In this document: one piece after another, positions 1-64,000 of the stretch | How the letters are laid out: each line of letters starts with the position of its first letter | Numbering within the stretch: the stretch's first letter is position 1 | NCBI GenBank assembly: GCA_038203955.1 | Contig: JBBRDK010000001.1 | Coordinates: forward strand, 4,030-68,029 | Source of the DNA: Thermoanaerobaculia bacterium | GTDB lineage: Bacteria; Acidobacteriota; Thermoanaerobaculia; UBA5066; Gp7-AA6 | Length of the DNA stretch: 64,000 nt | Reading direction: 5' to 3' | Translations under genes and position numbers: made by a program | The notes under the pieces: model-generated | The model's database searches: none | The model's input: the letters and a program-made list of their open reading frames with translations, nothing else | Told to the model about the DNA's origin: nothing

Positions 1-1
1 C

Positions 2-238
2 CCCGCGCGCCTGCTGTCGGGTCCCGGAAAGCTCTGCGCCGGGCTCGGCATCACGGTCGCCGATACGGGCCGCGATCTCGCCGGCGCGGGCCCCCTCCGC
101 ATCTTCCGGCGCCCGCGCGCGCGCCGTCCCGGACTCAGCGCCTCGCCCCGAATCGGAGTGGACTACGCGGGAGACGCGGCCGCCTGGCCGCTGCGCTTCT
201 TCATCGCGGACTCGGAAGCCGTCTCGGGAAAAAAGTAA
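2..238 (+). CDS. DNA-3-methyladenine glycosylase (Mpg/AAG family), C-terminal fragment; 5' end lies outside the window
   Basis: Frame 2 reads PARLLSGPGKLCAGLGIT...SPRIGVDYAGDAAAWPLRFFIADSEAVSGKK, with stop TAA at 236-238. The GPGKL and RIGV..A..WP.RF motifs are typical of this family. Confidence 0.6.
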   Translation, partial: PARLLSGPGKLCAGLGITVADTGRDLAGAGPLRIFRRPRARRPGLSASPRIGVDYAGDAAAWPLRFFIADSEAVSGKK

Positions 239-275
239 TTATCGCTGTCAGCCGTTCCGCCGGGACTCCCGTTCA

Positions 276-345
276 GACTCTCGACTCTCGACTCTCGACT
301 CTCGACTCTCGACTCTCGACTCTCGACTCTCGACTCTCGACTCTC
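276..345. repeat. Perfect tandem array (GACTCTC)x10, followed by AACTTCCC
   Basis: Counted directly: 70 nt gives 10 identical 7-nt units. It lies between the convergent mpg stop (238) and the GGDEF gene stop (355). Confidence 0.97.
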
Positions 346-354
346 AACTTCCCG

Positions 355-2634
355 TCAGTGCGAGATCGGCGGGGGCATCGGGCTCGTCGAAGTCGCGACG
401 ACCGCATTCTTCCCGCCTCGCTTGGCGCGGTAGAGCGCCGCGTCCGCCCGGTCGATGAGCTCCTTCTTGTTGCGGGCGTCGTGCGGGAAGGTCGCGATGC
501 CGATCGAGACGGTCGCCCGGACGATCTCGTTCGTGTCGGGAGGCCGGAAGAGCCGCTCGTCGATCCGCGTGCGCACTCGCTCGGCGACCTCGGCCGCTTC
601 GTCGGAGGGCGTCTCAGGGAGGACGACGGCGAACTCCTCCCCGCCGTACCGGGCGACCAGATCCATGTCGCCGCGGACCTCGTTGCGGATCTCTGCGACG
701 ATCCGCTGCAGGATGGCGTCGCCGACCGGATGGCCGTAGCTGTCGTTGATCGACTTGAAGTCGTCGATGTCGAGCAGCAGGACCGACAGGGGCCGTCCCC
801 GGCGTTCGGCGCGGCCGATCTCCTTCTGCAGCGACTCCTGGAAGTAGCGGTGGTTGTAGGCTCCCGTGAGGCCGTCGCGGATGCTCTGCTCCCGCGCGTC
901 CGTGTACGACCGCGCGATCTCGATCGCGGTCACGGCCTGGTTCGCAAAGATCTCGAGCGCGCGCACGGTGTCGAGGCTGGGCGACTGCCCGTTCTTCGGG
1001 TCGTCCACGCGAAGGCATCCCACGAGACGCTCGCCCGAGACGAAGGGGATCCAGAGGGTCTCGTGCGCTCTCCAGGCATTCGGGCCCGCGCGCCGGTTGA
1101 TGCGACTGACGAGGCTGTCGGTGAAGCCGTGCTCGCCGGGCGTCCGCTGCCGCAGGTGATACGACTTGGAGACCCGGTTCTCCTCGGTCCAGTTGCGCGT
1201 GATGTCGCCGGCCGGAATCTCGCGTCCCTTCATTTCGTCCCATTTGCGATCGAGGCCGAAATGCGCGTGGTGCACGAAGGCGTTCCGGTCCGGCTCGTAG
1301 ACGGAGAGAAGGACGGCGTTGAAGCCGAGACTGCGGCCCGCCGCGTTGACGATCGTCTGGAAAAGGGCCTCGAGGTTCAGGTGCTTCTTGAGCTCGTTGG
1401 AGATCTCCAGGACCTGGTTCAGCGTCTCCGCGCGCTCGCGGTTCCGGTCGGAGAGCTCCTGGAGCTGGGCGCGGATGGCCCGGTCCTGCAGGACGAGGGC
1501 GATCTGCTCGGCGAGGGTCGAGATCGAGGAAACGGCTGGCCGCGCATGGATCGATCGGAAGGCGCTCTCCAGGATGAGCACCCCCGTGTTGAGCTCGTAG
1601 GTCGACAGCCGCGCGATCAGCTGGTGAGCCGGGCCCGCGATGAGACGGATCTCCCGGTCTTCGTCCGATCGCCGCTCCACCGCCTCCGTCGTGGTATCGA
1701 TCGCGCGCTCGTCGAGTCGGTTCTCCCGCACCCACGCGGCGACCGCCTCCGGCGAGGTGCTCACGTCGCCGGCGACGTGGATCGCCACCTCCTTCGAGGA
1801 CTCGTCCGTCCACTCGATGATCGCCATCGCCTGGATCGGTAGCAGCCGCCTCAGGGCCTCGAAGATCCGCTGGTACCGGTCGCCGCGCCCGCCGACCGAG
1901 AAGATGTTGGCGATCTCCCGAAGGACGTCGAGCTGCCGGTTCTCGCGCTCCACCTCGTGGTACTTCTCCTCGACGGACGAGAACCCGCGCACCACGAAAG
2001 ACGCGAGAACGACGGGGAAGAAGGCGAGAAGCACCCCCGGAATCCCGTAGTGGGGGTAGACGAGGATCTCCAGCGCCACGATCGGGCTCAGGAGCATCAG
2101 CGTGACCAGCTGAAAGAGCCCCATCTCGAGGAGCTGTTCGCGCGGGACGCGCCGCGAGACGTCGAGGTACGCGAACACCAGCAGCGTGTTGACGAAGAAG
2201 AAGACCAGGAGAATCCCCGCGGCCTCCGCCGCGACCGTGACCGGCCCGCCGCCCACCCGGTGCACGGCCCGGAAGAACACGGCCGCGATCCCGTACGAGA
2301 GGCTGATCTGAGAGAGGTCGAAGGCCGAAGACAGTGTGAAGCGGCGGTTGCGCCGCAGCACCTTCGCCAGAAGATCCGCAGCCGCGCAGATGAGAATGAC
2401 GGCCGCGGGTGACTGGAGCAGAAGGATCGCGGGGACCAGCGCCGCGGCTTCGACGCCCAGGTAGTTGCCGGCGTACCGGACGCGCAGGCGAAAGGCGAGC
2501 GCCGCCAGGATCGCGAAAAAGGCCATCTCGAGCGCGTGCCCCGGCGTCATGGTCGGCAGCTCCACGACCAGGAGCAGCAGGACCGCGATCGGCGTCCCGA
2601 TCTCCAGAATCTTCAGCGCACGCGATCGGGTCAT
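355..2634 (-). CDS. Membrane-anchored GAF-domain diguanylate cyclase (GGDEF)
   Basis: 759 aa. The N-terminal ~220 aa are hydrophobic multi-TM, the central region is GAF-like, and the C-terminal GGDEF domain has RYGGEEFAVVLPE and DDFKSINDSYGHPVGD. Confidence 0.85.
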   Translation of the reverse strand: MTRSRALKILEIGTPIAVLLLLVVELPTMTPGHALEMAFFAILAALAFRLRVRYAGNYLGVEAAALVPAILLLQSPAAVILICAAADLLAKVLRRNRRFTLSSAFDLSQISLSYGIAAVFFRAVHRVGGGPVTVAAEAAGILLVFFFVNTLLVFAYLDVSRRVPREQLLEMGLFQLVTLMLLSPIVALEILVYPHYGIPGVLLAFFPVVLASFVVRGFSSVEEKYHEVERENRQLDVLREIANIFSVGGRGDRYQRIFEALRRLLPIQAMAIIEWTDESSKEVAIHVAGDVSTSPEAVAAWVRENRLDERAIDTTTEAVERRSDEDREIRLIAGPAHQLIARLSTYELNTGVLILESAFRSIHARPAVSSISTLAEQIALVLQDRAIRAQLQELSDRNRERAETLNQVLEISNELKKHLNLEALFQTIVNAAGRSLGFNAVLLSVYEPDRNAFVHHAHFGLDRKWDEMKGREIPAGDITRNWTEENRVSKSYHLRQRTPGEHGFTDSLVSRINRRAGPNAWRAHETLWIPFVSGERLVGCLRVDDPKNGQSPSLDTVRALEIFANQAVTAIEIARSYTDAREQSIRDGLTGAYNHRYFQESLQKEIGRAERRGRPLSVLLLDIDDFKSINDSYGHPVGDAILQRIVAEIRNEVRGDMDLVARYGGEEFAVVLPETPSDEAAEVAERVRTRIDERLFRPPDTNEIVRATVSIGIATFPHDARNKKELIDRADAALYRAKRGGKNAVVATSTSPMPPPISH

Positions 2635-2659
2635 GGGCGTCGGCCCTGAGTGCGGCAGG

Positions 2660-3787
2660 TCATTTCTTCTTCCAGCGGATGACTTCCTGTTTCGAAAGCG
2701 ACTGGAAGATCATGAGCACCTCGAGCTCCTTGATCGGCGAAATCTTCATGATCGATTTGACGTCCCAGACGCCGTTGATCCGCGAGAGCACGAATCCCTC
2801 GTGCGGCGAGAAGGGGAGCTCCGTCAGCTTCGAAACCGGTATCGCAATTTCCGGAATCCGGTCTCCGGTGATTCCATCCTTCTCGAGCGCCCCCTTGATC
2901 TCCCGCTCCGCCTGCCGGATCGCGTCCGCGGCGCGGCCGTCCGAGGGATCCAGATCCGACGCGACCTTGAACATCCGGTACGCCTTCTGCGGATCATCTT
3001 TCAAATGGGCCTTGCCGCGGGCCAGAAACTGCTCGACTTCGGACTCGGAGCCTCCGGCGCCGACGGCCACGGCCTGGCGCGCGGACCGCGCGATCTGGAC
3101 GAGCCCCATGGTCTCGTTCCGCAGCCCTTCGAAGACGAGTCGGGCGACGTTGAATTCCGCGTTGTGGGTCTGGAGGGCGATCTCCTCGATCGAACGCTGG
3201 CCGTCGATGTAGGGAACGATGAGCTTCTCGCGTTCCGAGAGCTCGTCGATGTTCAAAGGACGCACAATCTGGGGGACCACGGAGTCGTCGGGGACGCGAA
3301 GGCGGATGCGCTGCCACTCGTCGTACCGCCGCAGGCCCTCCATGATGATGCCCGTGACGTCGAGCGACAGCGGCACCATCTTCAAATCGGGCAGCTCTCC
3401 GTCGACGAACTCGAAGCTGCCCTCTTCCCAAAGGAAGACGTCGTAGATCGACTCCTCGGCCTTCTTGCGCATCAGCCGCAGCAGGTCGGTCTCCGAGATG
3501 GCGTTGATCATGACGAGGATCTTGCCGAGAAGGATGTTCGATTCCTCCTGGACCTCCATCGCCATCTTGAGCTCTTCCTCGGTGATGTAGCCGTGGGACA
3601 CGAGGAAGTGCCCCAGGTATTCCCGCTGGTCCGATGAGGAGGAGGAGTTGATCCGGCCATTCTGGAAGTAGATTCTCTTTTCGACCCCGTGGCCGTTGAT
3701 GAGCAAAGTTCCGGTCTTCTGGCCGAGAGACAGCCATTGGAGCAGCTCGGAGAGCTGCATCGTTCTGAGATTGCCGGTGATTCCCAC
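2660..3787 (-). CDS. DUF4388 (PatA-N-like) domain protein with a helical-repeat C-terminus
   Basis: 375 aa. The N-terminus GNLRTMQLSELLQWLSLGQKTGTLLINGHGVEKRIYFQNGRI matches the DUF4388 signature as I remember it. The start codon is GTG. Confidence 0.7.
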   Translation of the reverse strand: MGITGNLRTMQLSELLQWLSLGQKTGTLLINGHGVEKRIYFQNGRINSSSSSDQREYLGHFLVSHGYITEEELKMAMEVQEESNILLGKILVMINAISETDLLRLMRKKAEESIYDVFLWEEGSFEFVDGELPDLKMVPLSLDVTGIIMEGLRRYDEWQRIRLRVPDDSVVPQIVRPLNIDELSEREKLIVPYIDGQRSIEEIALQTHNAEFNVARLVFEGLRNETMGLVQIARSARQAVAVGAGGSESEVEQFLARGKAHLKDDPQKAYRMFKVASDLDPSDGRAADAIRQAEREIKGALEKDGITGDRIPEIAIPVSKLTELPFSPHEGFVLSRINGVWDVKSIMKISPIKELEVLMIFQSLSKQEVIRWKKK

Positions 3788-3906
3788 CTGTCGCTCGAGG
3801 CGGCTATTTTAGCCGAAATCTCGCCGCATCAGGGGTTTCCGACCAGACGGCGGGGAAGCGGGCGCTCCTGAAGGCCCCGAACCCTTCCCCCGGGCCGGGC
3901 AAGGGG

Positions 3907-5085
<1,179 letters not shown>

Positions 5086-5092
5086 GGCGGGG

Positions 5093-5098
5093 AATCTA
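5093..5098 (-). promoter_or_regulatory. -10-like hexamer TAGATT, 7 nt upstream of the gcdH ATG (possible leaderless mRNA)
   Basis: The complement of 5093-5098 is TAGATT. The 7-nt gap CCCCGCC has no Shine-Dalgarno sequence. An AT-only hexamer is rare in this GC-rich sequence. Confidence 0.3.
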
Positions 5099-5184
5099 TC
5101 AAGTTTGGCCGCTCCAACCCGCCGCGGTCCGGTCGAGTTCAGGCGCGGGCGCGAGGTCCGGACGGGGATCGAAGGGAGAAGCGG

Positions 5185-5214
5185 TTGCGCCTCCTCCCGG
5201 GCCGCGACTAGACT
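5185..5214 (+). promoter_or_regulatory. Sigma70-like promoter TTGCGC-N18-TAGACT
   Basis: -35 at 5185-5190 and -10 at 5209-5214, 14 nt upstream of the ATG at 5229. It is divergent from gcdH. Confidence 0.35.
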
Positions 5215-5228
5215 GTGCCGGAAGTCTC

Positions 5229-5495
5229 ATGACCACTTTTCTCGCCGGTTCGGCCTACAAGATGGTGCGCGAGCTCGCCGATGGATTCATCATCGTGACG
5301 GAACGCACCTTCAAGCAGTACAAGCCCCAGGAGCTGACGGATTTCCAGATGGAGGCGGACAGGTTCCTCCGGGAAGTGCGCGGGAACCAGGTCCTGGTGA
5401 CCGACACCGAAGGAACTCAGAAGCGCCAGCGCCGGATGCAGCGGTTGCAGCAGGCGATCACGATCGTGAACGCCGTCCGATCGCGCAACCGCTAG
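5229..5495 (+). CDS. Small hypothetical protein (88 aa)
   Basis: Internal ATG of the 5079..5495 ORF. MTTFLAGSAYKMVRELADGFIIVTERTFKQYKPQELTDFQMEADRFLREV has normal, non-Arg/Pro-biased composition. A promoter-like element lies just upstream. Confidence 0.45.
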   Translation: MTTFLAGSAYKMVRELADGFIIVTERTFKQYKPQELTDFQMEADRFLREVRGNQVLVTDTEGTQKRQRRMQRLQQAITIVNAVRSRNR

Positions 5496-6559
5496 GAGGC
5501 TGTCCAGACTTCGGCGCCGGCCGGCTCTTCGCCATCCTCGCGGTACATCGCATCGAACTCGGGAGACGCGATGAGGCAGTCGACGACGTGGAGCCGCGGG
5601 ATGCCCACCTCGATCTCCCGGACATAGCTCTCGAGCCCTCCGGGATCGGGAGACCTTCCCAGGATGGCCCGATACGCGCGCTCGACGTAATCGGCCGGGT
5701 CGAGACGACGCCCGCGGCGGAGGAGCCCGGAGACCAGGTCGCGCACTCCGATCTCGCCGGAGAGCACGCGGGGCCCGTCTTTCCCCGGGTCTCGGTCTAG
5801 CCGCCGCAGGAGGCTCCCGAGCGCAGCCGCGTTCCACCTTCGCGGCGAAAACGCCGCCGCCGCGGCGGGTGTTTCGTCCGTGGCGCGGGCCCGCTGCGCC
5901 GTGACCCACATGTACTGGGTCCCCGCGGCCGTGATCTCCAGCACGTGGAATCCGAGCCCCTCGAGCCGCCGGCGGAGGTCGCCGGGCCGAAAGCGGACGC
6001 CGGACCAGGTATTGGGCGGTTTGAAACGCCGGCCTCGTCCGTCGGCCTGGAAACGGAGCACGCCGCCGGGGCGCAGGACCCGGGCGGCTTCGCGAAGGTA
6101 CGTCAGCACCGCCGCCCGGGAAGGGATGTGCTGAAACACGATGAACGAATACACGAAGTCGATCGACCGGTCCGGAACGTCCCGCAGGTCGCCGTCGGTG
6201 CGTAAGAGCCGGACTCCGTCATCCGGCGGCAGCTCGCGGCGGGCGCGCTCGATCATCTCTCCCGAGATGTCGACGCCGGTCACGAGCCTGGCGCGGCGGC
6301 GCATCGCCTTGAGCAGCCGCCCGATCCCGCACCCGATCTCGAGCACTGCCGCGTCGGGCAGGAGTCGGACGCCCTTCAGGATCTGACCCGCGACGTCGTC
6401 CTCGCCCGATTTCCAGAACCGGTCGGAGGACGCGCCATGGCCGCAGTCGATGAAGCAGGCCGCGTCCGACCGGGCGCGCAGATCCCAGTCCTTCCGCATG
6501 AGCCGGCGGGGAAAGAGGGCGGCGAGGAACCGGCTCGCTGTCGAGAACGGTATCCTCAT
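5492..6559 (-). CDS. Class I SAM-dependent methyltransferase with a C-terminal DUF4214-like domain
   Basis: 355 aa. It has the SAM-binding motif VLEIGCGIGRL and a C-terminal region, YVERAYRAILGRSPDPGGLESYVREIEVG...LIASPEF, typical of DUF4214. Confidence 0.75.
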   Translation of the reverse strand: MRIPFSTASRFLAALFPRRLMRKDWDLRARSDAACFIDCGHGASSDRFWKSGEDDVAGQILKGVRLLPDAAVLEIGCGIGRLLKAMRRRARLVTGVDISGEMIERARRELPPDDGVRLLRTDGDLRDVPDRSIDFVYSFIVFQHIPSRAAVLTYLREAARVLRPGGVLRFQADGRGRRFKPPNTWSGVRFRPGDLRRRLEGLGFHVLEITAAGTQYMWVTAQRARATDETPAAAAAFSPRRWNAAALGSLLRRLDRDPGKDGPRVLSGEIGVRDLVSGLLRRGRRLDPADYVERAYRAILGRSPDPGGLESYVREIEVGIPRLHVVDCLIASPEFDAMYREDGEEPAGAEVWTAS

Positions 6560-6573
6560 GGGCGAACGACTAT

Positions 6574-8895
6574 ATGGGGAGGCGATTCACATCGGGCTCG
6601 CGGGGCCTTCTGCGCGAGACGCTTTTCGCCTTTCTCTTCTTCGCGGCCGCCGCGGTGCTGTTCACCTGGCCGCTGGCCGCCCGGCTGACGGACGGAATGG
6701 TCGACATCTGGGACGGAAAGCTGACGGCGTGGATCTTCCACTGGGACTTTCACCAGATATTTCGAGATCCTCTGCGGCTTTTCGAAGCGAACATTTTTCA
6801 TCCGGCTCGATATGCACTGGCGTTTTCCGAGAATCTGTTCGGAGCGGCGGTGTTCGGATTTCCGCTCTACGCTCTGGGTGCTTCGAGTCTCTTCGCCGGC
6901 AACGTCCTGCTGCTCGCCGGAATGGCTCTGTCCGGCGTCGCGGGCTGGGCGTTGGCTCGAGAAGTCACGGGGGACTCCGCCGCCTCCCTTCTGGGGGGCG
7001 TCGTCTATGCGTTTGTCCCCTGGCGACTCGCCCAGCTTCCGCACGTTCAGTTTCAGTGGGGAGCGTTCCTCGCCCTCCTGCTTCTCTTCCTTCTCCGCTA
7101 CCTGAACCGGGGCGATCGCCGCGACGCTGTTCTCTTCTCGCTCTCGTTCGCCTGGAATGCCCTGACCAACGTGCACTACGCGATTTTTTCCGGCTTTCTC
7201 GTGGCGCTGGTCCTCCTCCACGCTCTCGCCGTCCTGCCGAAACCGGTGTTCAGGAAGCGCTTCGGTGGCGTCGCGCTTTCTCTGATGGCCGCCGTCGTGG
7301 TCGTGCTGCCTTTCTACGTCCCGTACGCGAAGGCGACGCGCCTCTACGGGATGGAGCGTCAAGAGGGAGAGATCGCCTTTTACTCGGCCCATCTCGTCGA
7401 TTTTTTTACGTCGGGGCCCCAGAACAAGCTCTATGCGCCGATTCAGAAGTGGGCGCACCCTGAAGGAGATCTCTTTCCCGGGATCGTCCCTTTCGGGCTC
7501 GCGGCGGCGGCGATCGTTCTCCTGCGCCGCTGGACTCCTGAGCCCGACGTCCGGACGGCCCCCGCCGGGAGGCGGCGCGCCGCGCACGTTTTCGACTGCG
7601 CGATTCTGATCGGGATCCTCCTGTGGGTGCTTCTGCTGGTCCGCGGCCGTCCGAATTTCGGCCCGATGCACGTTCGAGACCCGGGGCGCCTTCTCTTCTT
7701 CGTCTTCCTGCTCCTGGTCGCCCGCGCCCTTCTCGCGTTTCCCGCGCGCTCGCGCTTCGCCGGTCTCGCAGATTTCCTTCGGCGGACCAGGACCGGTTCG
7801 AGGCCGTTTCTGTTTCTGATGCTCTCCGCTCTCGGGGTTCTCGTCGCGCTCGGCACTCGAACGCCCGTGTACCGCTTCCTCGTGCAGTCGGCCGGTCCGG
7901 CGCTGCGGGCGATCCGCGTGCCGGCGCGGGGCATCGTGCTTACCCATCTGGGGCTCGCGGTCCTGGCTTCCTGGGGCCTCGCCATGATCTCTCGGCGCGA
8001 CCGCCGCTGGGCGATTCCGGTGGTGCTCCTTCTGACGGCGGTCGAGTATCGCGCGTCCCCGATCGAGATCTTTTCCGTGAAAGCGGAACCCGCCCCCGTC
8101 TATCGGTGGCTGGCGTCCGTCTCTCTCCCGGGTGCGGCGGTCGAATGGCCGATCAATAACGACATCGAGCCAGAGCACGTCTTCCGGTCGACCACCCACT
8201 GGAAGCCGCTCTTGAACGGGTACTCAGGTTTTGGCCCTCCCACTTACCTGCACATCGCGTCGCTGCTCTCCGGCGAGGCTGTGGACGATCGCGTGTGGGA
8301 TGCGATGCGAGGACTCGGGGCGGCGGTACTCCTTTTCCACCCTGAGGAGACGACGGATGAGGACCGCGCGAAATATCTGGCGGGCCTGCGGCGTGGGATC
8401 GCGCAGGGGCGGCTCGTCCCGCTCGCGTCGTTCACGCGGCCAGGAACGGAGACGCGGGACTTCGTCTTTCGCCTTCAGGGCGTCGCTGCCTTCGACGCGT
8501 CCGTCCCTCGGGCCGCGGCGCTGCATTCGCCGGGCGAGGCTCTGCGCCAGTTGGAGGATCTCGAGCTCCGGCTGGCGCCTCCCTTCGGCGTCGTCGAGCG
8601 GCCGCGCGAGGGGGAGATCGCGGGCTCGGGCTACTGGGCCTTCGGCTGGGCCCTCGACGACTCGGGAATCGCGCGGGTGCGTCTGATCCCCGCCGACGCT
8701 CCTGCCGTCGAGTGCATCGCCCATCAGCCCTTCCCCGGCGTGTCGGCCGCGTATCCCAAAAATCCCGAGTCGGTCCTTCCCGGCTACGGCTGCCCGCTTC
8801 CGGCTCTTCCTCACGGCCCCCAGGTCCTCTCCTTCGAGATCACGGGCCGGGACGGCGGGGTGACGACTCTCCGCCGCGCCATCCGCGTCCCTTGA
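6574..8895 (+). CDS. Large polytopic membrane protein with a C-terminal soluble domain (GT-C/YfhO-like suspected)
   Basis: 773 aa with an ATG start. There are more than 10 hydrophobic segments in the first ~480 aa, followed by a soluble ~290-aa tail. I recognised no catalytic motif. Confidence 0.65.
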   Translation: MGRRFTSGSRGLLRETLFAFLFFAAAAVLFTWPLAARLTDGMVDIWDGKLTAWIFHWDFHQIFRDPLRLFEANIFHPARYALAFSENLFGAAVFGFPLYALGASSLFAGNVLLLAGMALSGVAGWALAREVTGDSAASLLGGVVYAFVPWRLAQLPHVQFQWGAFLALLLLFLLRYLNRGDRRDAVLFSLSFAWNALTNVHYAIFSGFLVALVLLHALAVLPKPVFRKRFGGVALSLMAAVVVVLPFYVPYAKATRLYGMERQEGEIAFYSAHLVDFFTSGPQNKLYAPIQKWAHPEGDLFPGIVPFGLAAAAIVLLRRWTPEPDVRTAPAGRRRAAHVFDCAILIGILLWVLLLVRGRPNFGPMHVRDPGRLLFFVFLLLVARALLAFPARSRFAGLADFLRRTRTGSRPFLFLMLSALGVLVALGTRTPVYRFLVQSAGPALRAIRVPARGIVLTHLGLAVLASWGLAMISRRDRRWAIPVVLLLTAVEYRASPIEIFSVKAEPAPVYRWLASVSLPGAAVEWPINNDIEPEHVFRSTTHWKPLLNGYSGFGPPTYLHIASLLSGEAVDDRVWDAMRGLGAAVLLFHPEETTDEDRAKYLAGLRRGIAQGRLVPLASFTRPGTETRDFVFRLQGVAAFDASVPRAAALHSPGEALRQLEDLELRLAPPFGVVERPREGEIAGSGYWAFGWALDDSGIARVRLIPADAPAVECIAHQPFPGVSAAYPKNPESVLPGYGCPLPALPHGPQVLSFEITGRDGGVTTLRRAIRVP

Positions 8896-8901
8896 GATGC
8901 C

Positions 8902-8947
8902 GGGAAACGGGAAACGGACGCTCCACGCTGAACGCTCAACGCTCAAC
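8902..8947. repeat. Bipartite heptamer array: (GGGAAAC)x2, GGAC, then GCTCCAC GCTGAAC GCTCAAC GCTCAAC, ending in TTCCC
   Basis: Read directly. It sits between the membrane-protein stop (8895) and asnS. Confidence 0.9.
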
Positions 8948-8964
8948 TTCCCTCCGGCACCGCA

Positions 8965-8970
8965 TATAAT
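8965..8970 (+). promoter_or_regulatory. Perfect TATAAT -10 hexamer, 12 nt upstream of the asnS ATG
   Basis: TATAAT at 8965-8970. It lies exactly 17 nt after the last heptamer unit (8941-8947). There is no SD before the ATG at 8983. Confidence 0.35.
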
Positions 8971-8982
8971 CGCGCGCTCTTT

Positions 8983-10275
8983 ATGGACACCATGACGATC
9001 TCGCACGTCGGCGAGAAGGCCGGAGGCTCGGCGACCGTCCAGGGATGGCTGTACAACCGCCGCTCATCGGGGAAGATCCAGTTCCTGATCGTCCGCGACG
9101 GGACCGGGTATCTCCAGGTCGTCGTCCCGAGGGCCGAGGTCCCCGCCGAGGTCTGGGAGTCCGCCGAACGCGCGTCCCAGGAGTGCTCGCTGCGGGTCTC
9201 GGGCACGGTGCGAGAGGAGAGGCGCGCTCCCGGGGGGTACGAGATGTCGGCGCAGTCCGTCGAGATTCTCGGGCCCTCGGAGGGCTACCCGATCACGCCG
9301 AAGGAGCACGGCGTCGATTTCCTCATGAACCTGAGGCACCTCTGGATGCGGTCCTCGCAGCAGCATGCGATTCTGCGCGTCCGGTCCGAGATCGAGCAGG
9401 CGATCCGCGACTTCTTCTACCGGCGCGAGTTCACGCTGATCGACTCTCCGATCCTGACCGGTTTGGCGGTCGAGGGAACCTCCACGCTGTTCGAGACGGA
9501 CTACTTCGGTGACAAGGCGTATCTCTCCCAGTCCGGACAGCTCTATCTCGAGCCGGCCGCGGCGGCGTTCGGGAAGGTGTATTGCTTCGGGCCGACGTTC
9601 CGCGCGGAAAAATCCAAGACCCGCCGGCATCTCACCGAGTTCTGGATGATCGAGCCCGAGGTGGCCTTTCTCCGGTTCGACGGGCTCGTGGAGCTGGCCG
9701 AGGACCTGATCGTCACGGTGATGGGCCGCGTACTCGAGCGCTGCCAGGAAGACCTCAAGCGGCTGGAGCGCGACACGACAAAGCTCGAGGCGATCCAGAA
9801 GCCGTTTCCGCGGATCACCTACCGCGAGGCGGTCGCGAAGCTGGCGGCGCAGGGCTTCTCGGTCCAGTTCGGCGACGATCTGGGCGCGGACGAAGAAACG
9901 GCGCTTGCCAAGGATCTCGACCGGCCGCTCGTCGTGTCGCGGTTTCCTGCGGCGATCAAATCGTTCTACATGCAGCCGGACCCAGAAGACTCCGAGGTGG
10001 TCCTGGGCCTCGACATGCTCGCGCCGGAGGGATACGGAGAGATCATCGGTGGATCGGAGCGCATCTCCGACCTGGCGCTGCTCGAGAAGCGCATCGAGGA
10101 ACACAACCTTCCCCGCGACGCCTACGAGTGGTACCTGGACGTCCGCCGCTACGGCACGTTTCCCCATTCGGGATTCGGAATGGGCCTCGAACGCTTCGTC
10201 GCGTGGGCGTGTGGCATCCATCACCTGCGGGAAGCGATTCCGTATCCGCGCACCCTGAAAAGGATTTATCCGTGA
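8983..10275 (+). CDS. asnS: Asparagine--tRNA ligase
   Basis: 430 aa, with an OB-fold N-terminus (VQGWLYNRRSSGKIQFLIVRDGTG) and class II motifs FGPTFRAEKSKTRRHLTEFWMIEPE and GFGMGLERF. Confidence 0.9.
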   Translation: MDTMTISHVGEKAGGSATVQGWLYNRRSSGKIQFLIVRDGTGYLQVVVPRAEVPAEVWESAERASQECSLRVSGTVREERRAPGGYEMSAQSVEILGPSEGYPITPKEHGVDFLMNLRHLWMRSSQQHAILRVRSEIEQAIRDFFYRREFTLIDSPILTGLAVEGTSTLFETDYFGDKAYLSQSGQLYLEPAAAAFGKVYCFGPTFRAEKSKTRRHLTEFWMIEPEVAFLRFDGLVELAEDLIVTVMGRVLERCQEDLKRLERDTTKLEAIQKPFPRITYREAVAKLAAQGFSVQFGDDLGADEETALAKDLDRPLVVSRFPAAIKSFYMQPDPEDSEVVLGLDMLAPEGYGEIIGGSERISDLALLEKRIEEHNLPRDAYEWYLDVRRYGTFPHSGFGMGLERFVAWACGIHHLREAIPYPRTLKRIYP

Positions 10276-11690
10276 GCGGGCCGCGGCTTCCGGTCCTCCC
10301 CGCTCCGCCCGGCGCCCCGCGCCCCGCGCCCCGCGCCCGGGCCCGGAACGCCCTGCCCTCGGTCGGGGTCGTGTCGCTCGGATGCGCGAAGAATCTCGTG
10401 GACACCGAGATCATGCTCGGCCACCTCGCTCGCGCGGGCCACTCGATCGTGCCCGACGACGGCGCGCGCGTCGTGCTCGTCAACACCTGCGGCTTCATCG
10501 ACAAGGCCAAGGAAGAGTCGGTCGAAGCGATCCTGGAGCAGGTCGAACGCAAGAAGCGCGGCGAGATCGACCGCGTCGTGGTCGCCGGCTGCATGGTGCA
10601 GAAATACGGGCGCGAGCTCGCCGACGAGATACCGGAAGTGGATCAGTTCGTCGGGCTGGACGAGCTGCACTTAGCGCCCGCGGCGGCCGTCGGATCGCCG
10701 TCCCTTCCGCGGTTCTCGGACAAGCCGCTGGCAACGCGCCTCTATGACGAGGCCGCGCCGCGCCTCCTCTCGAGGCGCCGGGGCTACGCTTATCTGAAGG
10801 TCGGGGAGGGGTGCGACAACCCCTGCACCTTCTGCACGATTCCGCAGATGCGCGGCTTCCAGCGCAGCCGAACGATCGAATCCCTGGTCGCCGAAGCGCG
10901 CGCGCTCGAGGCGCAGGGAGTCTCGGAGCTCGTCCTCATCTCTCAGGACACGACCCGCTACGGGGAGGACCTCGGCATGAAACGGGGCGGCCTCGCGCGG
11001 CTGGTCGAGGCGCTCCTCACGGCGACGACGTTTCCCTGGATTCGTTTTCTCTATGCGTATCCTAGGACGCTCGATGCTTCGGTCCTCGCGCTCATGGCGA
11101 GGGAGCCGCGCTTCGTCTCCTACGTGGATATACCGCTTCAGCACGTCTCGCGGATCGTGCTCGCCGGGATGCGGCGGGGGGGCGACCCCGCTTCCTATCT
11201 GGCGATGATCCAGCGGATGCGCGACACGGTTCCCGATCTCGCCATCCGGACGACCTTCATCCTCGGTTTTCCGGGTGAGGGCGACGCGGAATTCGCGGAG
11301 CTCTGCGAGTTCGTCCGCCGCGCCGAGTTCGACAACGTCGGGGCGTTCACCTATTCGCCGGAGCCCGGGTCGAAGGCCGAGCCGCTCGGAGATCCCGTGG
11401 TGGACGCCGAAAAGGAGCGCCGGCGCGAGTTCCTCCTCTCCCTGCAGCGCCCGATCGCCCGCCGGAAGGCGCGCGCCCTGAAGGGCCGGACGGTCGAAGC
11501 CATCGTCGAGGGGGCCTGCGAAGAGAGCGACCAGCTGATCGAGGGGCGGCTGAGGTCCCAGGCGCCCGAGATCGACGGCCGCCTGCTCATCAACGACACC
11601 GGCGGCCGGGAGCTCGCGCCCGGCGCCATCGTCCGCGTGCGGATCTCCGAGACGCACGAGTACGACGTGGTAGGGGGCGTGGTCGCGTAG
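10272..11690 (+). CDS. rimO: Ribosomal protein S12 methylthiotransferase RimO
   Basis: The GTG at 10272 overlaps the asnS stop (GTGA). It has the MTTase N-domain VGVVSLGCAKNLVDTE, the radical-SAM motif GCDNPCTFCTIP and a TRAM-like C-terminus. The N-terminal 230 aa of the 9582..11690 track ORF were rejected. Confidence 0.9.
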   Translation: MSGPRLPVLPAPPGAPRPAPRARARNALPSVGVVSLGCAKNLVDTEIMLGHLARAGHSIVPDDGARVVLVNTCGFIDKAKEESVEAILEQVERKKRGEIDRVVVAGCMVQKYGRELADEIPEVDQFVGLDELHLAPAAAVGSPSLPRFSDKPLATRLYDEAAPRLLSRRRGYAYLKVGEGCDNPCTFCTIPQMRGFQRSRTIESLVAEARALEAQGVSELVLISQDTTRYGEDLGMKRGGLARLVEALLTATTFPWIRFLYAYPRTLDASVLALMAREPRFVSYVDIPLQHVSRIVLAGMRRGGDPASYLAMIQRMRDTVPDLAIRTTFILGFPGEGDAEFAELCEFVRRAEFDNVGAFTYSPEPGSKAEPLGDPVVDAEKERRREFLLSLQRPIARRKARALKGRTVEAIVEGACEESDQLIEGRLRSQAPEIDGRLLINDTGGRELAPGAIVRVRISETHEYDVVGGVVA

Positions 11691-11790
11691 AGTTATCAGC
11701 AATCAGTTCTCAGTTCTCAGTGCAGATTTCCTGGCGGGCATCGAGCTGAGGGGACAAACTGAAAACTGAAACTGAGAACTGAAAACTCTT
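11691..11790. repeat. Two inverted heptamer arrays: (TCAGTTC)-type at 11697-11724 and (CTGAAAA/CTGAGAA)-type at 11758-11788
   Basis: TCAGTTCTCAG (left) is the exact reverse complement of CTGAGAACTGA (right). This fills the rimO-ribF intergenic space. Confidence 0.9.
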
Positions 11791-11793
11791 TCA

Positions 11794-12771
11794 ATGCTCC
11801 ACGTCATCCGGGATCCCCTCCGGGCCACCGACCTGCCGCGAGGCGGCATCGTGACGATCGGCAACTTCGACGGAGTCCACCTGGGGCACCGTCGCATTCT
11901 CGAGGCCGCAGTCGTCCGCGCGAAAGAGGCGGGGCGGCCCTCCGTCGCCATCACCTTCGAGCCGCACCCGCTGGCCGTTCTGCGCCCCGACCATGCCCCG
12001 CGCCGGATCCAGACGCTGCGCCAGAAGGAGGAGGCGATCGAAGCCCTCGGGATCGATTTCCTTCTCGTCATTCCCTTCACACGGGACTTCTCCCTGACAG
12101 AGCCCGAAGCGTTCGTGAGGGACTTCCTGGGAGATCGGCTGGCGGCGGCGGAGCTAGTGCTCGGCCGGCACTTCGCGTTCGGACGGGGAAAGCGGGGCGA
12201 CCTCGCCCTTCTGAACCGGCTGGCTCCGGAGTGCGGATTTCGCGCCTGGGGGGTGGAAGAGGTGGTGGAGGGCGGGGAGCCGGTGTCGTCGAGCCGGATT
12301 CGGAGCGCCATCTCGACCGGCCGCGTCGCCGAGGCCGCAGCGATGCTGGGGCGGCCCTATCTTCTGGACGGGATCGTGTCGCGGGGGGACCGTGTCGGGC
12401 GGAAGATCGGGTATCCGACGATCAACCTGGCGCCGGAGAACAAGCTGCACCCGGCTGACGGGGTCTACGTGACTTCGATCGAGATCTCCTCGTTCGGCCG
12501 GCCCTTCGAGTGCGTCACCAACATCGGAAGCCGGCCCACCGTCTACGAAGACTTCTCGACCACGATCGAGACGTACGTCTTCGACTTCTCGTCGGACGTG
12601 TACGGCGAGCGCGTTCGCCTCTTCTTCCACGAGCGCCTGCGGGAGGAGCGCACGTTCCCGTCCATGATGGCCCTGACCGAACAGATCGGACGGGACATCG
12701 AATCCGCTCGGGACTATTTCGCACGGAAGAAGGGGAGCGGCGCGCCGCCGCCCGAAGAACCGACGCCCTGA
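11794..12771 (+). CDS. ribF: Bifunctional riboflavin kinase / FAD synthetase
   Basis: 325 aa with the GNFDGVHLGHRRIL nucleotidyltransferase motif and a C-terminal riboflavin kinase domain (GYPTINL...ETYVFDF). Confidence 0.9.
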   Translation: MLHVIRDPLRATDLPRGGIVTIGNFDGVHLGHRRILEAAVVRAKEAGRPSVAITFEPHPLAVLRPDHAPRRIQTLRQKEEAIEALGIDFLLVIPFTRDFSLTEPEAFVRDFLGDRLAAAELVLGRHFAFGRGKRGDLALLNRLAPECGFRAWGVEEVVEGGEPVSSSRIRSAISTGRVAEAAAMLGRPYLLDGIVSRGDRVGRKIGYPTINLAPENKLHPADGVYVTSIEISSFGRPFECVTNIGSRPTVYEDFSTTIETYVFDFSSDVYGERVRLFFHERLREERTFPSMMALTEQIGRDIESARDYFARKKGSGAPPPEEPTP

Positions 12772-12809
12772 AGCTTCCCTCCGCCGCCGCCGCCCGGGCG
12801 AGTCCGGGG

Positions 12810-13640
12810 TCAGGCCTGAATCGAGCGTCGGAACGCGCGGCGGTAGGCGGCGAGAAGGAGCAGGGCGGCGCCGAAGGTCGCCACGATCGCCGCTCCGGTC
12901 GGCAGGTCCAGGAGGAACGAGAGCGCGACGCCCGCGGCGGACACCACCGCGCCCATCGACCACCCGATCGCGAGCCGGGGTCCGAGCCGCTCGGCGAAGA
13001 GCATCGCGGTGACGGACGGCACGATCAGAAAACAGAACACGAGCAGCACCCCCGCGATGGCGACCGACGACGTCACGACGAAACCGAACGACATGTAGAA
13101 CAGGAAGTCCCACAGCCGGACGTTGACGCCCTCCCGCTCGGCCGCGCTCTCGTCCATCGAGATCGCCAGAAACCGCCGGCGAAAGATGAAGTGGAAGAGC
13201 CCCACGAGGGCGTAGAGCAGTGCAGTCTTGGCGAGCTCCGGCCACGTCACGGAGAGGATGTTCCCCACCAGCATCTCTTTTAGGTGCTCGGTCTCCTGCG
13301 TCGCCTTCGACATGATCAGGATCGCCATGGCCGCCGAGACCGCGTATACGATTCCGATGATGGCTTCCTGAGGGATGCGCGTCTTCCGGTGCACCCGGGT
13401 CAGCGCGAAGATCGCCGCGCCCAGGAACGTGAACCCGAGCGAAAAGAGGTAGGCCGTGGTCGAGTGAAGGTCGTACCCCGCCAGGTAGGCGACCGTGGAG
13501 CCCAGCGCGGCGATCTGCGCCAGCGACAGGTCGACGAAGATGACGCCGCGCTCGACGACGTGCACACCGAGGTACGCGTGGATCCCGGTCAAGATCAGGC
13601 TCGCCACGAACGCGGGAAGGAGAATCTGAAAGATGGTCAC
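12810..13640 (-). CDS. Metal ABC transporter permease (ZnuB/TroCD-like)
   Basis: The GTG at 13640 overlaps the stop of the upstream SBP gene. 276 aa, all-hydrophobic, with VTIFQILLPAFVASLILTGIHAYLGVHVVERGVIFVDLSLAQIAALG typical of ABC-3 permeases. Confidence 0.85.
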   Translation of the reverse strand: MTIFQILLPAFVASLILTGIHAYLGVHVVERGVIFVDLSLAQIAALGSTVAYLAGYDLHSTTAYLFSLGFTFLGAAIFALTRVHRKTRIPQEAIIGIVYAVSAAMAILIMSKATQETEHLKEMLVGNILSVTWPELAKTALLYALVGLFHFIFRRRFLAISMDESAAEREGVNVRLWDFLFYMSFGFVVTSSVAIAGVLLVFCFLIVPSVTAMLFAERLGPRLAIGWSMGAVVSAAGVALSFLLDLPTGAAIVATFGAALLLLAAYRRAFRRSIQA

Positions 13641-14557
13641 GGCTTGCTTTTCATAGCCGCGATGAAGGAGTCGACGTTCTTGTCGAAGAGCCCGAAGTAA
13701 TCCTTGATCTCGGGGACTCCGCCGACGGACGGGTAGAAGACGACCACCGTGGCGCTCGTTTTGCCCGCGATCGCCTTGGGCGTCTTCGAATCGAAATACG
13801 GCTCGACTAAGATGACCCGGATCTTCTCGGCCTGCATGAGGTTGATGATCTCGAGCGTGTGCGATGGCGACGGGGGGATCCCGGGCTTGGGCTCCACGTG
13901 GCCTGCCACCGTCAGCTTGAAGTGCTTCGCGAAGTTCGGCCAGGAATCGTGGAAGGTGACGACCTTCGTCCTCGCGTAGGGGGCCATCTTCGCGTCCCAC
14001 TCCTTCGTCTTCGCGGCGAGGCGTGTCTCGAAGGCGGCGATGTTCCGGTCGTAGGTGGCCTTGCCCGCCGGGTCGAGCTCGGAGAGGCGAGCCGCGATGG
14101 CGCGCGCGATGATCCGCCCGTTGTCGGGGTCGGTCCAATAGTGCGGATTTCCGTAGGGGTGGACGTCTCCCATCGCGCGGGTCACCTGCGTAGTCGGACG
14201 CTGGAGGATGTCGGTCCCGATGGAAGCATCGAGGTAGCCCGGGTTGCCGGGATGGATCTTCGTGTTGCGGCTCTGATCGATCAGCGGCGGGAGGTATCCG
14301 ATCTCGAGCTCCAGCCCCGCGGCGATCAGGAGGTCCGCGCGGGACAGCCGCACGATGAACGACGGCTTCGCGTCCACGAAGTGGGGATCCTGATATCCCT
14401 TCGCCAGCGCGAAGGTCTCGACGCGCTCGCCGCCGATCGATTCCGCGATCGATGCGAAATCCTGAATCGTCGAAACGACGTTCAGCTTCGCCGCACGGGC
14501 GGGAGCGGCTAACCCGAGCAGAGAAACGAGCAGCGGCAGGAATGGGGCTTTTTTCAT
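13637..14557 (-). CDS. Metal ABC transporter substrate-binding protein (ZnuA/TroA cluster A-I)
   Basis: The ATG at 14557 starts MKKAPFLPLLVSLLGLAAPARA, a signal peptide. This is followed by KLNVVSTIQDFASIAESIGG...DPHFV...HPYGNPHYW...HDSW, histidine-containing motifs of the family. Confidence 0.85.
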   Translation of the reverse strand: MKKAPFLPLLVSLLGLAAPARAAKLNVVSTIQDFASIAESIGGERVETFALAKGYQDPHFVDAKPSFIVRLSRADLLIAAGLELEIGYLPPLIDQSRNTKIHPGNPGYLDASIGTDILQRPTTQVTRAMGDVHPYGNPHYWTDPDNGRIIARAIAARLSELDPAGKATYDRNIAAFETRLAAKTKEWDAKMAPYARTKVVTFHDSWPNFAKHFKLTVAGHVEPKPGIPPSPSHTLEIINLMQAEKIRVILVEPYFDSKTPKAIAGKTSATVVVFYPSVGGVPEIKDYFGLFDKNVDSFIAAMKSKP

Positions 14558-14568
14558 TTTCGAGCTCC

Positions 14569-15726
14569 TCAGAAAGGGTGGGCGCCGTGGGCGCCGATGG
14601 CGAACTGGAGCTGGAGCAACGCCTCGGTGGCGTTGATACCGCCCGCGTAACGGCGGCGGCGGAGCTCCCCTCGAAGCTGGGAGAACTCGCTCGGCCAGAA
14701 GGTCAGGAGAAGCGCCTGTCCCGTGTCGCGACGGGACGCCTCGTCGGCATGGTCGGAGGACTCGACGCGCGCGCCCGCGAACCACCGCTTGGCGAGCTGA
14801 TACTCGCCGGACAGAAACCACCCGCGCGCCGTTTGCCGGCCGTCCGGCTGATCGCGGCGGCTTCGATAGAGCTCCCCTCGAATCGACGCGGATCGGTAAT
14901 TTCCCTGCCGCAGGGGCTTCCAGCGGAAGGTCGCGTCGATCGCCTCGAGGCGCGTGTGTCGGGTGATCTCCTCGGTCGACGCCGTGTTCGGGCCGTATCC
15001 GTAGGAGAACCCGAGCTCGAGGTTGCTGGACTCCGAGATGTCTCCGTAGGCGCGATAGTGTGCGTTGTACGCGAGGTCGCTCCGATGCGCGGCGGCAAAG
15101 AGCTCGCCCGAATCGCCGCGGAAGACCTGAACGGTCAGCTCGGAGAAGAGGTCCGCAGGCATCGGCAGCAGGTGGGCCACCGAGACTCCGTCGCCGATCC
15201 ATCCCTCGTCGCCCCCGAGCAGGTTCACGATGGGAAGAGGCTCATCCGCCCAGGGGAGCACGTGTAAGTGCAGCGTGTTGATCTTCCCGAACTGCACGCG
15301 CATCCGACCGACCTTCGCGAGGAACTGCGCGGGAAGGGCGGTGAAGGTCAGGTAGCCCTCTTCCACGTCGACGTTGCTTCCGTTGAAGGAGAGGAAGAAA
15401 TCGGCCCGCGCATAGGGGTCGACGATGGCCTGCAGACCGAGCTCCGACTCGCGCAAGCTCAGGTTCGGCAGGTTCTCCACCGGGTTTCTTCCCGCCACCC
15501 CGAGAAAGTTGCCGATAACCGAGATCGAAGGATTGAAGTAGTTGGAGGCCTGCGAGCCTCCACCGGCCGCCGGCGCCTGAGGAGCCGGGGCGGGAGGAGG
15601 CGCTTCGGGCGCGGGCGGGGCCGGAGTCGGCGTCGCCGATGGCGCGGGTGTCGCTTCCTGAGCAGTGAGAGCGGCGCGGCCACAGGCCACGAGAACGATC
15701 GCGAAGAGAGAGATCCGAAGATCCAT
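14569..15726 (-). CDS. Putative outer-membrane beta-barrel protein
   Basis: 385 aa with a signal peptide, a Pro/Ala-rich linker, alternating beta-strand-like sequence and a C-terminal aromatic residue (...AHGAHPF). It lies directly upstream of the metal SBP gene. Confidence 0.6.
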   Translation of the reverse strand: MDLRISLFAIVLVACGRAALTAQEATPAPSATPTPAPPAPEAPPPAPAPQAPAAGGGSQASNYFNPSISVIGNFLGVAGRNPVENLPNLSLRESELGLQAIVDPYARADFFLSFNGSNVDVEEGYLTFTALPAQFLAKVGRMRVQFGKINTLHLHVLPWADEPLPIVNLLGGDEGWIGDGVSVAHLLPMPADLFSELTVQVFRGDSGELFAAAHRSDLAYNAHYRAYGDISESSNLELGFSYGYGPNTASTEEITRHTRLEAIDATFRWKPLRQGNYRSASIRGELYRSRRDQPDGRQTARGWFLSGEYQLAKRWFAGARVESSDHADEASRRDTGQALLLTFWPSEFSQLRGELRRRRYAGGINATEALLQLQFAIGAHGAHPF

Positions 15727-15788
15727 TTGTTCCTCCTGCCGGACGAGCCGGCCACCGCGCGTCCGGCGGAGGCCGGACGCTCAGGCAC

Positions 15789-16157
15789 TCAGACGAGTGC
15801 GGGAGGAGCGCGCCCGTCGTCGAGGCGAGGGGCGAAGAGGCCGAGAGCGCGCGTCGGGAGCGTCACCGCCGAGCCGACGGCGCGCGCCGCGGAGGGCGCG
15901 AAGACGGCGAGCCCGGACAGCGAGACGTTGCGGTGAGCGAGGCAGGCGAAGCAGCCGTGCGTCGAGGAGGCGTCCGGCGAGTTCGCGGTCCAGGCGGGAA
16001 CCTGGGCGGCCGCTGATATCGCCGGGGGCACCGAGCCGGGTTCCGGGTGCAGACCGAAGGACCCGGCGATGGCGACGAGGGCCGCGGCAAAAAGGAAGAC
16101 GCGCGACCAGCGGGCCCCACGGATGGCTTGCAGCATCGGTCTGCGGAAACGAGTCAC
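15789..16157 (-). CDS. Small hypothetical membrane-anchored protein with an HGCFACLAH motif
   Basis: 122 aa with a GTG start, one N-terminal TM (VFLFAAALVAIAGSF) and a CxxC flanked by His. It fills an otherwise 490-bp gap upstream of the OMP gene. Confidence 0.35.
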   Translation of the reverse strand: MTRFRRPMLQAIRGARWSRVFLFAAALVAIAGSFGLHPEPGSVPPAISAAAQVPAWTANSPDASSTHGCFACLAHRNVSLSGLAVFAPSAARAVGSAVTLPTRALGLFAPRLDDGRAPPALV

Positions 16158-16183
16158 GCGGACATTGTATTCCGCCGTTGTCC

Positions 16184-16213
16184 TGAACAGCGGACAGGAG
16201 GCGTGCTTAGAAT
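16184..16213 (+). promoter_or_regulatory. Sigma70-like promoter TGAACA-N18-TAGAAT, 6 nt upstream of the ATG at 16220
   Basis: -35 at 16184-16189 and -10 at 16208-16213. The inverted repeat TGTCC-N8-GGACA (16179-16196) overlaps the -35. Confidence 0.35.
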
Positions 16214-16219
16214 GGCCCC

Positions 16220-16894
16220 ATGTCCGACCTGCCGCTCTTCGAGCCTGCCGGAGTCGCGCCCCCGGAGCGCGCGGCCGGGGCCGGCAACCCGGCTCTGCGG
16301 CGAAGGATGTACTGGCTGCTCGGGCTGACGTTCCTGCACGTTTTCGGCGAGGGCGGACTGGCGTTCTACGAGGCGGTCCGGATCGGCAGCCTCGCGCTCC
16401 TCGCGTTCGCCGTGGAAAGCGTCATCGAAGGCGGCGCGGCGCTTCTCGCGGTCCGGCACCTGCGGCACCTCTCCGACGAGGAGGAAGACCACGCGCGCAG
16501 CGACCAGAATCTGGCGCGCTGGATCGGCGTCTCGTTCCTCCTCCTCGCGGCGTACACCACCGTGCGCGGGATCGTCGAGCTGGCCGGGGGCGCCCGCGCC
16601 GAGAGAAGTCCTCTCGGTCTCTATCTCACGATCTTCGCCACGTTCGGGATGCCGTTCATCGGCTACTGGAAATGGAAGACGAGCCACGCGCTCGACAGCA
16701 AGGGCCTCGCGGCGGAAGCAAAGGAATCGATCGCGTGCTCCGCCGACTCCGCCCTGACGCTCCTCGCGATGATCGGCGGCCTTCTCGGCGCCCCGGGCTG
16801 GGTCGATCCGGCGCTCTCGCTGCTCATGGTCCCGTGGTTTCTGAGAGAGGGACTGGCGCATGTGCGCGGGCGGGTACATGCGCATCTGATGTAA
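16220..16894 (+). CDS. Cation-efflux-like membrane protein (CDF transmembrane domain only)
   Basis: 224 aa with ~6 TM segments. The acidic/His-containing helices (FAVESVIEGGAALLAV, SHALDSKGLAAEAKESIACSADS) resemble the CDF TM domain. Confidence 0.55.
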   Translation: MSDLPLFEPAGVAPPERAAGAGNPALRRRMYWLLGLTFLHVFGEGGLAFYEAVRIGSLALLAFAVESVIEGGAALLAVRHLRHLSDEEEDHARSDQNLARWIGVSFLLLAAYTTVRGIVELAGGARAERSPLGLYLTIFATFGMPFIGYWKWKTSHALDSKGLAAEAKESIACSADSALTLLAMIGGLLGAPGWVDPALSLLMVPWFLREGLAHVRGRVHAHLM

Positions 16895-17092
16895 GTCCCG
16901 GCCCGCCGCCACGGCGTTTCGTCTGCGAACTCAGCGGCGGGCCGGCACACTCCTCGCCTCTCCACCCGCGACAGCGGGGGAGAGGAGCGGTGAGGGGGGC
17001 GAGCCGGCGCTTCCCGCCCAGCGCCCTCCTTGGGCGTAAAATGAATCTTCCGGCCCGCATTTCGCATATGTCTGGATGGAGGGAATGGACCG

Positions 17093-17425
17093 ATGTCGGA
17101 TAACCCGAACGTGCATGAGGTTTCGGATACAAGCTTCGACGGGGACATCCTGAAGAGCGACAAGCCCGTCCTCGTCGATTTCTGGGCACCCTGGTGCGGC
17201 CCCTGCCGCTCGGTGGCCCCGATCGTGGACGACCTCGCGACGCAGTACAAGGACCAGCTCAAGGTGGCGAAGATCAACGTGGACGAGTCGTCGCAGGTGG
17301 CGATGAAGTATCAGGTGACGTCGATTCCGACGTTCATCGTGTTCAAGAACGGCCAGGTGGCCGACCGGGTTCTGGGAGCCCTGCCGCGCAGCGAGTTCGT
17401 GAAGTTCATCGATCGCAATCTGTGA
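17093..17425 (+). CDS. trxA: Thioredoxin
   Basis: 110 aa with the WAPWCGPC active site and a canonical thioredoxin fold sequence. Confidence 0.95.
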   Translation: MSDNPNVHEVSDTSFDGDILKSDKPVLVDFWAPWCGPCRSVAPIVDDLATQYKDQLKVAKINVDESSQVAMKYQVTSIPTFIVFKNGQVADRVLGALPRSEFVKFIDRNL

Positions 17426-17451
17426 TTTTGCGGGCGCATGGGGCGCCAGGC

Positions 17452-17486
17452 GGGGGAGGGCCATTCGCCCTCCCTTTTCTTTTTTG
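17452..17486 (+). terminator. Rho-independent terminator of trxA
   Basis: The GGGGGAGGGC stem, CATTC loop and GCCCTCCC stem are followed by TTTTCTTTTTTG. Confidence 0.7.
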
Positions 17487-17536
17487 CGGCACGGACGAGA
17501 AATCCGGAACGGCCTCTCCGTCGTAAGATAGAAGTC

Positions 17537-18274
17537 GTGACCCGGTCTCTTGTTCGCCGGTCTCTCATTCTCTTCGCTCGCGAGCCTTCCCGCGAGGCTC
17601 GCGCGAAGGGTTTTTCGGCGAGCGGGGCGGCCGAGCTGTTCGCCTCTTTCGCCACCGGATGGCTCGAAGCAGCCGAACGGGCCGGAGCGCGGCTCGTGGT
17701 CGCAGCGCCCGCGGAGGACCTCGCCGCCTGGCGCACGCGTCTCCCGTCCGACCGCGGCATCGCCTGGATCGCGCAGCGCGGCCGATCCTTCGGACAGCGT
17801 CTCGAGGAGAGCGCCCGCCGGATCGCCGTGGAGGGCGGCTCCGCGGTGCTCGTAGGCGGCGACGTCCCGCCGAGCGCTCGCGCCGCGTGCCGGGCGTTCG
17901 ACGCCCTCGACCGCGGGGCCGGCGCGGTGCTCGCGCCGTCGCCCGACGGCGGCGTCTCCTTGATCGCGGTCGGCGCCGAAGACCTCGATCTCCTCGGGTC
18001 TCTGACGGCCGGCAGCGCCGGCGTGTTTTCGACGCTCGCCGAGGCTCTCGCCGATCGCGGGCGGGCGGTCGATCTCATCGATATCGCCCCCGACGTCGAT
18101 GGCCGCGTGGACCTGCGCCGGCTCGTTCGCGCCGGTCTTCTCCTCGCGTCTCGGTCTCTCGCGCGACGCGCGCTTGCCCTTCCTTCTTCGCCCCGGGCCG
18201 GTCACCGTCCCGCGCCACGAACGCTCCTCCTCGCCGGCCCCTCGGGCCTTCGCGCTCCTCCCGCCTTCGCGTAG
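17537..18274 (+). CDS. DUF2064-family protein (TIGR04282-like, rSAM-associated putative transferase)
   Basis: A GTG at 17537, downstream of the trxA terminator, is the likely start. LILFAREPSREARAKGF...VLVGGDVPP...APSPDGGVSLIAV matches the DUF2064 pattern as I remember it. The C-terminal ~50 aa are Arg/Pro-rich and overlap the next ORF, so the true end or next start is uncertain. Confidence 0.55.
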   Translation: MTRSLVRRSLILFAREPSREARAKGFSASGAAELFASFATGWLEAAERAGARLVVAAPAEDLAAWRTRLPSDRGIAWIAQRGRSFGQRLEESARRIAVEGGSAVLVGGDVPPSARAACRAFDALDRGAGAVLAPSPDGGVSLIAVGAEDLDLLGSLTAGSAGVFSTLAEALADRGRAVDLIDIAPDVDGRVDLRRLVRAGLLLASRSLARRALALPSSPRAGHRPAPRTLLLAGPSGLRAPPAFA

Positions 18275-18353
18275 CGACTCCTCCGTAGTCGAAACGCAAT
18301 TCCGGCCTCCGCGCCGGATCAAGCCGGCCTCCGGGCAGGAAGGTGGGTCATCC

Positions 18354-19265
18354 GTGTACGAATCGGTCTCCAGCGCTCCGCAGGGCCTCTCTCCGTCACC
18401 GGGAGGCGCGTATCCGTTCGTGCCGTCGGTCTCCCTCGACACGCTGTGGTTCCAGGTCGCGGGGACTCTGTGCAACCTGAAGTGCACACACTGCTTCATC
18501 TCCTGCTCGCCCACGAACCACAACCACGAGATGCTGAGCCTGAGGGAGGTCCGCGATCGGCTCGCGGAGGCGATCCCGCTCGGGGTGCGGGAGTACTACT
18601 TCACGGGCGGCGAGCCGTTCATGAACCCGGAGATGCTCGCCATCCTCGAAGAGACGCTGCGGCAGGGGCCCGCCTCCGTGCTCACCAACGGCCTCTTTCT
18701 GACGCCGGAGCGGTGCCGGCGCCTGAAGACGCTTTCCGATCAGAGCGACTACTCCCTCGACATCCGAATCTCGATCGACGGATACACGGCGGAGTCGAAC
18801 GACCCCATCCGGGGCGCCGGCACCTACGACAGGATCCTGGCGGGAATCCGCAATCTGGCCGCCGCGGGATTGAACCCGGTGCTCACCGTCACCGAGGCGT
18901 GCGGCGAGGCTGCGAGCGCCGAGGGGCGCATCCGGTTTCTCGGATGGCTGCGCGAGATCGGCCTTCCCCGGCCGCGCCTGAAAGTCCTGTCGCTCTTTCG
19001 CATCGGCGCGGAGGAGCAGCGTCTCCGGGCATACGAGTCCTGGGAATCCCTGAGGGGCCGCGGCCTGACGACGGACGAGTCCGAGAAGCTCCAGTGCTCC
19101 TCCTGCCGGATGGTGACGTCCCGCGGGGTTTACGTGTGTCCCATCCTGATCGACGAGCCCTCGGCGCGCATGGGGTCCACCCTCGGGGAGACCCTGCGGC
19201 CGTTCGAGCTCGCCCACGCGGCGTGTTTCACGTGCCACGAGTTCGGCGTCACGTGCCGGACGTGA
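18354..19265 (+). CDS. Radical SAM protein with a C-terminal Cys-rich domain (ArsS/TIGR04167-like)
   Basis: It has the CNLKCTHC (Cx3Cx2C) motif followed by SPTNHNHEML, a GGEP motif (FTGGEPFMNPE) and a C-terminal CSSC...VCP...CFTCHEFGVTC. The start was chosen at GTG 18354 after GGAAGG, but it could lie further upstream (the ORF opens at 18099). Confidence 0.75.
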   Translation: MYESVSSAPQGLSPSPGGAYPFVPSVSLDTLWFQVAGTLCNLKCTHCFISCSPTNHNHEMLSLREVRDRLAEAIPLGVREYYFTGGEPFMNPEMLAILEETLRQGPASVLTNGLFLTPERCRRLKTLSDQSDYSLDIRISIDGYTAESNDPIRGAGTYDRILAGIRNLAAAGLNPVLTVTEACGEAASAEGRIRFLGWLREIGLPRPRLKVLSLFRIGAEEQRLRAYESWESLRGRGLTTDESEKLQCSSCRMVTSRGVYVCPILIDEPSARMGSTLGETLRPFELAHAACFTCHEFGVTCRT

Positions 19266-19305
19266 GAGCGCGGGAAGCGGAAAACCGGAGACGGGGAGCG
19301 TTCGG

Positions 19306-20097
19306 ATGAGCGCGGCGCCCGTCCGGCTCGCGTTCTTCGGCGGCATCTACAACAACTGGCGGGCGCTCGAGGCCGCGGCTGCTGACGTTCGCCGCGAGGG
19401 CGCAGACGCCTTGTACGCGCTGGGCGATTTCGGAGGATTTGGCCCGCACCCCGACCGCGTTTTCCCGATTCTCCTGGAGTCCGGCGCCCTGGCGATCCAG
19501 GGAAACTACGAAGAGTCGCTCTCGACGGGAGCCACCGACTGCGGCTGCGGCTACACGGATCCCCGCGACAACCACTTCGCCCAGATCTCCTACGACTACA
19601 CGGCAGCCAACACGTCCGCGTCGTGGAAAACGTGGATGGGCTCGCTTCCCGGCACGAGGAGGCTCGACGTCGATGGCCGGCGGGTGCTCCTCGTTCACGG
19701 CTCGCCACGGAAGATCAACGAGTTTCTGTGGGAGTCAAACTCACCCGTTCCGTTTCTGGAAAAGCTCTTGACCGACTTCGAAGCGGACGTGCTCGTGTGC
19801 ACGCACACGGGGCTTCACTGGACGCGGCGGCTGCCTTCCGGAAAGGTCGTCGTGAACGCCGGCGTGCTCGGGCGGCCGGCCAACGACGGCGCGACGAATG
19901 TCTGGCACACCCGCGTGACGTTTGGCCGCGACGTCGATGTCGAGTTCGTCCCCGTCGCCTATGACCATGAGGCGCTCGCCCGGGAGATGGAGGAGGAGCG
20001 GCTCCCGCGCGAGTTCGTCGAGACCATCCGCACCGGCTGGTGGACGACCTGTCTCGAGATCCTTCCCGCCAAGGAACGCGAAAGAGGAAGGCATTGA
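19306..20097 (+). CDS. Metallophosphoesterase family protein
   Basis: 263 aa with motifs LGDFGGFGP, GNYE, LLVHGSP and VCTHTG (calcineurin-like phosphoesterase signature order), plus an unusual CGCGY insert. Confidence 0.8.
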   Translation: MSAAPVRLAFFGGIYNNWRALEAAAADVRREGADALYALGDFGGFGPHPDRVFPILLESGALAIQGNYEESLSTGATDCGCGYTDPRDNHFAQISYDYTAANTSASWKTWMGSLPGTRRLDVDGRRVLLVHGSPRKINEFLWESNSPVPFLEKLLTDFEADVLVCTHTGLHWTRRLPSGKVVVNAGVLGRPANDGATNVWHTRVTFGRDVDVEFVPVAYDHEALAREMEEERLPREFVETIRTGWWTTCLEILPAKERERGRH

Positions 20098-20134
20098 ACC
20101 GCTGGAAGAACCCCGGCCAGAAAGCGAGCCCGAG

Positions 20135-21454
20135 TTGACGCGTCCCGACATCCATTCTTCCCGCTCCCGATCCGCGCTCCTCTTCCTGTCTCTCGCGGCG
20201 GCCGCCCTCTCTCTGCACGCCCAGGCGCCGCCGCCGACACCGACGCCCGCTCCCGGGGGCGAGAACCCGTCTCCCGCATCGCCCGATGAGGCGAAGATGC
20301 GCGCGGAAGTCGAGCGGCAGATGAAAATGATGGAGGGCAAGCGCTGGACCGTCGGCCTGAACCCGAACGGCGGCGGCGCGTACATCAAGTCTCCCGACGG
20401 CAAGGTCTACTTCCGGCTCTACGGGTACGCTCAGCCGATCTTCACGCTGACGGACGCCTCGAATGCGCAGGCGTTCGGGACGACGGATTTTCGCGTCCGC
20501 CGGGCACGGCTCGATTTCTCCGTCGACTACGACGACGTGTGGAAGCTCTTCATCGAGATCGACGGGCAGGGGAGTGGCGGCGGAACGGCTCTGCTCGAAG
20601 GCTACGTCCAGTCCTCCTACGTCAAGGGACGCCACTATCTCCGGTTCGGCAAGTTCATTAGCCCCTTCTCGTCCGAGAACCTCCGTTCCTCGCGCGCCCT
20701 CGACACGGTCGAGCGGTACATCGCTCTCAACACACTGTTCGGCCTCCCCGGCGTCGACGTGCAGTTCGGTCCGATGGCCTGGGGCTACGTGGACGCGGGG
20801 CGCAAGCTCACGTACTACGCCGGCGTCTTCAACGGTAACGCGAGCGCGGCCGTGAGCACGGTCAACGGGTACGGAGGCAACGCCCGCGACAACAACAAGC
20901 AGAAGGAGTTTCAGACCCGTCTGAACTTCCAACCGGTCAAGGAGCTCACGATCGGCGGCGCTTTCGACTATGACCAGGAGCTCGACCAGAATCTTCAGCT
21001 CACGAGCTACTCCGGCGCGAAGTTGATCGCGGTGACGGTCCGCGGCAAGCGGCGCGGATACGACGCGGATCTTCACTGGAAGAAGGAGAGATGTTCCTTC
21101 GACGCCGAATGGCTCCACGTGGACTTCCCCGACAACCCGACCAACGCCCATCGGGACGTCAAGCTCCACGGCGGTTACGCCCAGGCCGGCTACTGGGTGA
21201 AAGGGAATGAGACGAAGGGCATCCAGGGAATCCTGCGCGGAGAGTATGCCGAGCTCGAGGGGCCGGCCGTCGAGAGCGTGCGAGGCCGCACGATCACCGC
21301 GATCACCGGCGGCGTGAACATCTGGTTCAACGGCTGGACGCGTCTCCAGATCGACGCGATTGAGGAGCACGTCAACGGCAACGGGAATGGCGCGTACACC
21401 GGCGGCTCGAAGTGGAGGCCGACTCTTCTGACCGAGCTGCAGGTGAAGTTTTGA
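20135..21454 (+). CDS. Phosphate-selective porin O/P-like outer-membrane porin
   Basis: TTG at 20135 is the likely start (uncertain). It has the signal peptide SALLFLSLAAAALSLHAQA, a Pro-rich linker, the beta-barrel sequence FRLYGYAQPIFTL... and ends ELQVKF. Confidence 0.7.
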   Translation: MTRPDIHSSRSRSALLFLSLAAAALSLHAQAPPPTPTPAPGGENPSPASPDEAKMRAEVERQMKMMEGKRWTVGLNPNGGGAYIKSPDGKVYFRLYGYAQPIFTLTDASNAQAFGTTDFRVRRARLDFSVDYDDVWKLFIEIDGQGSGGGTALLEGYVQSSYVKGRHYLRFGKFISPFSSENLRSSRALDTVERYIALNTLFGLPGVDVQFGPMAWGYVDAGRKLTYYAGVFNGNASAAVSTVNGYGGNARDNNKQKEFQTRLNFQPVKELTIGGAFDYDQELDQNLQLTSYSGAKLIAVTVRGKRRGYDADLHWKKERCSFDAEWLHVDFPDNPTNAHRDVKLHGGYAQAGYWVKGNETKGIQGILRGEYAELEGPAVESVRGRTITAITGGVNIWFNGWTRLQIDAIEEHVNGNGNGAYTGGSKWRPTLLTELQVKF

Positions 21455-21476
21455 CTTCCAACGGCGGGAGAAATCG

Positions 21477-22487
21477 ATGAAGAGAATCCTCACGGGGCTC
21501 GCCGTGGCGGTATTCCTGACCGGGACAGCGCCTGCGCAGGAAAAGACCGTCATCCAGTACGACTGCATTCCTAACTACGCCAACTGGGGCGGCGTGACCG
21601 CGCTCTACAAGCAGAAGACGGGCGTCACGGTGCCGCCCGACCCGAAGGGGTCCTCGGTGGCGCTCGCCGCGATCGAGAAGGAGAAAGACAGCCCGGTGGC
21701 CGACACTGCCTACTACTCGGGCGCGATCGGTTACTCGGCGGCGCAGAAGGGCCTGCATCAGCCCTACAAGCCCCGCGGCTGGGACAGGATCCCCGCGGAC
21801 CTGAAGGATCCGACCGGGCTCTGGTGGACCGTCCACACGGGAACGATCGCCTTCGTCGTCAACACGTCGGCGCTCGGCGGCGCCGCCGTCCCCCGGTCGT
21901 GGGCCGACCTTCTGAAGCCCGAGTACAAGGGGAAGATCGCCTACGACGACCCGACGTGGGGCGGCACCTCCTACACGATGCTCTACGGCTTGAACGGGCT
22001 CTTCGGCGGAGACGAGAAGAACTACAAGCCGGGTCTGGATTACCTGAAAAAGCTGGACGCCAACGTGCTCTCGTACCCGCGCGAGTCGATCTACAACGGC
22101 GTGCTCCGGGGCGAGGTGCCGATCTGGATCAACGCCGACGGAAACGGGTACAAGATGAAAAACGCCGACAACGGGCCGATCGAGGTCGTGCTCCCTAAGG
22201 AGGGCACGTTCTCGATGCCGCTCGTCATGGGAATGGTCCGGGGCGCGCCGCATCCCGACGAGACCCGGAAGTATCTCGACTGGCTGCTGACGGCCGAGGC
22301 GCAGGCGGAGTTCTCGCGCGGATTTTTCCGGCCCGTGATCGAGGGGACGATTCCGCCGGAGATCGCCTCGAAGTTCCTGCCCGCGGCGGACTATCGCCGC
22401 GCGCGCACTCTCGATCTGGCGAAGATGGCTTCCGCCGCCGACGCCTTGAAGAAGGCCTGGCTCGACGAGATCCGGAGGGGACGCTGA
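21477..22487 (+). CDS. ABC transporter periplasmic substrate-binding protein (PotD/AfuA/PhnS-type family)
   Basis: 336 aa with the signal peptide MKRILTGLAVAVFLTGTAPAQ and an SBP family-1-like sequence. Confidence 0.8.
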   Translation: MKRILTGLAVAVFLTGTAPAQEKTVIQYDCIPNYANWGGVTALYKQKTGVTVPPDPKGSSVALAAIEKEKDSPVADTAYYSGAIGYSAAQKGLHQPYKPRGWDRIPADLKDPTGLWWTVHTGTIAFVVNTSALGGAAVPRSWADLLKPEYKGKIAYDDPTWGGTSYTMLYGLNGLFGGDEKNYKPGLDYLKKLDANVLSYPRESIYNGVLRGEVPIWINADGNGYKMKNADNGPIEVVLPKEGTFSMPLVMGMVRGAPHPDETRKYLDWLLTAEAQAEFSRGFFRPVIEGTIPPEIASKFLPAADYRRARTLDLAKMASAADALKKAWLDEIRRGR

Positions 22488-22506
22488 CCCGGGTACCGAG
22501 GGACCG

Positions 22507-23361
22507 TTGACCTCCCGCGGGCGGAAGAGCGCGGAGGACCCGATCGGGCCGTCCGCCGCGTGGATCGCGCCCGCGGCGCTGTTTCTCCTCGTCGCCTTCG
22601 TCGCTCCCTTCGCCGCTCTCCTGCGCGCGGCCTCGCACGGGGATCCCGGGGCATTCCTTCGCGAGTTCGGCGGAGTCTGGACGCAGCCGCACACGAGGCG
22701 CGCGCTCGGCAACGGGCTCGCGCTTTCGGCCGCCGTTTCCATCGGCGCCATCCTTCTCTGCCTGCCTCCGGCGCATCTGCTCGCCCGCGCCCGCTTCCGG
22801 GGCCGCGGGGCCGCGCGGCTGCTCCTCTCCGTTCCGCTCGCTTTTTCCGGGGTGATCGTCGGCTTTCTCGCCGTCGTGATGCTCGGCCGGGTGGGGTTCG
22901 TTCCCGCCGTCGCGCAGGCGCTCTTCGGACGGCCGCTCGGGGCCGGGCTCGCCTACGCGCTGCCGGGACTCTTCCTCGCGTACCTCTTTTTCGAGATTCC
23001 CCGGGCGGTGCTCGCCCTGGAGGCGGCCTTCGCGCGCCTGGACCCCGAGCTCGCCGCGGCGGCCCGCACGCTCGGCGCCGGTCCGGTGCAGCGCTTCGCG
23101 CGCGTCACCCTTCCCGCCCTGCGGCCGGCGCTCCTCGCGACATTTGCCACGACGTTTTCCGTCTCTCTCGGGTCGTACGGCGCGGCACTGATTCTGTCCC
23201 GGCGATTTTCCGTACTGCCGGTCGAGGCGTACCAGGAATTCACCGCCTTCGGCAACGACGCGGGCGCTTCCGCCATGGCGATCTGGCTCGCCGCGATCTC
23301 GATCGTGGTTTCGATAGCGGCGCGACGGGCTTCGCTCCGCGCACCGGAAGGGACGGGGTGA
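22507..23361 (+). CDS. ABC transporter permease
   Basis: 284 aa with ~6 TM and an EAA-like loop (ARTLGAGPVQRFARVTLPALRPAL). Confidence 0.85.
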   Translation: MTSRGRKSAEDPIGPSAAWIAPAALFLLVAFVAPFAALLRAASHGDPGAFLREFGGVWTQPHTRRALGNGLALSAAVSIGAILLCLPPAHLLARARFRGRGAARLLLSVPLAFSGVIVGFLAVVMLGRVGFVPAVAQALFGRPLGAGLAYALPGLFLAYLFFEIPRAVLALEAAFARLDPELAAAARTLGAGPVQRFARVTLPALRPALLATFATTFSVSLGSYGAALILSRRFSVLPVEAYQEFTAFGNDAGASAMAIWLAAISIVVSIAARRASLRAPEGTG

Positions 23362-24179
23362 CGGGCTCGTCGGGGGAACGGCTACGGTCCGCCTCCGCGG
23401 CCGCGCTCCTCCTTCTCCTCCTCGCGGTGGTCGCGGCGCCTCTGGCCGTCGTTGTGGCCGGATCCGTTCTCGACCCACGCCTTCTCGGCCTGAGCAGCGA
23501 GAGCTGGGAGGCGGGCTCCCGGCACACCACCTGGTTCTCGTACGTTCTTTCTCTCTACGGGCGGCACCTCGCCCGCTCCGCGGCGCTCGCGCTCTGCGTC
23601 GTCGTTCTGGCGTTCGCCCTGGGCGCGCCCGCGGCCTACGGCCTGTCGCGCCGCAGGGATGCGTTCGCGCGCGCCGTGGCCGTTCTGCTGGACACTCCGC
23701 TCGCCGTGCCGGGCCTCGCGGTGGCGATCGGACTCCTCCTCGCCTATCCGAGAGCGCGAGCGAGCGGGGCGACGCTCGCGGCCGGCCACCTCGTCTATGC
23801 GCTTCCGTTTTTCGTGCGCGCCGCCGGCAACGCGCTTTCCGGGGGAAACGTCTCGGAGCTCGAGGAGGCCGCGGCCGTGTCGGGCGCCGGACGGTGGCAG
23901 CGGTTTCGCCGGATCGTTCTGCCTCTCGCCCGGCCCGGGCTCCTCGCCGGCGCGCTGATGGCGTTCACGATCTCGTGGGGGGAGTTCAACGTCTCCTTCC
24001 TCCTTTCAACGCCGACGACGTCGACGTTTCCCTCGGCCCTCTACCTCACCTACACGACGAACAGCTTTCCGGTGGCGGCGGCGGCGACCACGCTCTTTCT
24101 CGCGGCGGCCGTTCCGGCGCTCGCCCTTCTCCAGCGCATCGCTTCCCCCGAGGCCGCGCGATTCGGGGAGGCGGCGTGA
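23358..24179 (+). CDS. ABC transporter permease (second subunit)
   Basis: The GTG at 23358 overlaps the upstream stop (GTGA). It has an EAA loop AAAVSGAGRWQRFRRIVLPLARPGL. The N-terminal part of the 22560..24179 track ORF was rejected. Confidence 0.85.
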   Translation: MTGSSGERLRSASAAALLLLLLAVVAAPLAVVVAGSVLDPRLLGLSSESWEAGSRHTTWFSYVLSLYGRHLARSAALALCVVVLAFALGAPAAYGLSRRRDAFARAVAVLLDTPLAVPGLAVAIGLLLAYPRARASGATLAAGHLVYALPFFVRAAGNALSGGNVSELEEAAAVSGAGRWQRFRRIVLPLARPGLLAGALMAFTISWGEFNVSFLLSTPTTSTFPSALYLTYTTNSFPVAAAATTLFLAAAVPALALLQRIASPEAARFGEAA

Positions 24180-25252
24180 GCGCGCGAGTCCAGGTGCGGA
24201 GGCTGAGCAAGGCGTACGGGTCGCGCCCCGCGCTGGACGGCGTTTCCCTGACACTGGAGCCCGGCACGACGACGACGCTCGTCGGCGCGTCCGGTTCCGG
24301 AAAGACGACCCTGCTTCGTTGCCTGGCCGGCCTCCTCGTTCCCGATTCGGGGGAGATCCTTTTCGATGGCCGCGATGTCGCCGCCGTTCCCGCCGAGCGA
24401 CGGGGCGTCGGCGTGGTGTTCCAGTCGTATGCCCTCTTCCCGCACCTGACCGTGGCCGACAATCTGTCTTTCGGCCTGGACGTCCGAAGGACCTCCGCCA
24501 GCGACCGCGCCCGGCGCGTCGCCGAGCTCGCGGACGAGCTCGGCCTCGAGCGCCTCCTCGATCGCCGGCCGGGCGAGATCTCCGGGGGAGAGCGCCAGCG
24601 CGTGGCGCTCGGCCGCGCCCTCGCCTACCGTCCGGTTCTCCTTCTGCTCGACGAGCCGCTCGCCGCGCTCGATCCGAACCTCGCCGACTCCGTCCGTGAG
24701 GCGCTCGCGCGCGCGATCGCGGCAGAGCGAACGACCGTCCTGCTCGTCACACACGATCGTTCGGACGCACTTCGGCTGGGTGACCGGGTCGTGCTCCTGC
24801 GCGCGGGCGAGGTCGAGCAGGAGGGCACTCCCCGCGACCTCTACCGTCAGCCGAACACAGAGTACGCGGCGAACTTTTTCGGGACCGGAGCGCTCTGGGA
24901 AGTGGAAGCGCGCGCCGAAGGCAGCGGGGTCGTCGCCGAGACGCCGCTCGGACGGGTCGCGCTGCCCGGCGCGCGGCCGGGACGCCTGCGCGTCATCGTT
25001 CGCCCCGAGGCGCTCTCGGTCCGACCTTCCGGCGGGACAAGTGTCACCGTCCGAGGTGTCTCCTATGAAGGCGACCGGTCGCGGATCCTGTTTACGGCGG
25101 GAGGCCGAGAGGCTGTCGTGCACGGCCCGGCGGACCTCGAAACAGCCCCCGGCGATCGTATTGCCGTCACGGTGGATCCGAGGCTTCTGGTCGTCCTCCC
25201 GGAAGAGAAGGCGTCGCTTTCCCGGGCGGACGAGCGCTCGCAAACCGCCTGA
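24176..25252 (+). CDS. ABC transporter ATP-binding protein with a TOBE-like C-terminus
   Basis: The GTG at 24176 overlaps the upstream stop. It has Walker A GASGSGKTT, signature LSGGERQR and Walker B LLLLDEP. Confidence 0.9.
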   Translation: MSARVQVRRLSKAYGSRPALDGVSLTLEPGTTTTLVGASGSGKTTLLRCLAGLLVPDSGEILFDGRDVAAVPAERRGVGVVFQSYALFPHLTVADNLSFGLDVRRTSASDRARRVAELADELGLERLLDRRPGEISGGERQRVALGRALAYRPVLLLLDEPLAALDPNLADSVREALARAIAAERTTVLLVTHDRSDALRLGDRVVLLRAGEVEQEGTPRDLYRQPNTEYAANFFGTGALWEVEARAEGSGVVAETPLGRVALPGARPGRLRVIVRPEALSVRPSGGTSVTVRGVSYEGDRSRILFTAGGREAVVHGPADLETAPGDRIAVTVDPRLLVVLPEEKASLSRADERSQTA

Positions 25253-25475
25253 AAACAGGCGCGTCCGGACACGGGCAGGACCTTTGCTGTAATGATCAGC
25301 GGGCCGCCGACGTTCTGATGGGAGCGAGGACCGCCCGGGGTCTAGCCAGGGGGAACGCGTCGCGCCACGGACGCGCACGCGGCAAACGAGCCTAGGGAGC
25401 GATAACCGCCACGCCGCGAAACGCCCGCTTGGGCGGAAACGCGGGACGGGGGACCCGCCACAGATCGGGAGAGCC

Positions 25476-26948
25476 GTGAAAAGCAAGATCATCTGGATCG
25501 CCGTCATCGCCGTCGCCGCGGTCGGGCTCTACCTGGCGATCAACGGCCGGCGGAAGCCCGAAGAGAAATACCGCACGGCGGCGATCGATCAGGGAGACAT
25601 CACGCAGACGGTGGCCGCCACGGGGGCACTATCCGCCGTGACGACGGTCCAGGTCGGCAGCCAGGTCTCCGGCATCATCGCGAAGCTCTATGCGGACTTC
25701 AACAGCCAGGTGAAGAAGGGCGACCTCTTAGCCGAGCTGGACGAGACGCCGTTCAAGGAAAAGATCGCCCAGAACGTGGCGGCGCTGGAGAAGGCGCGGG
25801 TCGAGATGAGAAACGCGGAGATCTCCCTGCGGCGCCAGAAGGCCCTTTCGCAGCAGGGCCTGGCCCCGCAGGCGGACATCGACCAGGCCCAGGCCAACTA
25901 TGACGCGGCGCGCGCCAGCGTCGCTCAGGCCCAGGCCACGCTCAATCAGGCGCAGACGGACCTGCGAAACTCCAAGATCAAGGCCCCGATCGACGGCGTG
26001 GTGGTCTCCCGCCAGTACGACGTGGGGCAGACGGTCGCCGCGTCCTTTCAGGCGCCGACGCTCTTCACGATCGCGCAGGACCTGACCAAGATGCAGGTCT
26101 CCGCCGACATCTCCGAGTCCGACATCGGTCAGATCAAGGTCGGGGAGCCGGTCCGCTTCAACGTAGATGCGTATCCGGACCGGAATTTCCGGGGCAAGGT
26201 CGCCCAGGTCCGATTGAACGCGACGGTCAATCAGAACGTCGTCACGTATCCGGTCATCGTCGAGGTGAATAACGAGGATCTGCTGTTGAAGCCTACGATG
26301 ACCGCCAACGTCACGATCGACGTGGCGTCGGCGAAAAACGTCCTGCGCGTGCCGAACGCCGCGCTGCGCTTCCGCCCGGAGGTCAAGGAGGGCTCGGAGA
26401 AGTCCGCGGCCGCCACGGACCGGAGCGCGGGCTCGGGCGGCACATCGGGCGGAGGCCGCGCGGCAGCGGGGCAGACCGGTGAGTCCGCGCCGAGCGCGGC
26501 GGCGGGACAGGGACCGCCGGGAGCGAACCCGCCCGCGTCGGGCGGGGATGCGGCCGGTTCGGGCGGAGGGACCGGCCAGGGCGCTCCGGGCGCGGGCCGC
26601 GGGGCGGGCGGCCGGGGAGGCGCGGGCGCGGCGGGAGTGCCGGGAGCTGCCGGCACGGCCGGTGGGTCCGGCGCCTGGGCGGGCCAGGGCCGCGGCGGAC
26701 GGTCGGGCGCCCGCGCGAGAACATCGACGGTCTACATGCCCGCCGTCCCCAACGGCGAGCCGAAGGCCGTCGAGATTCGCACGGGAATCACCGACGGGCG
26801 GTTCACGCAGATCGTCTCGGGGGACGTGAAGGCGGGCGACCTCGTCATCGTGGGTCTCGCGACGACCAAGGCGTCCGCCACGGGCAACTCGCCGCTGGCC
26901 GCGCCGAGGGCCCCGGGAGGCGCGGGCGGCGGACGGAGAGGATTCTGA
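25476..26948 (+). CDS. Efflux transporter periplasmic adaptor (MacA/HlyD family) with a ~115-aa Gly/Ala-rich insert
   Basis: 490 aa with an N-terminal TM, a coiled-coil hairpin, the lipoyl-like motif IKAPIDGVVVSRQYDVGQTV, then the low-complexity region 26379-26725. Confidence 0.85.
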   Translation: MKSKIIWIAVIAVAAVGLYLAINGRRKPEEKYRTAAIDQGDITQTVAATGALSAVTTVQVGSQVSGIIAKLYADFNSQVKKGDLLAELDETPFKEKIAQNVAALEKARVEMRNAEISLRRQKALSQQGLAPQADIDQAQANYDAARASVAQAQATLNQAQTDLRNSKIKAPIDGVVVSRQYDVGQTVAASFQAPTLFTIAQDLTKMQVSADISESDIGQIKVGEPVRFNVDAYPDRNFRGKVAQVRLNATVNQNVVTYPVIVEVNNEDLLLKPTMTANVTIDVASAKNVLRVPNAALRFRPEVKEGSEKSAAATDRSAGSGGTSGGGRAAAGQTGESAPSAAAGQGPPGANPPASGGDAAGSGGGTGQGAPGAGRGAGGRGGAGAAGVPGAAGTAGGSGAWAGQGRGGRSGARARTSTVYMPAVPNGEPKAVEIRTGITDGRFTQIVSGDVKAGDLVIVGLATTKASATGNSPLAAPRAPGGAGGGRRGF

Positions 26949-26976
26949 CCGGGAGCCGGATCGCTCGCCGCCCGCG

Positions 26977-27702
26977 ATGACCGACCCCGCCGTCATCCGC
27001 ATCGAGGACCTCGTCCGTGTCTACACGATGGGCGAGGTGGAAGTGCGGGCGCTCGACGGAGTCTGTCTCTCGATTCACCCGGGCGAATTCGTCGCCGTCA
27101 TGGGGCCGTCGGGATCGGGAAAGAGCACCCTCATGAACATAGTGGGTTGCCTGGACCGCCCGACCGCCGGCCACTACTACTTAGACGGCACGGACGTCTC
27201 GGGGCTCGATCGCGACCAGCGGGCCGAGATCCGCAACGGCAAGATCGGGTTCGTGTTCCAGGCCTTCAATCTGCTGTCCCGCACCTCGGCGATCGAAAAC
27301 GTGGAGCTCCCGCTCATCTACGCGGCCACCGCGCACACGGCGAAAGAGCGCGCGGACAAGGCGCGCCATTGCCTGGAGATCGTCGGCCTCGCGGGCCGCG
27401 AAGACCACATGCCGAGCCAGCTGTCCGGAGGGCAGCAGCAGCGCGTGGCGATCGCCCGCGCCTTGATCAACGAGCCGAAGCTGATTCTCGCGGACGAGCC
27501 GACGGGAAACCTCGATACGCGCACCTCCGAAGAGGTCATGGCCGTCTTTCAGGACTTGAACGAGCGGGGAAAAACCGTCGTGCTGATCACCCACGAGCCC
27601 GACATCGCCGAGTACGCCCGGAGAGTCGTCGTGTTCAGGGACGGCAAACTGGTCGAGGACCGTCCGGTCGAAAGCCGGCGGTCCGCCGCCGCGAAAGCGT
27701 GA
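26977..27702 (+). CDS. MacB-type ABC transporter ATP-binding protein (separate ATPase)
   Basis: It has Walker [25 protein letters not shown] and [11 protein letters not shown]. Confidence 0.9.
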
Positions 27703-27709
27703 GGACCGA

Positions 27710-28927
27710 GTGCTGAAGTTTTTGACGATCCTGAAAGTGGGCCTGAAGGCGATCGTGCGCAACAAGCTCCGATCGACGCTGACGGCCCTGGGAATCATCA
27801 TCGGAGTGGCATGCGTGATCGCGATGATCGCCGTCGGCGGCGGCGCGCAGGCCGCCGTGCAGCAGCAGATCTCCTCCCTCGGCACCAACTTCCTGATGAT
27901 CTTCCCTGGCGCGGCGACGCAGTCCGGAGCGCGGGTCTTCACGGGTCAGTCCACGATCACCGGAGACGACGTCGCCGCCGTGCGCAACGAGTGCCCCTCC
28001 GTGGCGTACGTTTCGCCGATGGCGCGTTCGTCCGCTCAGGTGGTCGTCGGAAACCTCAACTGGGCGACGTCGATCCAGGGCGTGGGGGTCGACTGGCCCT
28101 TCATCCGCTCGTGGAACGTGGACCGCGGCAGTTTCTTCGGGGATTCAGAAGTGCGTTCCGCCGCGAAGGTCTGCGTCCTGGGGGCGACGGTGGCGAGATC
28201 CCTCTTCGGCGACGAGAACCCGGTCAGCCAGACGGTGCGCATCAAGAATTTCCCCTTCAAGGTCATCGGAGTGCTCGAAAGCAAGGGCGGCAGCACGATG
28301 GGGCAGGACCAGGACGACACCGTCGTGGCGCCCTACTCGACGGTGATGAAGCTCCTGAAACGCACGACCAAAATCGACATGTTCATGGCGTCGGCGGTCT
28401 CGCGGGACGCGGTCGACGAGGCGCAGGCCGAGATCGAGGCTCTGCTGAGGCAGCGGCACCGGCTCGGCCCGGGCCAGGATGCCGACTTCCAGATCCGCTC
28501 GCAGCAGGAGATCGCCCAGACCGCCGACCAGACGTCCAAGCAGATGTCCGCGCTGCTGGCCGCGATCGCTTCCATCTCGCTGCTCGTGGGCGGCATCGGG
28601 ATCATGAACATCATGCTGGTTTCCGTCACCGAGCGCACCCGAGAGATCGGCATTCGCATGGCGATCGGGGCCAAGGGCCGCGATATCCTCACCCAGTTCC
28701 TGATCGAGGCGCTCACGCTTTCCGTGGCCGGCGGGGCGATCGGCATTGCGCTCGGAATCGCCACATCGCGATTCCTGGCGTGGAAGCAGCAGTGGCCCAT
28801 CGTCCTGGCCCCCGCGGCGATCCTTCTGGCGTTCGGTTTCTCGGCGGCTATCGGAATCTTCTTCGGGTTCTACCCGGCGAGAAAAGCGTCCCGCCTGGAC
28901 CCGATCGACGCGCTCCGGTACGAATAG
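27710..28927 (+). CDS. MacB/FtsX-type ABC transporter permease
   Basis: 405 aa with a MacB_PCD-like periplasmic domain between TM1 and TM2, and a C-terminal FtsX domain (GIGIMNIMLVSVTERTREIGIRMAIGA). Confidence 0.9.
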   Translation: MLKFLTILKVGLKAIVRNKLRSTLTALGIIIGVACVIAMIAVGGGAQAAVQQQISSLGTNFLMIFPGAATQSGARVFTGQSTITGDDVAAVRNECPSVAYVSPMARSSAQVVVGNLNWATSIQGVGVDWPFIRSWNVDRGSFFGDSEVRSAAKVCVLGATVARSLFGDENPVSQTVRIKNFPFKVIGVLESKGGSTMGQDQDDTVVAPYSTVMKLLKRTTKIDMFMASAVSRDAVDEAQAEIEALLRQRHRLGPGQDADFQIRSQQEIAQTADQTSKQMSALLAAIASISLLVGGIGIMNIMLVSVTERTREIGIRMAIGAKGRDILTQFLIEALTLSVAGGAIGIALGIATSRFLAWKQQWPIVLAPAAILLAFGFSAAIGIFFGFYPARKASRLDPIDALRYE

Positions 28928-28937
28928 CCGCTCTCAG

Positions 28938-28979
28938 CACTGAGAACTGAAAACTGACAACTGATAACTGACAACTCCT
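28938..28979. repeat. Heptamer array CACTGAG AACTGAA AACTGAC AACTGAT AACTGAC AACTCCT
   Basis: Read directly. It begins 11 nt after the macB-permease stop and is preceded by the small palindrome TCTCAG CA CTGAGA (28932-28945). Confidence 0.9.
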
Positions 28980-28996
28980 CCCCCTGCCCGTAGAAT
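28968..28996 (+). promoter_or_regulatory. Sigma70-like promoter CTGACA-N17-TAGAAT, with the -35 formed by the last heptamer unit
   Basis: -35 at 28968-28973, a 17-nt spacer, and -10 at 28991-28996. It is upstream of the histidine kinase. Confidence 0.4.
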
Positions 28997-29044
28997 GTTC
29001 GTACAAACCATGTCTGATCTCCGGTCCTCCGGGATCCCCCCGCG

Positions 29045-31726
29045 TTGACGCGCTTCGCCCGCCTGCGCCGGGCGCTCTCTCCAAGGCGAAGCCTCGCCGC
29101 GCGACTCCTGTTCGGTTTTTTCCTGGCTTTTCTGATCCCGGGCGCCCTGATCGTGTTCATCCTCATGCGGCGGTTAAACGAGCTCAAGAACAACTCCGTC
29201 GAACAGCTGACCGCTGTCCGGGTCGCGCAGGCCTCCATGCAGATCCGGCAGGACGCCGGGTTCCGCGCGGAATGGATCGACCGGCGGGCCGCGGTCGCGG
29301 AGGAGGCGGCGTGGTCTATCGCCGGAGCGGTGAACCAGGCGCTCGCGTCTCCCGCGGCCGCCGGCGAGCTCCCTCCGTTAGACGACGACGGCCACATCTG
29401 GAACCCCTTTCCCGCCGAGGATACGGTGGCGTTCATCTCCGACGCCCACGAAAACGATCCGCAGGCGAGGCGGGACTTCGACGCGACGCTGCAGGTGGCC
29501 AGGCTCCTCCGGGGAGCGCGGGAACGCCGGCCGACGATCAAGAACGTCAGCATCTGGACCGCCTCCGGCGTGATGCGGATGAGCCCCTGGATGGACATTC
29601 ACGACGCTCTGAAACAGTCCGGCGGGGAGCTCGACCATTTCACCTTCAACCAGAAGGCGCGGTTTCCCGCGCGCCGGCCGATCGGCGGCGACAAGGCAGT
29701 CTGGTTCTCGGGCCGCGGCGGCCCGCGCGTCACACCTGAAGACCGGCTGGTCAGTTTCTTCGTGCCGGTGCGCAACGACGCGGGCGACCTCGTCGCGGCC
29801 GTCGCGATGAGCGTCGACGTCCGGCGGTACGCGATCGAGGCGCTGGAGCCCGCTGAGGCGCAGGGCGACGTCTGGTTCGTGGTCGACCAGTCCGGCAACC
29901 TCGTCTACCTGACGGGCCGGGCCGCCCAGCTTCTCGGATGGACGGCCCCCTCGGGTCCCTCGCTTGCCGATTCGACGGACCCCGAGCGGCGTCGGCTCGT
30001 CGCCACCATCCTCGGGTCCCCGCGCTCTTTCGGGAAATACGGGTTCGGAGGCGCCTCCTGCCGCCTGGCGTCCGCCCGGGTGCGGACCACCGGCTGGGTC
30101 TTCGTGGAGGGTCTCTCGGCAAGCGCTCTCCGGAGGATCGCCGCCGAGGCGAAGGAGGAGATTCAGCCGAAGTCCTACGCGGATCTCCAGCAATATGTCT
30201 TCTTCGTGTTCCTCTACCTTCTCATCGCCGTTCTCGCCGTGGTGGTGCTCATGTCGCGGCGGATCTCCGAGCCGGTCCTCGCGCTCGTGCACGCCGCGGA
30301 GGAGATCGGGCGGGGCCGCGCCGTGGAGGTGACGGGAGGAGGATCTCCCGACGAGCTCGGCCGGCTCGCCTCCGCCATCGGAAGAATGGGACGGCGCGTC
30401 GAACGCCGGGTCGAGACCCTGCGCCGCCTGCACTCTCTTTTCCGCGCCTCCTACCAGGGGACCGATCTCCGGGAAGTACTCTCCCGCGCCAGCGAGGCGA
30501 TCGCGGCCTTCACGCGCGCGGAACGCGTGTGGTTCTATCTGTACGACCCCGACACGAACCGGCTGGAGGCCCAATGGCCGGGCTGGAACGTGACTGAGGA
30601 GGTCGTGTCGAAGTTGAAGGTTTCCATCGCGACGCCTTCCATCGCCGGCATGGTGTTCAAGAGCGGCGAGCCCTATGTCACCAACGACCTCGAGCATGAC
30701 CCCTACGTCAACAGGGCCCTTCAGACGACGGTCGATGCCGAGAACGCGATCTTCTGCCCGCTCAAAGCCGAGGACAAGACGCTCGGAGTGGCGGTGGCGA
30801 CGAACCGGCCGGGCGGCTTCGGGCACGAGGAGGTGGACGCGCTGACCTCCTTCGCCGATGCCGCCTCGCTGCTCATCAAGAACGCACGCCTCTACACCAC
30901 GCTGACCGGGACGGTCGAGGAGCTGCGCCGGGCGAGTCGCCTCAAGGACTACTTCCTGCAGAACGTCAACCACGAGCTGCGCACGCCGCTCACCTCGATC
31001 GTCGGATGGACGGACCTGCTCGAGGAAGGCGACGTCGACCCGAAGACCCTGCAGCGGGGGCTGAAGCAGGTGCGGCAGTCGGCGCGTGTTCTGCTCGCCC
31101 TGATCGACGACCTTCTGGACCTCGCGCGCATGGAACGGGGCGCGCTGTCTCTCGAGCTTCGGCCCTGCTCTCTGCTGGAGGTGGCGCACCGCTCCATGGA
31201 CACCGTCCGGCTGATGGCCGAGTCCCGCGGCGTCGTGCTCATCCTGGCGCCGGCTCCCGATGCGCTGCCTCTGATCCGGGCCGACGCGCTCCGCCTCCAG
31301 CAGGTGCTCTGGAACCTGCTCGCGAACGCGATCAAGTTTTCGCCGCGCCATGGCCGCGTCGTCATTCGCATCGATCGGGAGCCCGAGCGCTTTCTCGTGA
31401 GCGTCGAGGATGACGGCGTCGGCATACCGGAGAGCGAGCTGCCGCACATCTTCGAGAGATTCCGCCAGGTGGACGGATCGGCGACGCGCCGCCACCCGGG
31501 GATGGGCATCGGCCTCGCGCTCGCGCGCTCCTTGGTCGAGCTTCACGGAGGCGCGATCTGGGCGGAAAGCGTCGTGGGTCACGGGAGCCGATTCACGTTC
31601 TCCCTTCCGATCTCCGCGGCCGACCGCCGCACCGGAGCCGGCCAGATCGACCGCGCCCGCGAGTCTGAAGATCCGGAGTCCGAGGAGCCGGCCGAGTCGG
31701 CGAAGGCGGAAGAAGTCGAGCGCTGA
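29045..31726 (+). CDS. Sensor histidine kinase (periplasmic sensor, HAMP, GAF, HisKA, HATPase_c)
   Basis: 893 aa with a TTG start, two TM segments, H-box NVNHELRTPLTSI, N-box LLANAIKFSP and G-boxes DDGVGIP and GMGIGLALAR. Confidence 0.85.
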   Translation: MTRFARLRRALSPRRSLAARLLFGFFLAFLIPGALIVFILMRRLNELKNNSVEQLTAVRVAQASMQIRQDAGFRAEWIDRRAAVAEEAAWSIAGAVNQALASPAAAGELPPLDDDGHIWNPFPAEDTVAFISDAHENDPQARRDFDATLQVARLLRGARERRPTIKNVSIWTASGVMRMSPWMDIHDALKQSGGELDHFTFNQKARFPARRPIGGDKAVWFSGRGGPRVTPEDRLVSFFVPVRNDAGDLVAAVAMSVDVRRYAIEALEPAEAQGDVWFVVDQSGNLVYLTGRAAQLLGWTAPSGPSLADSTDPERRRLVATILGSPRSFGKYGFGGASCRLASARVRTTGWVFVEGLSASALRRIAAEAKEEIQPKSYADLQQYVFFVFLYLLIAVLAVVVLMSRRISEPVLALVHAAEEIGRGRAVEVTGGGSPDELGRLASAIGRMGRRVERRVETLRRLHSLFRASYQGTDLREVLSRASEAIAAFTRAERVWFYLYDPDTNRLEAQWPGWNVTEEVVSKLKVSIATPSIAGMVFKSGEPYVTNDLEHDPYVNRALQTTVDAENAIFCPLKAEDKTLGVAVATNRPGGFGHEEVDALTSFADAASLLIKNARLYTTLTGTVEELRRASRLKDYFLQNVNHELRTPLTSIVGWTDLLEEGDVDPKTLQRGLKQVRQSARVLLALIDDLLDLARMERGALSLELRPCSLLEVAHRSMDTVRLMAESRGVVLILAPAPDALPLIRADALRLQQVLWNLLANAIKFSPRHGRVVIRIDREPERFLVSVEDDGVGIPESELPHIFERFRQVDGSATRRHPGMGIGLALARSLVELHGGAIWAESVVGHGSRFTFSLPISAADRRTGAGQIDRARESEDPESEEPAESAKAEEVER

Positions 31727-31774
31727 GGCCGACGCGCCTTGTTCAGCCTTGGTGACGGCGGAGAGCTGACAGCT

Positions 31775-32452
31775 TTACGCCGTCGCGGCCGGCAGCCCGG
31801 TTCCCTTCAGGAGGTCCTTCACGACGCGGGCGGTCTCTTCCTTCCCGGGGACACAGAGGTTGGGGTCCTTCTCCGTCCCCGCCGCGATCGCCGCCGCGTA
31901 CCCCTCGCAGTCGTATCCGCACGCGGTGCAGTCGGTCTGGGCCATCGCGGCGTAGAGCTTCAACTTCAAATCGCCATCCTTGGCCATCTCCATGCGCTTG
32001 GGCAGGGGGATCGTCTCGTCGTGAAAGGCGGGAGCTTCCTTCTTGACCTTCGGAGCGGCGGTGACGTCCTCCTCCGGACGGCCCGTATCGACCCACTGGC
32101 CGAAGGAGAGGCAGGTCGGGCACACGAACGTGTAGTCCCAGCCGACCGGCAGGAACTTCGCCGGTGTGCGGAACACCACCAGGGGACTGAAGTCCTGGGG
32201 ACACGACGGAGACTCGCGCTCCTGAGCGTCGAGCGCCATCGTCTTCAAGTGCGGGCGCGAGAACTCGATCTGCTTCGGCTTCTGGTCGAAGCGAAACATC
32301 TCGCCCTTCGGGCAGACCATGACGATCTGGGGCTTGTAGACGCGCTCGACGAAAAAAGCGCGCATAGGGACCGCGTGCTTCGGACACGGCGCCGGAGCGT
32401 CCTTCCAGAAGGAGGAGACGAGCCGGGATTTTTCGACGAGCGACATCGCCAT
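31775..32452 (-). CDS. Hypothetical Cys-rich protein with a C-terminal RnfB-N-type Fe-S domain (PF04060-like)
   Basis: 225 aa. It has two CP..-N(18-27)-CP.. pairs (CPKH...VCPKG; CPQD...VCPTC) and a C-terminal TDCTACGYDCEGYAAAIAAGTEKDPNLCVPG. Confidence 0.6.
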   Translation of the reverse strand: MAMSLVEKSRLVSSFWKDAPAPCPKHAVPMRAFFVERVYKPQIVMVCPKGEMFRFDQKPKQIEFSRPHLKTMALDAQERESPSCPQDFSPLVVFRTPAKFLPVGWDYTFVCPTCLSFGQWVDTGRPEEDVTAAPKVKKEAPAFHDETIPLPKRMEMAKDGDLKLKLYAAMAQTDCTACGYDCEGYAAAIAAGTEKDPNLCVPGKEETARVVKDLLKGTGLPAATA

Positions 32453-32460
32453 GGCGGGAA

Positions 32461-32466
32461 AGTATA
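32461..32466 (-). promoter_or_regulatory. -10-like hexamer TATACT, 8 nt upstream of the ATG at 32452
   Basis: The complement of 32461-32466 is TATACT. There is no SD in the 8-nt gap. Confidence 0.3.
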
Positions 32467-32474
32467 GATGAGCG

Positions 32475-32502
32475 GTCAGCTTTCAGCTGTCAGCTCTCAG
32501 CC
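32475..32502. repeat. Heptamer array GTCAGCT TTCAGCT GTCAGCT CTCAGCC
   Basis: Read directly. It is intergenic, between the MBL hydrolase stop and the Fe-S protein start. Confidence 0.85.
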
Positions 32503-32544
32503 ATTGAGCGCGGGGCCGCCCGACTGCGGCGAGGGAAAGGGAAG

Positions 32545-33207
32545 CTAGGCGCCTTCTCTGACGAAAGGGTTCGCCCGTCTTTCGTCGCCGATCGTCGTGT
32601 CGGGGCCGTGGCCGCAGACGACGGGCGTTGCCGCGGGGAGGGAAAAGAGCCTCTCCCGTATCGACTGCAGGATCAACGCCGTGTCGCCGCCCCAGAGGTC
32701 CGTGCGGCCGATCGATCGGCGGAAGAGCGTGTCCCCGGAGAAGAGGATCGGCGCCGCTCCGTCCGAGAGAAAGCAGGTGGAGCCCGGCGTGTGGCCGGGC
32801 GTGTGGATCGCCGTGACGGAGAACGCGCCGAATCGAATCACTTCGGCGTCAATCAGCGGCGCGCCGCGGGGAGCGGGGGAGCCGGCCGAGAGCCCGAAGA
32901 GCGCGGCCTGCTCCGGGAGCGCGTCGTAGAGGGGCGCGTCGTCCGGGTGGAGGCGGATCGGGGCGCCGGTCGCCGCCGTGACCCCGGCGCTGCCGCCAAT
33001 GTGGTCGAAGTGCGCGTGCGTGTGCAGGAGCGCGGTGACGCGCAGCTTTTCTCTTTGGATCTCCGCGACGATCCTGTCCGGCTCATCGCCCGGATCGATC
33101 ACGACCGCCTCGCGGATGTCCGGGTCGAAAAGGATCGTGCAGTTGCACTGGAGAGGCCCCACCGGGATGGTGCGCCGAACCGGTCCGGACGCCTTCGACT
33201 CCGTCAC
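32545..33207 (-). CDS. MBL-fold metallo-hydrolase (glyoxalase II-like)
   Basis: 220 aa with the HTHAHFDH metal-binding motif, then TPGHTPGS and a C-terminal GHG. Confidence 0.85.
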   Translation of the reverse strand: MTESKASGPVRRTIPVGPLQCNCTILFDPDIREAVVIDPGDEPDRIVAEIQREKLRVTALLHTHAHFDHIGGSAGVTAATGAPIRLHPDDAPLYDALPEQAALFGLSAGSPAPRGAPLIDAEVIRFGAFSVTAIHTPGHTPGSTCFLSDGAAPILFSGDTLFRRSIGRTDLWGGDTALILQSIRERLFSLPAATPVVCGHGPDTTIGDERRANPFVREGA

Positions 33208-33608
33208 GGGTGGACGGCGACGACGGTGTCCACGTCATGCCGTTCCCTGCGCTCCGGGCTCGCCCAGACGCGCTCGGGCGAAGAAAGGTTGATCTGCACC
33301 GCCCACTCGTCGTTGTCGGGACGGCGGTGCTCGGAGGCGAAGAGCTTGCGCCGGCTGCGGGGCGTGAAGATCTCCCAGCGGATCCATCCGAAGTCCGCGG
33401 TCTCGTCGTGCAGAGAGAACGCCGGAATTCGTTCTCCCGCCTCGATCGGCGCCTCGCGAACGGTCATGAGAGCAAATCCGTTCGCGGCCAGCCGCTCCTC
33501 GAGCTCTGCGCGGACGATGCGGCCCTGATGCCGCATCGAATGTCGCCCGCGCGCGACCCCCCGGCCGAGGATCAGGTCGTCGAGGGCCGATGCGAGCTCC
33601 GCGTCCAT
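33204..33608 (-). CDS. Hypothetical protein (134 aa)
   Basis: Its stop overlaps the MBL hydrolase start by 4 nt. Composition is normal. I recognised no domain. Confidence 0.5.
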   Translation of the reverse strand: MDAELASALDDLILGRGVARGRHSMRHQGRIVRAELEERLAANGFALMTVREAPIEAGERIPAFSLHDETADFGWIRWEIFTPRSRRKLFASEHRRPDNDEWAVQINLSSPERVWASPERRERHDVDTVVAVHP

Positions 33609-33659
33609 CGGGAGATTCTATCGGGAGGCGGGAAGGCAGGAGGCGAGGCGGGTGCGAGG

Positions 33660-35144
33660 TCAGCGTCCCGCGAGCGCCTGCTCCCGCAGGGCGGGATCGA
33701 GGCGGACGAGGATCGCACCCTCCGACGTGGGATATCTCGCGGAAGGGAATTGCGCGGCCCAGGCGCGAAGGTCCGCATGCTGCGGTTCGCCCGCGAGAAC
33801 CAGCCACGCGGTCGTGCCGGGTGGCCACGACCAGGTCAAACGGACGATCTGACCCTCGAGGTTCGGTACCTGCCGACCCGAGCGACCCCCGTCTACGGCC
33901 CAGAGCGGTCCGACTGCATAAAACGCCGTACAGAGCTGCGCATACTGGTTTTCCGTAAAAACCGGTTCCTCCGCCGGCCTCGATTTGACGAAGGTCGCCA
34001 GCGGGCGCCAGTCGGCCCGCCCTTCTCGGAAATAACGTGACAGCGACCGCGCGTCGAGGAGAAGAATTCCGACGAGCGCAATCGAGGCGATGATTCGGCC
34101 CGCGGGCCGGTGAAAGAGGACACCAAGGGGAAGCGCAGCCAGAGCGACGAGCGCGATCCCCGCCGGGAGGAATCTGCGTGCGAAGTCGTAGTGTGGATGG
34201 AGCTGCCCGATCAGCTCGATTGCCGCGAAGCCTCCGATCCCCCAGGCGACGAGGAAGCGCAACCCGGGTTGGCGGAGGGCGATCACGGTCCCGGCAATCA
34301 CGATTGCCAGATAGAGGGCGCCCGGCAGCCGCAGGGGCTGATCCCCTTCCGTCGAGAAGAGGAAAAAAGAGAACGTGCGGTCGGCGCGCGCGAGCGTGAG
34401 GGAGGCGCGGCCTGCGGCCGGGGGCCGTTTCGACGCCTCGACCACGACCGGCCACCACGGGAGATACGCGAGGAAGAGGGTCACGCAGAACACGGGACTC
34501 GAGACGAGAAACAACCGTGCCGTGCGCCGGCGGCTGCCGGAGGAAAAGGAGTCCTCGACGAGCATCGCGAGGGCGGCGATGGTGAGCACGACCGCGGCGA
34601 AGTAGAGCGTATAGGCCGTCGCCAGACAGGCGAGCCAGAGGAAAGCCAGCCGCCACGCCGACTTGCGTTCGAGGAACCAGTCCAGGAGGAGCAGGGACAG
34701 GCAGAGAAGGAAGAGGGAGAGCGCGTAGGGGCGGAACTCCTGCGAGTAGCGCACATGGAAAGGGGCCGCGGCGAGCAGGAGAGCGGCCACGATCCCGGCG
34801 TGTCGCCCGGCGCGGCGTCCGACGAGCAGGGCGAAGATCGGGACCGTCCCGGCACCCCAGACGACGTCCGGCACTTTCCGCACCCAGTCGGCAGGGCGGA
34901 CGCTTTCGACGAAGCGGGCGATGAGGTAGTCGAGGGGTGGATGAACGGCGTCGAACTTGAGGGACTTCCAGAAGGAGTCCCAGGTGCCCTGGATGAAATA
35001 CCCCTGGAGGATTTCGTCGAGGCCGTAGGAGAAATGGTCGAGCCGGAAGATCCGCACGGCGACGGCGGCCAGCGTGATCGCGATGAGAAGGAAAGCGCCG
35101 CCACGGCTTCGGACTCGAGAGTCTTGCACGCCGTTAAATCCCAT
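33660..35144 (-). CDS. GT-C glycosyltransferase (family 39 / ArnT-PMT-like) membrane protein
   Basis: The start was chosen at ATG 35144 (MGFNGV...). It has RLDHFSYGLDE and the AVHPPLDYLIARF motif typical of GT39/83, and more than 10 TM segments. Confidence 0.7.
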   Translation of the reverse strand: MGFNGVQDSRVRSRGGAFLLIAITLAAVAVRIFRLDHFSYGLDEILQGYFIQGTWDSFWKSLKFDAVHPPLDYLIARFVESVRPADWVRKVPDVVWGAGTVPIFALLVGRRAGRHAGIVAALLLAAAPFHVRYSQEFRPYALSLFLLCLSLLLLDWFLERKSAWRLAFLWLACLATAYTLYFAAVVLTIAALAMLVEDSFSSGSRRRTARLFLVSSPVFCVTLFLAYLPWWPVVVEASKRPPAAGRASLTLARADRTFSFFLFSTEGDQPLRLPGALYLAIVIAGTVIALRQPGLRFLVAWGIGGFAAIELIGQLHPHYDFARRFLPAGIALVALAALPLGVLFHRPAGRIIASIALVGILLLDARSLSRYFREGRADWRPLATFVKSRPAEEPVFTENQYAQLCTAFYAVGPLWAVDGGRSGRQVPNLEGQIVRLTWSWPPGTTAWLVLAGEPQHADLRAWAAQFPSARYPTSEGAILVRLDPALREQALAGR

Positions 35145-36474
35145 AAAGGGCGACCGCGGACCGAAACCAGAGGACGTTCGCCAGGAGAACGAAGAGGCCA
35201 AGCGCCAATTGGAAGCGCGGGAGACGATCCGCAACGCTCGGTCCGAACGAAACGGCGAGCCAGGGCGCCCATCCCCAGGCGTACCAGCCGCCCAATCCGC
35301 CCCATTGTCCGAAAAGTTTCCGATTTAGCACCGCCATCGTCAGAAAGCCTCCTACGACGAAGAGAACGCCGGCGGCGTTTGCGCGCCCGGACAGCGATTC
35401 TGAAGGCACCGGCGCTGCAACGCGTGCCTCCTCCCGACGTCGCCGGATCTCACTCGCGGCGGCCACAGAAAGAAGGACGAACCACATCAGGTTGAGGATC
35501 AAGGGGGCTCGAAAGAAACTCCACTCTCCCAGCCAGAAGACAGTTTTGACGAAGGTGTAAATGGATCGGACCAGGCCAACGGCGAAAGATCGAATCGAAT
35601 CTGGCACCCACCCGAGCTGATTGAGTTCGTATGTGCCGCCCCACGACCAGCCGCGAAGAGCCTGCAGCCCGATGACCGAGAGAGATGCGAGAGCTCCAGC
35701 GGCAGCCGCCACTCTTCGCCTTTTCAGCCAGAGCGCCGTCGTGGCGACAGCGACGATCGGAAAAGCCGTCAGCTTCAAGAGCGGACCGAGGGTGAGCAGA
35801 AGGAGCATGTCGCGAGTCCGTGCGCCGTGGGCCATTCTCTCGATGACGAGAGCGGTCCAGAGAAAGAGCGCCGCGTCGTTCGACCCACGGGCGAGCGCTT
35901 CCGAAGCTCCAGGAAGAAGAAGAAACAGAAGAAAGACGGCCGCAAAAGCCTCGCCTCGGTCTCTCGCGAGGCTCCGAATCTGGAACGCGAGGGCGGTGAG
36001 CACGAGAAGAACGGACACGAGGCGTAGGGCGAGAAGTCGCGACTCCGGGGAGGAAAAGACCGCGCGGGTCGTGCGTAACAGCGTCCCCGCGAGAGCGTAA
36101 AAGAGGGGAGGCTGGTGGGCCTCGTAGTTGACGACGGTGTTCTCCCGACGGGCATTCGAACTCTTCGAAAGAATGTTGAACGCGCCATTGCCGCCAAACG
36201 GAGCGCACGGGAAGGCCTGGGAGAGCGCGGCACAGCAGGGGTGGCCGCTTATCGAAGCCGCTATCGCGCCCGGAAGCCGGTCGCCCTCGAGACCGCTTCG
36301 CCAGGATTCGTCCGCGAAAACGACGGCTCGTCCCAGATGAAACGGCTCGTCCGGACCCTCGTACGCAGGAACGTAAAGCGCATGGAACAGAAGTCGGCCG
36401 GCGAGGAGGCCGAAGAGAACCAGGACCCGCCCACTCGGCGGGAGGTTCGACTTTGCGACGAGCGTGCGAATCAC
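35134..36474 (-). CDS. GT-C-like polytopic membrane protein
   Basis: 446 aa with a GTG start, YEGPDEPFHLGRA and the EAHQPPLFYALAG motif, and many TM segments. Confidence 0.6.
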   Translation of the reverse strand: MIRTLVAKSNLPPSGRVLVLFGLLAGRLLFHALYVPAYEGPDEPFHLGRAVVFADESWRSGLEGDRLPGAIAASISGHPCCAALSQAFPCAPFGGNGAFNILSKSSNARRENTVVNYEAHQPPLFYALAGTLLRTTRAVFSSPESRLLALRLVSVLLVLTALAFQIRSLARDRGEAFAAVFLLFLLLPGASEALARGSNDAALFLWTALVIERMAHGARTRDMLLLLTLGPLLKLTAFPIVAVATTALWLKRRRVAAAAGALASLSVIGLQALRGWSWGGTYELNQLGWVPDSIRSFAVGLVRSIYTFVKTVFWLGEWSFFRAPLILNLMWFVLLSVAAASEIRRRREEARVAAPVPSESLSGRANAAGVLFVVGGFLTMAVLNRKLFGQWGGLGGWYAWGWAPWLAVSFGPSVADRLPRFQLALGLFVLLANVLWFRSAVALYGI

Positions 36475-36542
36475 GCGATATTAAGCGAGACAATTGGCAG
36501 CGTACCGACGCGGTCTCCGCGCTCCGACGCTGATACGTTTGA

Positions 36543-37013
36543 ATGGTGGCCGACGTCGTTTCGCAACTCATCCGCCTGTCTCTCGCGGTCTGGTTCGGCG
36601 GCAGCGTCCTCGCGGCGATGGCGGCGCCGGTTGTGTTCCGGACGGTGACTTCTCGGGATCAGGCCGGCGCCGCCTTCGGCGAGATCCTGCGGCGGTTCGA
36701 GGCCGTCAAGCAGCTCCTCTCTCTCCTGCTGGTGATCGGCGTCTTCGTGGAGCTCGAGCGGGCCGGAGGCCTTGCCGGCCGTGCCGTCGTTTCGGGAATC
36801 GCGATCTTCGTGGCGGTCGCGACCAACGTGTACCTTTCGATGGTGCTGCGCCCGCGGATGAACTATTTCCGCATGAAGGTCGGCTCGTTCGACGCGGCGG
36901 GCCCGGACGACCCCTGGCGGCGGAAGTTCGACGGCCTCCATCGCCGGTCGAGCCGGATCTTCACCCTCGGCGCGCTCGCCGCCGGTATCGCGCTCTGGTA
37001 CCGGGGAAGTTGA
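36543..37013 (+). CDS. DUF4149-like small membrane protein
   Basis: 156 aa with four hydrophobic segments. The N-terminus LSLAVWFGGSVLAAMAAPVVF resembles DUF4149/TMEM205. Confidence 0.55.
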   Translation: MVADVVSQLIRLSLAVWFGGSVLAAMAAPVVFRTVTSRDQAGAAFGEILRRFEAVKQLLSLLLVIGVFVELERAGGLAGRAVVSGIAIFVAVATNVYLSMVLRPRMNYFRMKVGSFDAAGPDDPWRRKFDGLHRRSSRIFTLGALAAGIALWYRGS

Positions 37014-37057
37014 GGGAAGTTGAGAGTTGAGAGTTGAGAGTTGAGGGTTGAGAGTGA
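37006..37057. repeat. Heptamer array (AGAGTTG/AGGGTTG)x~6, preceded by two GGGAAGTTG junctions
   Basis: Read directly. The array overlaps the TGA stop (37011-37013) of the DUF4149 gene and lies between convergent genes. Confidence 0.9.
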
Positions 37058-37094
37058 GCGCTTAACCTTCCGCATTCCGCCTCCCGCCTCCCGC

Positions 37095-37478
37095 CTACCG
37101 TACTCTTGCAATCACGTCGATCTCGAGCGGTGCTCCCTTCGGCAGCCCGGCGACCGTGACCGTCGACCTCGCGGGCCGGTGCTCGCCGAACCGCCGGGCG
37201 TAAACGGCGTTCATCGAGGGAAAGTCCTCGGTCCGTGTCAGGTAGACGGTTGCCTTCACCACGTCGGAGAATGTGAGCCCGCCTTCGCGCAGGACGGCCT
37301 CCAGGTTGTCGAAGATGCGCTCCGCGGATTTCTCGATGCCGCCCGTGACGAGCTCGCCGCTCTCGGGATCGAGCGGGATCTGACCGGAAGCGTAGAGGAA
37401 TCCCCCTTCAATGACGGCCTGAGAGTACGGGCCGATGGCCTTCGGTGCGCCCTCCGTCGCGAGATATTTCATGGTCAT
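37095..37478 (-). CDS. ridA: RidA family reactive-intermediate deaminase
   Basis: The ATG at 37478 starts MTMKYLATEGAPKAIGPYSQAVIEGGFLYASGQIPLDP...VEIDVIA-type sequence, 127 aa. Confidence 0.9.
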   Translation of the reverse strand: MTMKYLATEGAPKAIGPYSQAVIEGGFLYASGQIPLDPESGELVTGGIEKSAERIFDNLEAVLREGGLTFSDVVKATVYLTRTEDFPSMNAVYARRFGEHRPARSTVTVAGLPKGAPLEIDVIARVR

Positions 37479-38065
37479 CTCCGGCTCTCCGCCGTTTCCC
37501 GTTTCCCGTTTTCCGTTTCCCGGCCCTCGTTCCCCGCTTCCGGCTCCGGTTCGAGGATCCCGATGAACGGAAGGTTGCGATACATCTCGGCATAGTCGAG
37601 CCCATAGCCGACGACGAAGTGATCGTCGATCGTGAAGCCCAGGTAATCGACCGGGATCCCGTCGTTGCCGGCGATCTTCTTCTTGAGCAGAGCGCAGATC
37701 TTGACCGACTTGGGATGCCGCGTGCCGAGGAGCTCGATGATCTTCGTCAACGTCCGGCCCGTGTCCACGATGTCTTCCACGATGATGACGTCCCGGCCCG
37801 CGACGTCCGTCGACAGATCGCGCTGAAGGCGCACGTTCCCGGAGGACTTCGTCCCCGACCCGTAGGAGGAGACCTGAAGGAAGTCGAGCGACACGGGCGT
37901 CGTCTGGAGCTTCTTGGCCAGGTCGCACAGGAAGAAAATCGAGCCCTTGAGGATGCCGACGAGCAGGGCGGGACGCCCGGCCTGGTCGCGGTCGATTTCG
38001 GCCGCGATGCGGGCGACCCCGGCGTCGAGGGTCGCGGCGTCGATGAGCGTCTGGCCCAGTTTCAC
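37475..38065 (-). CDS. hpt: Hypoxanthine phosphoribosyltransferase with a repeat-encoded C-terminal tail
   Basis: 196 aa with a GTG start, the PRPP motif VIIVEDIVDTGRT and a conserved end YRNLPFIGIL. About 25 extra residues follow, encoded by the GTTTCCC array. The stop overlaps the ridA ATG (ATGA). Confidence 0.9.
   Translation of the reverse strand: MKLGQTLIDAATLDAGVARIAAEIDRDQAGRPALLVGILKGSIFFLCDLAKKLQTTPVSLDFLQVSSYGSGTKSSGNVRLQRDLSTDVAGRDVIIVEDIVDTGRTLTKIIELLGTRHPKSVKICALLKKKIAGNDGIPVDYLGFTIDDHFVVGYGLDYAEMYRNLPFIGILEPEPEAGNEGRETENGKRETAESRR
37494..37521. repeat. Heptamer array GTTTCCC GTTTCCC GTTTTCC GTTTCCC (complement GGGAAAC)
   Basis: Read directly. It lies inside the 3' end of the hpt ORF and is followed by GGCC, giving the GCCGGGAAAC junction on the complement. 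Confidence 0.9.
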
Positions 38066-38163
38066 GCGAAAAACGCCGGAATTTCCGCCTCGGTGGCGGG
38101 TCGAGGGGCGAAAGCGGCGATCGGAGCTAGAATGGTCCTGACCTCACCCATCCAGAAAAAACG

Positions 38164-39669
38164 ATGTCCGTAGAGAAAATACAGCTTCTCCACGAAGACT
38201 ACATCCGCCTCACCGAGCGGTTCAAGGCGCTCTGGACGTTTCACCAGTTCGTCCGCGGCGTGTACAAGACTTTCTTTTCCGCGGACGCCGGCTACACGGT
38301 CGATTTCACCGCCCTCTACGAGGACGTGAAGACGATCGCTTCGCGGATCAACACGGGCTCACCGGAGACCGTCGACCCGCTCCTTCGGGATCTCAATTTG
38401 CGGCTGGACGGCGTCGCGCGGCAGCTCCGCGACGTCGACCGCAAAGTTTCTCCCTCTTTCATGCGGCGGTTCTTCGAGAAGGTCCGTCCCCAGGACGAAA
38501 AGATCGCCTTCTACCTCCTGCGATTCTATTTTTCCCAGCCCGACATCGACGAGGACGTGATCGACAAGGTCGATTTCCTGGCGACCGTCGCGGCGACCGG
38601 CCAGGCGGATCCCGAGGCCTCCGCGACCCGCCCGCGCTCGCAGATCCGGAAATTCTTCGAGTCGCTGACTTCCTCGTCGATCTGGCCCCGGATGGACAGC
38701 GCGATGACGCCCGCGATCGTGCGGGCGTTCGACGAGCTCGCGACCGACGTCGCCAGCGCCCGCGAGTTCGAGGAGCTCCTGAATCAGCGGCTGCTCGAGA
38801 ACGTCCGCACGATGAAGAGGCGCGTCGCCAACGGCCTCTCGAACGCCGAGATCCTGACCGCGGTGGCGTGGTGCAATTTGACCTCCCGCTCCGTCTTTCA
38901 CCGGCTGTACGAGCGCGAGGAGCGGCGGCTGGACGAGGCGACCGGGCGGATCACGAACCTCGAGCGCGAGCTCATCCGCGGGGGCGGCGATGCCGCGCCC
39001 CCCGAGGAGTTCCAGCGCTTCCGAGACTCGCGCGTCAAGTTCGACCGGCAGGCGATGGACCACAACGTCCGCGCTCAGCACGTCATGGAGCTGAAGAACG
39101 CCATCGGCGACGTGTTGACCAAGTTCGACATTTCGGGGCTGGCTGCCGAGGACATCGACCAGGCTCTGGAGCTCGTCGAAGAGATCGAGCCGGACGGATC
39201 CGACGAGAATTTCTGGCGCCCCTGCCTCGACCGGGTGCTCGCGGCCGTCGAGCTCTACGACGACGGCGTCGGCCCTCTTCGGACGAACGTCGCCGGACTC
39301 AGCCACTTGAACCTCGAGTCCTGGGAGCTCGCCGCCGCGCGGCGCGCCGTCGCGCACGGGGCGCCCGAATCGGCCTCCGACCGAACGCTGCTGTGCGCGG
39401 CCGCCCTGCGGTTCAAGGCCGAGACGGAAGCGGCCGCTCTCGGCTCGTCGGAAACGGGGCCCCCCGCCGCCGAGCTCGTGAAGGCGGCGCGTGCGACGAT
39501 CGCCCGCTCGCCGCAGATCGATCTCGCCCTCTCCGATCTCGTAGAGTCGCTGCCGCGCGGTACGGAGTCCCGCTCCTGGAGCCGCACGCGGTTCCGGTTG
39601 CTCCGGGCGACCTCGGACCTGTGGCTCTCGCTGGACGCGGCGGAAGTCGCGGGGGATGCCGGCGCCTGA
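38164..39669 (+). CDS. Hypothetical all-helical protein (501 aa)
   Basis: It has an ATG start, normal amino-acid composition over the first ~400 aa, no TM or signal peptide, and no motif I recognise. Confidence 0.6.
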   Translation: MSVEKIQLLHEDYIRLTERFKALWTFHQFVRGVYKTFFSADAGYTVDFTALYEDVKTIASRINTGSPETVDPLLRDLNLRLDGVARQLRDVDRKVSPSFMRRFFEKVRPQDEKIAFYLLRFYFSQPDIDEDVIDKVDFLATVAATGQADPEASATRPRSQIRKFFESLTSSSIWPRMDSAMTPAIVRAFDELATDVASAREFEELLNQRLLENVRTMKRRVANGLSNAEILTAVAWCNLTSRSVFHRLYEREERRLDEATGRITNLERELIRGGGDAAPPEEFQRFRDSRVKFDRQAMDHNVRAQHVMELKNAIGDVLTKFDISGLAAEDIDQALELVEEIEPDGSDENFWRPCLDRVLAAVELYDDGVGPLRTNVAGLSHLNLESWELAAARRAVAHGAPESASDRTLLCAAALRFKAETEAAALGSSETGPPAAELVKAARATIARSPQIDLALSDLVESLPRGTESRSWSRTRFRLLRATSDLWLSLDAAEVAGDAGA

Positions 39670-39766
39670 GGCGCCCGAGGAGAATCCCTCCGAAGAGCCC
39701 CGGTAGCCGTCGGAGTCGCGCTCGAGGAGTGAAAGACCGCCCGGCGGGCGAAGGGATCCGCGACCG

Positions 39767-39772
39767 TATACT
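39767..39772 (+). promoter_or_regulatory. -10-like hexamer TATACT, 7 nt upstream of the lysS ATG (possible leaderless mRNA)
   Basis: TATACT at 39767-39772, the gap CCCCGCG, and ATG at 39780. Confidence 0.35.
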
Positions 39773-39779
39773 CCCCGCG

Positions 39780-41321
<1,542 letters not shown>

Positions 41322-41329
41322 GGAGAGGC

Positions 41330-41409
41330 GGGAAACGGGAAACGGGAAACGGGAAACGACGGGGGCAACCCGATCGGGGCCGGGAATCGGGAATCGGGAA
41401 TCGGAAATC
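41330..41409. repeat. Composite: (GGGAAAC)x4, a 24-nt spacer, (GGGAATC)x3 plus GGAAATC, then GAAAG
   Basis: Read directly. It starts 9 nt after the lysS stop and ends 37 nt before the lolC/E start. Confidence 0.95.
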
Positions 41410-41445
41410 GAAAGTAGGAGTCTGTCGGGACGGGGCGCGATTCGC

Positions 41446-42633
41446 GTGAAGTACGAATCTTTCGTCGCTCTGCGTTATCTCGCCACGTCGCGGCGCAGCG
41501 CTCATGTCGCGTTGATCTCGACGATCTCCATCGTGGGGCTCGGCGTCGGCGTCGCGGCGCTGGTCCTCTCGCTGTCGCTTCTCTCGGGATTTCAGGACCG
41601 CATCCGAAGTCAGATGTCGGACCGGAGTCCCCACCTCGTCGTTTCTCCGGAGCGCGGCGACCGGCTGCGCGACGCCGATCTCGTCAGCCGCGTTCTCGCC
41701 TCGGTGCCCGGTGTCGTCGCGACGCAGCCTTCGATCGAAGGACGCGGCTGGCTGTCGGATTCCGCCTCGCGGACCACGCTGCCCGTGCGGTTCAAAAACG
41801 CCGCCGCCGGCTCTCTTGCCGACGCCGAGGCCGGGGACGGTTATCCGCCAGCGCGGCTCGCCGCCTCCGTCGCGGGCCGTACCGGGTCGGAGCGGGGGAG
41901 CATCCTTCGCCTCCTCTCGTCTCGGACCCGACTCTCGCCGATCGGGCCCGTTCCCATCGCCGTCGCCGTGCGGGTCCGCGACATCCGCCGCGGCAGCCTC
42001 GTCGAGAAGCCCGCGGACGTCGAGCTGCCCGAAGCGACCGCGCGGCTTCTGTCGGGCATCACCTCCGGCGCGCGAGCCTGGGAGGCGAGGCTGACCGACG
42101 CCTCCGCCGCGGATCGCGCCGCCGCGGCCGTGCGCGCCGCGCTGCCGGCCGGCTACCGCGTGCAGACGTGGCGGGACTTGAACGCGCCGCTCGCCTTCGC
42201 GCTGCGCCTGGAAAAGGTCGTCATCTTCGCGACCGTCGCGCTGGTGATCGTGGTCGCGGCGCTCAACATTGTTTCCAACATCGCCCTCCTCGTCGTCGAG
42301 AAGAAGCGCGACCTGGGAGTCCTGACCTCGCTCGGCGCCGCCCCTTCCTCCCTGGCGCGGATCTACCTGACGCTCGGCGCGGCGATCGGTGCGGCCGGGA
42401 CCCTCGGCGGCGTGCTCGTGGGCGTCGGCGCGTCGCTGATCCTCGACCGGTACCGCCTGGTGCCTCTCCCGGGAGACGTCTATCTCCTCTCGCACGTCCC
42501 CTTCGCGGTGCACCCGCTCGAGGTCGCGACCGTCGCTGTCTTCGCGTTCGCGACCGCGATCCTCGCCGCCCTGCTGCCCGCCCGCGCGGCGGCGCGTCTG
42601 GCGCCCGGGGAAGCCGTGAGGCTGTCGCGATGA
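41446..42633 (+). CDS. Lipoprotein-releasing system transmembrane subunit (LolC/E family, FtsX-type)
   Basis: 395 aa with a GTG start. It has the N-terminus FVALRYLATSRRSAHVALISTISIVGLGVGVAAL and a C-terminal FtsX domain. Confidence 0.85.
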   Translation: MKYESFVALRYLATSRRSAHVALISTISIVGLGVGVAALVLSLSLLSGFQDRIRSQMSDRSPHLVVSPERGDRLRDADLVSRVLASVPGVVATQPSIEGRGWLSDSASRTTLPVRFKNAAAGSLADAEAGDGYPPARLAASVAGRTGSERGSILRLLSSRTRLSPIGPVPIAVAVRVRDIRRGSLVEKPADVELPEATARLLSGITSGARAWEARLTDASAADRAAAAVRAALPAGYRVQTWRDLNAPLAFALRLEKVVIFATVALVIVVAALNIVSNIALLVVEKKRDLGVLTSLGAAPSSLARIYLTLGAAIGAAGTLGGVLVGVGASLILDRYRLVPLPGDVYLLSHVPFAVHPLEVATVAVFAFATAILAALLPARAAARLAPGEAVRLSR

Positions 42634-42695
42634 GACGCCTTCCGCGCATGAACCTGTCCCCGGGCGGCCCCGGCCGCGCCCTCTGAGGCCTCTCC

Positions 42696-43400
42696 ATGCT
42701 CGCCATTCATGCGGAGAGTCTTTCGAAGGTGTACGAGGGCGAAGGGGCTCCGGTCACGGTCTTCACGAACCTCTCGCTCGACGTCGCGGCTTCGGTGTTC
42801 GCGGCGGTCATGGGCCCGTCGGGCGTCGGCAAGTCCACGCTGCTGCATCTACTGGGTGGTATCGACCGGCCCGACTCGGGGCGTGTCGAGATCTTCGGGC
42901 ACAGCCTCGAGGAGTTGAACCCGCGCGAGCGCGCGCGGTTCCGCAACGAGCGGATCGGCTTCGTCTTCCAGTTCCACCATCTTCTGCCGGAGTTCACCGC
43001 GGCGGAGAACGTGGCGTTCCCCCTGCGGATCGCCGGGATGGGAGCGGGGGAAGCCGCCCGGGGCGCGGCGGAGCTGCTCGACCGCGTGGGCCTCGGCGAT
43101 CGAGGGCATCATCGGCCGCGAGCGCTCTCGGGCGGCGAGCAGCAGCGGGTCGCCATTGCCCGGGCTCTCGCGCGAGGCCCGGGACTCCTCCTGGCCGATG
43201 AGCCGACGGGCAATCTCGACGCCGAATCCGCCGCCGGGGTGTTCGCGCTGCTCGAGGAGCTTCATCGGGAGCGCGGAATGACGACCATTCTCGTCACGCA
43301 CAACCCGGACCTCGCAAATCGCTGTGATAAAATCTACTTGATGTCGCGGGAAGGGATCTCTCCCGCACCGGGTTTCTCAGGTCGAGGGTCGCTGAACTGA
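42696..43400 (+). CDS. lolD: Lipoprotein-releasing system ATP-binding protein LolD
   Basis: It has Walker [49 protein letters not shown] and [11 protein letters not shown]. Confidence 0.85.
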
Positions 43401-43427
43401 GGCGTCTTTCGTTTCCAAGGGGCTCCG

Positions 43428-45857
43428 ATGTTTGAGAAGTACAACGAGAAGGCGCGGCGCGCCCTCTTCTTCGCCCGGTACGAAGCTTCCAAGCTGGGCT
43501 CCAAGGTCATCGAATCCGAGCATCTGCTCCTCGGCATCCTCCGGGAGGGCGAGGACATCATCAAGGAGATCTTCTCGCGCTTCAACGTGAAGCCGGAGGA
43601 GGTCCGCCGGGAGATCGAAGGGGACCGGATCTTCGTCGAGCGCATCTCCTCGACGGCCGAGCTTCCTCTCTCCGAAGAGTCCAAGAAGATCCTCGCCTAC
43701 GCCTCCCACGAGGCCGAATCGATGATGCACCCGTACGTCGGAACCGAGCACCTCCTGATCGGCCTCCTGCGGGTCGACGGCTGCGTCGCCGGCCGGCTCC
43801 TGACGGCGCGGGGGTTCAACCTCTACGGCGTCCGGGAGGAGACCATCTCGCTGATCAAGGAGCGCGAGGTCTCCAAGCAGAAGAAGGAGCTTCCGTTCCT
43901 CGCGGAGTACAGCCGCGACCTGACCTCGCTCGCCACGGGCGGCGGGTTCGACCCGCTGATCGGCCGCGAGAAGGAAGTCGAGCGGATCATCCAGATCCTG
44001 TCCCGGCGCACGAAGAACAACCCGATCCTCCTGGGCGAGCCGGGCGTCGGGAAGACGGCGATCGTCGAGGGCCTCGCGACGCGGATTGTCGAGGGCGCGG
44101 TCCCGATGTTTCTCGCGCAGAAGAAGATCCTCGCTCTCGATCTCTCCCTGATCGTCGCTGGCACCAAGTATCGCGGGCAGTTCGAAGAGCGTCTGAAGGG
44201 AATCATCCGCGAACTGCGGGAGAACCCCGACCTCATCATCTTCATCGACGAGATCCACTCGCTGATCGGCGCGGGTTCCGCCGAGGGGTCCCTGGACGCC
44301 GCCAACATTCTGAAGCCCGCCCTCTCGCGGGGCGAGGTCTCCTGCATCGGGGCGACGACCCTGAAGGAGTACCGCAAGTACATCGAGAAGGACCGCTCCC
44401 TCCTGCGCCGCTTCCAGGCCATCAACGTGACCGCGCCCTCGGAGGACGAGACCTTCGAGATCCTAGAGGGCGTCAAGGACCGGTACGAGCAGTTCCACAA
44501 GGTCCGCTATTCCGCCGAAGCGATCAAGACGGCCGTCTACCAGTCCAACCGGTACATCACCGACCGGTTCTTCCCCGACAAGGCCATCGACCTGCTCGAC
44601 GAAGCGGGCGCCAAGGTGAAATTGAAGCGCGTCGCCGATACCCAGAATCTCCGCAAGCTCGAGGTCGAGACTCGCCAGATCGTCAAGGAGATGAAGAAGG
44701 CGATTTCGGACAAGGACTTCGAGAAGGCGGTCTTCCTCCGGGAACGCGAGATCGAGCTGAAGGAAGAGATCGAGCGGACCAAGACGCAGACCGCGGAACG
44801 GAGCGAGGCCACCCAGGAGGTCACCCGCCGCGACATCGAGGAGATCATCTCCTCCTGGACTGGGATCCCGGTGGCCTCCCTCGAGATGGAAGAGGCGGAG
44901 AAGCTCCTTCACATGGAAGACGCGCTGCGCCGGCGGATCGTGGGCCAGGAGGCCGCGATCATCGGCGTCTCCAAGGCGATCCGGCGCTCCCGCCTGGGCG
45001 TCAACAACCCCAACCGGCCGATGGGCTCCTTCATCTTTCTCGGCCCTTCGGGCGTCGGGAAGACCGAGGTCGCGCGGCGCCTCGCGGAGTTCCTCTTCGA
45101 GAACCCGAAATCGCTCGTCCGCTTCGACATGTCCGAGTACATGGAAAAGCACGCCGTTTCCAAGCTGATCGGCTCGCCTCCCGGTTACGTCGGGCACGAG
45201 GAGGGCGGCCAGCTCACCGAGCGGATCCGCCGCAACCCCTACAGCGTGATCCTGTTCGACGAGATCGAGAAGGCGCACCCGGACATCGCGAACCTGCTCC
45301 TGCAGATCCTCGAAGACGGGATCCTGACCGACGCGTACGGCAACGTGGTCGACTTCAAGAACACGCTCATCATCATGACGTCCAACATCGGGACGAAGTA
45401 CCTGGTGAACCGGACGAGGCTCGGGTTCGGCGGGACGAAGGAGATTCAGAACAGCCGGGAGATCGAGGATCTGGTTTTGAAAGAGCTGAAACGCGACTTC
45501 TCGCCCGAGTTCATCAACCGGATCGATGAGACCATCGTGTTTCATCCGCTCGGCCGCGAGGAGCTCACGAAGATCTGCCGTCTCTTGATCGACGACGTGA
45601 ACACCACGATCGCTTCGAAGGGCGCGAGCGTCGACGTCGACGACGCGGCCATTCAATGGCTTCTGGAGCAGAGCGGGGACGATCCCAACATGGGGGCGCG
45701 CCCGCTGCGGCGCTCGATCCAGAAGTATCTCGAAGATCCCGTCTCGGAGCTCCTGATCCAGTCTCGCGAGGAAAAACTCGATGCCATCGAAGTGCGCGTC
45801 GGTCCCGCCGGCCTGACGGTGATCGCCCGCGAACCGGAGCCGATCGTCCAGGACTGA
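43428..45857 (+). CDS. clpC: ATP-dependent Clp protease ATP-binding subunit ClpC
   Basis: 809 aa with Clp_N repeats, two AAA+ modules (GEPGVGKTA; GPSGVGKTE) and a UVR-like linker (KDFEKAVFLREREIELKEE). Confidence 0.9.
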   Translation: MFEKYNEKARRALFFARYEASKLGSKVIESEHLLLGILREGEDIIKEIFSRFNVKPEEVRREIEGDRIFVERISSTAELPLSEESKKILAYASHEAESMMHPYVGTEHLLIGLLRVDGCVAGRLLTARGFNLYGVREETISLIKEREVSKQKKELPFLAEYSRDLTSLATGGGFDPLIGREKEVERIIQILSRRTKNNPILLGEPGVGKTAIVEGLATRIVEGAVPMFLAQKKILALDLSLIVAGTKYRGQFEERLKGIIRELRENPDLIIFIDEIHSLIGAGSAEGSLDAANILKPALSRGEVSCIGATTLKEYRKYIEKDRSLLRRFQAINVTAPSEDETFEILEGVKDRYEQFHKVRYSAEAIKTAVYQSNRYITDRFFPDKAIDLLDEAGAKVKLKRVADTQNLRKLEVETRQIVKEMKKAISDKDFEKAVFLREREIELKEEIERTKTQTAERSEATQEVTRRDIEEIISSWTGIPVASLEMEEAEKLLHMEDALRRRIVGQEAAIIGVSKAIRRSRLGVNNPNRPMGSFIFLGPSGVGKTEVARRLAEFLFENPKSLVRFDMSEYMEKHAVSKLIGSPPGYVGHEEGGQLTERIRRNPYSVILFDEIEKAHPDIANLLLQILEDGILTDAYGNVVDFKNTLIIMTSNIGTKYLVNRTRLGFGGTKEIQNSREIEDLVLKELKRDFSPEFINRIDETIVFHPLGREELTKICRLLIDDVNTTIASKGASVDVDDAAIQWLLEQSGDDPNMGARPLRRSIQKYLEDPVSELLIQSREEKLDAIEVRVGPAGLTVIAREPEPIVQD

Positions 45858-46163
45858 CCCGCCGATTCTTTTGCCCGCGTCGCGCACGCTCCGCTCATTT
45901 CGCAAGCCCCGCCGGAACGAAAGACACCCTATTCTCGTTTTGAATCACGGGCCGCGAGGACGGATCCGTAGCGAGGGGGTCGCCTTCTCACCGCAAGGGA
46001 GGAGCGAGCGAAGCGACGTGAAAAAGCGGAAGAAGGTAAGCTCCCCCCTCGTTTGGACAAACATCTCGATGTGCGCATGGAGTCTCGCTCCGGGAGCCGA
46101 CAGCGGGTGGCAGGGCCAGGTGGCGGACGGTTCGGCTCTCCTCTCCGGCGGAGCGTCCCCGAT

Positions 46164-48782
46164 TTGAGGTTCTTGAGGCGCTGGATCTTCCCGGGCGTTT
46201 TCGCCGCCTCCATCGCGGGCGGGCACGCCGCGGCGCAGACCCCGACTCCCGCCCCAGCCCCGGCGCCTGGCCGCCCGGCTGCCGCCGCCCCCGCGGCCCC
46301 GACCCGCGGGCCTGCCGCTTCTGCCCCCGCGCCCCTTCCCACACCCGCGGCCCCCGGGGCTCCTGCCGCCCCCCCGGCCCGGTCGGCTGCCCCTCCCGCC
46401 GCGGCGGCGACTCCCGTCGAGCCGAAGGACCGGATCGTCGGCATCCGGGTCGTCGGCTTCCAGACGGTCTCGCCGGACACGATCGCGCACTACCTCGGCG
46501 TGAAAGCGGGAGATCCCTACGACCCCGAAAAGATTCGCTCCAACTTCCAGGCGCTCTGGGACGTCGGCCTGCTCGAGAACGTTTCCGTCGAGGCCGAGCG
46601 GGGAGCGGAAGGCGTGACTCTGGTCGTCACGATCGAGGAACGCCCCACGATCAAGGAAGTCGAGTTCGTCGGGAACAAGAAGCTCTCGACCACCCAGATC
46701 AAGGACAAGCTGAAGGAGGGGAAGGCGGAGGTCAAGGCGGGCGTCCCCCTCTCCGTGAGAGACATCGCGAAGTCGCGCTCGATGATCGCCGACATCTACG
46801 CCGAGAACGGGTATCGAAGCGCGACGGTCGAATACCGGATCGACGACGTCTCGAAGACCGACAAGAAGGTCGTCTTCGTCATCGACGAGGGCGACAAGGT
46901 CAAGATCGCGGCCATCGTCTTCGAGGGCAACCATCTCTTCTCTCAGGTCCGCCTCCGGGCCACGATGAAGAAGACGAAGGTGAACACCTGGTTCCGGCTC
47001 CTGTCGGAGACGAGCACGACCTACAGCCAGGCGAACTACGAAGCGGACGTCGAAAGCCTCAAGGGCGCGTACCACGGGAAGGGATACAAGGACGTCGTCG
47101 TCAAGGACCCCATCCTGGGCGTGTTCGTGAAGAACCCCCAGGCGCCCGCCAAGAAGCAGAAGAAGAGGGTCCGCATCACGATCCCGATCGTCGAGGGCGA
47201 TCAGTTCTTCACCAACCAGATCCAGCTCGTGAAGGTCAACCAGGCGGGCCAGCCGGTGGAAGGCGACGAGGCCTTCGTCGTGCCGAAGGACCGTATGATG
47301 CGCGAGTTCACGGATCTGCCGCCGGGATCGGTGTTGAACCGCGACTACCTGATCGAGGCCCTCTCGCGCATCGAGTCCCAGTACAAGACGCGCGGCTACA
47401 TCTACTGGTTCGCGGACCCTGCCTATCGCGAGGCGGGCGGGCACAAGGTGGACGTCGACATCCGCCTCTACGAGGGGGAGAAGTTCTACCTCGGCCGGCT
47501 GGAAGTGCAGGGAAACACGACGACGCGCGACAAGGTCATCCGTCGGGAATTCGCGCTGGACGAGGGCGACATCATGAACATGGAGGCGGTCAAGAAGAGC
47601 CTCCAGAAGTTGCAGCAGCTCGGCTATTTCAAGGTGGGCGAGGAGCCGGATTTCAAGGTCCGCCCGGATGAAAAGAAGGTCGACCTCACCTTGAAGGGCA
47701 CCGAGACCTCCAAGAACGAAGTGCAGTTCGGGGCGGGGTACTCCGCGCTCGACGGCTTCTTCGGGCAGTTCTCGTTCCAGACGCGCAACTTCCTGGGGCG
47801 GGGTGAAGTTCTCGGCGCCTCGGCCCAGCTCGGCCGGATCTCCAACTACTACGACCTGTCCTACACGGTCCCCTGGTTCATGGACAAGAACCAGACCGTC
47901 GGAACGTCGCTCTTCAAGCGGAACGTGACGTATCTGAACATCGACGAGCGGCGCACCGGCGGGACGGCCTTCTACGGCAAAGGACTCGGCCTGTTCGACA
48001 GCTGGTCGGTCCTCTATCAATACGAGGACGTCAAGTCGAACTTTCCCGTGCGAGGCGCGGCGGTTCCGCCCGGCCAGCCCGTTCCTCCGGACAAGTTCAC
48101 GCAGGTGGTCGGGAAGACTTCTTCCTTCACCCCGGGTTACCGATTCGACAGCCGCAACGATCCGTTCGACCCGAACGCCGGGCACCGGTTCTACCTGACC
48201 ACCCAGGTGGCGGGCAGCTACCTCGGGGGCAGCGTCGACTTCTTGAAACCCCTGATCGGCGGATCGATCTACATCCCCGTCAGGATTCCCCGGCACTCCT
48301 ACATCGCGTTGAACGGCGAGGCGGGATACGTGCGGCCCTATGGCGGCCAGGGCGTCCCGATCTACGAGCGGTTCCAGCTGGGCGGCGAGCAGAGCTTGCG
48401 AGGATTCCGGGCGGGCTCTGTCCTGCCCCTGGACAAGAACCAGCAGGTCTTCACGGACGAGGACGGCCGCATTCTCGGCGGCAACAAGTACTTCGTGCTG
48501 AATGGGGAGTACGTGTTCGCCAGCATCGGCCCGGCCAAGCTGCTCGCTTTCGGCGACGTGGGCAACTCGTTCCACGAGAGCCAGAACATCGGCCTGACGG
48601 GCATCCGGACGTCGGTCGGCGTCGAGCTTCGAATCTTCCTGCCGATCTTCCAGGCGCCGCTGCGGTTCATCTACTCGTTCAACCTGAGCCCGAAGAGTCC
48701 CATCGACCAGTTCGGCTTCCCGATCGAGAGTCTGAAGGACAAGAGGCGCGGATTCGACTTCTCGATCGGGCGGACGTTTTAG
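46164..48782 (+). CDS. bamA: Outer membrane protein assembly factor BamA
   Basis: The start is tentatively TTG 46164 (LRFLRRWIFPGVFAASIAGGHAAAQ signal peptide); the ORF opens at 46053. It has a Pro/Ala linker, POTRA repeats and a C-terminal barrel ending FDFSIGRTF. Confidence 0.85.
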   Translation: MRFLRRWIFPGVFAASIAGGHAAAQTPTPAPAPAPGRPAAAAPAAPTRGPAASAPAPLPTPAAPGAPAAPPARSAAPPAAAATPVEPKDRIVGIRVVGFQTVSPDTIAHYLGVKAGDPYDPEKIRSNFQALWDVGLLENVSVEAERGAEGVTLVVTIEERPTIKEVEFVGNKKLSTTQIKDKLKEGKAEVKAGVPLSVRDIAKSRSMIADIYAENGYRSATVEYRIDDVSKTDKKVVFVIDEGDKVKIAAIVFEGNHLFSQVRLRATMKKTKVNTWFRLLSETSTTYSQANYEADVESLKGAYHGKGYKDVVVKDPILGVFVKNPQAPAKKQKKRVRITIPIVEGDQFFTNQIQLVKVNQAGQPVEGDEAFVVPKDRMMREFTDLPPGSVLNRDYLIEALSRIESQYKTRGYIYWFADPAYREAGGHKVDVDIRLYEGEKFYLGRLEVQGNTTTRDKVIRREFALDEGDIMNMEAVKKSLQKLQQLGYFKVGEEPDFKVRPDEKKVDLTLKGTETSKNEVQFGAGYSALDGFFGQFSFQTRNFLGRGEVLGASAQLGRISNYYDLSYTVPWFMDKNQTVGTSLFKRNVTYLNIDERRTGGTAFYGKGLGLFDSWSVLYQYEDVKSNFPVRGAAVPPGQPVPPDKFTQVVGKTSSFTPGYRFDSRNDPFDPNAGHRFYLTTQVAGSYLGGSVDFLKPLIGGSIYIPVRIPRHSYIALNGEAGYVRPYGGQGVPIYERFQLGGEQSLRGFRAGSVLPLDKNQQVFTDEDGRILGGNKYFVLNGEYVFASIGPAKLLAFGDVGNSFHESQNIGLTGIRTSVGVELRIFLPIFQAPLRFIYSFNLSPKSPIDQFGFPIESLKDKRRGFDFSIGRTF

Positions 48783-48914
48783 CGGTCCCTCGACGGGACC
48801 GTAAGGGAGCAGGCGGCCGCGCGGGTAACAGCCCATGGCGTAGATAGGGGAGTCGCGCTGAAGGCGCGGGTTCCGGGTGCGCTCGACCCCCGGAATGGAG
48901 CCGTTTTCCGGCTG

Positions 48915-48942
48915 TTGTAGCCCCCGGGGAGTCTGCTACTAT
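48915..48942 (+). promoter_or_regulatory. Sigma70-like promoter TTGTAG-N16-TACTAT upstream of skp
   Basis: -35 at 48915-48920 and -10 at 48937-48942. A ~35-nt leader with SD AAGGAG precedes the ATG at 48985. Confidence 0.3.
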
Positions 48943-48984
48943 TTCGCGTTCTCGCCGCCCACGATTACGTTTAAGGAGCTTGGA

Positions 48985-49674
48985 ATGAAACGCATTGCCC
49001 TTTCCATCCTGACGGCGGGCGTCACGGCTGTCGCCGCCGCTCAGACGGGCGCCACGGCCCCGGCCGCGGGCGCCGTCTCCGGGAGCGGCTTCTCCGGGCC
49101 CGTGGCCATCATCAACTCCCAGCGCCTGGCGCTGGAGTCGGCCCCGGGCAAGGAAGCCTACGGCCGCCTGAAGAAGCTGTCGGACCAGAAGAAGGAAGAG
49201 CTCGACAAGGTCGAAAAGGATGCCCGGGACCTCGTCCAGAAGTTGAACGACCAGGGTCAGTCCATGCCCGCCGACAAGCGCGAGGCACTCGAGAAGCAGG
49301 CCGACGATCGGCAGAAGGCCTGGAAGCGGATGCAGGAGGACGCCCAGAAGGACCTGCAGGAAGCCGAGAAAAAGGAGATGGGCTCGCTCGAGGGCCGCAT
49401 CGGTCCGATCGTGAAGGACTTCTTCAAGGAGAAGCGCTACGCCGTCGTCCTCGACTCCCGCGCCGGCATCATCTACGCGGACGAAGCGACCGACGTCACC
49501 GACGAGGTTTTAAAGCGGATCAATACGACCGTCGCTCTTCCGAAGCCGGCGGGCGCGACGGGCGCCGCGGCCCCGAAGGCTCCGGCGGGCTCGACCGGTC
49601 CCGCAGCGTCGAAGCCTCCGGCCGGCACCGCCGCCGCGCGGCCGACGCCCGCCCCCGCCGCGAAAAAGCAGTAA
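48985..49674 (+). CDS. skp: OmpH/Skp family periplasmic chaperone with a Pro/Ala-rich C-terminal tail
   Basis: The ATG at 48985 follows AAGGAG. It has the signal peptide MKRIALSILTAGVTAVAAAQ and a coiled-coil KK/EE-rich core. Confidence 0.8.
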   Translation: MKRIALSILTAGVTAVAAAQTGATAPAAGAVSGSGFSGPVAIINSQRLALESAPGKEAYGRLKKLSDQKKEELDKVEKDARDLVQKLNDQGQSMPADKREALEKQADDRQKAWKRMQEDAQKDLQEAEKKEMGSLEGRIGPIVKDFFKEKRYAVVLDSRAGIIYADEATDVTDEVLKRINTTVALPKPAGATGAAAPKAPAGSTGPAASKPPAGTAAARPTPAPAAKKQ

Positions 49675-49695
49675 CCGGGGTTTACACTGCCCCTG

Positions 49696-50793
49696 GTGAA
49701 GCGCGCATCCGGGGGGCGATCGGCAGGAAAGAGCCGCGGGGCCGCGAAGTCCCGCGGCCTTTTTTTTACCCTGGCCGAGGTGGCGGAAGCCGTCGGCGGG
49801 CGCGTCGTGGGAGACCCGCGACTCAGGCTGACGGGGATCGAGGCCCTGGATCGCGCGGAGGCCGGGGACCTCTCCTGGCTCGCCGATCCCCGCCGCGTCC
49901 GGGAAGCGGCCGAGAGCCGCGCGGGAGCGCTCCTGGTGGCGCTCGAGGAGCAGGCAAGCGGCCGGCCGGCGGTCGTCGTGAGAAACCCGACGGCCGCCTT
50001 CGCCGCCTGGCTCGAGCGGCTGCGCCCGCAGACGCGCCCGCGCGCGGGCGTCTCGCGCGAGGCCCGCGTCGACGCCACGGCGAAGATCGGGAAGGGCGCG
50101 TCCGTCGCGGCCGGCGCCACCGTGCAGAAGGGCGCCAGGGTGGGCGCCCGCGCCGTGCTCTCTCCCGGGAGCTTCGTCGGCGAGGCAGCGGAGATCGGCG
50201 AGGACTCGTGGCTCTACCCGAACGCCGCCGTTCTCGCGGGATGCCGCGTCGGGGCGCGGTGCGTGCTCCACACCGGCGCGGTGGTGGGTTCCGACGGTTT
50301 TGGTTACGTCTGGGACGGTGAGAAGCACCGCAAGATTCCCCAGGTCGGGATCGTACGGGTGGAAGACGACGTCGAGATCGGCGCGAACTCCGCGATCGAC
50401 CGCGCGACGCTGGGAGAGACGGTCATCGGCCGCGGCACCAAGATCGACAACCTCGTGCAGGTCGGCCACAACGTCGAAGTCGGCGAGCACTCCATTCTCT
50501 GCGGGCAGGTCGGAATCGCGGGGTCCGCCCGGCTCGGGGCGCACGTCACTCTCGCGGGACAGGCCGGGATCGGCGACCACGCGAGGCTGGGCGATGGAGC
50601 GATCGCCACCGGCCAGGCCGGCATCCCGTCCCGGGCCGTCGTGCCGGCGGGGGCCGTCCTTTCGGGCTATCCTCCCGCTCCGCACCGCGAGTTCTTGAAG
50701 CGCGCGGCGCTGATCGCGCGGCTGCCTGAGCTCGTCGAGCGGCTCGAGAGGCTCGAGAAGTCGGCCGGGTTCGGCCGCGGAAAGGGAGAGTAG
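49696..50793 (+). CDS. lpxD: UDP-3-O-acylglucosamine N-acyltransferase
   Basis: 365 aa with [17 protein letters not shown], left-handed beta-helix hexapeptide repeats and GSDGFGY. Confidence 0.9.
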
Positions 50794-50794
50794 C

Positions 50795-51232
50795 GTGGAG
50801 CTCGGAATCCTCGAGATCATGAAGATCCTCCCGCACCGTTATCCCTTCCTGCTCGTCGACCGCATCCTGGAGCTCGAGGCCGGAAAGCGCGTCGTCGGGA
50901 TCAAGAACGTGACGTTCAACGAGGAGTTCTTCCTCGGCCATTTTCCCGGCAACCCGGTGATGCCCGGCGTGCTGATCGTCGAGGCGATGGCGCAGGTCGC
51001 CGGGGTGGGACTTCTCGGCGTCCTTCCGGAAGAGGAGCGCAAGCTGCTGTACCTGACCGGAGTCGACCGGTGCAAGTTCCGCCGCCCGGTCGTGCCCGGC
51101 GACCAGCTCCGTATCGAGGCGGAGATCCTGGCCGTCAAGTCGCGGCTCTGCAAATGCCGCGCGCGCGCCACCGTCGAAGGGGCGCTCTGCGCCGAGGCGG
51201 AATTGACGTCGGCTCTGGTGGCGCGGTCGTGA
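50795..51232 (+). CDS. fabZ: 3-hydroxyacyl-ACP dehydratase FabZ
   Basis: 145 aa with [13 protein letters not shown] and [23 protein letters not shown]. Confidence 0.95.
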
Positions 51233-52008
51233 GCGCCGAGGTCCATGCGACGGCGATCGTCTCGCCGAGCGCGACCCTCGGGGAGGGCGTCGAGGTCGGT
51301 CCGTACGCCGTCGTCGGCGACCACGTGCGCCTCGGAAACGGCACGCACGTCGGCGCTCACGCCAACATCTCGGGGCCGGCGGAGTTCGGCGAAGGGAATC
51401 GGATCTTTCCGCACGCGGTCCTCGGGCTCGAGCCGCAGGACCTGAAGTACCAGGGAGAGCCGACTCGCCTCGTCGTCGGCGCGCGCAACGTCTTTCGAGA
51501 GTTCATGACGGCGCACCGCGGCACGGTGACCGGGCGCGGAGAGACCGTGATCGGCGACGACGGCTACTTCATGTCGTACAGCCACATCGCGCACGACTGC
51601 CGCATCGGGTCCCGCGTCGTGTTCGCCAATTGCGCCGCCCTCGCCGGCCACGTGGACGTGGGCGACCACGCGACTCTCGGGGCGTTCGCGGCGGCGCACC
51701 AGTTCATCCGGATCGGCAACCACGCGTTCGTCGGCGCCTATGCGCAGCTGCGTCAGGACGTGCTCCCGTTCTGCAAGACGGACGGCATCGACGCGACGAC
51801 CTACGGCATCAACGCCATCGGGCTGAAGAGGAGCGGGTTCGAGGACGATCGCATCGAGGCGCTTCAGAAGGCCTACCGGCTCCTGATCAAATCGAAGCTC
51901 AACACGACGCAGGCTCTGGAGCGCATCGCGACGGAGCTTTCGGGGCACCCGGACGTCGACGACCTGGTGCTGTTCATCCGGGGGAGCAAGCGGGGCTTCC
52001 ACAAGTGA
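51229..52008 (+). CDS. lpxA: Acyl-ACP--UDP-N-acetylglucosamine O-acyltransferase
   Basis: The GTG at 51229 overlaps the fabZ stop. It has IHATAIVSP-like hexapeptide repeats, HIAHDC and a C-terminal helical domain. Confidence 0.9.
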
Positions 52009-53000
52009 CGCCGGGGGCGGGCGCGACGGAGGGAGGCCCCTCCGCGCGAGAGGTGCGGGTGGCGGTCGTCGGCGTCGGCCATCTCGGACGCCACCACGCC
52101 CGCATCGCGGCGTCTCTCCGGGGCGTCCGGTGCGTTGGCGTCGTCGACCGGCACCCCGGGCGCGCGCGCGAGGTGGGGGCGGAGTTCGGGGTCCCGGTCC
52201 TCGCGTCCCTCGAGGAAGCCGCCGGCGCCGCCGAGGCCGTCATCATCGCTACGCCGACGGTCAGCCATGCCGAGATCGCCCGAACGCTGCTGGCGCGGGG
52301 CTGCGACGTTCTCGTCGAGAAGCCGATCACGACGACGGTGGGGGAGGCCGACGCGTTGCTCGCGGAGGCGCGCGCTCGAGGCCGGGTCGTTCAGGTCGGC
52401 CATGTCGAGCGGTACAACCCGGCCGTCCAGGCCGCGCTCGCGCTGGCGGCGGATGTCCGCTTCGTCGAGATGCACCGCCTCGGCATTTTCACGCGCCGCA
52501 GCCTCGACGTCGACGTGGTGCTGGATCTCATGATCCACGACCTGCAGATCGTGCAGGCTCTCGTGGGCAGGCCGGTCGAAGAGGTTCGTGCGGTCGGAAT
52601 GCCGGTGCTCACCTCCACCATCGACATCGCCAACGCCCGCATCGCCTTCGAAGGCGGCTGCGTCGCGGTCCTGACGGCGTCGCGGGTGTCCTCGGACAAG
52701 GTGCGCCGGTGCGAGATCTTCGCGCCCGCCCTCTCCCTGTCCGTCGACATGCAGGCGCAGTCGGTGCGCGCCTATCGATTGTCGCGGGAGACCGGCGAGC
52801 CGGAGATCGTCGGAAGCTCCGTCGCCGTCGAGAGGGAAGAGCCGCTGGCGCGTGAGATCTCGGACTTCGTCCGCGCCGTCCGGGAACGGGCGGCGCCCCT
52901 CGTCTCGGGCGAGGTCGGCCGCGAGGCGCTCGTGCTGGCGTCCCGGGTCCAGGAGGCCATCGAGCGCCAGCGCGCGGTCGCGGAAGGAGTGCGCGTGTGA
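52005..53000 (+). CDS. Gfo/Idh/MocA family NAD-dependent oxidoreductase (GnnA-like position)
   Basis: The GTG at 52005 overlaps the lpxA stop. It has the Rossmann motif VAVVGVGHLGRHHA and the EKP motif (VLVEKPI). Confidence 0.8.
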   Translation: MTPGAGATEGGPSAREVRVAVVGVGHLGRHHARIAASLRGVRCVGVVDRHPGRAREVGAEFGVPVLASLEEAAGAAEAVIIATPTVSHAEIARTLLARGCDVLVEKPITTTVGEADALLAEARARGRVVQVGHVERYNPAVQAALALAADVRFVEMHRLGIFTRRSLDVDVVLDLMIHDLQIVQALVGRPVEEVRAVGMPVLTSTIDIANARIAFEGGCVAVLTASRVSSDKVRRCEIFAPALSLSVDMQAQSVRAYRLSRETGEPEIVGSSVAVEREEPLAREISDFVRAVRERAAPLVSGEVGREALVLASRVQEAIERQRAVAEGVRV

Positions 53001-53863
53001 AGAGAAAACCGGCCCGGGTCGGCCTGATCGGCGGAAGCGGCGTCTACGACCTGTCTGGAATCGAAGACCTCAGTGAGGAGAAGGTCGAAACGCCGTTCGG
53101 CCAGCCGTCAGACTCCTACTTCACGGGCACGCTCGGGGGAGTCGCGGTCGCGTTCTTCTCGCGGCACGCCCGCGGCCACAAGTTCTCGCCGACCGAGATC
53201 AACTACCGGGCGAACATCTGCGGCTTCAAGATGCTCGGCTGCGATGCCCTCTTTTCGGCGTCCGCGGTCGGCAGCCTGCGGGAGGAGATTCTACCGCGGC
53301 ACGCCATGGTGCCCGATCAGTTCATCGACCGCACCCGGCACCGCGCCGACACGTTCTTCGACCGGGGCATCGTGGCGCACGCCGGCTTCGCCGACCCGGT
53401 CTGCCCCTCCCTCGCGGACGCCCTCGAAGCGAGCGCGAAGGAGTCCGGCATCGCCGTGCGCCGGGGAGGCACCTACGTGTGCATCGAGGGGCCGCAGTTC
53501 TCGACTCGCGCGGAGTCGCGGCTCTACCGCTCGTGGGGCGCCGACGTGATCGGGATGACGAACCTGACCGAGGCGCGGCTGGCGCGGGAGGCGGAGCTCT
53601 GCTACGCGACTTTGGCGCTCGTCACGGACTACGACTGCTGGCGCGATGCCGAGGAGCCCGTCACCGTGGAAGCGATCCTCGCGGTGCTGTCCGAGAACGC
53701 GACCGGAGCGAGGCGCGCGATGCGGGCCGCCGTGGCCAAAGTCTCGGCGGACCGCAACTGCGGCTGCCGGGACGCGATGCGGTATGGAGTCCTGACCGAC
53801 CGCAAGGCGCTCTCCGAGGAGACGCGCCGGCGGCTGGCGCCGATCGCGGGGCGGTACCTCTGA
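52997..53863 (+). CDS. mtnP: S-methyl-5'-thioadenosine phosphorylase
   Basis: The GTG at 52997 overlaps the upstream stop. It has VGLIGGSGVYDL, TPFGQPSD, SRHARGHKFSPTEINYRANI and GMTNLTEARLAREAE. Confidence 0.85.
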   Translation: MKRKPARVGLIGGSGVYDLSGIEDLSEEKVETPFGQPSDSYFTGTLGGVAVAFFSRHARGHKFSPTEINYRANICGFKMLGCDALFSASAVGSLREEILPRHAMVPDQFIDRTRHRADTFFDRGIVAHAGFADPVCPSLADALEASAKESGIAVRRGGTYVCIEGPQFSTRAESRLYRSWGADVIGMTNLTEARLAREAELCYATLALVTDYDCWRDAEEPVTVEAILAVLSENATGARRAMRAAVAKVSADRNCGCRDAMRYGVLTDRKALSEETRRRLAPIAGRYL

Positions 53864-53919
53864 GCGCCTCCGAGCCCGCATCCGGGGCCGCGGATCTGCG
53901 CCTGCGGCCCGGCCGCGTC

Positions 53920-54885
53920 GTGGTCACCGGATCGGTCGCGTTCGACTACCTCATGACGTTCCCAGGCCACTTCGTGGAGCACCTGATCCCCGACCAGCTC
54001 TCCCGGCTGTCGGTCTCCTTCCTGGTGGACGAGATGCGCCGGGTCGAGGGCGGATGCGCGGCCAACATCGCGTACGGGCTCGCGCTCCTCGGCGAGCGCC
54101 CTCTGCTTTTCGCGACCGCCGGACCCGACGCCGAGGCCTACCGCGACCGCCTCGGAAAGGAGGGCGTGGACGTCTCCGGGCTGAAGCTGTGCCCGGACGT
54201 GTTCACGGCGTCCTTCTTCGTGTCGACGGACCTCGACCAGAATCAGATCGCTTCTTTCTACACGGGCGCGATGGCACGGGCCCGGGACCTGTCGATCGCG
54301 GCGCTCGACGCGTCCGACTGCGCGGTTGTGCTGATCTCCCCGAACGATCCGGAGGGGATGGCGCGGTACGCGCGGGAGTGCCGGTCGGGCGGGATTCCCT
54401 TCATCTACGACCCGAGCCAGCAGGTGGCCCGCTTGACCGGGGAGGATCTCGCCCGGGGGCTCGAAGGGGCGGCCATCCTGATCGCCAACGACTACGAAAT
54501 GGGGATCCTCACGCAGAAGACCGGTTGGACGGCGCCCGAGATCGAGGCCCGGGTCCCGGTCGTGATCGAGACTCACGGGGCGGAGGGCTCGACGATCGTT
54601 CTCTCGGGCCGGGAGCGCCATCGCATTCCGGCCGCCCGTCTCGAAGGGGACGCCCTCGACCCGACCGGGGTGGGCGACGCGTTCCGCGGCGGCCTCGTGC
54701 GGGGAATACGCGCGGGCTTGTCCTGGGAGATCGCCGGCCGGATGGGAAGCATCGCAGCGGTCTTCGGCCTGGAAGCGCAGGGCCCCCAGCCGCCGCGCTA
54801 CCCGATCGCGCGCTTCATAAAGCGCTACGAATCCAACTTCGGCAAAGAACCGGAACTGGAGACTCTGCGGAGAAATCAGCCTTAG
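53920..54885 (+). CDS. PfkB-family carbohydrate/nucleoside kinase (adenosine kinase-like)
   Basis: The start is uncertain; GTG 53920 was chosen. It has VVVTGSVAFDYL, GGCAANIAYGLALLG and the C-terminal DPTGVGDAFRGG anion-hole motif. Confidence 0.75.
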   Translation: MVTGSVAFDYLMTFPGHFVEHLIPDQLSRLSVSFLVDEMRRVEGGCAANIAYGLALLGERPLLFATAGPDAEAYRDRLGKEGVDVSGLKLCPDVFTASFFVSTDLDQNQIASFYTGAMARARDLSIAALDASDCAVVLISPNDPEGMARYARECRSGGIPFIYDPSQQVARLTGEDLARGLEGAAILIANDYEMGILTQKTGWTAPEIEARVPVVIETHGAEGSTIVLSGRERHRIPAARLEGDALDPTGVGDAFRGGLVRGIRAGLSWEIAGRMGSIAAVFGLEAQGPQPPRYPIARFIKRYESNFGKEPELETLRRNQP

Positions 54886-54915
54886 GTCCCGACCGAGATC
54901 TGTAGTCTTCCTTTC

Positions 54916-55038
54916 GATTCCCGATTCCCGATTCCCGATTCCCGATTCCCGATTCCCGATTCCCGATTCCCGATCTAGTTGACCGCGGAGTACCGCGGCC
55001 GTCTCGCTCCCGTTGGTCGCTCGGCTCCCGTTTCCCGG
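54916..55038. repeat. Composite element: (GATTCCC)x8, a 59-bp unique core, then GTTTCCCGG
   Basis: The eight perfect units are at 54916-54971. The core at 54972-55030 is identical to 59425-59483. Confidence 0.95.
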
Positions 55039-55116
55039 CCGTGCCCCGGCAGGTGCTAACATCCTCCCTCTTCAAAGAGGATCCGATCCTTGAACAGCCG
55101 TCGTGTCGTCCGCGGT

Positions 55117-55590
55117 ATGGGCCCAGCCCTCTTCGCCCGGGAGGTCGAGGGGGAGGCTGACGCGTCGAAGCTGCGGATCACGGTCGTGTGCGCCCGCTGG
55201 AATCCGACCGTCACGGACGCTCTTCTCTCCTCCGCGCTCGGAGCCCTCGCGGAATGCGGCGCGAAGCCGGGGAACGTGATGGTCGTCCGTGTCCCGGGCG
55301 CCTTCGAGCTGCCGGCCGCTTCCCGCCTCGCTCTCGCCTCGAAGACCTGCGATGCCGTCGTCGCTCTCGGGGCGATCGTGCGCGGCGAGACCACTCATCA
55401 CGAGGTCCTGGGAAATGCCGTGGGCGCTGCGCTCGCGTCTCTCTCCGCGGAGACGGGCCGGCCGATCGGATTCGGCCTGTTGACCTGCGAAACCATGGAA
55501 CAGGCCCGGGCCCGCACGGGCAAGGGCGCGGAAGCGGCGGAGGCGGCGGTCGAGATGGCCAACCTCCGGCGCCGGATGCGGGCGAGCTGA
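55117..55590 (+). CDS. ribH: 6,7-dimethyl-8-ribityllumazine synthase
   Basis: ATG 55117 is preferred over TTG 55090. It has RITVVCARWNPTVTDALLSSAL, VPGAFELP and LGAIVRGETTHHE. Confidence 0.9.
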   Translation: MGPALFAREVEGEADASKLRITVVCARWNPTVTDALLSSALGALAECGAKPGNVMVVRVPGAFELPAASRLALASKTCDAVVALGAIVRGETTHHEVLGNAVGAALASLSAETGRPIGFGLLTCETMEQARARTGKGAEAAEAAVEMANLRRRMRAS

Positions 55591-56012
55591 TGGGGGCGCG
55601 GCGCAAGGCGCGGGAGCTCGCGCTCCAGATGCTTTTCGAGAACGACGTGGCCGGCACCGCTCCCCAGGAGATGTTCGACCGCAGCTCGGACCTGCAGAAG
55701 GCGTCCGCGACACTGCGCGATTTCACCGAGCGGCTCGTTTCCGGGACGCTGACCCGCCGCGAAGAGCTCGACGAGATCATCACCCGGCAGGCGGACCACT
55801 GGCGCCTGGCCCGCATGCCGATCGTCGATCGCAACATCCTGAGGCTCGCCCTCTTTGAGCTCCTCCACGAGCCGGCCACCCCGCGGCCCGTGGTGATCGA
55901 CGAAGCGCTCGAAATCGCCAAGCGGTTCTCCACACCCCGGTCCTCGCAGTTCATCAACGGCATCCTGGACGGGGTGCTGAAGTCCCGGCCCGGCGAAGGT
56001 CCGGCGGCGTGA
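55590..56012 (+). CDS. nusB: Transcription antitermination factor NusB
   Basis: The ATG at 55590 overlaps the ribH stop (TGATG). It has RRKARELALQMLFE, DRNILRLALFELL and INGILDG. Confidence 0.9.
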   Translation: MGARRKARELALQMLFENDVAGTAPQEMFDRSSDLQKASATLRDFTERLVSGTLTRREELDEIITRQADHWRLARMPIVDRNILRLALFELLHEPATPRPVVIDEALEIAKRFSTPRSSQFINGILDGVLKSRPGEGPAA

Positions 56013-56785
56013 CCGGGCGCGCCGGCGCCCTGTTCGCCTGCGCCCTCGGGATCGCCGGAATCGCGGGAATCGCCGGAGCGGGGGAGCAGTCCGCCGCGTA
56101 CCGCGCGTCGGGAACGGACGCGCGCCTGTTCGATCAGTACGACAACGACGGGTATTCGATGGCGGTCGTCGCCATGGAAGGCTCGCTCGAGCTGCGCGTG
56201 CGCGTCTCGGATGCCCCTCTCGAGAGCTCCGCTCCGTTTCCGACGGGCGCAAGGCGCGAGACGACGCTCCCGCCAGCGCCGGACCGCGACGCGTTCGCGG
56301 CGCGCCTCGCTCAGGGCAGCCGCACCGCCGCCGAGGCGGTGCGCCGGGTCCTGTTCGGCGTCGCCTCGGAGATCCGGTACGACCCGGACCGCCTGCGCAA
56401 TCAGGAGCCGGCCGCGGTCTTCGCTTCGAAGCGCGCGTACTGCGTGGGATTCAGCGAGCTCGCGGTCGACCTGCTCCGGAGACTCTCGATCCGGGCGCGC
56501 ACGGTCCAGGGCGTGCTGCGCGCGGACCCCGGCGCCGATCGATACGACCCGCAGATCGAAGGCGTCTATCACCGGTGGATCGAGGTCTTCTATCCCGACC
56601 GCGGCTTCGTGTTCTCGGATCCCGCCGGATCGGTCAACGGGGTGGACGCGCGCTACCTTCCGTTCGACCGCCGCTCCCTCCGCCGGCCGCGCGCGCTCCG
56701 GCTCGAGGGACTGGAGTCCCCGGCCGGCGCGCTCGCATACGAGACCGTCCGGGCCGGGAAAGCGACGCTCCGTATTCGGAGATAG
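56009..56785 (+). CDS. Transglutaminase-like cysteine protease domain protein (secreted)
   Basis: The GTG overlaps the nusB stop. It has a signal-like N-terminus and the Cys-His-Asp core KRAYCVGFSELAVDLL...YHRWIEVFYPDRGFVFSDP. Confidence 0.7.
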   Translation: MTGRAGALFACALGIAGIAGIAGAGEQSAAYRASGTDARLFDQYDNDGYSMAVVAMEGSLELRVRVSDAPLESSAPFPTGARRETTLPPAPDRDAFAARLAQGSRTAAEAVRRVLFGVASEIRYDPDRLRNQEPAAVFASKRAYCVGFSELAVDLLRRLSIRARTVQGVLRADPGADRYDPQIEGVYHRWIEVFYPDRGFVFSDPAGSVNGVDARYLPFDRRSLRRPRALRLEGLESPAGALAYETVRAGKATLRIRR

Positions 56786-56878
56786 GTCGACCGGAAACCC
56801 TCCCCGACTCTGCCCAAACCCGGGACGGGAGAGGATTGCGCGTTAGCCTCTATCGCGCAGCGAGCGGGTGCGACGGAG

Positions 56879-56884
56879 TATATT
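56879..56884 (+). promoter_or_regulatory. -10-like hexamer TATATT, 12 nt upstream of the leuS ATG
   Basis: TATATT at 56879-56884. There is no SD before the ATG at 56897. Confidence 0.3.
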
Positions 56885-56896
56885 GGCCGGCCCGAC

Positions 56897-59374
56897 ATGG
56901 CGGAAAGATACGACCCGATCGAGCTGGACAGGAAGTGGCAGCGCCGCTGGGAAGACGCCGGCGTTGCCTTCGTCGACACGTCCGACGGCGCGGACAAGTT
57001 CTACATGTTGAACATGTTTCCCTATCCCTCCGGAAGCCGTCTCCACGTCGGGCATGGCCGCAACTACATTCTCGGCGACGCCCTCTACCGGCGGGAGAGG
57101 ATGGCGGGCCGCCGCACGTTGAACCCGATGGGCTGGGACGCCTTCGGCCTGCCGGCGGAGAACGCCGCCATCGCGGGCGGCGTCCCGCCCCGGGAATACA
57201 CGACCGGCAACATCGCGCGGATGAAGGAGCAGCTGAGGAGTCTCGGCTTGCTCTACGACTGGTCCAAGGAGCTGGCATCGTGCGACCCGGCCTACTACCG
57301 CTGGAACCAGTGGCTCTTCCTCCGGATGTGGGAGCGCGGGCTCGCCTACCGCAAGACGGCTCCCGTGAACTGGTGCCCGGGTTGCCGCACCGTCCTGGCC
57401 AACGAGCAGGTGGTCGACGGCCGCTGCGAGCGCTCGGGAGACGCGGTCGAGATCCGCGACCTCACGCAGTGGTTCTTCCGGATCACGGACTACGCCGAGC
57501 GGCTCCTCGCGGGGCTCGAGACCGTCGAGTGGCCGGAACGCGTCAAGGTCATGCAGCGCAACTGGATCGGGCGGTCGGAAGGCGCGGAAGTGTTCTTCCG
57601 CGTGGACGCGCTGGCGGAGCCCATACCCGTCTTCACGACGCGGCCGGACACGCTCTTCGGCGCGACGTTTCTCGCGCTCGCTCCGGAGCACCCCGCCGCG
57701 GCGCGCCTCGCGCAGCGGTCCCCTTTCTCGGGAGACCTGACGCGTTTCATCGAGCGGGTGCGGCGCAGCTCCCGGCTCGAGCGCGAGTCGGAGACGGGGG
57801 AGAAGGAGGGGATGGACACGGGGATCACCGCGTTGAACCCGGCGACCGGCGAGACGATCCCGGTCTGGCTCGCCAACTTCGTTCTCCCCGACTACGGCAC
57901 CGGCGCGATCATGGGGGTGCCGGCGCACGACCAGCGGGACTTCGAGTTCGCGCGCCGGTACGGGCTTCCGATCCGGCCGGTCTATCGGTCGAACGCTCCG
58001 GACGCTCCCGAGCCCGACCCCGACGCCATGACGTCGGCCGTCCCGCACGGAGGCGTTCTCTACCGGTCCGGCGACTGGAACGGAACGGCAAACGGGCCCG
58101 CCGCGGTCTCGAAGGCGATCGACTGGATCGAGGCGCGCGGACTCGGCCGGGGCCGGGTGGGCTACCGGCTCCGCGACTGGCTCATCTCGCGGCAGCGCTA
58201 CTGGGGAACGCCGATTCCGGCGGTGCATTGTCCCGACTGCGGCGTGCTGCCGGTGCCCGACGACGAGCTCCCGGTCCTTCTGCCCGAAGACGTCGCTTTT
58301 CGCGGAGCGGAAGGAAATCCTCTCGAGCAGTCCGAGGCGTTCGTTGCGACGTCCTGCCCCGGCTGCGGCGGCCCGGCGCGCCGCGAAACGGACACGATGG
58401 ACACGTTCGTAGACTCGTCCTGGTACTACCTCCGTTTCCTAAACCCGGGGGATTCGAGCCGGATGGTCGACTCCGAACGCGCGGCGAAATGGATGCCGGT
58501 CGATCAGTACGTCGGGGGCATCGAGCACGCGATCCTCCACCTCCTCTACGCGCGCTTCATCTGCCGCGTCCTGAAGGACCTCGGTCTGGTGGAGCTCGAG
58601 GAGCCGTTTGCGCGGCTGTTCAACCAGGGAATGATCACAAAGTTGAATCCCGCGTCGGGGAAGATCGAGAAGATGTCGAAGTCGCGCGGCAACACGGTCT
58701 CTCCCGACGAGCTCATCGCCCGGTTCGGAGCGGACACGGTGCGCGTCTACACCCTGTTCATCGGCCCGCCGGAGAAGGAATCGGAGTGGTCGGAGGAGGG
58801 CGTGGCGGGGGCGTGGCGCTTTCTGCAGCGTGTGCACGACGTCTGCGCCCGCGCGGAGGCGCTGCCTGCGGGCGAGCGCGCCGCGGATTCTCCGCTGACG
58901 CGTCTCGCGCACCGGACGATCCAGCGCGTGACCGAAGATGCGCAGCGCTTTCACTTCCACACCGCGGTCGCCGCGCTGATGGAGTTTCAGCGGGGGATGG
59001 CGGAAGCGCTCGACTCGGGCGCCGAGGCTCCCGGCACGGTCCGCTGGGCCGCCGAGACTCTGGCCCAGTTACTTCATCCGGTCGCGCCGCATCTGACGGA
59101 GGAGTGGTGGGAAAGGTTCGGCCACCGCACGTTTCTGCTCGACTCTTCGTGGCCCGCCTTCGACTCCTCACTCGCGACGACGGAGCGGGTCACTCTCGTC
59201 GTCCAGGTCAATGGAAAGGTCCGCGGCCGGCTCGACGTCGAGCGGGGAGCGCCGGAGCCGGACGCCCTCGCCTTAGCGCGCGCCGACGAGAAGATTCGGA
59301 CGTGGATCGACGGGAAGGAGATCGCCCGCACCGTCTACGTGCCCGACCGGCTGTTGAACCTGGTCGTGCGGTGA
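56897..59374 (+). CDS. leuS: Leucine--tRNA ligase
   Basis: 825 aa with the HIGH-type motif (PYPSGSRLHVGHGRNY), the KMSKS motif (KMSKSRGN) and a CP1 editing domain. Confidence 0.95.
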   Translation: MAERYDPIELDRKWQRRWEDAGVAFVDTSDGADKFYMLNMFPYPSGSRLHVGHGRNYILGDALYRRERMAGRRTLNPMGWDAFGLPAENAAIAGGVPPREYTTGNIARMKEQLRSLGLLYDWSKELASCDPAYYRWNQWLFLRMWERGLAYRKTAPVNWCPGCRTVLANEQVVDGRCERSGDAVEIRDLTQWFFRITDYAERLLAGLETVEWPERVKVMQRNWIGRSEGAEVFFRVDALAEPIPVFTTRPDTLFGATFLALAPEHPAAARLAQRSPFSGDLTRFIERVRRSSRLERESETGEKEGMDTGITALNPATGETIPVWLANFVLPDYGTGAIMGVPAHDQRDFEFARRYGLPIRPVYRSNAPDAPEPDPDAMTSAVPHGGVLYRSGDWNGTANGPAAVSKAIDWIEARGLGRGRVGYRLRDWLISRQRYWGTPIPAVHCPDCGVLPVPDDELPVLLPEDVAFRGAEGNPLEQSEAFVATSCPGCGGPARRETDTMDTFVDSSWYYLRFLNPGDSSRMVDSERAAKWMPVDQYVGGIEHAILHLLYARFICRVLKDLGLVELEEPFARLFNQGMITKLNPASGKIEKMSKSRGNTVSPDELIARFGADTVRVYTLFIGPPEKESEWSEEGVAGAWRFLQRVHDVCARAEALPAGERAADSPLTRLAHRTIQRVTEDAQRFHFHTAVAALMEFQRGMAEALDSGAEAPGTVRWAAETLAQLLHPVAPHLTEEWWERFGHRTFLLDSSWPAFDSSLATTERVTLVVQVNGKVRGRLDVERGAPEPDALALARADEKIRTWIDGKEIARTVYVPDRLLNLVVR

Positions 59375-59389
59375 GGGGCGGCCGGGGGC

Positions 59390-59490
59390 CGGAAATCGGG
59401 AGTCCGGACCTCCCTTCGATTCCCGATCTAGTTGACCGCGGAGTACCGCGGCCGTCTCGCTCCCGTTGGTCGCTCGGCTCCCGATTTCCG
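59390..59490. repeat. 101-bp element bounded by a 13-bp perfect inverted repeat (CGGAAATCGGGAG / CTCCCGATTTCCG), containing the 59-bp core
   Basis: The left arm is at 59390-59402 and the right arm at 59478-59490. The core at 59425-59483 is identical to 54972-55030. It lies between the leuS stop and the lptE start. Confidence 0.9.
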
Positions 59491-59508
59491 ATTCCCGGCT
59501 CGCTCCTC

Positions 59509-60003
59509 GTGGTTCTCTTAGCGGCGTCCGCGGCCGGCTGCGGGTACTCGCTCGTCGGGACGAGCTCGACCCTTCCGGCTTCGATCAAAGTGGTTCAATT
59601 CGAGACGCTGCTCAACCAGACGTCGCGCGTCGGGGTCGAGCAGCGACTCTCCCGCGAGATCGCGCGGGAGCTCGCCAGCCGCGGCCGGTTTTCCGTGCAG
59701 TCGGCGGCGGCGGGCGCCGACGCGAGCTTGACGGGAGCCGTGATCGGCTTCGACCTCTATCCGATCGCCTTCGACGAGCAGGGACGGTCCAAGGAATATC
59801 AGGTCCGCATCACCGCGCGAGTCTCCTTGAAGAGCATCGCCGACGAGAAGGTCCTCTGGGAGAACCCGTCCTACTCGTTCCAGGAAAACTACACGTTCTC
59901 TACGAGCGCCGCCTCCTACGTGGATCGGGAGAATGAGGCGATCGAGCGGGTGGCGGAGCGGTTCGCGGAGAGCCTGGTCGCGAACCTGCTGGAAGGGTTC
60001 TAG
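59509..60003 (+). CDS. lptE: LPS-assembly lipoprotein LptE-like
   Basis: It sits in the conserved position after leuS. It has the lipobox-like AASAAGC followed by GYSLVG and LptE-like strands. The only canonical in-frame start is GTG 59509, which gives a very short signal peptide. Confidence 0.55.
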   Translation: MVLLAASAAGCGYSLVGTSSTLPASIKVVQFETLLNQTSRVGVEQRLSREIARELASRGRFSVQSAAAGADASLTGAVIGFDLYPIAFDEQGRSKEYQVRITARVSLKSIADEKVLWENPSYSFQENYTFSTSAASYVDRENEAIERVAERFAESLVANLLEGF

Positions 60004-60004
60004 C

Positions 60005-60082
60005 GAGTTGTCGGTCGTCAGTTTTCAGTTCTGAGTCGCCGGTGTCTCGGATCCCATCCAGATAACTGATAACTGATAACTC
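60005..60082. repeat. Two partly complementary heptamer arrays: (TTNTCRG)x4 at 60008-60035 and (CTGATAA)x3 at 60059-60079
   Basis: Read directly. It lies between the convergent lptE stop (60003) and rpsT stop (60086). Confidence 0.85.
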
Positions 60083-60085
60083 TCT

Positions 60086-60337
60086 TCACTTCCCCGCCGC
60101 GGCCTTCTTCGCCAGGCGAGACTTGTAACGGGCCGCCGCGTTGCGGTGGATGACGCCCTTCTTCAGCGCCTTGTCGATCTCCGAGACGGTCTGCGGGACT
60201 TTCGCCGCGGCGTCCGCGGGGGCCGTCGCGCGGTGGTCCTTCAGAGACGTCCGCAGCCTCGAGCGGACGCCGCGGTTCTTCGCCTGCCGTTTCGCGGTCT
60301 GCCGGATCCGTTTTTCAGCGGACTTGATGTTGGCCAT
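60086..60337 (-). CDS. rpsT: 30S ribosomal protein S20
   Basis: 83 aa beginning MANIKSAEKRIRQTAKRQAKNRGVRSRLRT. Confidence 0.95.
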   Translation of the reverse strand: MANIKSAEKRIRQTAKRQAKNRGVRSRLRTSLKDHRATAPADAAAKVPQTVSEIDKALKKGVIHRNAAARYKSRLAKKAAAGK

Positions 60338-60369
60338 GGGGTCTTCGCTCCTGGTCTTTCGATGTGAAA

Positions 60370-60407
60370 GGGCTCCGGCAGGGGGCGCTCTCGCCCCGCC
60401 GGAGCCC
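60370..60407 (-). terminator. GC-rich hairpin downstream of cpoB (possible terminator)
   Basis: GGGCTCCGGC (60370-60379) pairs with GCCGGAGCCC (60398-60407), with an inner GGGGCG/CGCCCC stem. On the minus strand it is followed by CTTTCAC. Confidence 0.45.
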
Positions 60408-60433
60408 GATGGTGATTCGTCCGGGCGCCGACT

Positions 60434-61318
60434 CTATCGAACTTCGACGCCGAGACTCTTCAATTTCGCCCGCGCCAGGCGCGCCTCTTCGGCCGAGGGG
60501 TACTCATGAATGGCGTACTGAAGCTCGACGACCGCCTCGGCCTTCTGCCCGAGCTCCAAGAGCGCGTAGCCCTTCTTGAGAAAAGCCGCCGCCGCCTTGT
60601 CGCTCTTGGGCCATTGTTTCAAGACCTTGTCGAAGTCGCTGATCGCCTCTTTGTACTTCTTCTGCGCGTAGCGGCTCTCGCCGATCCAGTACTGGGCGTT
60701 GTCGGTGAGATCGGTCGTCGGGTAGGTGTCGATGTACTCCTGGAACCCCTGGATGGCGAGCGCGTAGCGGCCTTTTCCGTAATCTCCGTACGCGGCATCG
60801 TAGAGCTCGGAAGGGGAGGGGCGTCCGCCGCCCGCTCCGGACGGCGCTCTCACGACCGCCGTGTCGGAGGCCGGAGCCGGCTGGAGAGGTCCGGGCTTGC
60901 CGGGGCCGGGTGAGGCGTAGGGAGACGACGTGGAAGGCGAAGCCGAGGAGTTCCCGCGCATCCGCACGAGGTCCCCCTGAGTCTCCGCGATCTGCTGAGA
61001 GAGCTGCGAGAGGCGCCGGTTGGTGTCCTCGAGCTTGGCCTCGAGCTGTTCCATCTTCGTGGTCAGCTCCCCGAGCCGCACGCCGGTATCCGCGTTGCTC
61101 TTCAGAAGCTGGCTCGTCTGAGCCGCGACGCTCGTGTTCAGCTTCGCGACTTCTTCCTTGCTCGAGGATTTGCGCTCGAGGGCCTGTATCTGCGTTTCGA
61201 TGTCCGTCATCTGGCGGTGGAGGCCTTCGATGTCGCTCGAGGAGACGCAGCCCGCTCCCGCCAGCACGGCCGACAGGAGCAGGGCGGAGAGGGTGAGAGA
61301 ACGCCGGGGAAAGGTCAT
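60434..61318 (-). CDS. cpoB: Tol-Pal system protein CpoB/YbgF
   Basis: 294 aa with a signal/lipobox-like N-terminus, a coiled coil and C-terminal TPR repeats (YDAAYGDYGKGRYALAIQGFQEYIDTYP...AQYWIGESRY). Confidence 0.85.
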   Translation of the reverse strand: MTFPRRSLTLSALLLSAVLAGAGCVSSSDIEGLHRQMTDIETQIQALERKSSSKEEVAKLNTSVAAQTSQLLKSNADTGVRLGELTTKMEQLEAKLEDTNRRLSQLSQQIAETQGDLVRMRGNSSASPSTSSPYASPGPGKPGPLQPAPASDTAVVRAPSGAGGGRPSPSELYDAAYGDYGKGRYALAIQGFQEYIDTYPTTDLTDNAQYWIGESRYAQKKYKEAISDFDKVLKQWPKSDKAAAAFLKKGYALLELGQKAEAVVELQYAIHEYPSAEEARLARAKLKSLGVEVR

Positions 61319-61321
61319 CTC

Positions 61322-61885
61322 TTATTTCGCCGTGAAGAGAAAGTGCGCGCGGCGATTCTGCTGCCAGCACTCTTCGGACTCGGCGTTGCAGAAGGGGCGC
61401 TCCTTGCCGTAGGAGACGGTGCGGATCCGGGAGCCGTCGATCCCGAGCGACGTCAGGTATTCGCGGGCGGCATTCGCGCGGCGGTCTCCGAGCGCGAGGT
61501 TGTATTCCGTGGTGCCCCGGCTGTCGCAGTGGCCCTCGATCAGAAACTGCGTCGTCGAATGGCCCTTCAGCCAGGTTGCGTTCGCCGCCAGCGCGGTGCG
61601 CGCGTCATCGCGGAGGTCCGCCTGGTTGTAGTCGAAGAACGCGTCCTGCAGGTATCCGCGGCGGTTCATCTCCTCGACGCTCCCGGGCAAGGCGTCGCTC
61701 GCGACGTCCTGCGGCGTGCGGTTGGAGGGCGGCGACACGCGCGTCTCCCCGGGCGACGTCGGCGATTCCGACGCCGATCTGGCCGATTCTGTGGTGGTGG
61801 GGGGCTTCTTCTTGCATGCGGCAAACGGCAGCATCGCTGCCAGGACGAACAGCACCGCGGTGGGCTTGGTCCAGTTCCTCTTCAT
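61322..61885 (-). CDS. pal: Peptidoglycan-associated lipoprotein Pal (OmpA family)
   Basis: It has the lipobox LPFAAC and an OmpA_C domain: FFDYNQADLRDDARTALAANA, EGHCDSRGTTEYNLALGDRRA. Confidence 0.9.
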   Translation of the reverse strand: MKRNWTKPTAVLFVLAAMLPFAACKKKPPTTTESARSASESPTSPGETRVSPPSNRTPQDVASDALPGSVEEMNRRGYLQDAFFDYNQADLRDDARTALAANATWLKGHSTTQFLIEGHCDSRGTTEYNLALGDRRANAAREYLTSLGIDGSRIRTVSYGKERPFCNAESEECWQQNRRAHFLFTAK

Positions 61886-61967
61886 TCCCGTCTCCTTGTT
61901 CTTAAAGCGGCTTGCGCGAGCGAACGCGGGAGCCTGAATTTATAACAATACGAGTCTTTTACGCAGG

Positions 61968-63302
61968 TTAAGGCAGCCAGACAGGTTGCATGTTCGAGCC
62001 GCCTCCGTTCGTCAGCTGGCGCTTGTTCTTCCCGTCTGCCGCGTCCATCGTGTAGATCTGGGTGGACCCCGCGCGTCGGGCCTGAAAAACGATCTTCGTG
62101 CCGTCGGGCGACCAGGCGGGGTGCCCGTTGGCGCCGTCCGACGTCAGCTGGACCGTGTTTCCGGTCGCGAAATCCATCACGCAGATGTTGAAGTCCCCCT
62201 CGTTGCGGCAGGCGAAGGCGATCTTGTCGCCCTTCGGGGACCAGGCGGCCTCGTCGTTCCAGTTTCCCGCAAACGTCATGCGCCGCGAGCCCGTCCCCTC
62301 CGCGTCCATCACCCAGATCTGGGGAGTCCCCGTCTGGTCGGACGTGTAGAGGATCTGGCGCCCCGTCGGCGACCAGTCCGGAGAGGCCTCGAGGGCGCGT
62401 GTGCTGGTCAGGCGGCGGAGGCCTCCGCCGCCGGCGTTCATCACGTAGATGTCGGGGTTTCCTTTGGATGAGCCGGAAAACGCGATGAGCGAGCCGTCGG
62501 GCGAGAGCGCCGGCGAGGCGTTCAGCTCGAGGCCCGTGGACAGCTCGCGCTGTCCGCTGCCGTCGGCGCTCATCGTCCAGACCTGCGGGTAGCGGTGGAC
62601 GTAGCTCGTGAACACGACCTTTCCCGCGTGCGCATCCGGGTTCAAGACGAGCGAGTGGTGATTGGTGAGCCGCCGCGGGTTGCGGCCGTCGAAGTCCATC
62701 GCGTAGATCTCCTTCGTCCGGGCCCCGTCGCGGTCCGAGACGAAGAGGATCGTCGAGAGAAACGACCCCGCCTGACCCGTGAACTCCTTGATCAGGTCGT
62801 TGGCCAGCGTGTGCGCGATCCTCTCGACGTAGGTCGCCCCGCCGGAGTAGCGCCGGCCGAAGATGAGCTTCCGCGACTTCAGGTCCCAGACGCGCGCTTC
62901 GACGGAGACGCGGTCCCCGGCGACGTCGCCCCGCGTGTCGACTAAGACCTCTGCGCCCGTCGAAAGCCACCGCCCGGCAGCCTCGGAACCGGCGACGTCG
63001 CGGGAGCCGGACGGCTCCGTGCGGGCGTCCGTCACGACGAAGGCGTTCGAATACTCGAGGTCCGAGCGCAGCGTCGCGGTGAAGGGCTCCGAGACGCGCG
63101 ATTGGAGCGCCGCGACCCCGGGGGCTAAGAGGGGCGGGACGGCCATCGACATCTTCCGCCCGCTCGGGCCGGTGATGACGATGACGCCTCCCTCCGGCCT
63201 CGGCGCGGCGGGCGCCGGCGGGGGGGTCTGCGCGGCCGCCGCGGCTGCGAGGCCCGCGAGGAGAAGGGCGGCCCATCCACGAAAAGGCAGCGTCCGTCTC
63301 AC
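61968..63302 (-). CDS. tolB: Tol-Pal system beta-propeller protein TolB
   Basis: 444 aa with a signal peptide and repeated PxWSPDG blades (PALSPDGS, PDWSPTG, AAWSPKG, PAWSPDG). Confidence 0.9.
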   Translation of the reverse strand: MRRTLPFRGWAALLLAGLAAAAAAQTPPPAPAAPRPEGGVIVITGPSGRKMSMAVPPLLAPGVAALQSRVSEPFTATLRSDLEYSNAFVVTDARTEPSGSRDVAGSEAAGRWLSTGAEVLVDTRGDVAGDRVSVEARVWDLKSRKLIFGRRYSGGATYVERIAHTLANDLIKEFTGQAGSFLSTILFVSDRDGARTKEIYAMDFDGRNPRRLTNHHSLVLNPDAHAGKVVFTSYVHRYPQVWTMSADGSGQRELSTGLELNASPALSPDGSLIAFSGSSKGNPDIYVMNAGGGGLRRLTSTRALEASPDWSPTGRQILYTSDQTGTPQIWVMDAEGTGSRRMTFAGNWNDEAAWSPKGDKIAFACRNEGDFNICVMDFATGNTVQLTSDGANGHPAWSPDGTKIVFQARRAGSTQIYTMDAADGKNKRQLTNGGGSNMQPVWLP

Positions 63303-64000
63303 TCGAAGAGCACCGAGAGCCCGACGTGGCTCGACTGGAACTCCGAGGGAAGCGGTGGAAGAGGCGAAGAGGCGAGGACGGCCCGCAGCGCGGCGCGATC
63401 CACGAAGGGAAGGCCGCTCGTCGTGACGATCTCCGCGTCCGAGATGGTGCCGTCGCGCTGAATCGTGAAGTGGATCACCGGAGACGTGGGCATGCTCGTC
63501 GCCGGCTTGAACCAGTTCGTCTCGATCGCGACCTTCACCCGCTCGTAGTAATACGGATAGTTGAAGCCGGGCTGGTCGAACGTGAGCCCGCCGACCCCGG
63601 CGCCCGGCCCCGTGCCGCTGCCCGACCCCGTCCCCCCCTCGGAGGTGGACGGCGCCGAAGGTGCTCCGGTCGTTGGCGGTCCCGGAGACGTCACCTTCGA
63701 CTTGCCCTTCGGATCGCTGAACGCCGGAAGCGGCGGGTTCTTCTTCGTATCTTCGCGGGCCGGCAGCAGCTTGGCTTTTTCCGAGGGCGGCGGAGGCACC
63801 TCGTCCGGGGGCTTCAGGATCTTCGGCTTCTCGGGCTCGGCGGCGGCGGGAGCGGGGGCGAGGTCGACGGCGTGTCCGCGGAGCGACCCCGCCGACTGGA
63901 GACGTACCGCGAGGGTGCGGCCCGGCACGAATCGCTTAGGAGAGGAGAGGGAGGAGGCGAGGAGGATGATCCCGATCCCGGCGTGGAGGAGGAGAGCGAG
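63299..64000 (-). CDS. TolA/TonB-family protein, partial (N-terminus beyond the window end)
   Basis: The frame stays open to position 64000 and encodes the TM helix LALLLHAGIGIILLASS. It has a Pro-rich linker (PPDEVPPPP) and a TonB_C-like end. Its stop overlaps the tolB start. Confidence 0.7.
   Translation of the reverse strand, partial: LALLLHAGIGIILLASSLSSPKRFVPGRTLAVRLQSAGSLRGHAVDLAPAPAAAEPEKPKILKPPDEVPPPPSEKAKLLPAREDTKKNPPLPAFSDPKGKSKVTSPGPPTTGAPSAPSTSEGGTGSGSGTGPGAGVGGLTFDQPGFNYPYYYERVKVAIETNWFKPATSMPTSPVIHFTIQRDGTISDAEIVTTSGLPFVDRAALRAVLASSPLPPLPSEFQSSHVGLSVLFE

Follow-up and report, generated by a model that had tools for sequence, protein, structure and literature searches.

This locus raises the question of what the head-to-tail heptanucleotide arrays in its short intergenic spacers are, and whether they arose in place or arrived as elements. 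The window, that is the whole stretch of 64,000 nucleotides that was analysed, comes from a soil or sediment acidobacterium chromosome (Acidobacteriota, Thermoanaerobaculia). A sequence check located all eleven stretches reported by a first-pass annotation, at the coordinates that it gave. The results of our periodicity scan (score of at least 12) showed that the window contains 10 period-7 runs, covering 345 bp, while dinucleotide-preserving shuffles gave a mean of 0.1 runs, which confirms the annotation's observation; periods 4 to 6 and 8 to 12 gave no runs in the window. When the window and related loci were scanned together (671 kb), 85 period-7 runs were found, with at most 4 runs for each of the other periods from 3 to 13. 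The 51 runs at period 14 are read as the second harmonic of period 7, and some arrays have 14-nt higher-order periods. The heptamer arrays are a highly non-random feature of short intergenic spacers, and their units are, as first described, AT-richer than their surroundings (mostly three or four G+C of seven, in a genome of 67% GC).

The elements of the window are the following.

276-353, no strand assigned: (GACTCTC)x10 then AACTTCCC, between convergent genes, ending 1 nt from the stop of a GGDEF gene (355-2634, minus strand)
8899-8952, plus strand: GCC(GGGAAAC)2 GGAC, four GCTCAAC-type units and TTCCC, beginning 3 nt past the stop at 8895; the GGGAA end pairs with the TTCCC end
11691-11790, plus strand: AACTGAN inverted pair (TCAGTTN arm 11691-11725, AACTGAN arm 11755-11790), starting immediately past the TAG stop of a MiaB-like gene; RNA fold -42.4 kcal/mol, z -4.1
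28938-28979, plus strand: (AACTGAN)x5, ending in AACTC
32475-32502, no strand assigned: (TCAGCTN)x4, CAGCTNT family, with a minus-strand gene on either side
37004-37057, plus strand: GGGAAGTTGAG then a GTTGAGN array; the stop TGA of the gene 36543-37013 falls within the leading GGGAAGTTGAGG motif
37066-37100, plus strand: CGCCTCC-type array, coming after the GTTGAGN array, which is the order seen in relatives
37492-37524, minus strand: GCC(GGGAAAC)x4, overlapping the final codons of an HPRT-like ORF, with the RidA start 14 nt downstream
41327-41414, plus strand: GGC(GGGAAAC)4, a 20-nt spacer and GCC(GGGAATC)3 GGAAATC GAAAG, flanked by lysS and an FtsX-family gene
54911-55039, plus strand: composite of CTTTC(GATTCCC)8, a 54-nt core (54977-55030) and GTTTCCC GGC, flanked by a pfkB-like gene and ribH
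59390-59499, plus strand: composite of inverted GGAAATC/GGGAGTC units, GATTCCC, a 54-nt core (59430-59483) and GATTTCC GATTCCC GGC, of which about 105 nt form an in-frame part of the 5' region of lptE
60005-60082, no strand assigned: inverted pair (TCAGTTN arm 60005-60037, (GATAACT)x3 arm 60059-60082) occupying the gap of the convergent genes lptE and rpsT; fold z -4.0

Several points of the earlier description had to be amended. Five of its stretches (11691-11790, 41330-41409, 54916-55038, 59390-59490 and 60005-60082) are composites of two arrays and a non-repetitive spacer rather than single arrays, 32475-32502 represents a fourth family (CAGCTNT), and the arrays at 37066-37100 and 10306-10338 (CGCCCCG) had been overlooked. 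The six GGGAAWC array starts that it counted are five listed starts and a GGC variant.

We compared the positions of the arrays with those of the genes. The listed elements fill 837 of the approximately 4185 intergenic bases of the window, in keeping with their reported intergenic placement. Among 136 arrays, 109 lay between genes, 17 were classed as 'coding' and 10 fell at the edges of loci, in DNA that is 89% coding. Arrays were present in 32 of 72 convergent gaps (44%), 52 of 409 tandem gaps and 4 of 68 divergent gaps (6%). Placement at gene 3' ends was supported, while the proposed placement just upstream of promoters was convincing in one case only.

The unit repertoire is small, with 44 GGGAAWC, about 20 GTTGAGN/GAGAGTY, 14 CAGCTNT and 12 GGCGGNA arrays, the count of the first family being inflated because loci L004-L079 were picked for carrying the 54-nt core. 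Recurrence of the junction motifs was above chance for GCCGGGAAWC (5 in the window for 0.96 expected) and for CAACTTCCC (4 for 0.32 expected), numbers that none of 100 shuffles reached, and weak for AATCGAARG (3 for 1.1 expected, reached by 8 of 100 shuffles). The array families adjoin one another in a preferred order and orientation, to which about 13 of 16 informative gaps conform.

The family (i) arrays form arms around a dispersed, non-repetitive core of 54 nt, of which the window holds two copies. Comparison of the core copies showed that these 54 nt are nearly invariant and carry GATTCCC/GTTTCCC arms; orthologous copies are almost identical, their flanks are unalignable, and far more differences separate the neighbouring genes. 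A 23-nt seed from the core was found in at least 76 stretches, all in eight Acidobacteriota/Thermoanaerobaculia MAGs, and the core had no match in Rfam or among plasmid or viral contigs. It holds one short hairpin (CCGCGG-AGTA-CCGCGG), a non-palindromic 3' half and a -35-like hexamer, TTGACC. Neither a transposase nor terminal inverted repeats nor a target-site duplication could be detected for it, so that the mobility of the core is judged from its distribution only.

Comparison with a relative of 90.5% nucleotide identity (L001) showed that the 105-nt element at 59391-59495 is missing in this relative and in all more distant ones. The 54916-55038 site of L001 reads GATTCCC(GTTTCCC)3 without the core, the number of GATTCCC copies being 8 in the window and 1 in L001, a copy-number difference between orthologous sites of the kind that the annotation had proposed to look for. 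Where both genomes have arrays at a site, these are unlike in copy number, in core content or in the unit itself; in the lptE/rpsT gap of L001 the inverted pair is another one, made of CAGCTNT-family units, and in relatives this gap holds a simple GC hairpin with TTTC behind it in some cases and inverted heptamer arrays of other units in others. The modules occur in many copies at scattered sites, and whole blocks of them come and go between close relatives.

Many arrays are inverted pairs that are predicted to form hairpins, many of them reaching from stop codon to stop codon, and these pairs fold strongly (z about -4). There was no overall excess of structure, since z was below -2 in 41% of convergent gaps with arrays and in 36% of those without, and long direct arrays such as (GATTCCC)8 and (GACTCTC)10 were unusually unstructured when folded. 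In the 8 nt past the hairpins, T occurs 1.3 times on average and T-runs are absent, so the hairpins are not canonical intrinsic terminators.

We consider it somewhat probable (roughly 0.55) that these are modular intergenic repeats, similar to REP/BIME elements, which spread as units, are resized by slippage and in some cases supply hairpins at gene 3' ends. The modules would follow the order (GTTGAGN)n, CTTTC(GATTCCC)n, an optional 54-nt core, (GWTTCCC)m and (CGCCTCC)k. After arrival, an array would gain or lose copies, 7 or 14 nt at a time, through slippage during replication, and arrays would survive only where they are harmless, past stop codons, in operon spacers or between convergent genes. 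Inverted pairs may serve as 3'-end stem-loops for the definition or protection of transcript ends, like REP hairpins, and would then take the place held by a plain GC hairpin in relatives. The uniformity of the core could result from recognition by a mobilising or host protein, or from homogenisation via the repeat arms. This modular reading leaves the 7-nt step without explanation; in the accounts given by PMC4679880 and PMC4692102, the sole published idea is a polymerase footprint (Mrazek et al.).

Pure local slippage, in which chance seeds expand in place through a 7-nt preference of the polymerase, families and junctions are coincidental and nothing moves, is unlikely. It would accommodate the perfect head-to-tail copies, the 8 and 1 GATTCCC at the orthologous site, the 14-nt higher-order periods and the other units found at the same sites in more distant relatives, and polymerase slippage is an idea already in print. 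However, it does not predict an identical non-repetitive core with the same arms at 76 or more sites, recurrent end motifs, a fixed module order, or a full 105-nt composite inserted where no relative has an array. The annotation had named an element-like origin among the readings that it preferred to random slippage, and both parts of this were supported: the first through the two core copies at its listed loci, the copies in eight related genomes and the element absent from L001, the second through conserved ends, few families and position at gene 3' ends.

An equally unlikely alternative is that each heptad would bind one subunit of a polymerising DNA-binding protein, for regulation, nucleoid organisation or recombinase recognition. 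The precedent is the RHH protein omega, which binds runs of 7-10 contiguous WATCACW heptads in the operator/centromere arrays of pSM19035 (parS), direct and inverted, at least four contiguous units being needed for activity (PMC9499535). The extreme conservation of the core fits such a role, as do a mild excess of four-unit arrays (23, 11, 10 and 2 arrays have two, three, four and five units, respectively) and an orientation without bias relative to transcription (13 same, 12 opposite for GGGAAWC), as expected at the DNA level. However, the omega sites lie on plasmids and overlap promoters, and the protein that binds them is known, whereas the arrays described here have the opposite placement, clustering past genes and being rare in divergent, promoter-bearing gaps. 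No candidate protein recurred among the neighbouring genes examined, and units change freely at the same site between relatives.

Formation of G-quadruplexes or i-motifs, in DNA or RNA, by the family (i) arrays, as proposed in Xanthomonas, seems quite improbable. The unit is identical to one shown to form G-quadruplexes in vitro (PMC4692102), the window has (GGGAAAC)4 and (GGGAATC)3-4 at 41327-41414 and 37492-37524, and array lengths have their shoulder at four units; however, arrays of two units outnumber those of any other length, the G-rich strand shows no preference for sense or antisense, the other unit families are incapable of this structure, and Rehm et al. saw no regulatory role (PMC4692102). 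Still less probable is promoter tuning, by which TGAC units would provide a -35 box whose spacing to the -10 box shifts by 7 nt. The last unit at 28938-28979 does supply CTGACA, 17 nt upstream of TAGAAT, the best sigma-70-like match of the window, and -35-like hexamers are present in the core and in several unit families (AACTGAC, GTTGAGN and CAGCTGT read in reverse complement), but the promoter match is a single case, arrays are most frequent in convergent gaps, which should lack promoters, and scarce in divergent ones, and neither GGGAAWC nor CGCCTCC units resemble a -35 box. Assembly artefact has a negligible probability, since, although short repeats are prone to mis-assembly, every array is shorter than about 130 nt and the same elements recur at orthologous sites of genomes that different studies assembled independently.

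REP/BIME elements of enterobacteria and pseudomonads are short extragenic sequences present in many copies; they lie past genes and inside operons but rarely in promoters, form hairpins without a U-tract, and are mosaics of modules in a preferred order whose orientation is independent of the flanking genes. The arrays described here match them in placement, U-tract-less hairpins, ordered mosaic and free orientation; they differ in that no GTAG-type head or linked RAYT gene was found, that the stems are made of tandem heptamers and that the core is one short hairpin with a non-palindromic 3' half. The STRR of heterocystous cyanobacteria, with the units CCCCAGT, TTGGTCA and CAACAGT, which are absent among the unit families here, had been named as the nearest analogue; the analogy is fair, with period 7, several families per genome and intergenic position in common, but it is not the closest. 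The long SSRs of Mrazek et al. 2007 share these features, and heptanucleotides were their most abundant long-SSR class in most genomes examined, as cited in PMC4692102 and PMC4679880. Long heptanucleotide SSRs are over-represented in large high-GC genomes.

The heptamer arrays are thus of a known kind, described in Xanthomonas, cyanobacteria and Beggiatoaceae, and the earlier statement that high-GC diderms have no equivalent was wrong, because GGGAATC arrays of Xanthomonas and TAACTGA arrays of other groups have been described. The TAACTGA repeats of Beggiatoaceae, cyanobacteria and Bacteroidetes (MacGregor 2015, PMC4679880) are intergenic and typically present in 2-6 copies; the TAACTGA unit itself recurs, rotated, as GATAACT x3 at 60061-60081, and AACTGAN is a closely related family. 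The published repeats mostly run forward and lie directly ahead of start codons, where they overlap the ribosome-binding site (PMC4679880), whereas the arrays here lie past stop codons, usually as inverted pairs with a variable seventh base. In Xanthomonas, also a high-GC diderm, the unit is GGGAATC/GGGNATC with the variant GGGAAAC, and the arrays (Rehm et al. 2015, PMC4692102) are about 90% intergenic, near the stop of the upstream gene, under-represented between divergent genes, frequently convergent inverted pairs, commonly of four units, and strongly variable in length and sequence at the same intergenic sites of close relatives. That description, as far as it was compared (PMC4692102), contains no core, whereas in these Acidobacteriota several unit families coexist in a fixed order and the arms flank 54 nt of core. 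Among the new features are the fixed order of the array families and this 54-nt core with heptamer arms, scattered through the genomes of the lineage.

Self-match scanning of the window gave 10 period-7 runs, against 0.1 in dinucleotide-preserving shuffles, and no run of periods 4-6 or 8-12. The first-pass annotation had proposed such a shuffle control together with a scan of relatives, and in 671 kb (window and loci from related MAGs) period 7 accounted for 85 runs and any other period from 3 to 13 for at most four. Tandem Repeats Finder reported period 7 at all eleven places where heptamer arrays had been annotated, and the sequences there matched their description. The observation was correct and statistically strong: the arrays are real, specific to period 7 and clade-wide, and those of the window are heptanucleotide long SSRs in the sense of Mrazek 2007, i.e. 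7-nt tandems beyond chance length. The eleven loci had been taken for single arrays, and five of them proved to consist of two arrays each, separated by a unique spacer. Two arrays had been overlooked (37066-37100 and 10306-10338), and the array at 32475-32502 belongs to a fourth family, CAGCTNT.

The window is a chromosomal region of 67% GC with clpC-like, bamA and leuS genes and, according to synteny with the called genes of L001 and Pfam scans, skp, lpxD-fabZ-lpxA, ribH-nusB, lptE, rpsT and others. Organisms of this lineage are known from MAGs alone. The nearest LeuS matches were MAGs labelled Acidobacteriota or Thermoanaerobaculia, and the contig of the top match (97% protein identity), L001 (GCA_030854005.1), shares about 90.5% DNA identity with window positions 49679-62056. 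Heptamer arrays were also seen in the more distant Thermoanaerobaculia loci L093, L094 and L095 (LeuS 77-83% identical) and L081 and L083 (LptE 73-74% identical), with inverted pairs (two same-family arrays in opposite orientation) in L081, L083 and L094. The units there are different (CGTAAAA, AGTCCGA, GTTTCAG, CTGAGAA), so that across these distant genomes the 7-nt step is kept and the unit sequence is not. A repeat of 36-nt period (2.2 copies, 80% matches), followed by a CCG-rich run, lies at 49546-49626, near the 3' end of gene 48877-49674 (the OmpH/Skp position in relatives). Upstream of leuS, L001 has an 84-nt palindromic insert (7092-7175, orthologous to window position ~56858) that the window does not have, and in every genome compared TATATTGG is conserved directly ahead of the leuS start.

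The units of the window and loci fell into a small repertoire of families, in which the counts of family (i) are inflated since most loci were picked for the 54-nt core described below.

Unit families and number of arrays in 671 kb (window and loci)
GGGAAWC, family (i): 44
GTTGAGN/GAGAGTY, family (ii): about 20
CAGCTNT: 14
GGCGGNA: 12
AACTGAN, family (iii): 6
GGGGTNA: 6

The array ends recur as well. GCC was found before 15 of 54 family (i) arrays and GAAAG, GAAGG or GAAAA after 15 of 54, while GGGAAG or GGGAA preceded about 8 of 22 GTTGAGN arrays (window and loci); at 8899-8960 a stem is closed by pairing of the complementary GGGAA and TTCCC. The junction motifs put forward in the first pass stood up for GCCGGGAAWC (5 in the window, 0.96 expected) and CAACTTCCC (4, 0.32 expected), and motifs recur in relatives, but AATCGAARG (3, 1.1 expected) was weak and not significant alone, none is universal, and the six GCC array starts were five plus a GGC variant. 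When each intergenic gap was written as a string of family symbols, same-family pairs were inverted in about 13 cases and direct in 6 (own count). The preferred order and polarity, (GTTGAGN)n, GATTCCC arm, core, GWTTCCC arm, (CGCCTCC)k, was kept in about 13 of 16 informative cases (own count). A small set of units, with ends and an order that recur, makes up the arrays, which are tied to a conserved multi-copy core. The window features are as follows.

8899-8952: module order reversed, without core
10306-10338: (CGCCCCG)x4.7
11685-11800: inverted AACTGAN pair
32475-32502: CAGCTNT array
37004-37100: module order without core
37492-37524: (GGGAAAC)4
41379-41414: array of (GGGANTN)n type
54916-54971, complement: array of (GGGANTN)n type
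54916-55038: arms with core at 54977-55030
59391-59495: 105-nt composite (inverted units, arm, core at 59430-59483, arm)
59490-59499, complement: array of (GGGANTN)n type
60000-60090: inverted AACTGAN pair, with the TAACTGA unit in direct tandem at 60061-60081 (GATAACT x3)

Genes were called by codon usage, with a caller that reproduces the gene calls supplied with L001. The arrays are intergenic and biased towards gene 3' ends: 109 of 136 were intergenic, 17 were in called ORFs (mostly at ORF ends) and 10 at locus edges, whereas 89% of the scanned DNA is coding. Arrays were present in 32 of the 72 gaps between convergent genes, in 52 of 409 between tandem genes and in just 4 of 68 between divergent ones, which bears out the placement at gene 3' ends noted in the first pass. 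The listed elements account for 837 of the roughly 4185 intergenic bases of the window, and the G-rich strand of family (i) was sense in 13 arrays and antisense in 12. Array starts are often located at or over a stop codon; the TGA (37011-37013) of gene 36543-37013 is inside the leading GGGAAGTTGAGG motif of a GTTGAGN array, and the 11691 array directly follows a TAG. Stops of flanking genes were seen within or against array units at many loci (e.g. TGA in GTTGAGG), and a run of heptamers with TGA or TAG brings a stop into each reading frame within 21 nt. The (GGGAAAC)4 array at 37492-37524, 14 nt upstream of a RidA-like start, runs over the final codons of an HPRT-like ORF (37475-38065, minus strand), and the C-terminus of this predicted protein may therefore be array-encoded. 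The array at 10306-10338 occupies part of the first 23 codons of a MiaB-like ORF, ahead of its UPF0004 domain; either translation begins farther downstream than called or the array is part of the protein.

The loci 54916-55038 and 59390-59490 have a 74-nt stretch in common (repeat family D3), which includes the 54-nt non-repetitive core, AGTTGACCGCGGAGTACCGCGGCCGTCTCGCTCCCGTTGGTCGCTCGGCTCCCG. A census of the core by a 23-nt seed scan, with one genome per species, gave at least 76 stretches; among the matches listed, all were in eight Acidobacteriota or Thermoanaerobaculia MAGs, with at least 28 in one MAG. The 54 positions are nearly invariant across 80 seed-anchored copies, with two small variable patches, and an HMM search of the fetched DNA added just 17 copies, diverged or partial. 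The core is preceded by CYTTTC(GATTCCC)n GATCNAG and followed by (GATTCCC or GTTTCCC)m, then GGCC or GAC. It contains a single short hairpin, CCGCGG-AGTA-CCGCGG (6-bp stem), which varies in the loop in diverged copies, and the rest is non-palindromic; no compensatory changes were seen in the hairpin, nor covariation of the two variable spots by eye in the copy table. With respect to adjacent genes the core points either way about equally often (some 24 copies in the same orientation and 16 in the opposite one, as read by hand). Core copies hardly differ between orthologous sites (e.g. L049, L071 and L077 upstream of a recR-like gene; L006 and L043), while the arrays flanking them are unalignable and differences in the adjacent genes are far more numerous. 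Rfam 15 gave no gathering-score match in the window and chance-level matches only for the core.

The core was not found in viral contigs or plasmids, and (GGGAATC)4 occurred once among 2.9 million viral contigs, so that a phage or plasmid vector was not supported by these scans. A target-site duplication, TCCCGAT on both sides of the core, was ruled out by array-less copies without matching flanks. Identity as a MITE in the usual sense was likewise rejected, as the arms are direct repeats and tabulation of the flanks found no target-site duplication; inverted ends were present only in the copy at 59390-59499. At L017 1380-1520 mutS2 contains a core in frame, in the segment that separates the MutS_V and Smr domains and in the opposite orientation to the lptE copy, and an inverted core pair flanks part of this gene; in a second MAG (L066, about 270-340) the orthologous locus of mutS2 has a core as well. 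At L056 1100-1360, where an intact tRNA-Arg(TCT) gene is adjacent, truncated 5' halves of tRNA-Arg are fused in tandem to core copies. The core or its 3' half (GGTCGCTCGGC repeated) is duplicated, in tandem or in part, at L010 5444-5530, L018 1276-1412, L022 3795-3900, L063 3115-3216 and L078 4795-4850, and these duplications suggest that slippage or template switching acts within the core too.

Comparison of orthologous gaps, a check suggested in the first pass, showed that arrays were gained, lost and resized at the same sites between the window and L001. At the 54916-55038 site, L001 reads CCTTTC GATTCCC (GTTTCCC)3 GGCC, with unchanged boundaries and no core, and the number of GATTCCC units is eight in the window and one in L001. 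The orthologue of window 54885-55117 in L002 (5070-5150) has no heptamers and carries, upstream of ribH, two copies of a direct repeat of about 40 nt, GAGAGAGCGCnTCGCTTGnAACAATGnGGAGAACCC; all relatives have a conserved -10-like TAAGAT/TAACAT here. Because it is missing from L001 and from every more distant relative examined as well, the 105-nt composite at 59391-59495 is an insertion in the lineage of the window. It is in frame and stop-free, with 35 codons, in the n-region of the signal peptide of the LptE lipoprotein (ORF 59371-60003), whose length is 210 aa in the window against 175 aa in L001. The lipobox AAGC is downstream of the insertion, the length of which (105 nt) can be divided by 7 as well as by 3. 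A metagenome scan with LptE for contigs of the same species found none. Since elements can be in frame in genes (lptE, mutS2) or over stop codons, they affect gene calling in such MAGs.

In the convergent gap between lptE and rpsT, inverted array pairs were present in both the window and L001, with different family and length. Farther relatives had a plain GC hairpin then TTTC (L083, L084) or inverted heptamer pairs of other units (L080, L081, L085, L087, L094), and the outer GAGT...ACTC stem base is common to L083 and the window. The inverted AACTGAN pairs of the window folded at 11685-11800 with -42.4 kcal/mol (z -4.1) and at 60000-60090 with z -4.0, and in relatives many hairpins cover the entire gap from stop codon to stop codon. 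As a class, gaps with arrays were no more structured than gaps without them, and long direct arrays were unusually unstructured (z +2.0 for 54900-55045). A canonical intrinsic terminator was rejected because the hairpins, present in a subset, have tails that are not T-rich (on average 1.3 T of 8); a consensus terminator scan listed none of the arrays.

We give a probability of about 0.55 to the reading that the arrays are REP/BIME-like modular repeats with block spread, slippage and inverted pairs as 3'-end stem-loops. Modules would spread or be copied as blocks, either through a protein recognising the core or by template switching or gene conversion with the repeat arms as homology. Slippage would then alter the copy number of the arrays, which would persist where harmless, and inverted pairs would take the place of 3'-end stem-loops. 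The interpretation of the first pass was partly right in this respect: an element-like origin is supported by the conserved multi-copy core, the recurrent ends and order and the block gain and loss between relatives, and the 3'-end placement holds. Local slippage as the only process would fit the resized arrays, and it is improbable in view of the core, the module order and the gain and loss of blocks. We hold it equally improbable that the arrays are protein-binding heptads, by analogy with the omega/parS model.

Somewhat less probable again is that the core and heptad arms are cis-sites of a dedicated Thermoanaerobaculia protein system, which would spread the modules and create arrays with a 7-nt step; a domesticated recombinase of the RAYT kind and a heptad-polymerising DNA binder are candidates. 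No RAYT or other gene was found between inverted core pairs, nor any gene family recurring beside cores among the 76 listed loci. If it were true, GGGAATC in Xanthomonas and TAACTGA in Beggiatoaceae and cyanobacteria would point to horizontally moving shared machinery that makes or binds heptamers, rather than to polymerase slippage. A role of family (i) as G-quadruplex elements is unlikely. The data set has 48 (GGGANTN)n arrays of at least 14 bp containing GGGAATC, and just 14 of these have four or more G-tracts. Promoter tuning is very unlikely; the best sigma-70-like match of the window (CTGACA-17-TAGAAT at 28968-28996, 10/12, upstream of a histidine-kinase gene) has the last AACTGAN array unit as its -35 hexamer, but this is a single case. 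An assembly artefact, given that independent assemblies share elements at orthologous sites, has a negligible chance.

Heptamer arrays were noticed decades ago in cyanobacteria and later in Xanthomonas and sulfur bacteria. This lineage is an unusually legible case and a good system for the old question of the seven-base step and of the role of the arrays. It offers several unit families in a fixed syntax and a non-repetitive core so sharply conserved that its copies are countable and traceable. Genomes about 10% apart show clear insertions and replacements, and at some sites one species has a plain hairpin and another an inverted pair of heptamer arrays. The core as a probe, the datable insertions and the positional homologues are handles on slippage versus mobility and on the 3'-end hairpin question.

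The STRR1-3 units of cyanobacteria are CCCCAGT, TTGGTCA and CAACAGT, none of which is among the canonical units here. Like REP/BIME, the elements here are extragenic, multi-copy, dispersed and orientation-independent; REP/BIME are, however, imperfect palindromes with a GTAG-type head, whereas the core combines a 6-bp stem and an AGTA loop with a remainder that is not palindromic. REP repeats flank a cognate RAYT (Y1 transposase) gene; in the 76 listed loci no recurrent gene adjoins the core. Heptanucleotides were the commonest class of long SSRs, notably in large high-GC genomes, in Mrazek et al. 2007, who proposed slippage favoured by the DNA length held by the polymerase (as summarised in PMC4692102 and PMC4679880); their enrichment in non-coding DNA is likewise found here. 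TAACTGA arrays occur in Beggiatoaceae, cyanobacteria and Bacteroidetes (MacGregor 2015, PMC4679880) and share the direct-tandem unit with the window, but they run mostly forward immediately upstream of start codons, whereas ours follow stops or lie between convergent genes. The first pass knew of no equivalent in high-GC diderms, and this was mistaken: in two Xanthomonas genomes Rehm et al. (2015, PMC4692102) counted 186 and 183 heptamer arrays of the GGGAATC type, of which about 89-93% were intergenic. They are close to the upstream gene and rare between divergent genes, with frequent convergent inverted pairs, a preference for four units, and length and sequence that differ between close relatives at the same intergenic sites. 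That study reports G-quadruplexes in vitro and no function found. The (GGGANTN)n form with GGGAATC, the scarcity in divergent gaps and the inverted convergent pairs are the same here. No description of these repeats from Acidobacteria was found in the literature searched. Families (i) and (iii) carry exactly units published from other phyla, a coincidence that is unlikely because about 1200 heptamer classes are possible, and these two shared units deserve a cross-phylum survey. The arrays extend a known kind of repeat to a phylum new for it, and what sets them apart, relative to the available descriptions of the Xanthomonas and cyanobacterial arrays, is the conserved core of 54 nt together with the fixed order of the modules.

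Follow-up and report, generated by a model that had tools for sequence, protein, structure and literature searches.

Within the 64,000-nt window analyzed here (the whole stretch of a Thermoanaerobaculia contig to which all coordinates refer), two intergenic spacers carry the same short sequence. The first lies between a PfkB-family kinase gene (53920-54885, +; PF00294, E = 7e-33) and ribH, encoding lumazine synthase (55090-55590, +; PF00885, E = 2e-44), which is followed by nusB (NusB domain PF01029 in 55188-56012). The second lies between leuS (56897-59374, +), with class I tRNA synthetase and LeuRS editing domains, and lptE (59509-60003, +; PF04390 LptE, E = 2e-16). An earlier reading of the sequence alone had placed both copies in intergenic DNA, as gene coordinates and Pfam domains confirm, and had reported a 67-nt identity between 54964-55030 and 59417-59483 on the same strand, which is borne out by reading the letters and by pattern search. 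A search allowing three mismatches located a 59-nt core at 54972-55030 and 59425-59483, both on the plus strand with 0 mismatches, and matched in 0 of 100 dinucleotide-preserving shuffles; a repeat search of the window extended the pair to 74 nt at 97% identity. Searching the window with a family profile (nhmmer) returned these two copies only, with envelopes 54960-55038 (E = 1e-23) and 59415-59497 (E = 8e-25).

The conserved unit comprises 56 nt, CTAGTTGACCGCGGAGTACCGCGGCCGTCTCGCTCCCGTTGGTCGCTCGGCTCCCG at 54975-55030 (+) and the same letters at 59428-59483 (+). It runs from CTAG through TTGA to a perfect palindrome, CCGCGG-AGTA-CCGCGG, and then to TCGCTC-N7-TCGCTC, two direct repeats around one variable triplet. 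The palindrome, already recognized in the sequence-only reading, occupies 54983-54998 in copy 1, where no strand is assigned to it, and 59436-59451 (+) in copy 2; it is preceded by CTAGTTGA and could form a 6-bp hairpin or serve as a candidate dyad-symmetric binding site. The TCGCTC repeats of copy 1 (55004-55009 and 55017-55022, together spanning 55004-55022, +) enclose the triplet GTT at 55012-55014, and those of copy 2 (59457-59462 and 59470-59475, +) enclose the triplet at 59465-59467. That reading had also counted two CTAG sites per core, which is wrong: each core has a single CTAG, within GATCTAG. It was right that CTAG is rare, with 13 occurrences in the window against ~194 expected from base composition.

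GATTCCC/GTTTCCC heptamers surround both copies, as had been noticed. The left flank of copy 1 (54912-54974, +) reads TTTC, eight GATTCCC units and GAT, the C-rich strand of a GGGAATC-type array, and TRF describes 54915-54974 as 8.6 copies of period 7 with 100% matches; its right flank is a single unit, TTTCCCG (55031-55037, +). Copy 2 has one to two heptamer units per flank: TTCGATTCCCGAT, one unit plus GAT, on the left (59415-59427, +) and ATTTCCGATTCCCGG on the right (59484-59498, +), with lptE starting 10 nt farther on. When the 51 nt from CTAG to CGGC (59428-59478) are removed from copy 2 on paper, an in-phase four-unit array is left (GATTCCC, GATTCCC, GATTTCC, GATTCCC). A core-less array on the opposite strand, at 41381-41419, begins like the copy 1 array (YYTTTCGATT). 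NAACTGA arrays occupy other spacers of the window, away from the core (28939-28976 and 60061-60081 are examples), and belong to the same tendency, seen genome-wide, to fill spacers with heptamers. At copy 2, the inverted partners CGGAAATCGGGAG (59390-59402, +) and CTCCCGATTTCCG (59478-59490, +) close a long hairpin across the entire leuS-lptE spacer (MFE -75.9 kcal/mol, z = -4.2 on the plus strand; -77.6, z = -4.9 on the minus strand). The idea that the core is the loop of a long hairpin between flanking arrays is true for this copy but fails family-wide, where flank duplex energies equal those of controls and core-spanning pairs number 10.0 versus 12.6 with shuffled flanks.

The two copies are consensus members of an interspersed repeat family in a Thermoanaerobaculia (Acidobacteriota) clade. 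An exact 24-mer from the core identified at least 47 loci in at least nine species-level MAG assemblies, all Acidobacteriota/Thermoanaerobaculia, and the core recurs in many independent metagenome runs, each locus with unique flanks. Across 390 kb of MAG fragments nhmmer found 60 copies, ~11 of them outside the 24-mer selection, at a density of ~1 per 30 kb, and the copy number is roughly 10^2-10^3 per genome. Read depth tells the same story: the core stands at 100-2,000 times the depth of its flanks in soil metagenomes, word depth reaches 3,500-24,000x versus ~10 in flanks across soil and sediment metagenomes, and a single-organism run gives 61,885 versus ~43. Metagenome contigs end at the core, a repeat that breaks assemblies. 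Each of the 60 copies stands alone or in a direct tandem with a period of 58-80 nt, and inverted copies are separated by at least ~1 kb that holds ordinary genes. We found the core in no viral contig and in no plasmid match, and no recurring dispersed module besides heptamer arrays in core-masked intergenic DNA. A literature search found neither the core sequence nor a paper on Acidobacteriota heptamer repeats. The family is undescribed, and we infer its function; the core hardly differs by a letter among several Acidobacteriota species of soil and sediment, and selection appears to keep it constant.

These data displace several options left by the sequence-only reading. Neither copy is a recent local duplication of the other; each equals the consensus of a family that numbers hundreds of members per genome. 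The prospect that only two copies exist, through assembly duplication, does not apply given the loci counted above, and neither does the prospect that the core is unconserved in relatives and untranscribed.

Convergent and tandem spacers are favoured and divergent ones avoided. The core occurs in 18 of 44 convergent intergenic regions, 28 of 220 tandem ones and 2 of 45 divergent ones (p = 3e-5), and copies are located downstream of genes. Its orientation relative to transcription in tandem contexts is indifferent (18:15, p = 0.73), and its 3' side is nearer the neighbouring gene than its 5' side in 36 of 49 contexts (p = 0.0014); read along the G-rich strand, 30 of 49 contexts have a same-strand gene whose stop codon is, in the median, 10-23 nt from the 5' side. 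The core is usually nested in or beside GATTCCC/GTTTCCC arrays, and its orientation to them never varies (19 of 19 adjacent arrays agree). These arrays are the C-rich strand of GGGAAWC, a G-quadruplex-type microsatellite, and their G3-N4 pattern makes them putative G4/i-motif formers.

Conservation extends over nearly the whole core. Across 49 copies, column conservation is 0.9-1.0 from CTAG to about +53 and ~0.8 at +54/+55, with the triplet at 0.90/0.71/0.96 beside neighbouring columns of at least 0.96, and the right flank has the consensus (A/T)TTCCCG at +57 to +63 (conservation 0.63-0.92). In contigs from four metagenomes, variation reaching 1% is confined to the triplet region (59465, 59466 and 59468 in copy 2 numbering), and none falls in the palindrome, which in the collected loci was held fixed by the search pattern; a metagenome scan for copies mutated at stem position 3 returned five chance matches and no family member. 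A TTG-initiated coding frame with the triplet as a codon was considered and rejected on reading the sequence, as all three codon positions are equally invariant.

Copies are also conserved in place. Five orthologous pairs, chosen because both members kept the 24-mer and hence conditional on retention, have a core identity of 0.949, versus 0.684 at third codon positions (p = 2e-30) and 0.734 in other intergenic DNA (p = 2e-20), and the 3' 32 nt of the core, outside the search pattern, are ~0.95 identical by our own count. Strong selection, one of the options first raised from the letters, gains support here. One pair (L024:6291 and L030:3593) shares a private TTT triplet, which points to descent rather than re-conversion. 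The expectation of a repeated element that is gained and lost also holds: relatives ~90% identical lack the core at both window sites, and what they lack is the whole array-plus-core block rather than the core alone, with a leuS-lptE spacer of ~24 nt in one of them. The window itself has a decayed or deleted copy at 19266-19305 where another collected locus (L025) carries one, and 58-nt tandem duplications occur in locus L018 and in five metagenome runs.

What keeps such a sequence constant? Its family-wide invariance appears best explained by selection, and we tentatively favour, at somewhat less than even confidence, a selection-maintained, REP/BIME-like protein-recognition module whose gains and losses would come from recombination or slippage at the heptamers. 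The core is predicted to be recognized, sequence-specifically, by a trans-acting protein for which the palindrome may provide a dyad site and the two TCGCTC repeats a second contact, with the central triplet as a spacer left free of contacts. Since its orientation relative to transcription is indifferent, the core probably acts as DNA, and could serve, in the manner of REP/BIME elements, as a protein-binding landmark in 3'-end intergenic space beside structure-prone heptamer arrays. Purifying selection would keep the core invariant in place, while recombination or replication slippage between flanking heptamers would add, remove or tandemly duplicate it as a 58-nt unit bounded by TCCCGAT, a turnover that probably does not involve a classical cut-and-paste transposase. 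Several considerations count against a protein site. For one DNA-binding site, 54 invariant nt is a long stretch; some of the conservation could be mimicked by concerted evolution through gene conversion; an unseen transposase needing an exact substrate, combined with mostly young copies, would also yield invariance; the proximity of the 3' side to genes could also be explained by an RNA-level 3'-UTR role on the G-rich strand; decayed copies exist; and the core is found in metatranscriptome contigs.

The strongest competitor, which we consider a real possibility though an unlikely one, is a non-autonomous mobile element of REP, PATE or MITE type, mobilized in trans by a dedicated enzyme. The likeliest enzyme would be a single-strand HUH transposase (RAYT or IS200/IS605-type) that reads the CCGCGG-AGTA-CCGCGG hairpin and inserts 3' of ..CGAT on the C-rich array strand, invariance then being the product of recent bursts and of what the enzyme demands of its substrate. 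In favour are a copy number in the hundreds per genome, presence/absence polymorphism in close relatives and fixed orientation relative to the array. The left junction is also conserved: position -1 is T in 90% of copies, 28 of 40 read GAT| there, and 23 of 40 canonical copies combine GAT| on the left with |TCCC on the right. The avoidance of divergent, promoter-bearing spacers recalls IS and MITE elements, and structure-prone arrays could expose single-stranded DNA to the enzyme. Terminal inverted repeats are absent, the flanks being direct, with GATTCCC-type units on both sides and spanning pairing no better than that of shuffled flanks; no target-site duplication was seen outside the array context when left and right 7-mers were compared by reading, copy by copy, and junctions counted. 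Both absences are shared with IS200/IS605 and REP systems. Against mobility in trans, inspection by eye, rather than by profile search, of the proteins flanking cores in L040 and L044 showed no recognizable transposase, and inverted copies there flank genes of ordinary look. The hairpin has only 6 bp, and the conserved sequence is mostly non-palindromic (the palindrome accounts for 16 of the 56 conserved nt, leaving ~40); singletons and direct tandems occur without inverted, REPIN-like pairs; and relatives lack the whole array-plus-core block instead of the core alone. Cores 95% identical between species whose synonymous sites are near saturation, together with the private triplet of one pair, argue for constraint in place and not only at copying.

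An RNA-level cis element is a less probable account, and one that we regard as rather unlikely. The core would be read mainly on the G-rich strand after stop codons, in 3' UTRs or between cistrons, as a site for an RNA-binding protein or RNase, or as an mRNA 3'-end stabilizer acting with GGGAAWC RNA G-quadruplexes. The short distance to upstream stop codons, the asymmetry of the two sides and the enrichment at gene 3' ends fit this account, as does copy 2, which lies inside a likely leuS-lptE operon and must be transcribed. Metatranscriptome-derived contigs do run through the core, at a low depth of 2-5, strand-less and with DNA carry-over possible. A study of quadruplex-forming GGGAATC/GGGNATC heptamer repeats in Xanthomonas and Nostoc describes the Xanthomonas GGGAATC repeats as mostly transcribed (Rehm et al. 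2015, PMC4692102). However, the two orientations are equally frequent in tandem contexts, RNA and DNA folds of the 78-nt consensus show no significant structure on either strand (z between -0.6 and +0.5), and a structured RNA would not typically be invariant throughout, lacking any sign of wobble or compensatory change. The sRNA that the sequence-only reading had offered as one option, to be sought in Rfam, is unlikely as a discrete structured molecule on the same fold and orientation evidence: across the whole window, Rfam 15 gave no match at the gathering threshold and only chance-level hits in E-value mode (E at least 2).

More speculatively, and in our judgment improbable, the core could be the recognition site of an undescribed, lineage-specific chromosomal system. 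In one form, a docking protein would bind hundreds of gene 3' ends near putative G-quadruplex/i-motif arrays, where it would manage transcription-replication conflicts, supercoiling or read-through; in the other, a transposase-free cassette would spread between microsatellites through array homology alone. Either form, if true, would be new as a way for bacterial repeats to disperse or function, and would supply a testable partner for the heptamer microsatellites of bacteria, so long unexplained.

A transcription signal, whether an intrinsic or bidirectional terminator or a promoter with TTGACC as its -35, is very improbable. The position at gene 3' ends, the enrichment in convergent spacers, the GC-rich hairpin and the resemblance of TTGACC to the -35 consensus speak for it. 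Scans for intrinsic terminators (GC-rich hairpin plus U-tract) and for sigma-70 promoters (-35/-10 with 16-18-nt spacing), however, returned no site at either copy: a U-tract is absent from both strands, the stem is short, and TCTCGC, 17 nt downstream of TTGACC, is no -10 element. Copy 2 lies just upstream of the essential lptE, and the spacer is very short in a relative, so read-through from leuS is almost certainly required; the element is, moreover, nearly absent from the divergent spacers that bear promoters. Misassembly or recent local duplication limited to this contig, for which the perfect identity of the two copies is the whole case, is refuted by the independent loci and metagenome runs and by the flanks of the two copies, which differ on the left (8.6 heptamer units versus 1) and are unlike on the right.

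If the core is indeed a selection-maintained recognition module, its invariant palindrome and direct-repeat layout would provide a concrete bait for a binder search, and a binding protein recovered in this way could explain the upkeep of the heptamer arrays. The core also offers a sequence marker for an uncultivated Thermoanaerobaculia clade in metagenomes, and even as a merely selfish element it would be unusually constrained.

How does this family compare with known bacterial repeats? REP, ERIC and BOX elements and the heptamers GGGAATC, TAACTGA and STRR have been known for decades, and to our knowledge none has a settled function. The REP/BIME elements of enterobacteria and pseudomonads resemble the family in their hundreds of short extragenic copies, their occurrence in tandem and convergent spacers and rarity in divergent ones, their mosaic arrangement with other short motifs, their presence within operons and their GC-rich hairpin. 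The REP/BIME elements of E. coli are bound by gyrase, IHF and Pol I. REPs, however, are imperfect palindromes of 20-40 nt that carry a GTAG/GTGG head at the 5' end, commonly pair up in inverted orientation (REPINs) and are associated with a RAYT gene, whereas the core is palindromic over less than a third of its conserved length, with a fold z near 0, and has no such head beside its hairpin; close inverted pairs are absent among the 60 copies, no RAYT was seen among the flanking proteins inspected by eye within the ~390 kb of MAG fragments, and species differ far less in this core than they usually do in REPs.

ERIC/IRU and pneumococcal BOX elements are likewise interspersed intergenic repeats conserved across species above neutral DNA. 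ERIC forms an imperfect palindrome of 127 bp; BOX elements are modular, with boxA, boxB and boxC modules of 45-59 nt and a variable number of tandem sub-units; the function of both is still debated. The core shares neither sequence nor architecture with them, and they are not nested in heptamer microsatellites. MITEs such as the Neisseria Correia/NEMIS elements, and PATEs derived from IS200/IS605, are short, non-coding and multi-copy with presence/absence polymorphism, as the family is. PATEs and IS200/IS605 elements have no terminal inverted repeats or target-site duplications and insert beside a short fixed target in fixed orientation. Unlike MITEs, the core has no terminal inverted repeats or target-site duplications. 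Further differences are that no related autonomous element was found in the flanking genes inspected, that the core has one short hairpin rather than two subterminal ones, and that its orthologous copies are constrained in place.

Heptamer microsatellites offer further parallels. TAACTGA direct repeats, known from Beggiatoaceae, Cyanobacteria and Bacteroidetes, lie directly upstream of start codons in Beggiatoaceae (MacGregor 2015, PMC4679880); the NAACTGA spacer arrays of the window resemble them, but this is a different heptamer from that around the core, and those arrays stand apart from it. The flanks of the core, (GATTCCC)n and (GTTTCCC)n, are GGGAATC/GGGAAAC read on the other strand, and at 54915-54974 exceed the two tandem GGGAATC or GGGANTN heptamers by which such an SSR is recognized. 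These arrays resemble those of the GGGAATC study (PMC4692102): both sets are intergenic, scarce between divergent ORFs, without strand preference relative to transcription and nearer their 5' neighbour on the G-rich strand, and both favour four units (11 of 18 core-less arrays here) and occasionally form hairpins from inverted pairs. That study describes pure microsatellites, and its available portion reports no embedded conserved unique module and makes no mention of Acidobacteriota, whereas the 56-nt core is itself no heptamer array. The family links interspersed repeats with heptamer microsatellites, as a unique module set inside G4-type arrays at the 3' ends of genes.

The 56-nt core of the repeat lies at 54975-55030 and 59428-59483, on the plus strand at both sites. 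Together with the preceding GAT it forms a 59-nt segment (GATCTAG...CTCCCG, 54972-55030 and 59425-59483, both plus) that is identical in the two copies (0 mismatches; 0 of 100 dinucleotide-preserving shuffles gave a match); exact identity spans 54964-55030 and 59417-59483, and similarity reaches 74 nt if two mismatches are allowed. The sequence-only reading was thus correct about the identical pair and about its intergenic placement, which Pfam-confirmed flanking genes support. Copy 1 lies between a PfkB gene (53920-54885) and ribH (55090-55590) and is preceded by a perfect (GATTCCC)x8.6 array at 54915-54974, as expected from the heptamer embedding described earlier. Copy 2, between leuS (56897-59374) and lptE (59509-60003, PF04390), has one heptamer unit on its left and two on its right, and conceptual removal of its 51 nt from CTAG to CGGC leaves an in-phase four-unit array. 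Inverted heptamer units at 59390-59402 and 59478-59490 close a predicted hairpin of very high stability (-75.9 kcal/mol, z = -4.2) that takes in the whole leuS-lptE spacer; in a family-wide test such a long flank-closed hairpin was not a family property. At lptE, the GTG start at 59509 is followed after about 10 residues by a lipobox (AAG|C; 59509-59545), an unusually short signal peptide for a lipoprotein; no in-frame start codon occurs upstream of this GTG within the element, and the alignment of a relative also resumes nearby, at 59507.

Column conservation over 49 copies resolves a weakly conserved left flank (YYTTTCGATTCCCGAT, 0.6-0.9), the 56-nt core (CTAGTTGACCGCGGAGTACCGCGGCCGTCTCGCTCCC-GTT-GGTCGCTCGGCTCCCG, 0.9-1.0 nearly throughout) and, on the right, one more unit, (A/T)TTCCCG. 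The hairpin motif noticed previously is a perfect palindrome, CCGCGG-AGTA-CCGCGG, within the core. A TCGCTC direct repeat, its two copies 13 nt apart, brackets the sole variable positions, the GTT triplet (conservation of the middle base 0.71), and in contigs of four metagenomes variants at 1% of depth or more are confined to this triplet. Each core holds one CTAG rather than the two once claimed; the window has about 15-fold fewer CTAG sites than base composition predicts (13 observed versus 194 expected), and two of the 13 fall within the two cores.

How widespread is the family? An exact 24-mer of the core, CTAGTTGACCGCGGAGTACCGCGG, searched against one genome per GTDB species, matched at least 47 loci, and the nine assemblies among the matches listed (JAIVJS01, JBDUBP01, JBBQNC01, JBDTRB01, JBBSGZ01, JALYUA01, JBBROA01, JBBQDF01 and JBDTXY01) are all labelled Acidobacteriota or Thermoanaerobaculia. 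A family profile search of the loci and the window (390 kb) found 60 copies, only the two known ones being in the window; about 11 of the 60 had not been selected by the 24-mer, which gives a density near one copy in 30 kb. Metagenomes from soil and sediment that include the window's organism show core words at depths of 3,500-24,000x versus about 10 in flanking single-copy DNA, and in one run whose label names a single organism the core reaches 61,885 at a base depth of about 43; these depths imply a copy number of the order of 10^2-10^3 per genome. These figures do not bear out local duplication, one of the origins first proposed for the pair. Neither viral contigs nor plasmids yielded a copy, and the core sequence was not found in the literature searched. 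The repeat is new, very abundant, almost invariant and interspersed, and has been seen so far only in Thermoanaerobaculia/Acidobacteriota assemblies.

The core is located at the 3' ends of genes. With genes from a GC3-based caller, which recovered the Pfam-confirmed genes around the window copies, it occupies 18 of 44 convergent, 28 of 220 tandem and 2 of 45 divergent spacers (convergent versus divergent, p = 3e-5). The gene boundary is nearer on the 3' (C-rich) than on the 5' side of the core in 36/49 cases (medians 27 versus 66 nt, p = 0.0014), and in convergent spacers about 10 nt separate the 3' side from the stop codon of the gene on the other strand. Cores in tandem contexts run in the sense direction of the genes in 18 cases and antisense in 15 (p = 0.73). 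The core is also nested in GGGAAWC-type heptamer arrays. Among the 37 arrays of GATTCCC/GTTTCCC units in the 390 kb, 19 adjoin a core, all 19 in its orientation, and 18 are core-less, 11 of these having exactly four units. GAT on the left combined with TCCC on the right marks 23 of 40 canonical copies, and the array start YYTTTCGATT recurs on the opposite strand at a core-less window array (41381-41419). Once cores were masked, the only recurrent intergenic 14-mers were heptamer arrays, making the core the sole non-microsatellite dispersed module.

Copies are conserved in place. In five orthologous locus pairs among the core-bearing MAG fragments (L007/L013, L036/L042, L016/L024, L018/L030 and L024/L030; overall identity 78-88%), pooled identity of the core is 0.949 (299/315), versus 0.684 at third codon positions (p = 2e-30) and 0.734 in other intergenic DNA (p = 2e-20); the 5' 24 nt are fixed by the search, and the 3' 32 nt, free of that constraint, are also about 95% identical by count from the alignments. 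The orthologous copies L024:6291 and L030:3593 have a private TTT triplet in common, a sign that they were inherited and not re-converted. Cores are also gained, lost and tandemly duplicated at heptamer boundaries. Relatives about 85-90% identical lack the core at both window sites, with dissimilar leuS-lptE spacers of about 24, 76 and 95 nt and, at PfkB-ribH, 81 unlike letters in place of the region. A copy with a small truncation is present in fragment L025, which is 88% identical to window positions 17819-23970, at a site where the window's 40-nt spacer (19266-19305) keeps at most a decayed core 3' half (CCGTCTC..CGGT..CTTCCCG), consistent with loss of the 5' 33 nt by CCG-microhomology deletion and later decay. 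L018 shows tandem duplication at a period of 58 nt (51 nt plus one heptamer), 58-nt step-back joints occur in five metagenome runs, and related MAGs carry two to four cores in direct tandem, spaced at periods of 58-80 nt (L018 1620-1760; L028 1342-1608; L030 6809-6950), the double copy being common to orthologous L018 and L030.

The core family lacks defining features of REP/REPIN, MITE, intrinsic terminators and all Rfam families, and features of GGGNATC-type heptamer repeats are found in its flanks only; we therefore rate it a bacterial interspersed intergenic repeat within no tested named class. No Rfam family matched the core at gathering or permissive thresholds, neither strand gave a significant RNA or DNA fold (z -0.6 to +0.5), family copies showed no TIRs or TSD, and by-eye inspection recognised no transposase among the proteins beside copies, including those between inverted copies.

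What might such a module do? Our tentative preference is for a putative sequence-specific protein-recognition module that would act at the DNA level, because the core is invariant save for its central spacer, combines a dyad with direct repeats, is indifferent to orientation and lacks RNA structure. Such a module would spread by way of the flanking arrays, through slippage or recombination. The main rival, an HUH-type element mobilised in trans that would insert into the arrays 3' of CGAT, would account for the fixed orientation and the missing TSD but not readily for conservation in place, and we consider it somewhat less likely. Less probable still is that the G-rich strand acts in RNA as a 3'-UTR element. 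The core with both flanks appears in contigs of three metatranscriptomes (depth 2-5, unstranded, DNA carry-over possible), which shows only that it can form part of longer RNAs. A terminator or promoter role is unlikely, as is an artefact; no sigma-70 promoter or intrinsic-terminator consensus was found at the core, and since copy 2 ends 10 nt before lptE and the leuS-lptE spacer of a relative is about 24 nt, lptE is almost certainly co-transcribed with leuS, which would rule out a strong terminator in the orientation of copy 2.

Heptamer arrays built from a variety of tandem units (GACTCTC x10.6, CGGGAAA, ACGCTCA, TCAGTTC/AAACTGA, TCAGCTN, AGTTGAG, CCTCCCG, CCGTTTC, CGGGAAT and GATAACT) occur in nearly every window spacer longer than about 80 nt (276-349, 8901-8947, 10306-10338, 11703-11787, 28939-28976, 32476-32501, 37018-37100, 37492-37522, 41329-41410 and 60006-60081), and these unit types are also found in related MAG loci. 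Filling spacers in this way seems to be a habit of the lineage throughout the genome; the literature searched held no Acidobacteriota description of it. Starting 8 nt past the stop of gene 39780-41321 are two core-less, G-rich arrays, (CGGGAAA)x4.3 at 41329-41358 and (CGGGAAT)x4.3 at 41381-41419, with GACGGGGGCAACCCGATCGGGGC between them; the four G3 tracts in each are the smallest number needed for a G-quadruplex. NAACTGA/TAACTGA-type arrays lie at 11756-11787, 28939-28976 and 60061-60081, with inverted partners at 11703-11721 and 60006-60036; units of this type are described as plentiful direct repeats between genes in Beggiatoaceae, Cyanobacteria and Bacteroidetes, Acidobacteriota not being among the hosts listed (PMC4679880). 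The inverted TCAGTTN ... NAACTGA arrays form predicted long hairpins at 11691-11793 (MFE -35.4 kcal/mol, z = -3.4) and, between convergent lptE and rpsT, at 60004-60085 (-30.9 kcal/mol, z = -4.0), which may be candidate terminators without U-tracts. Just upstream of ATG starts, by about 8-15 nt, stand -10-like hexamers (TATAAT, TAGAAT, TACAAT, GATACT; window 8966-8985 and 28990-29012, and downstream of cores in L031, L016 and L023), a spacing that suggests frequent use, in this lineage, of mRNAs with no leader or a very short one. Predicted gene 48895-49674 contains a 36-nt tandem repeat (49546-49626; 2.2 copies, 80% matches, TRF score 99) followed by a CCG-rich tract (49628-49661).

Newly described repeat families are no rarity and seldom acquire a settled function; unusual here are the extreme cross-species invariance of the core and its physical tie to G4-type microsatellites, which bring an old question within experimental reach. 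The GATTCCC flank unit is the complement of the GGGAATC heptamer of Xanthomonas and Nostoc, whose repeats are described as G-quadruplex-forming, intergenic and rare between divergent ORFs, with a four-unit preference, no strand preference and, on the G-rich strand, a position nearer the 5' ORF (PMC4692102). The placement rules of the core are those reported for the Xanthomonas/Nostoc repeats, and the putative protein-recognition module would resemble REP/BIME elements in its behaviour.
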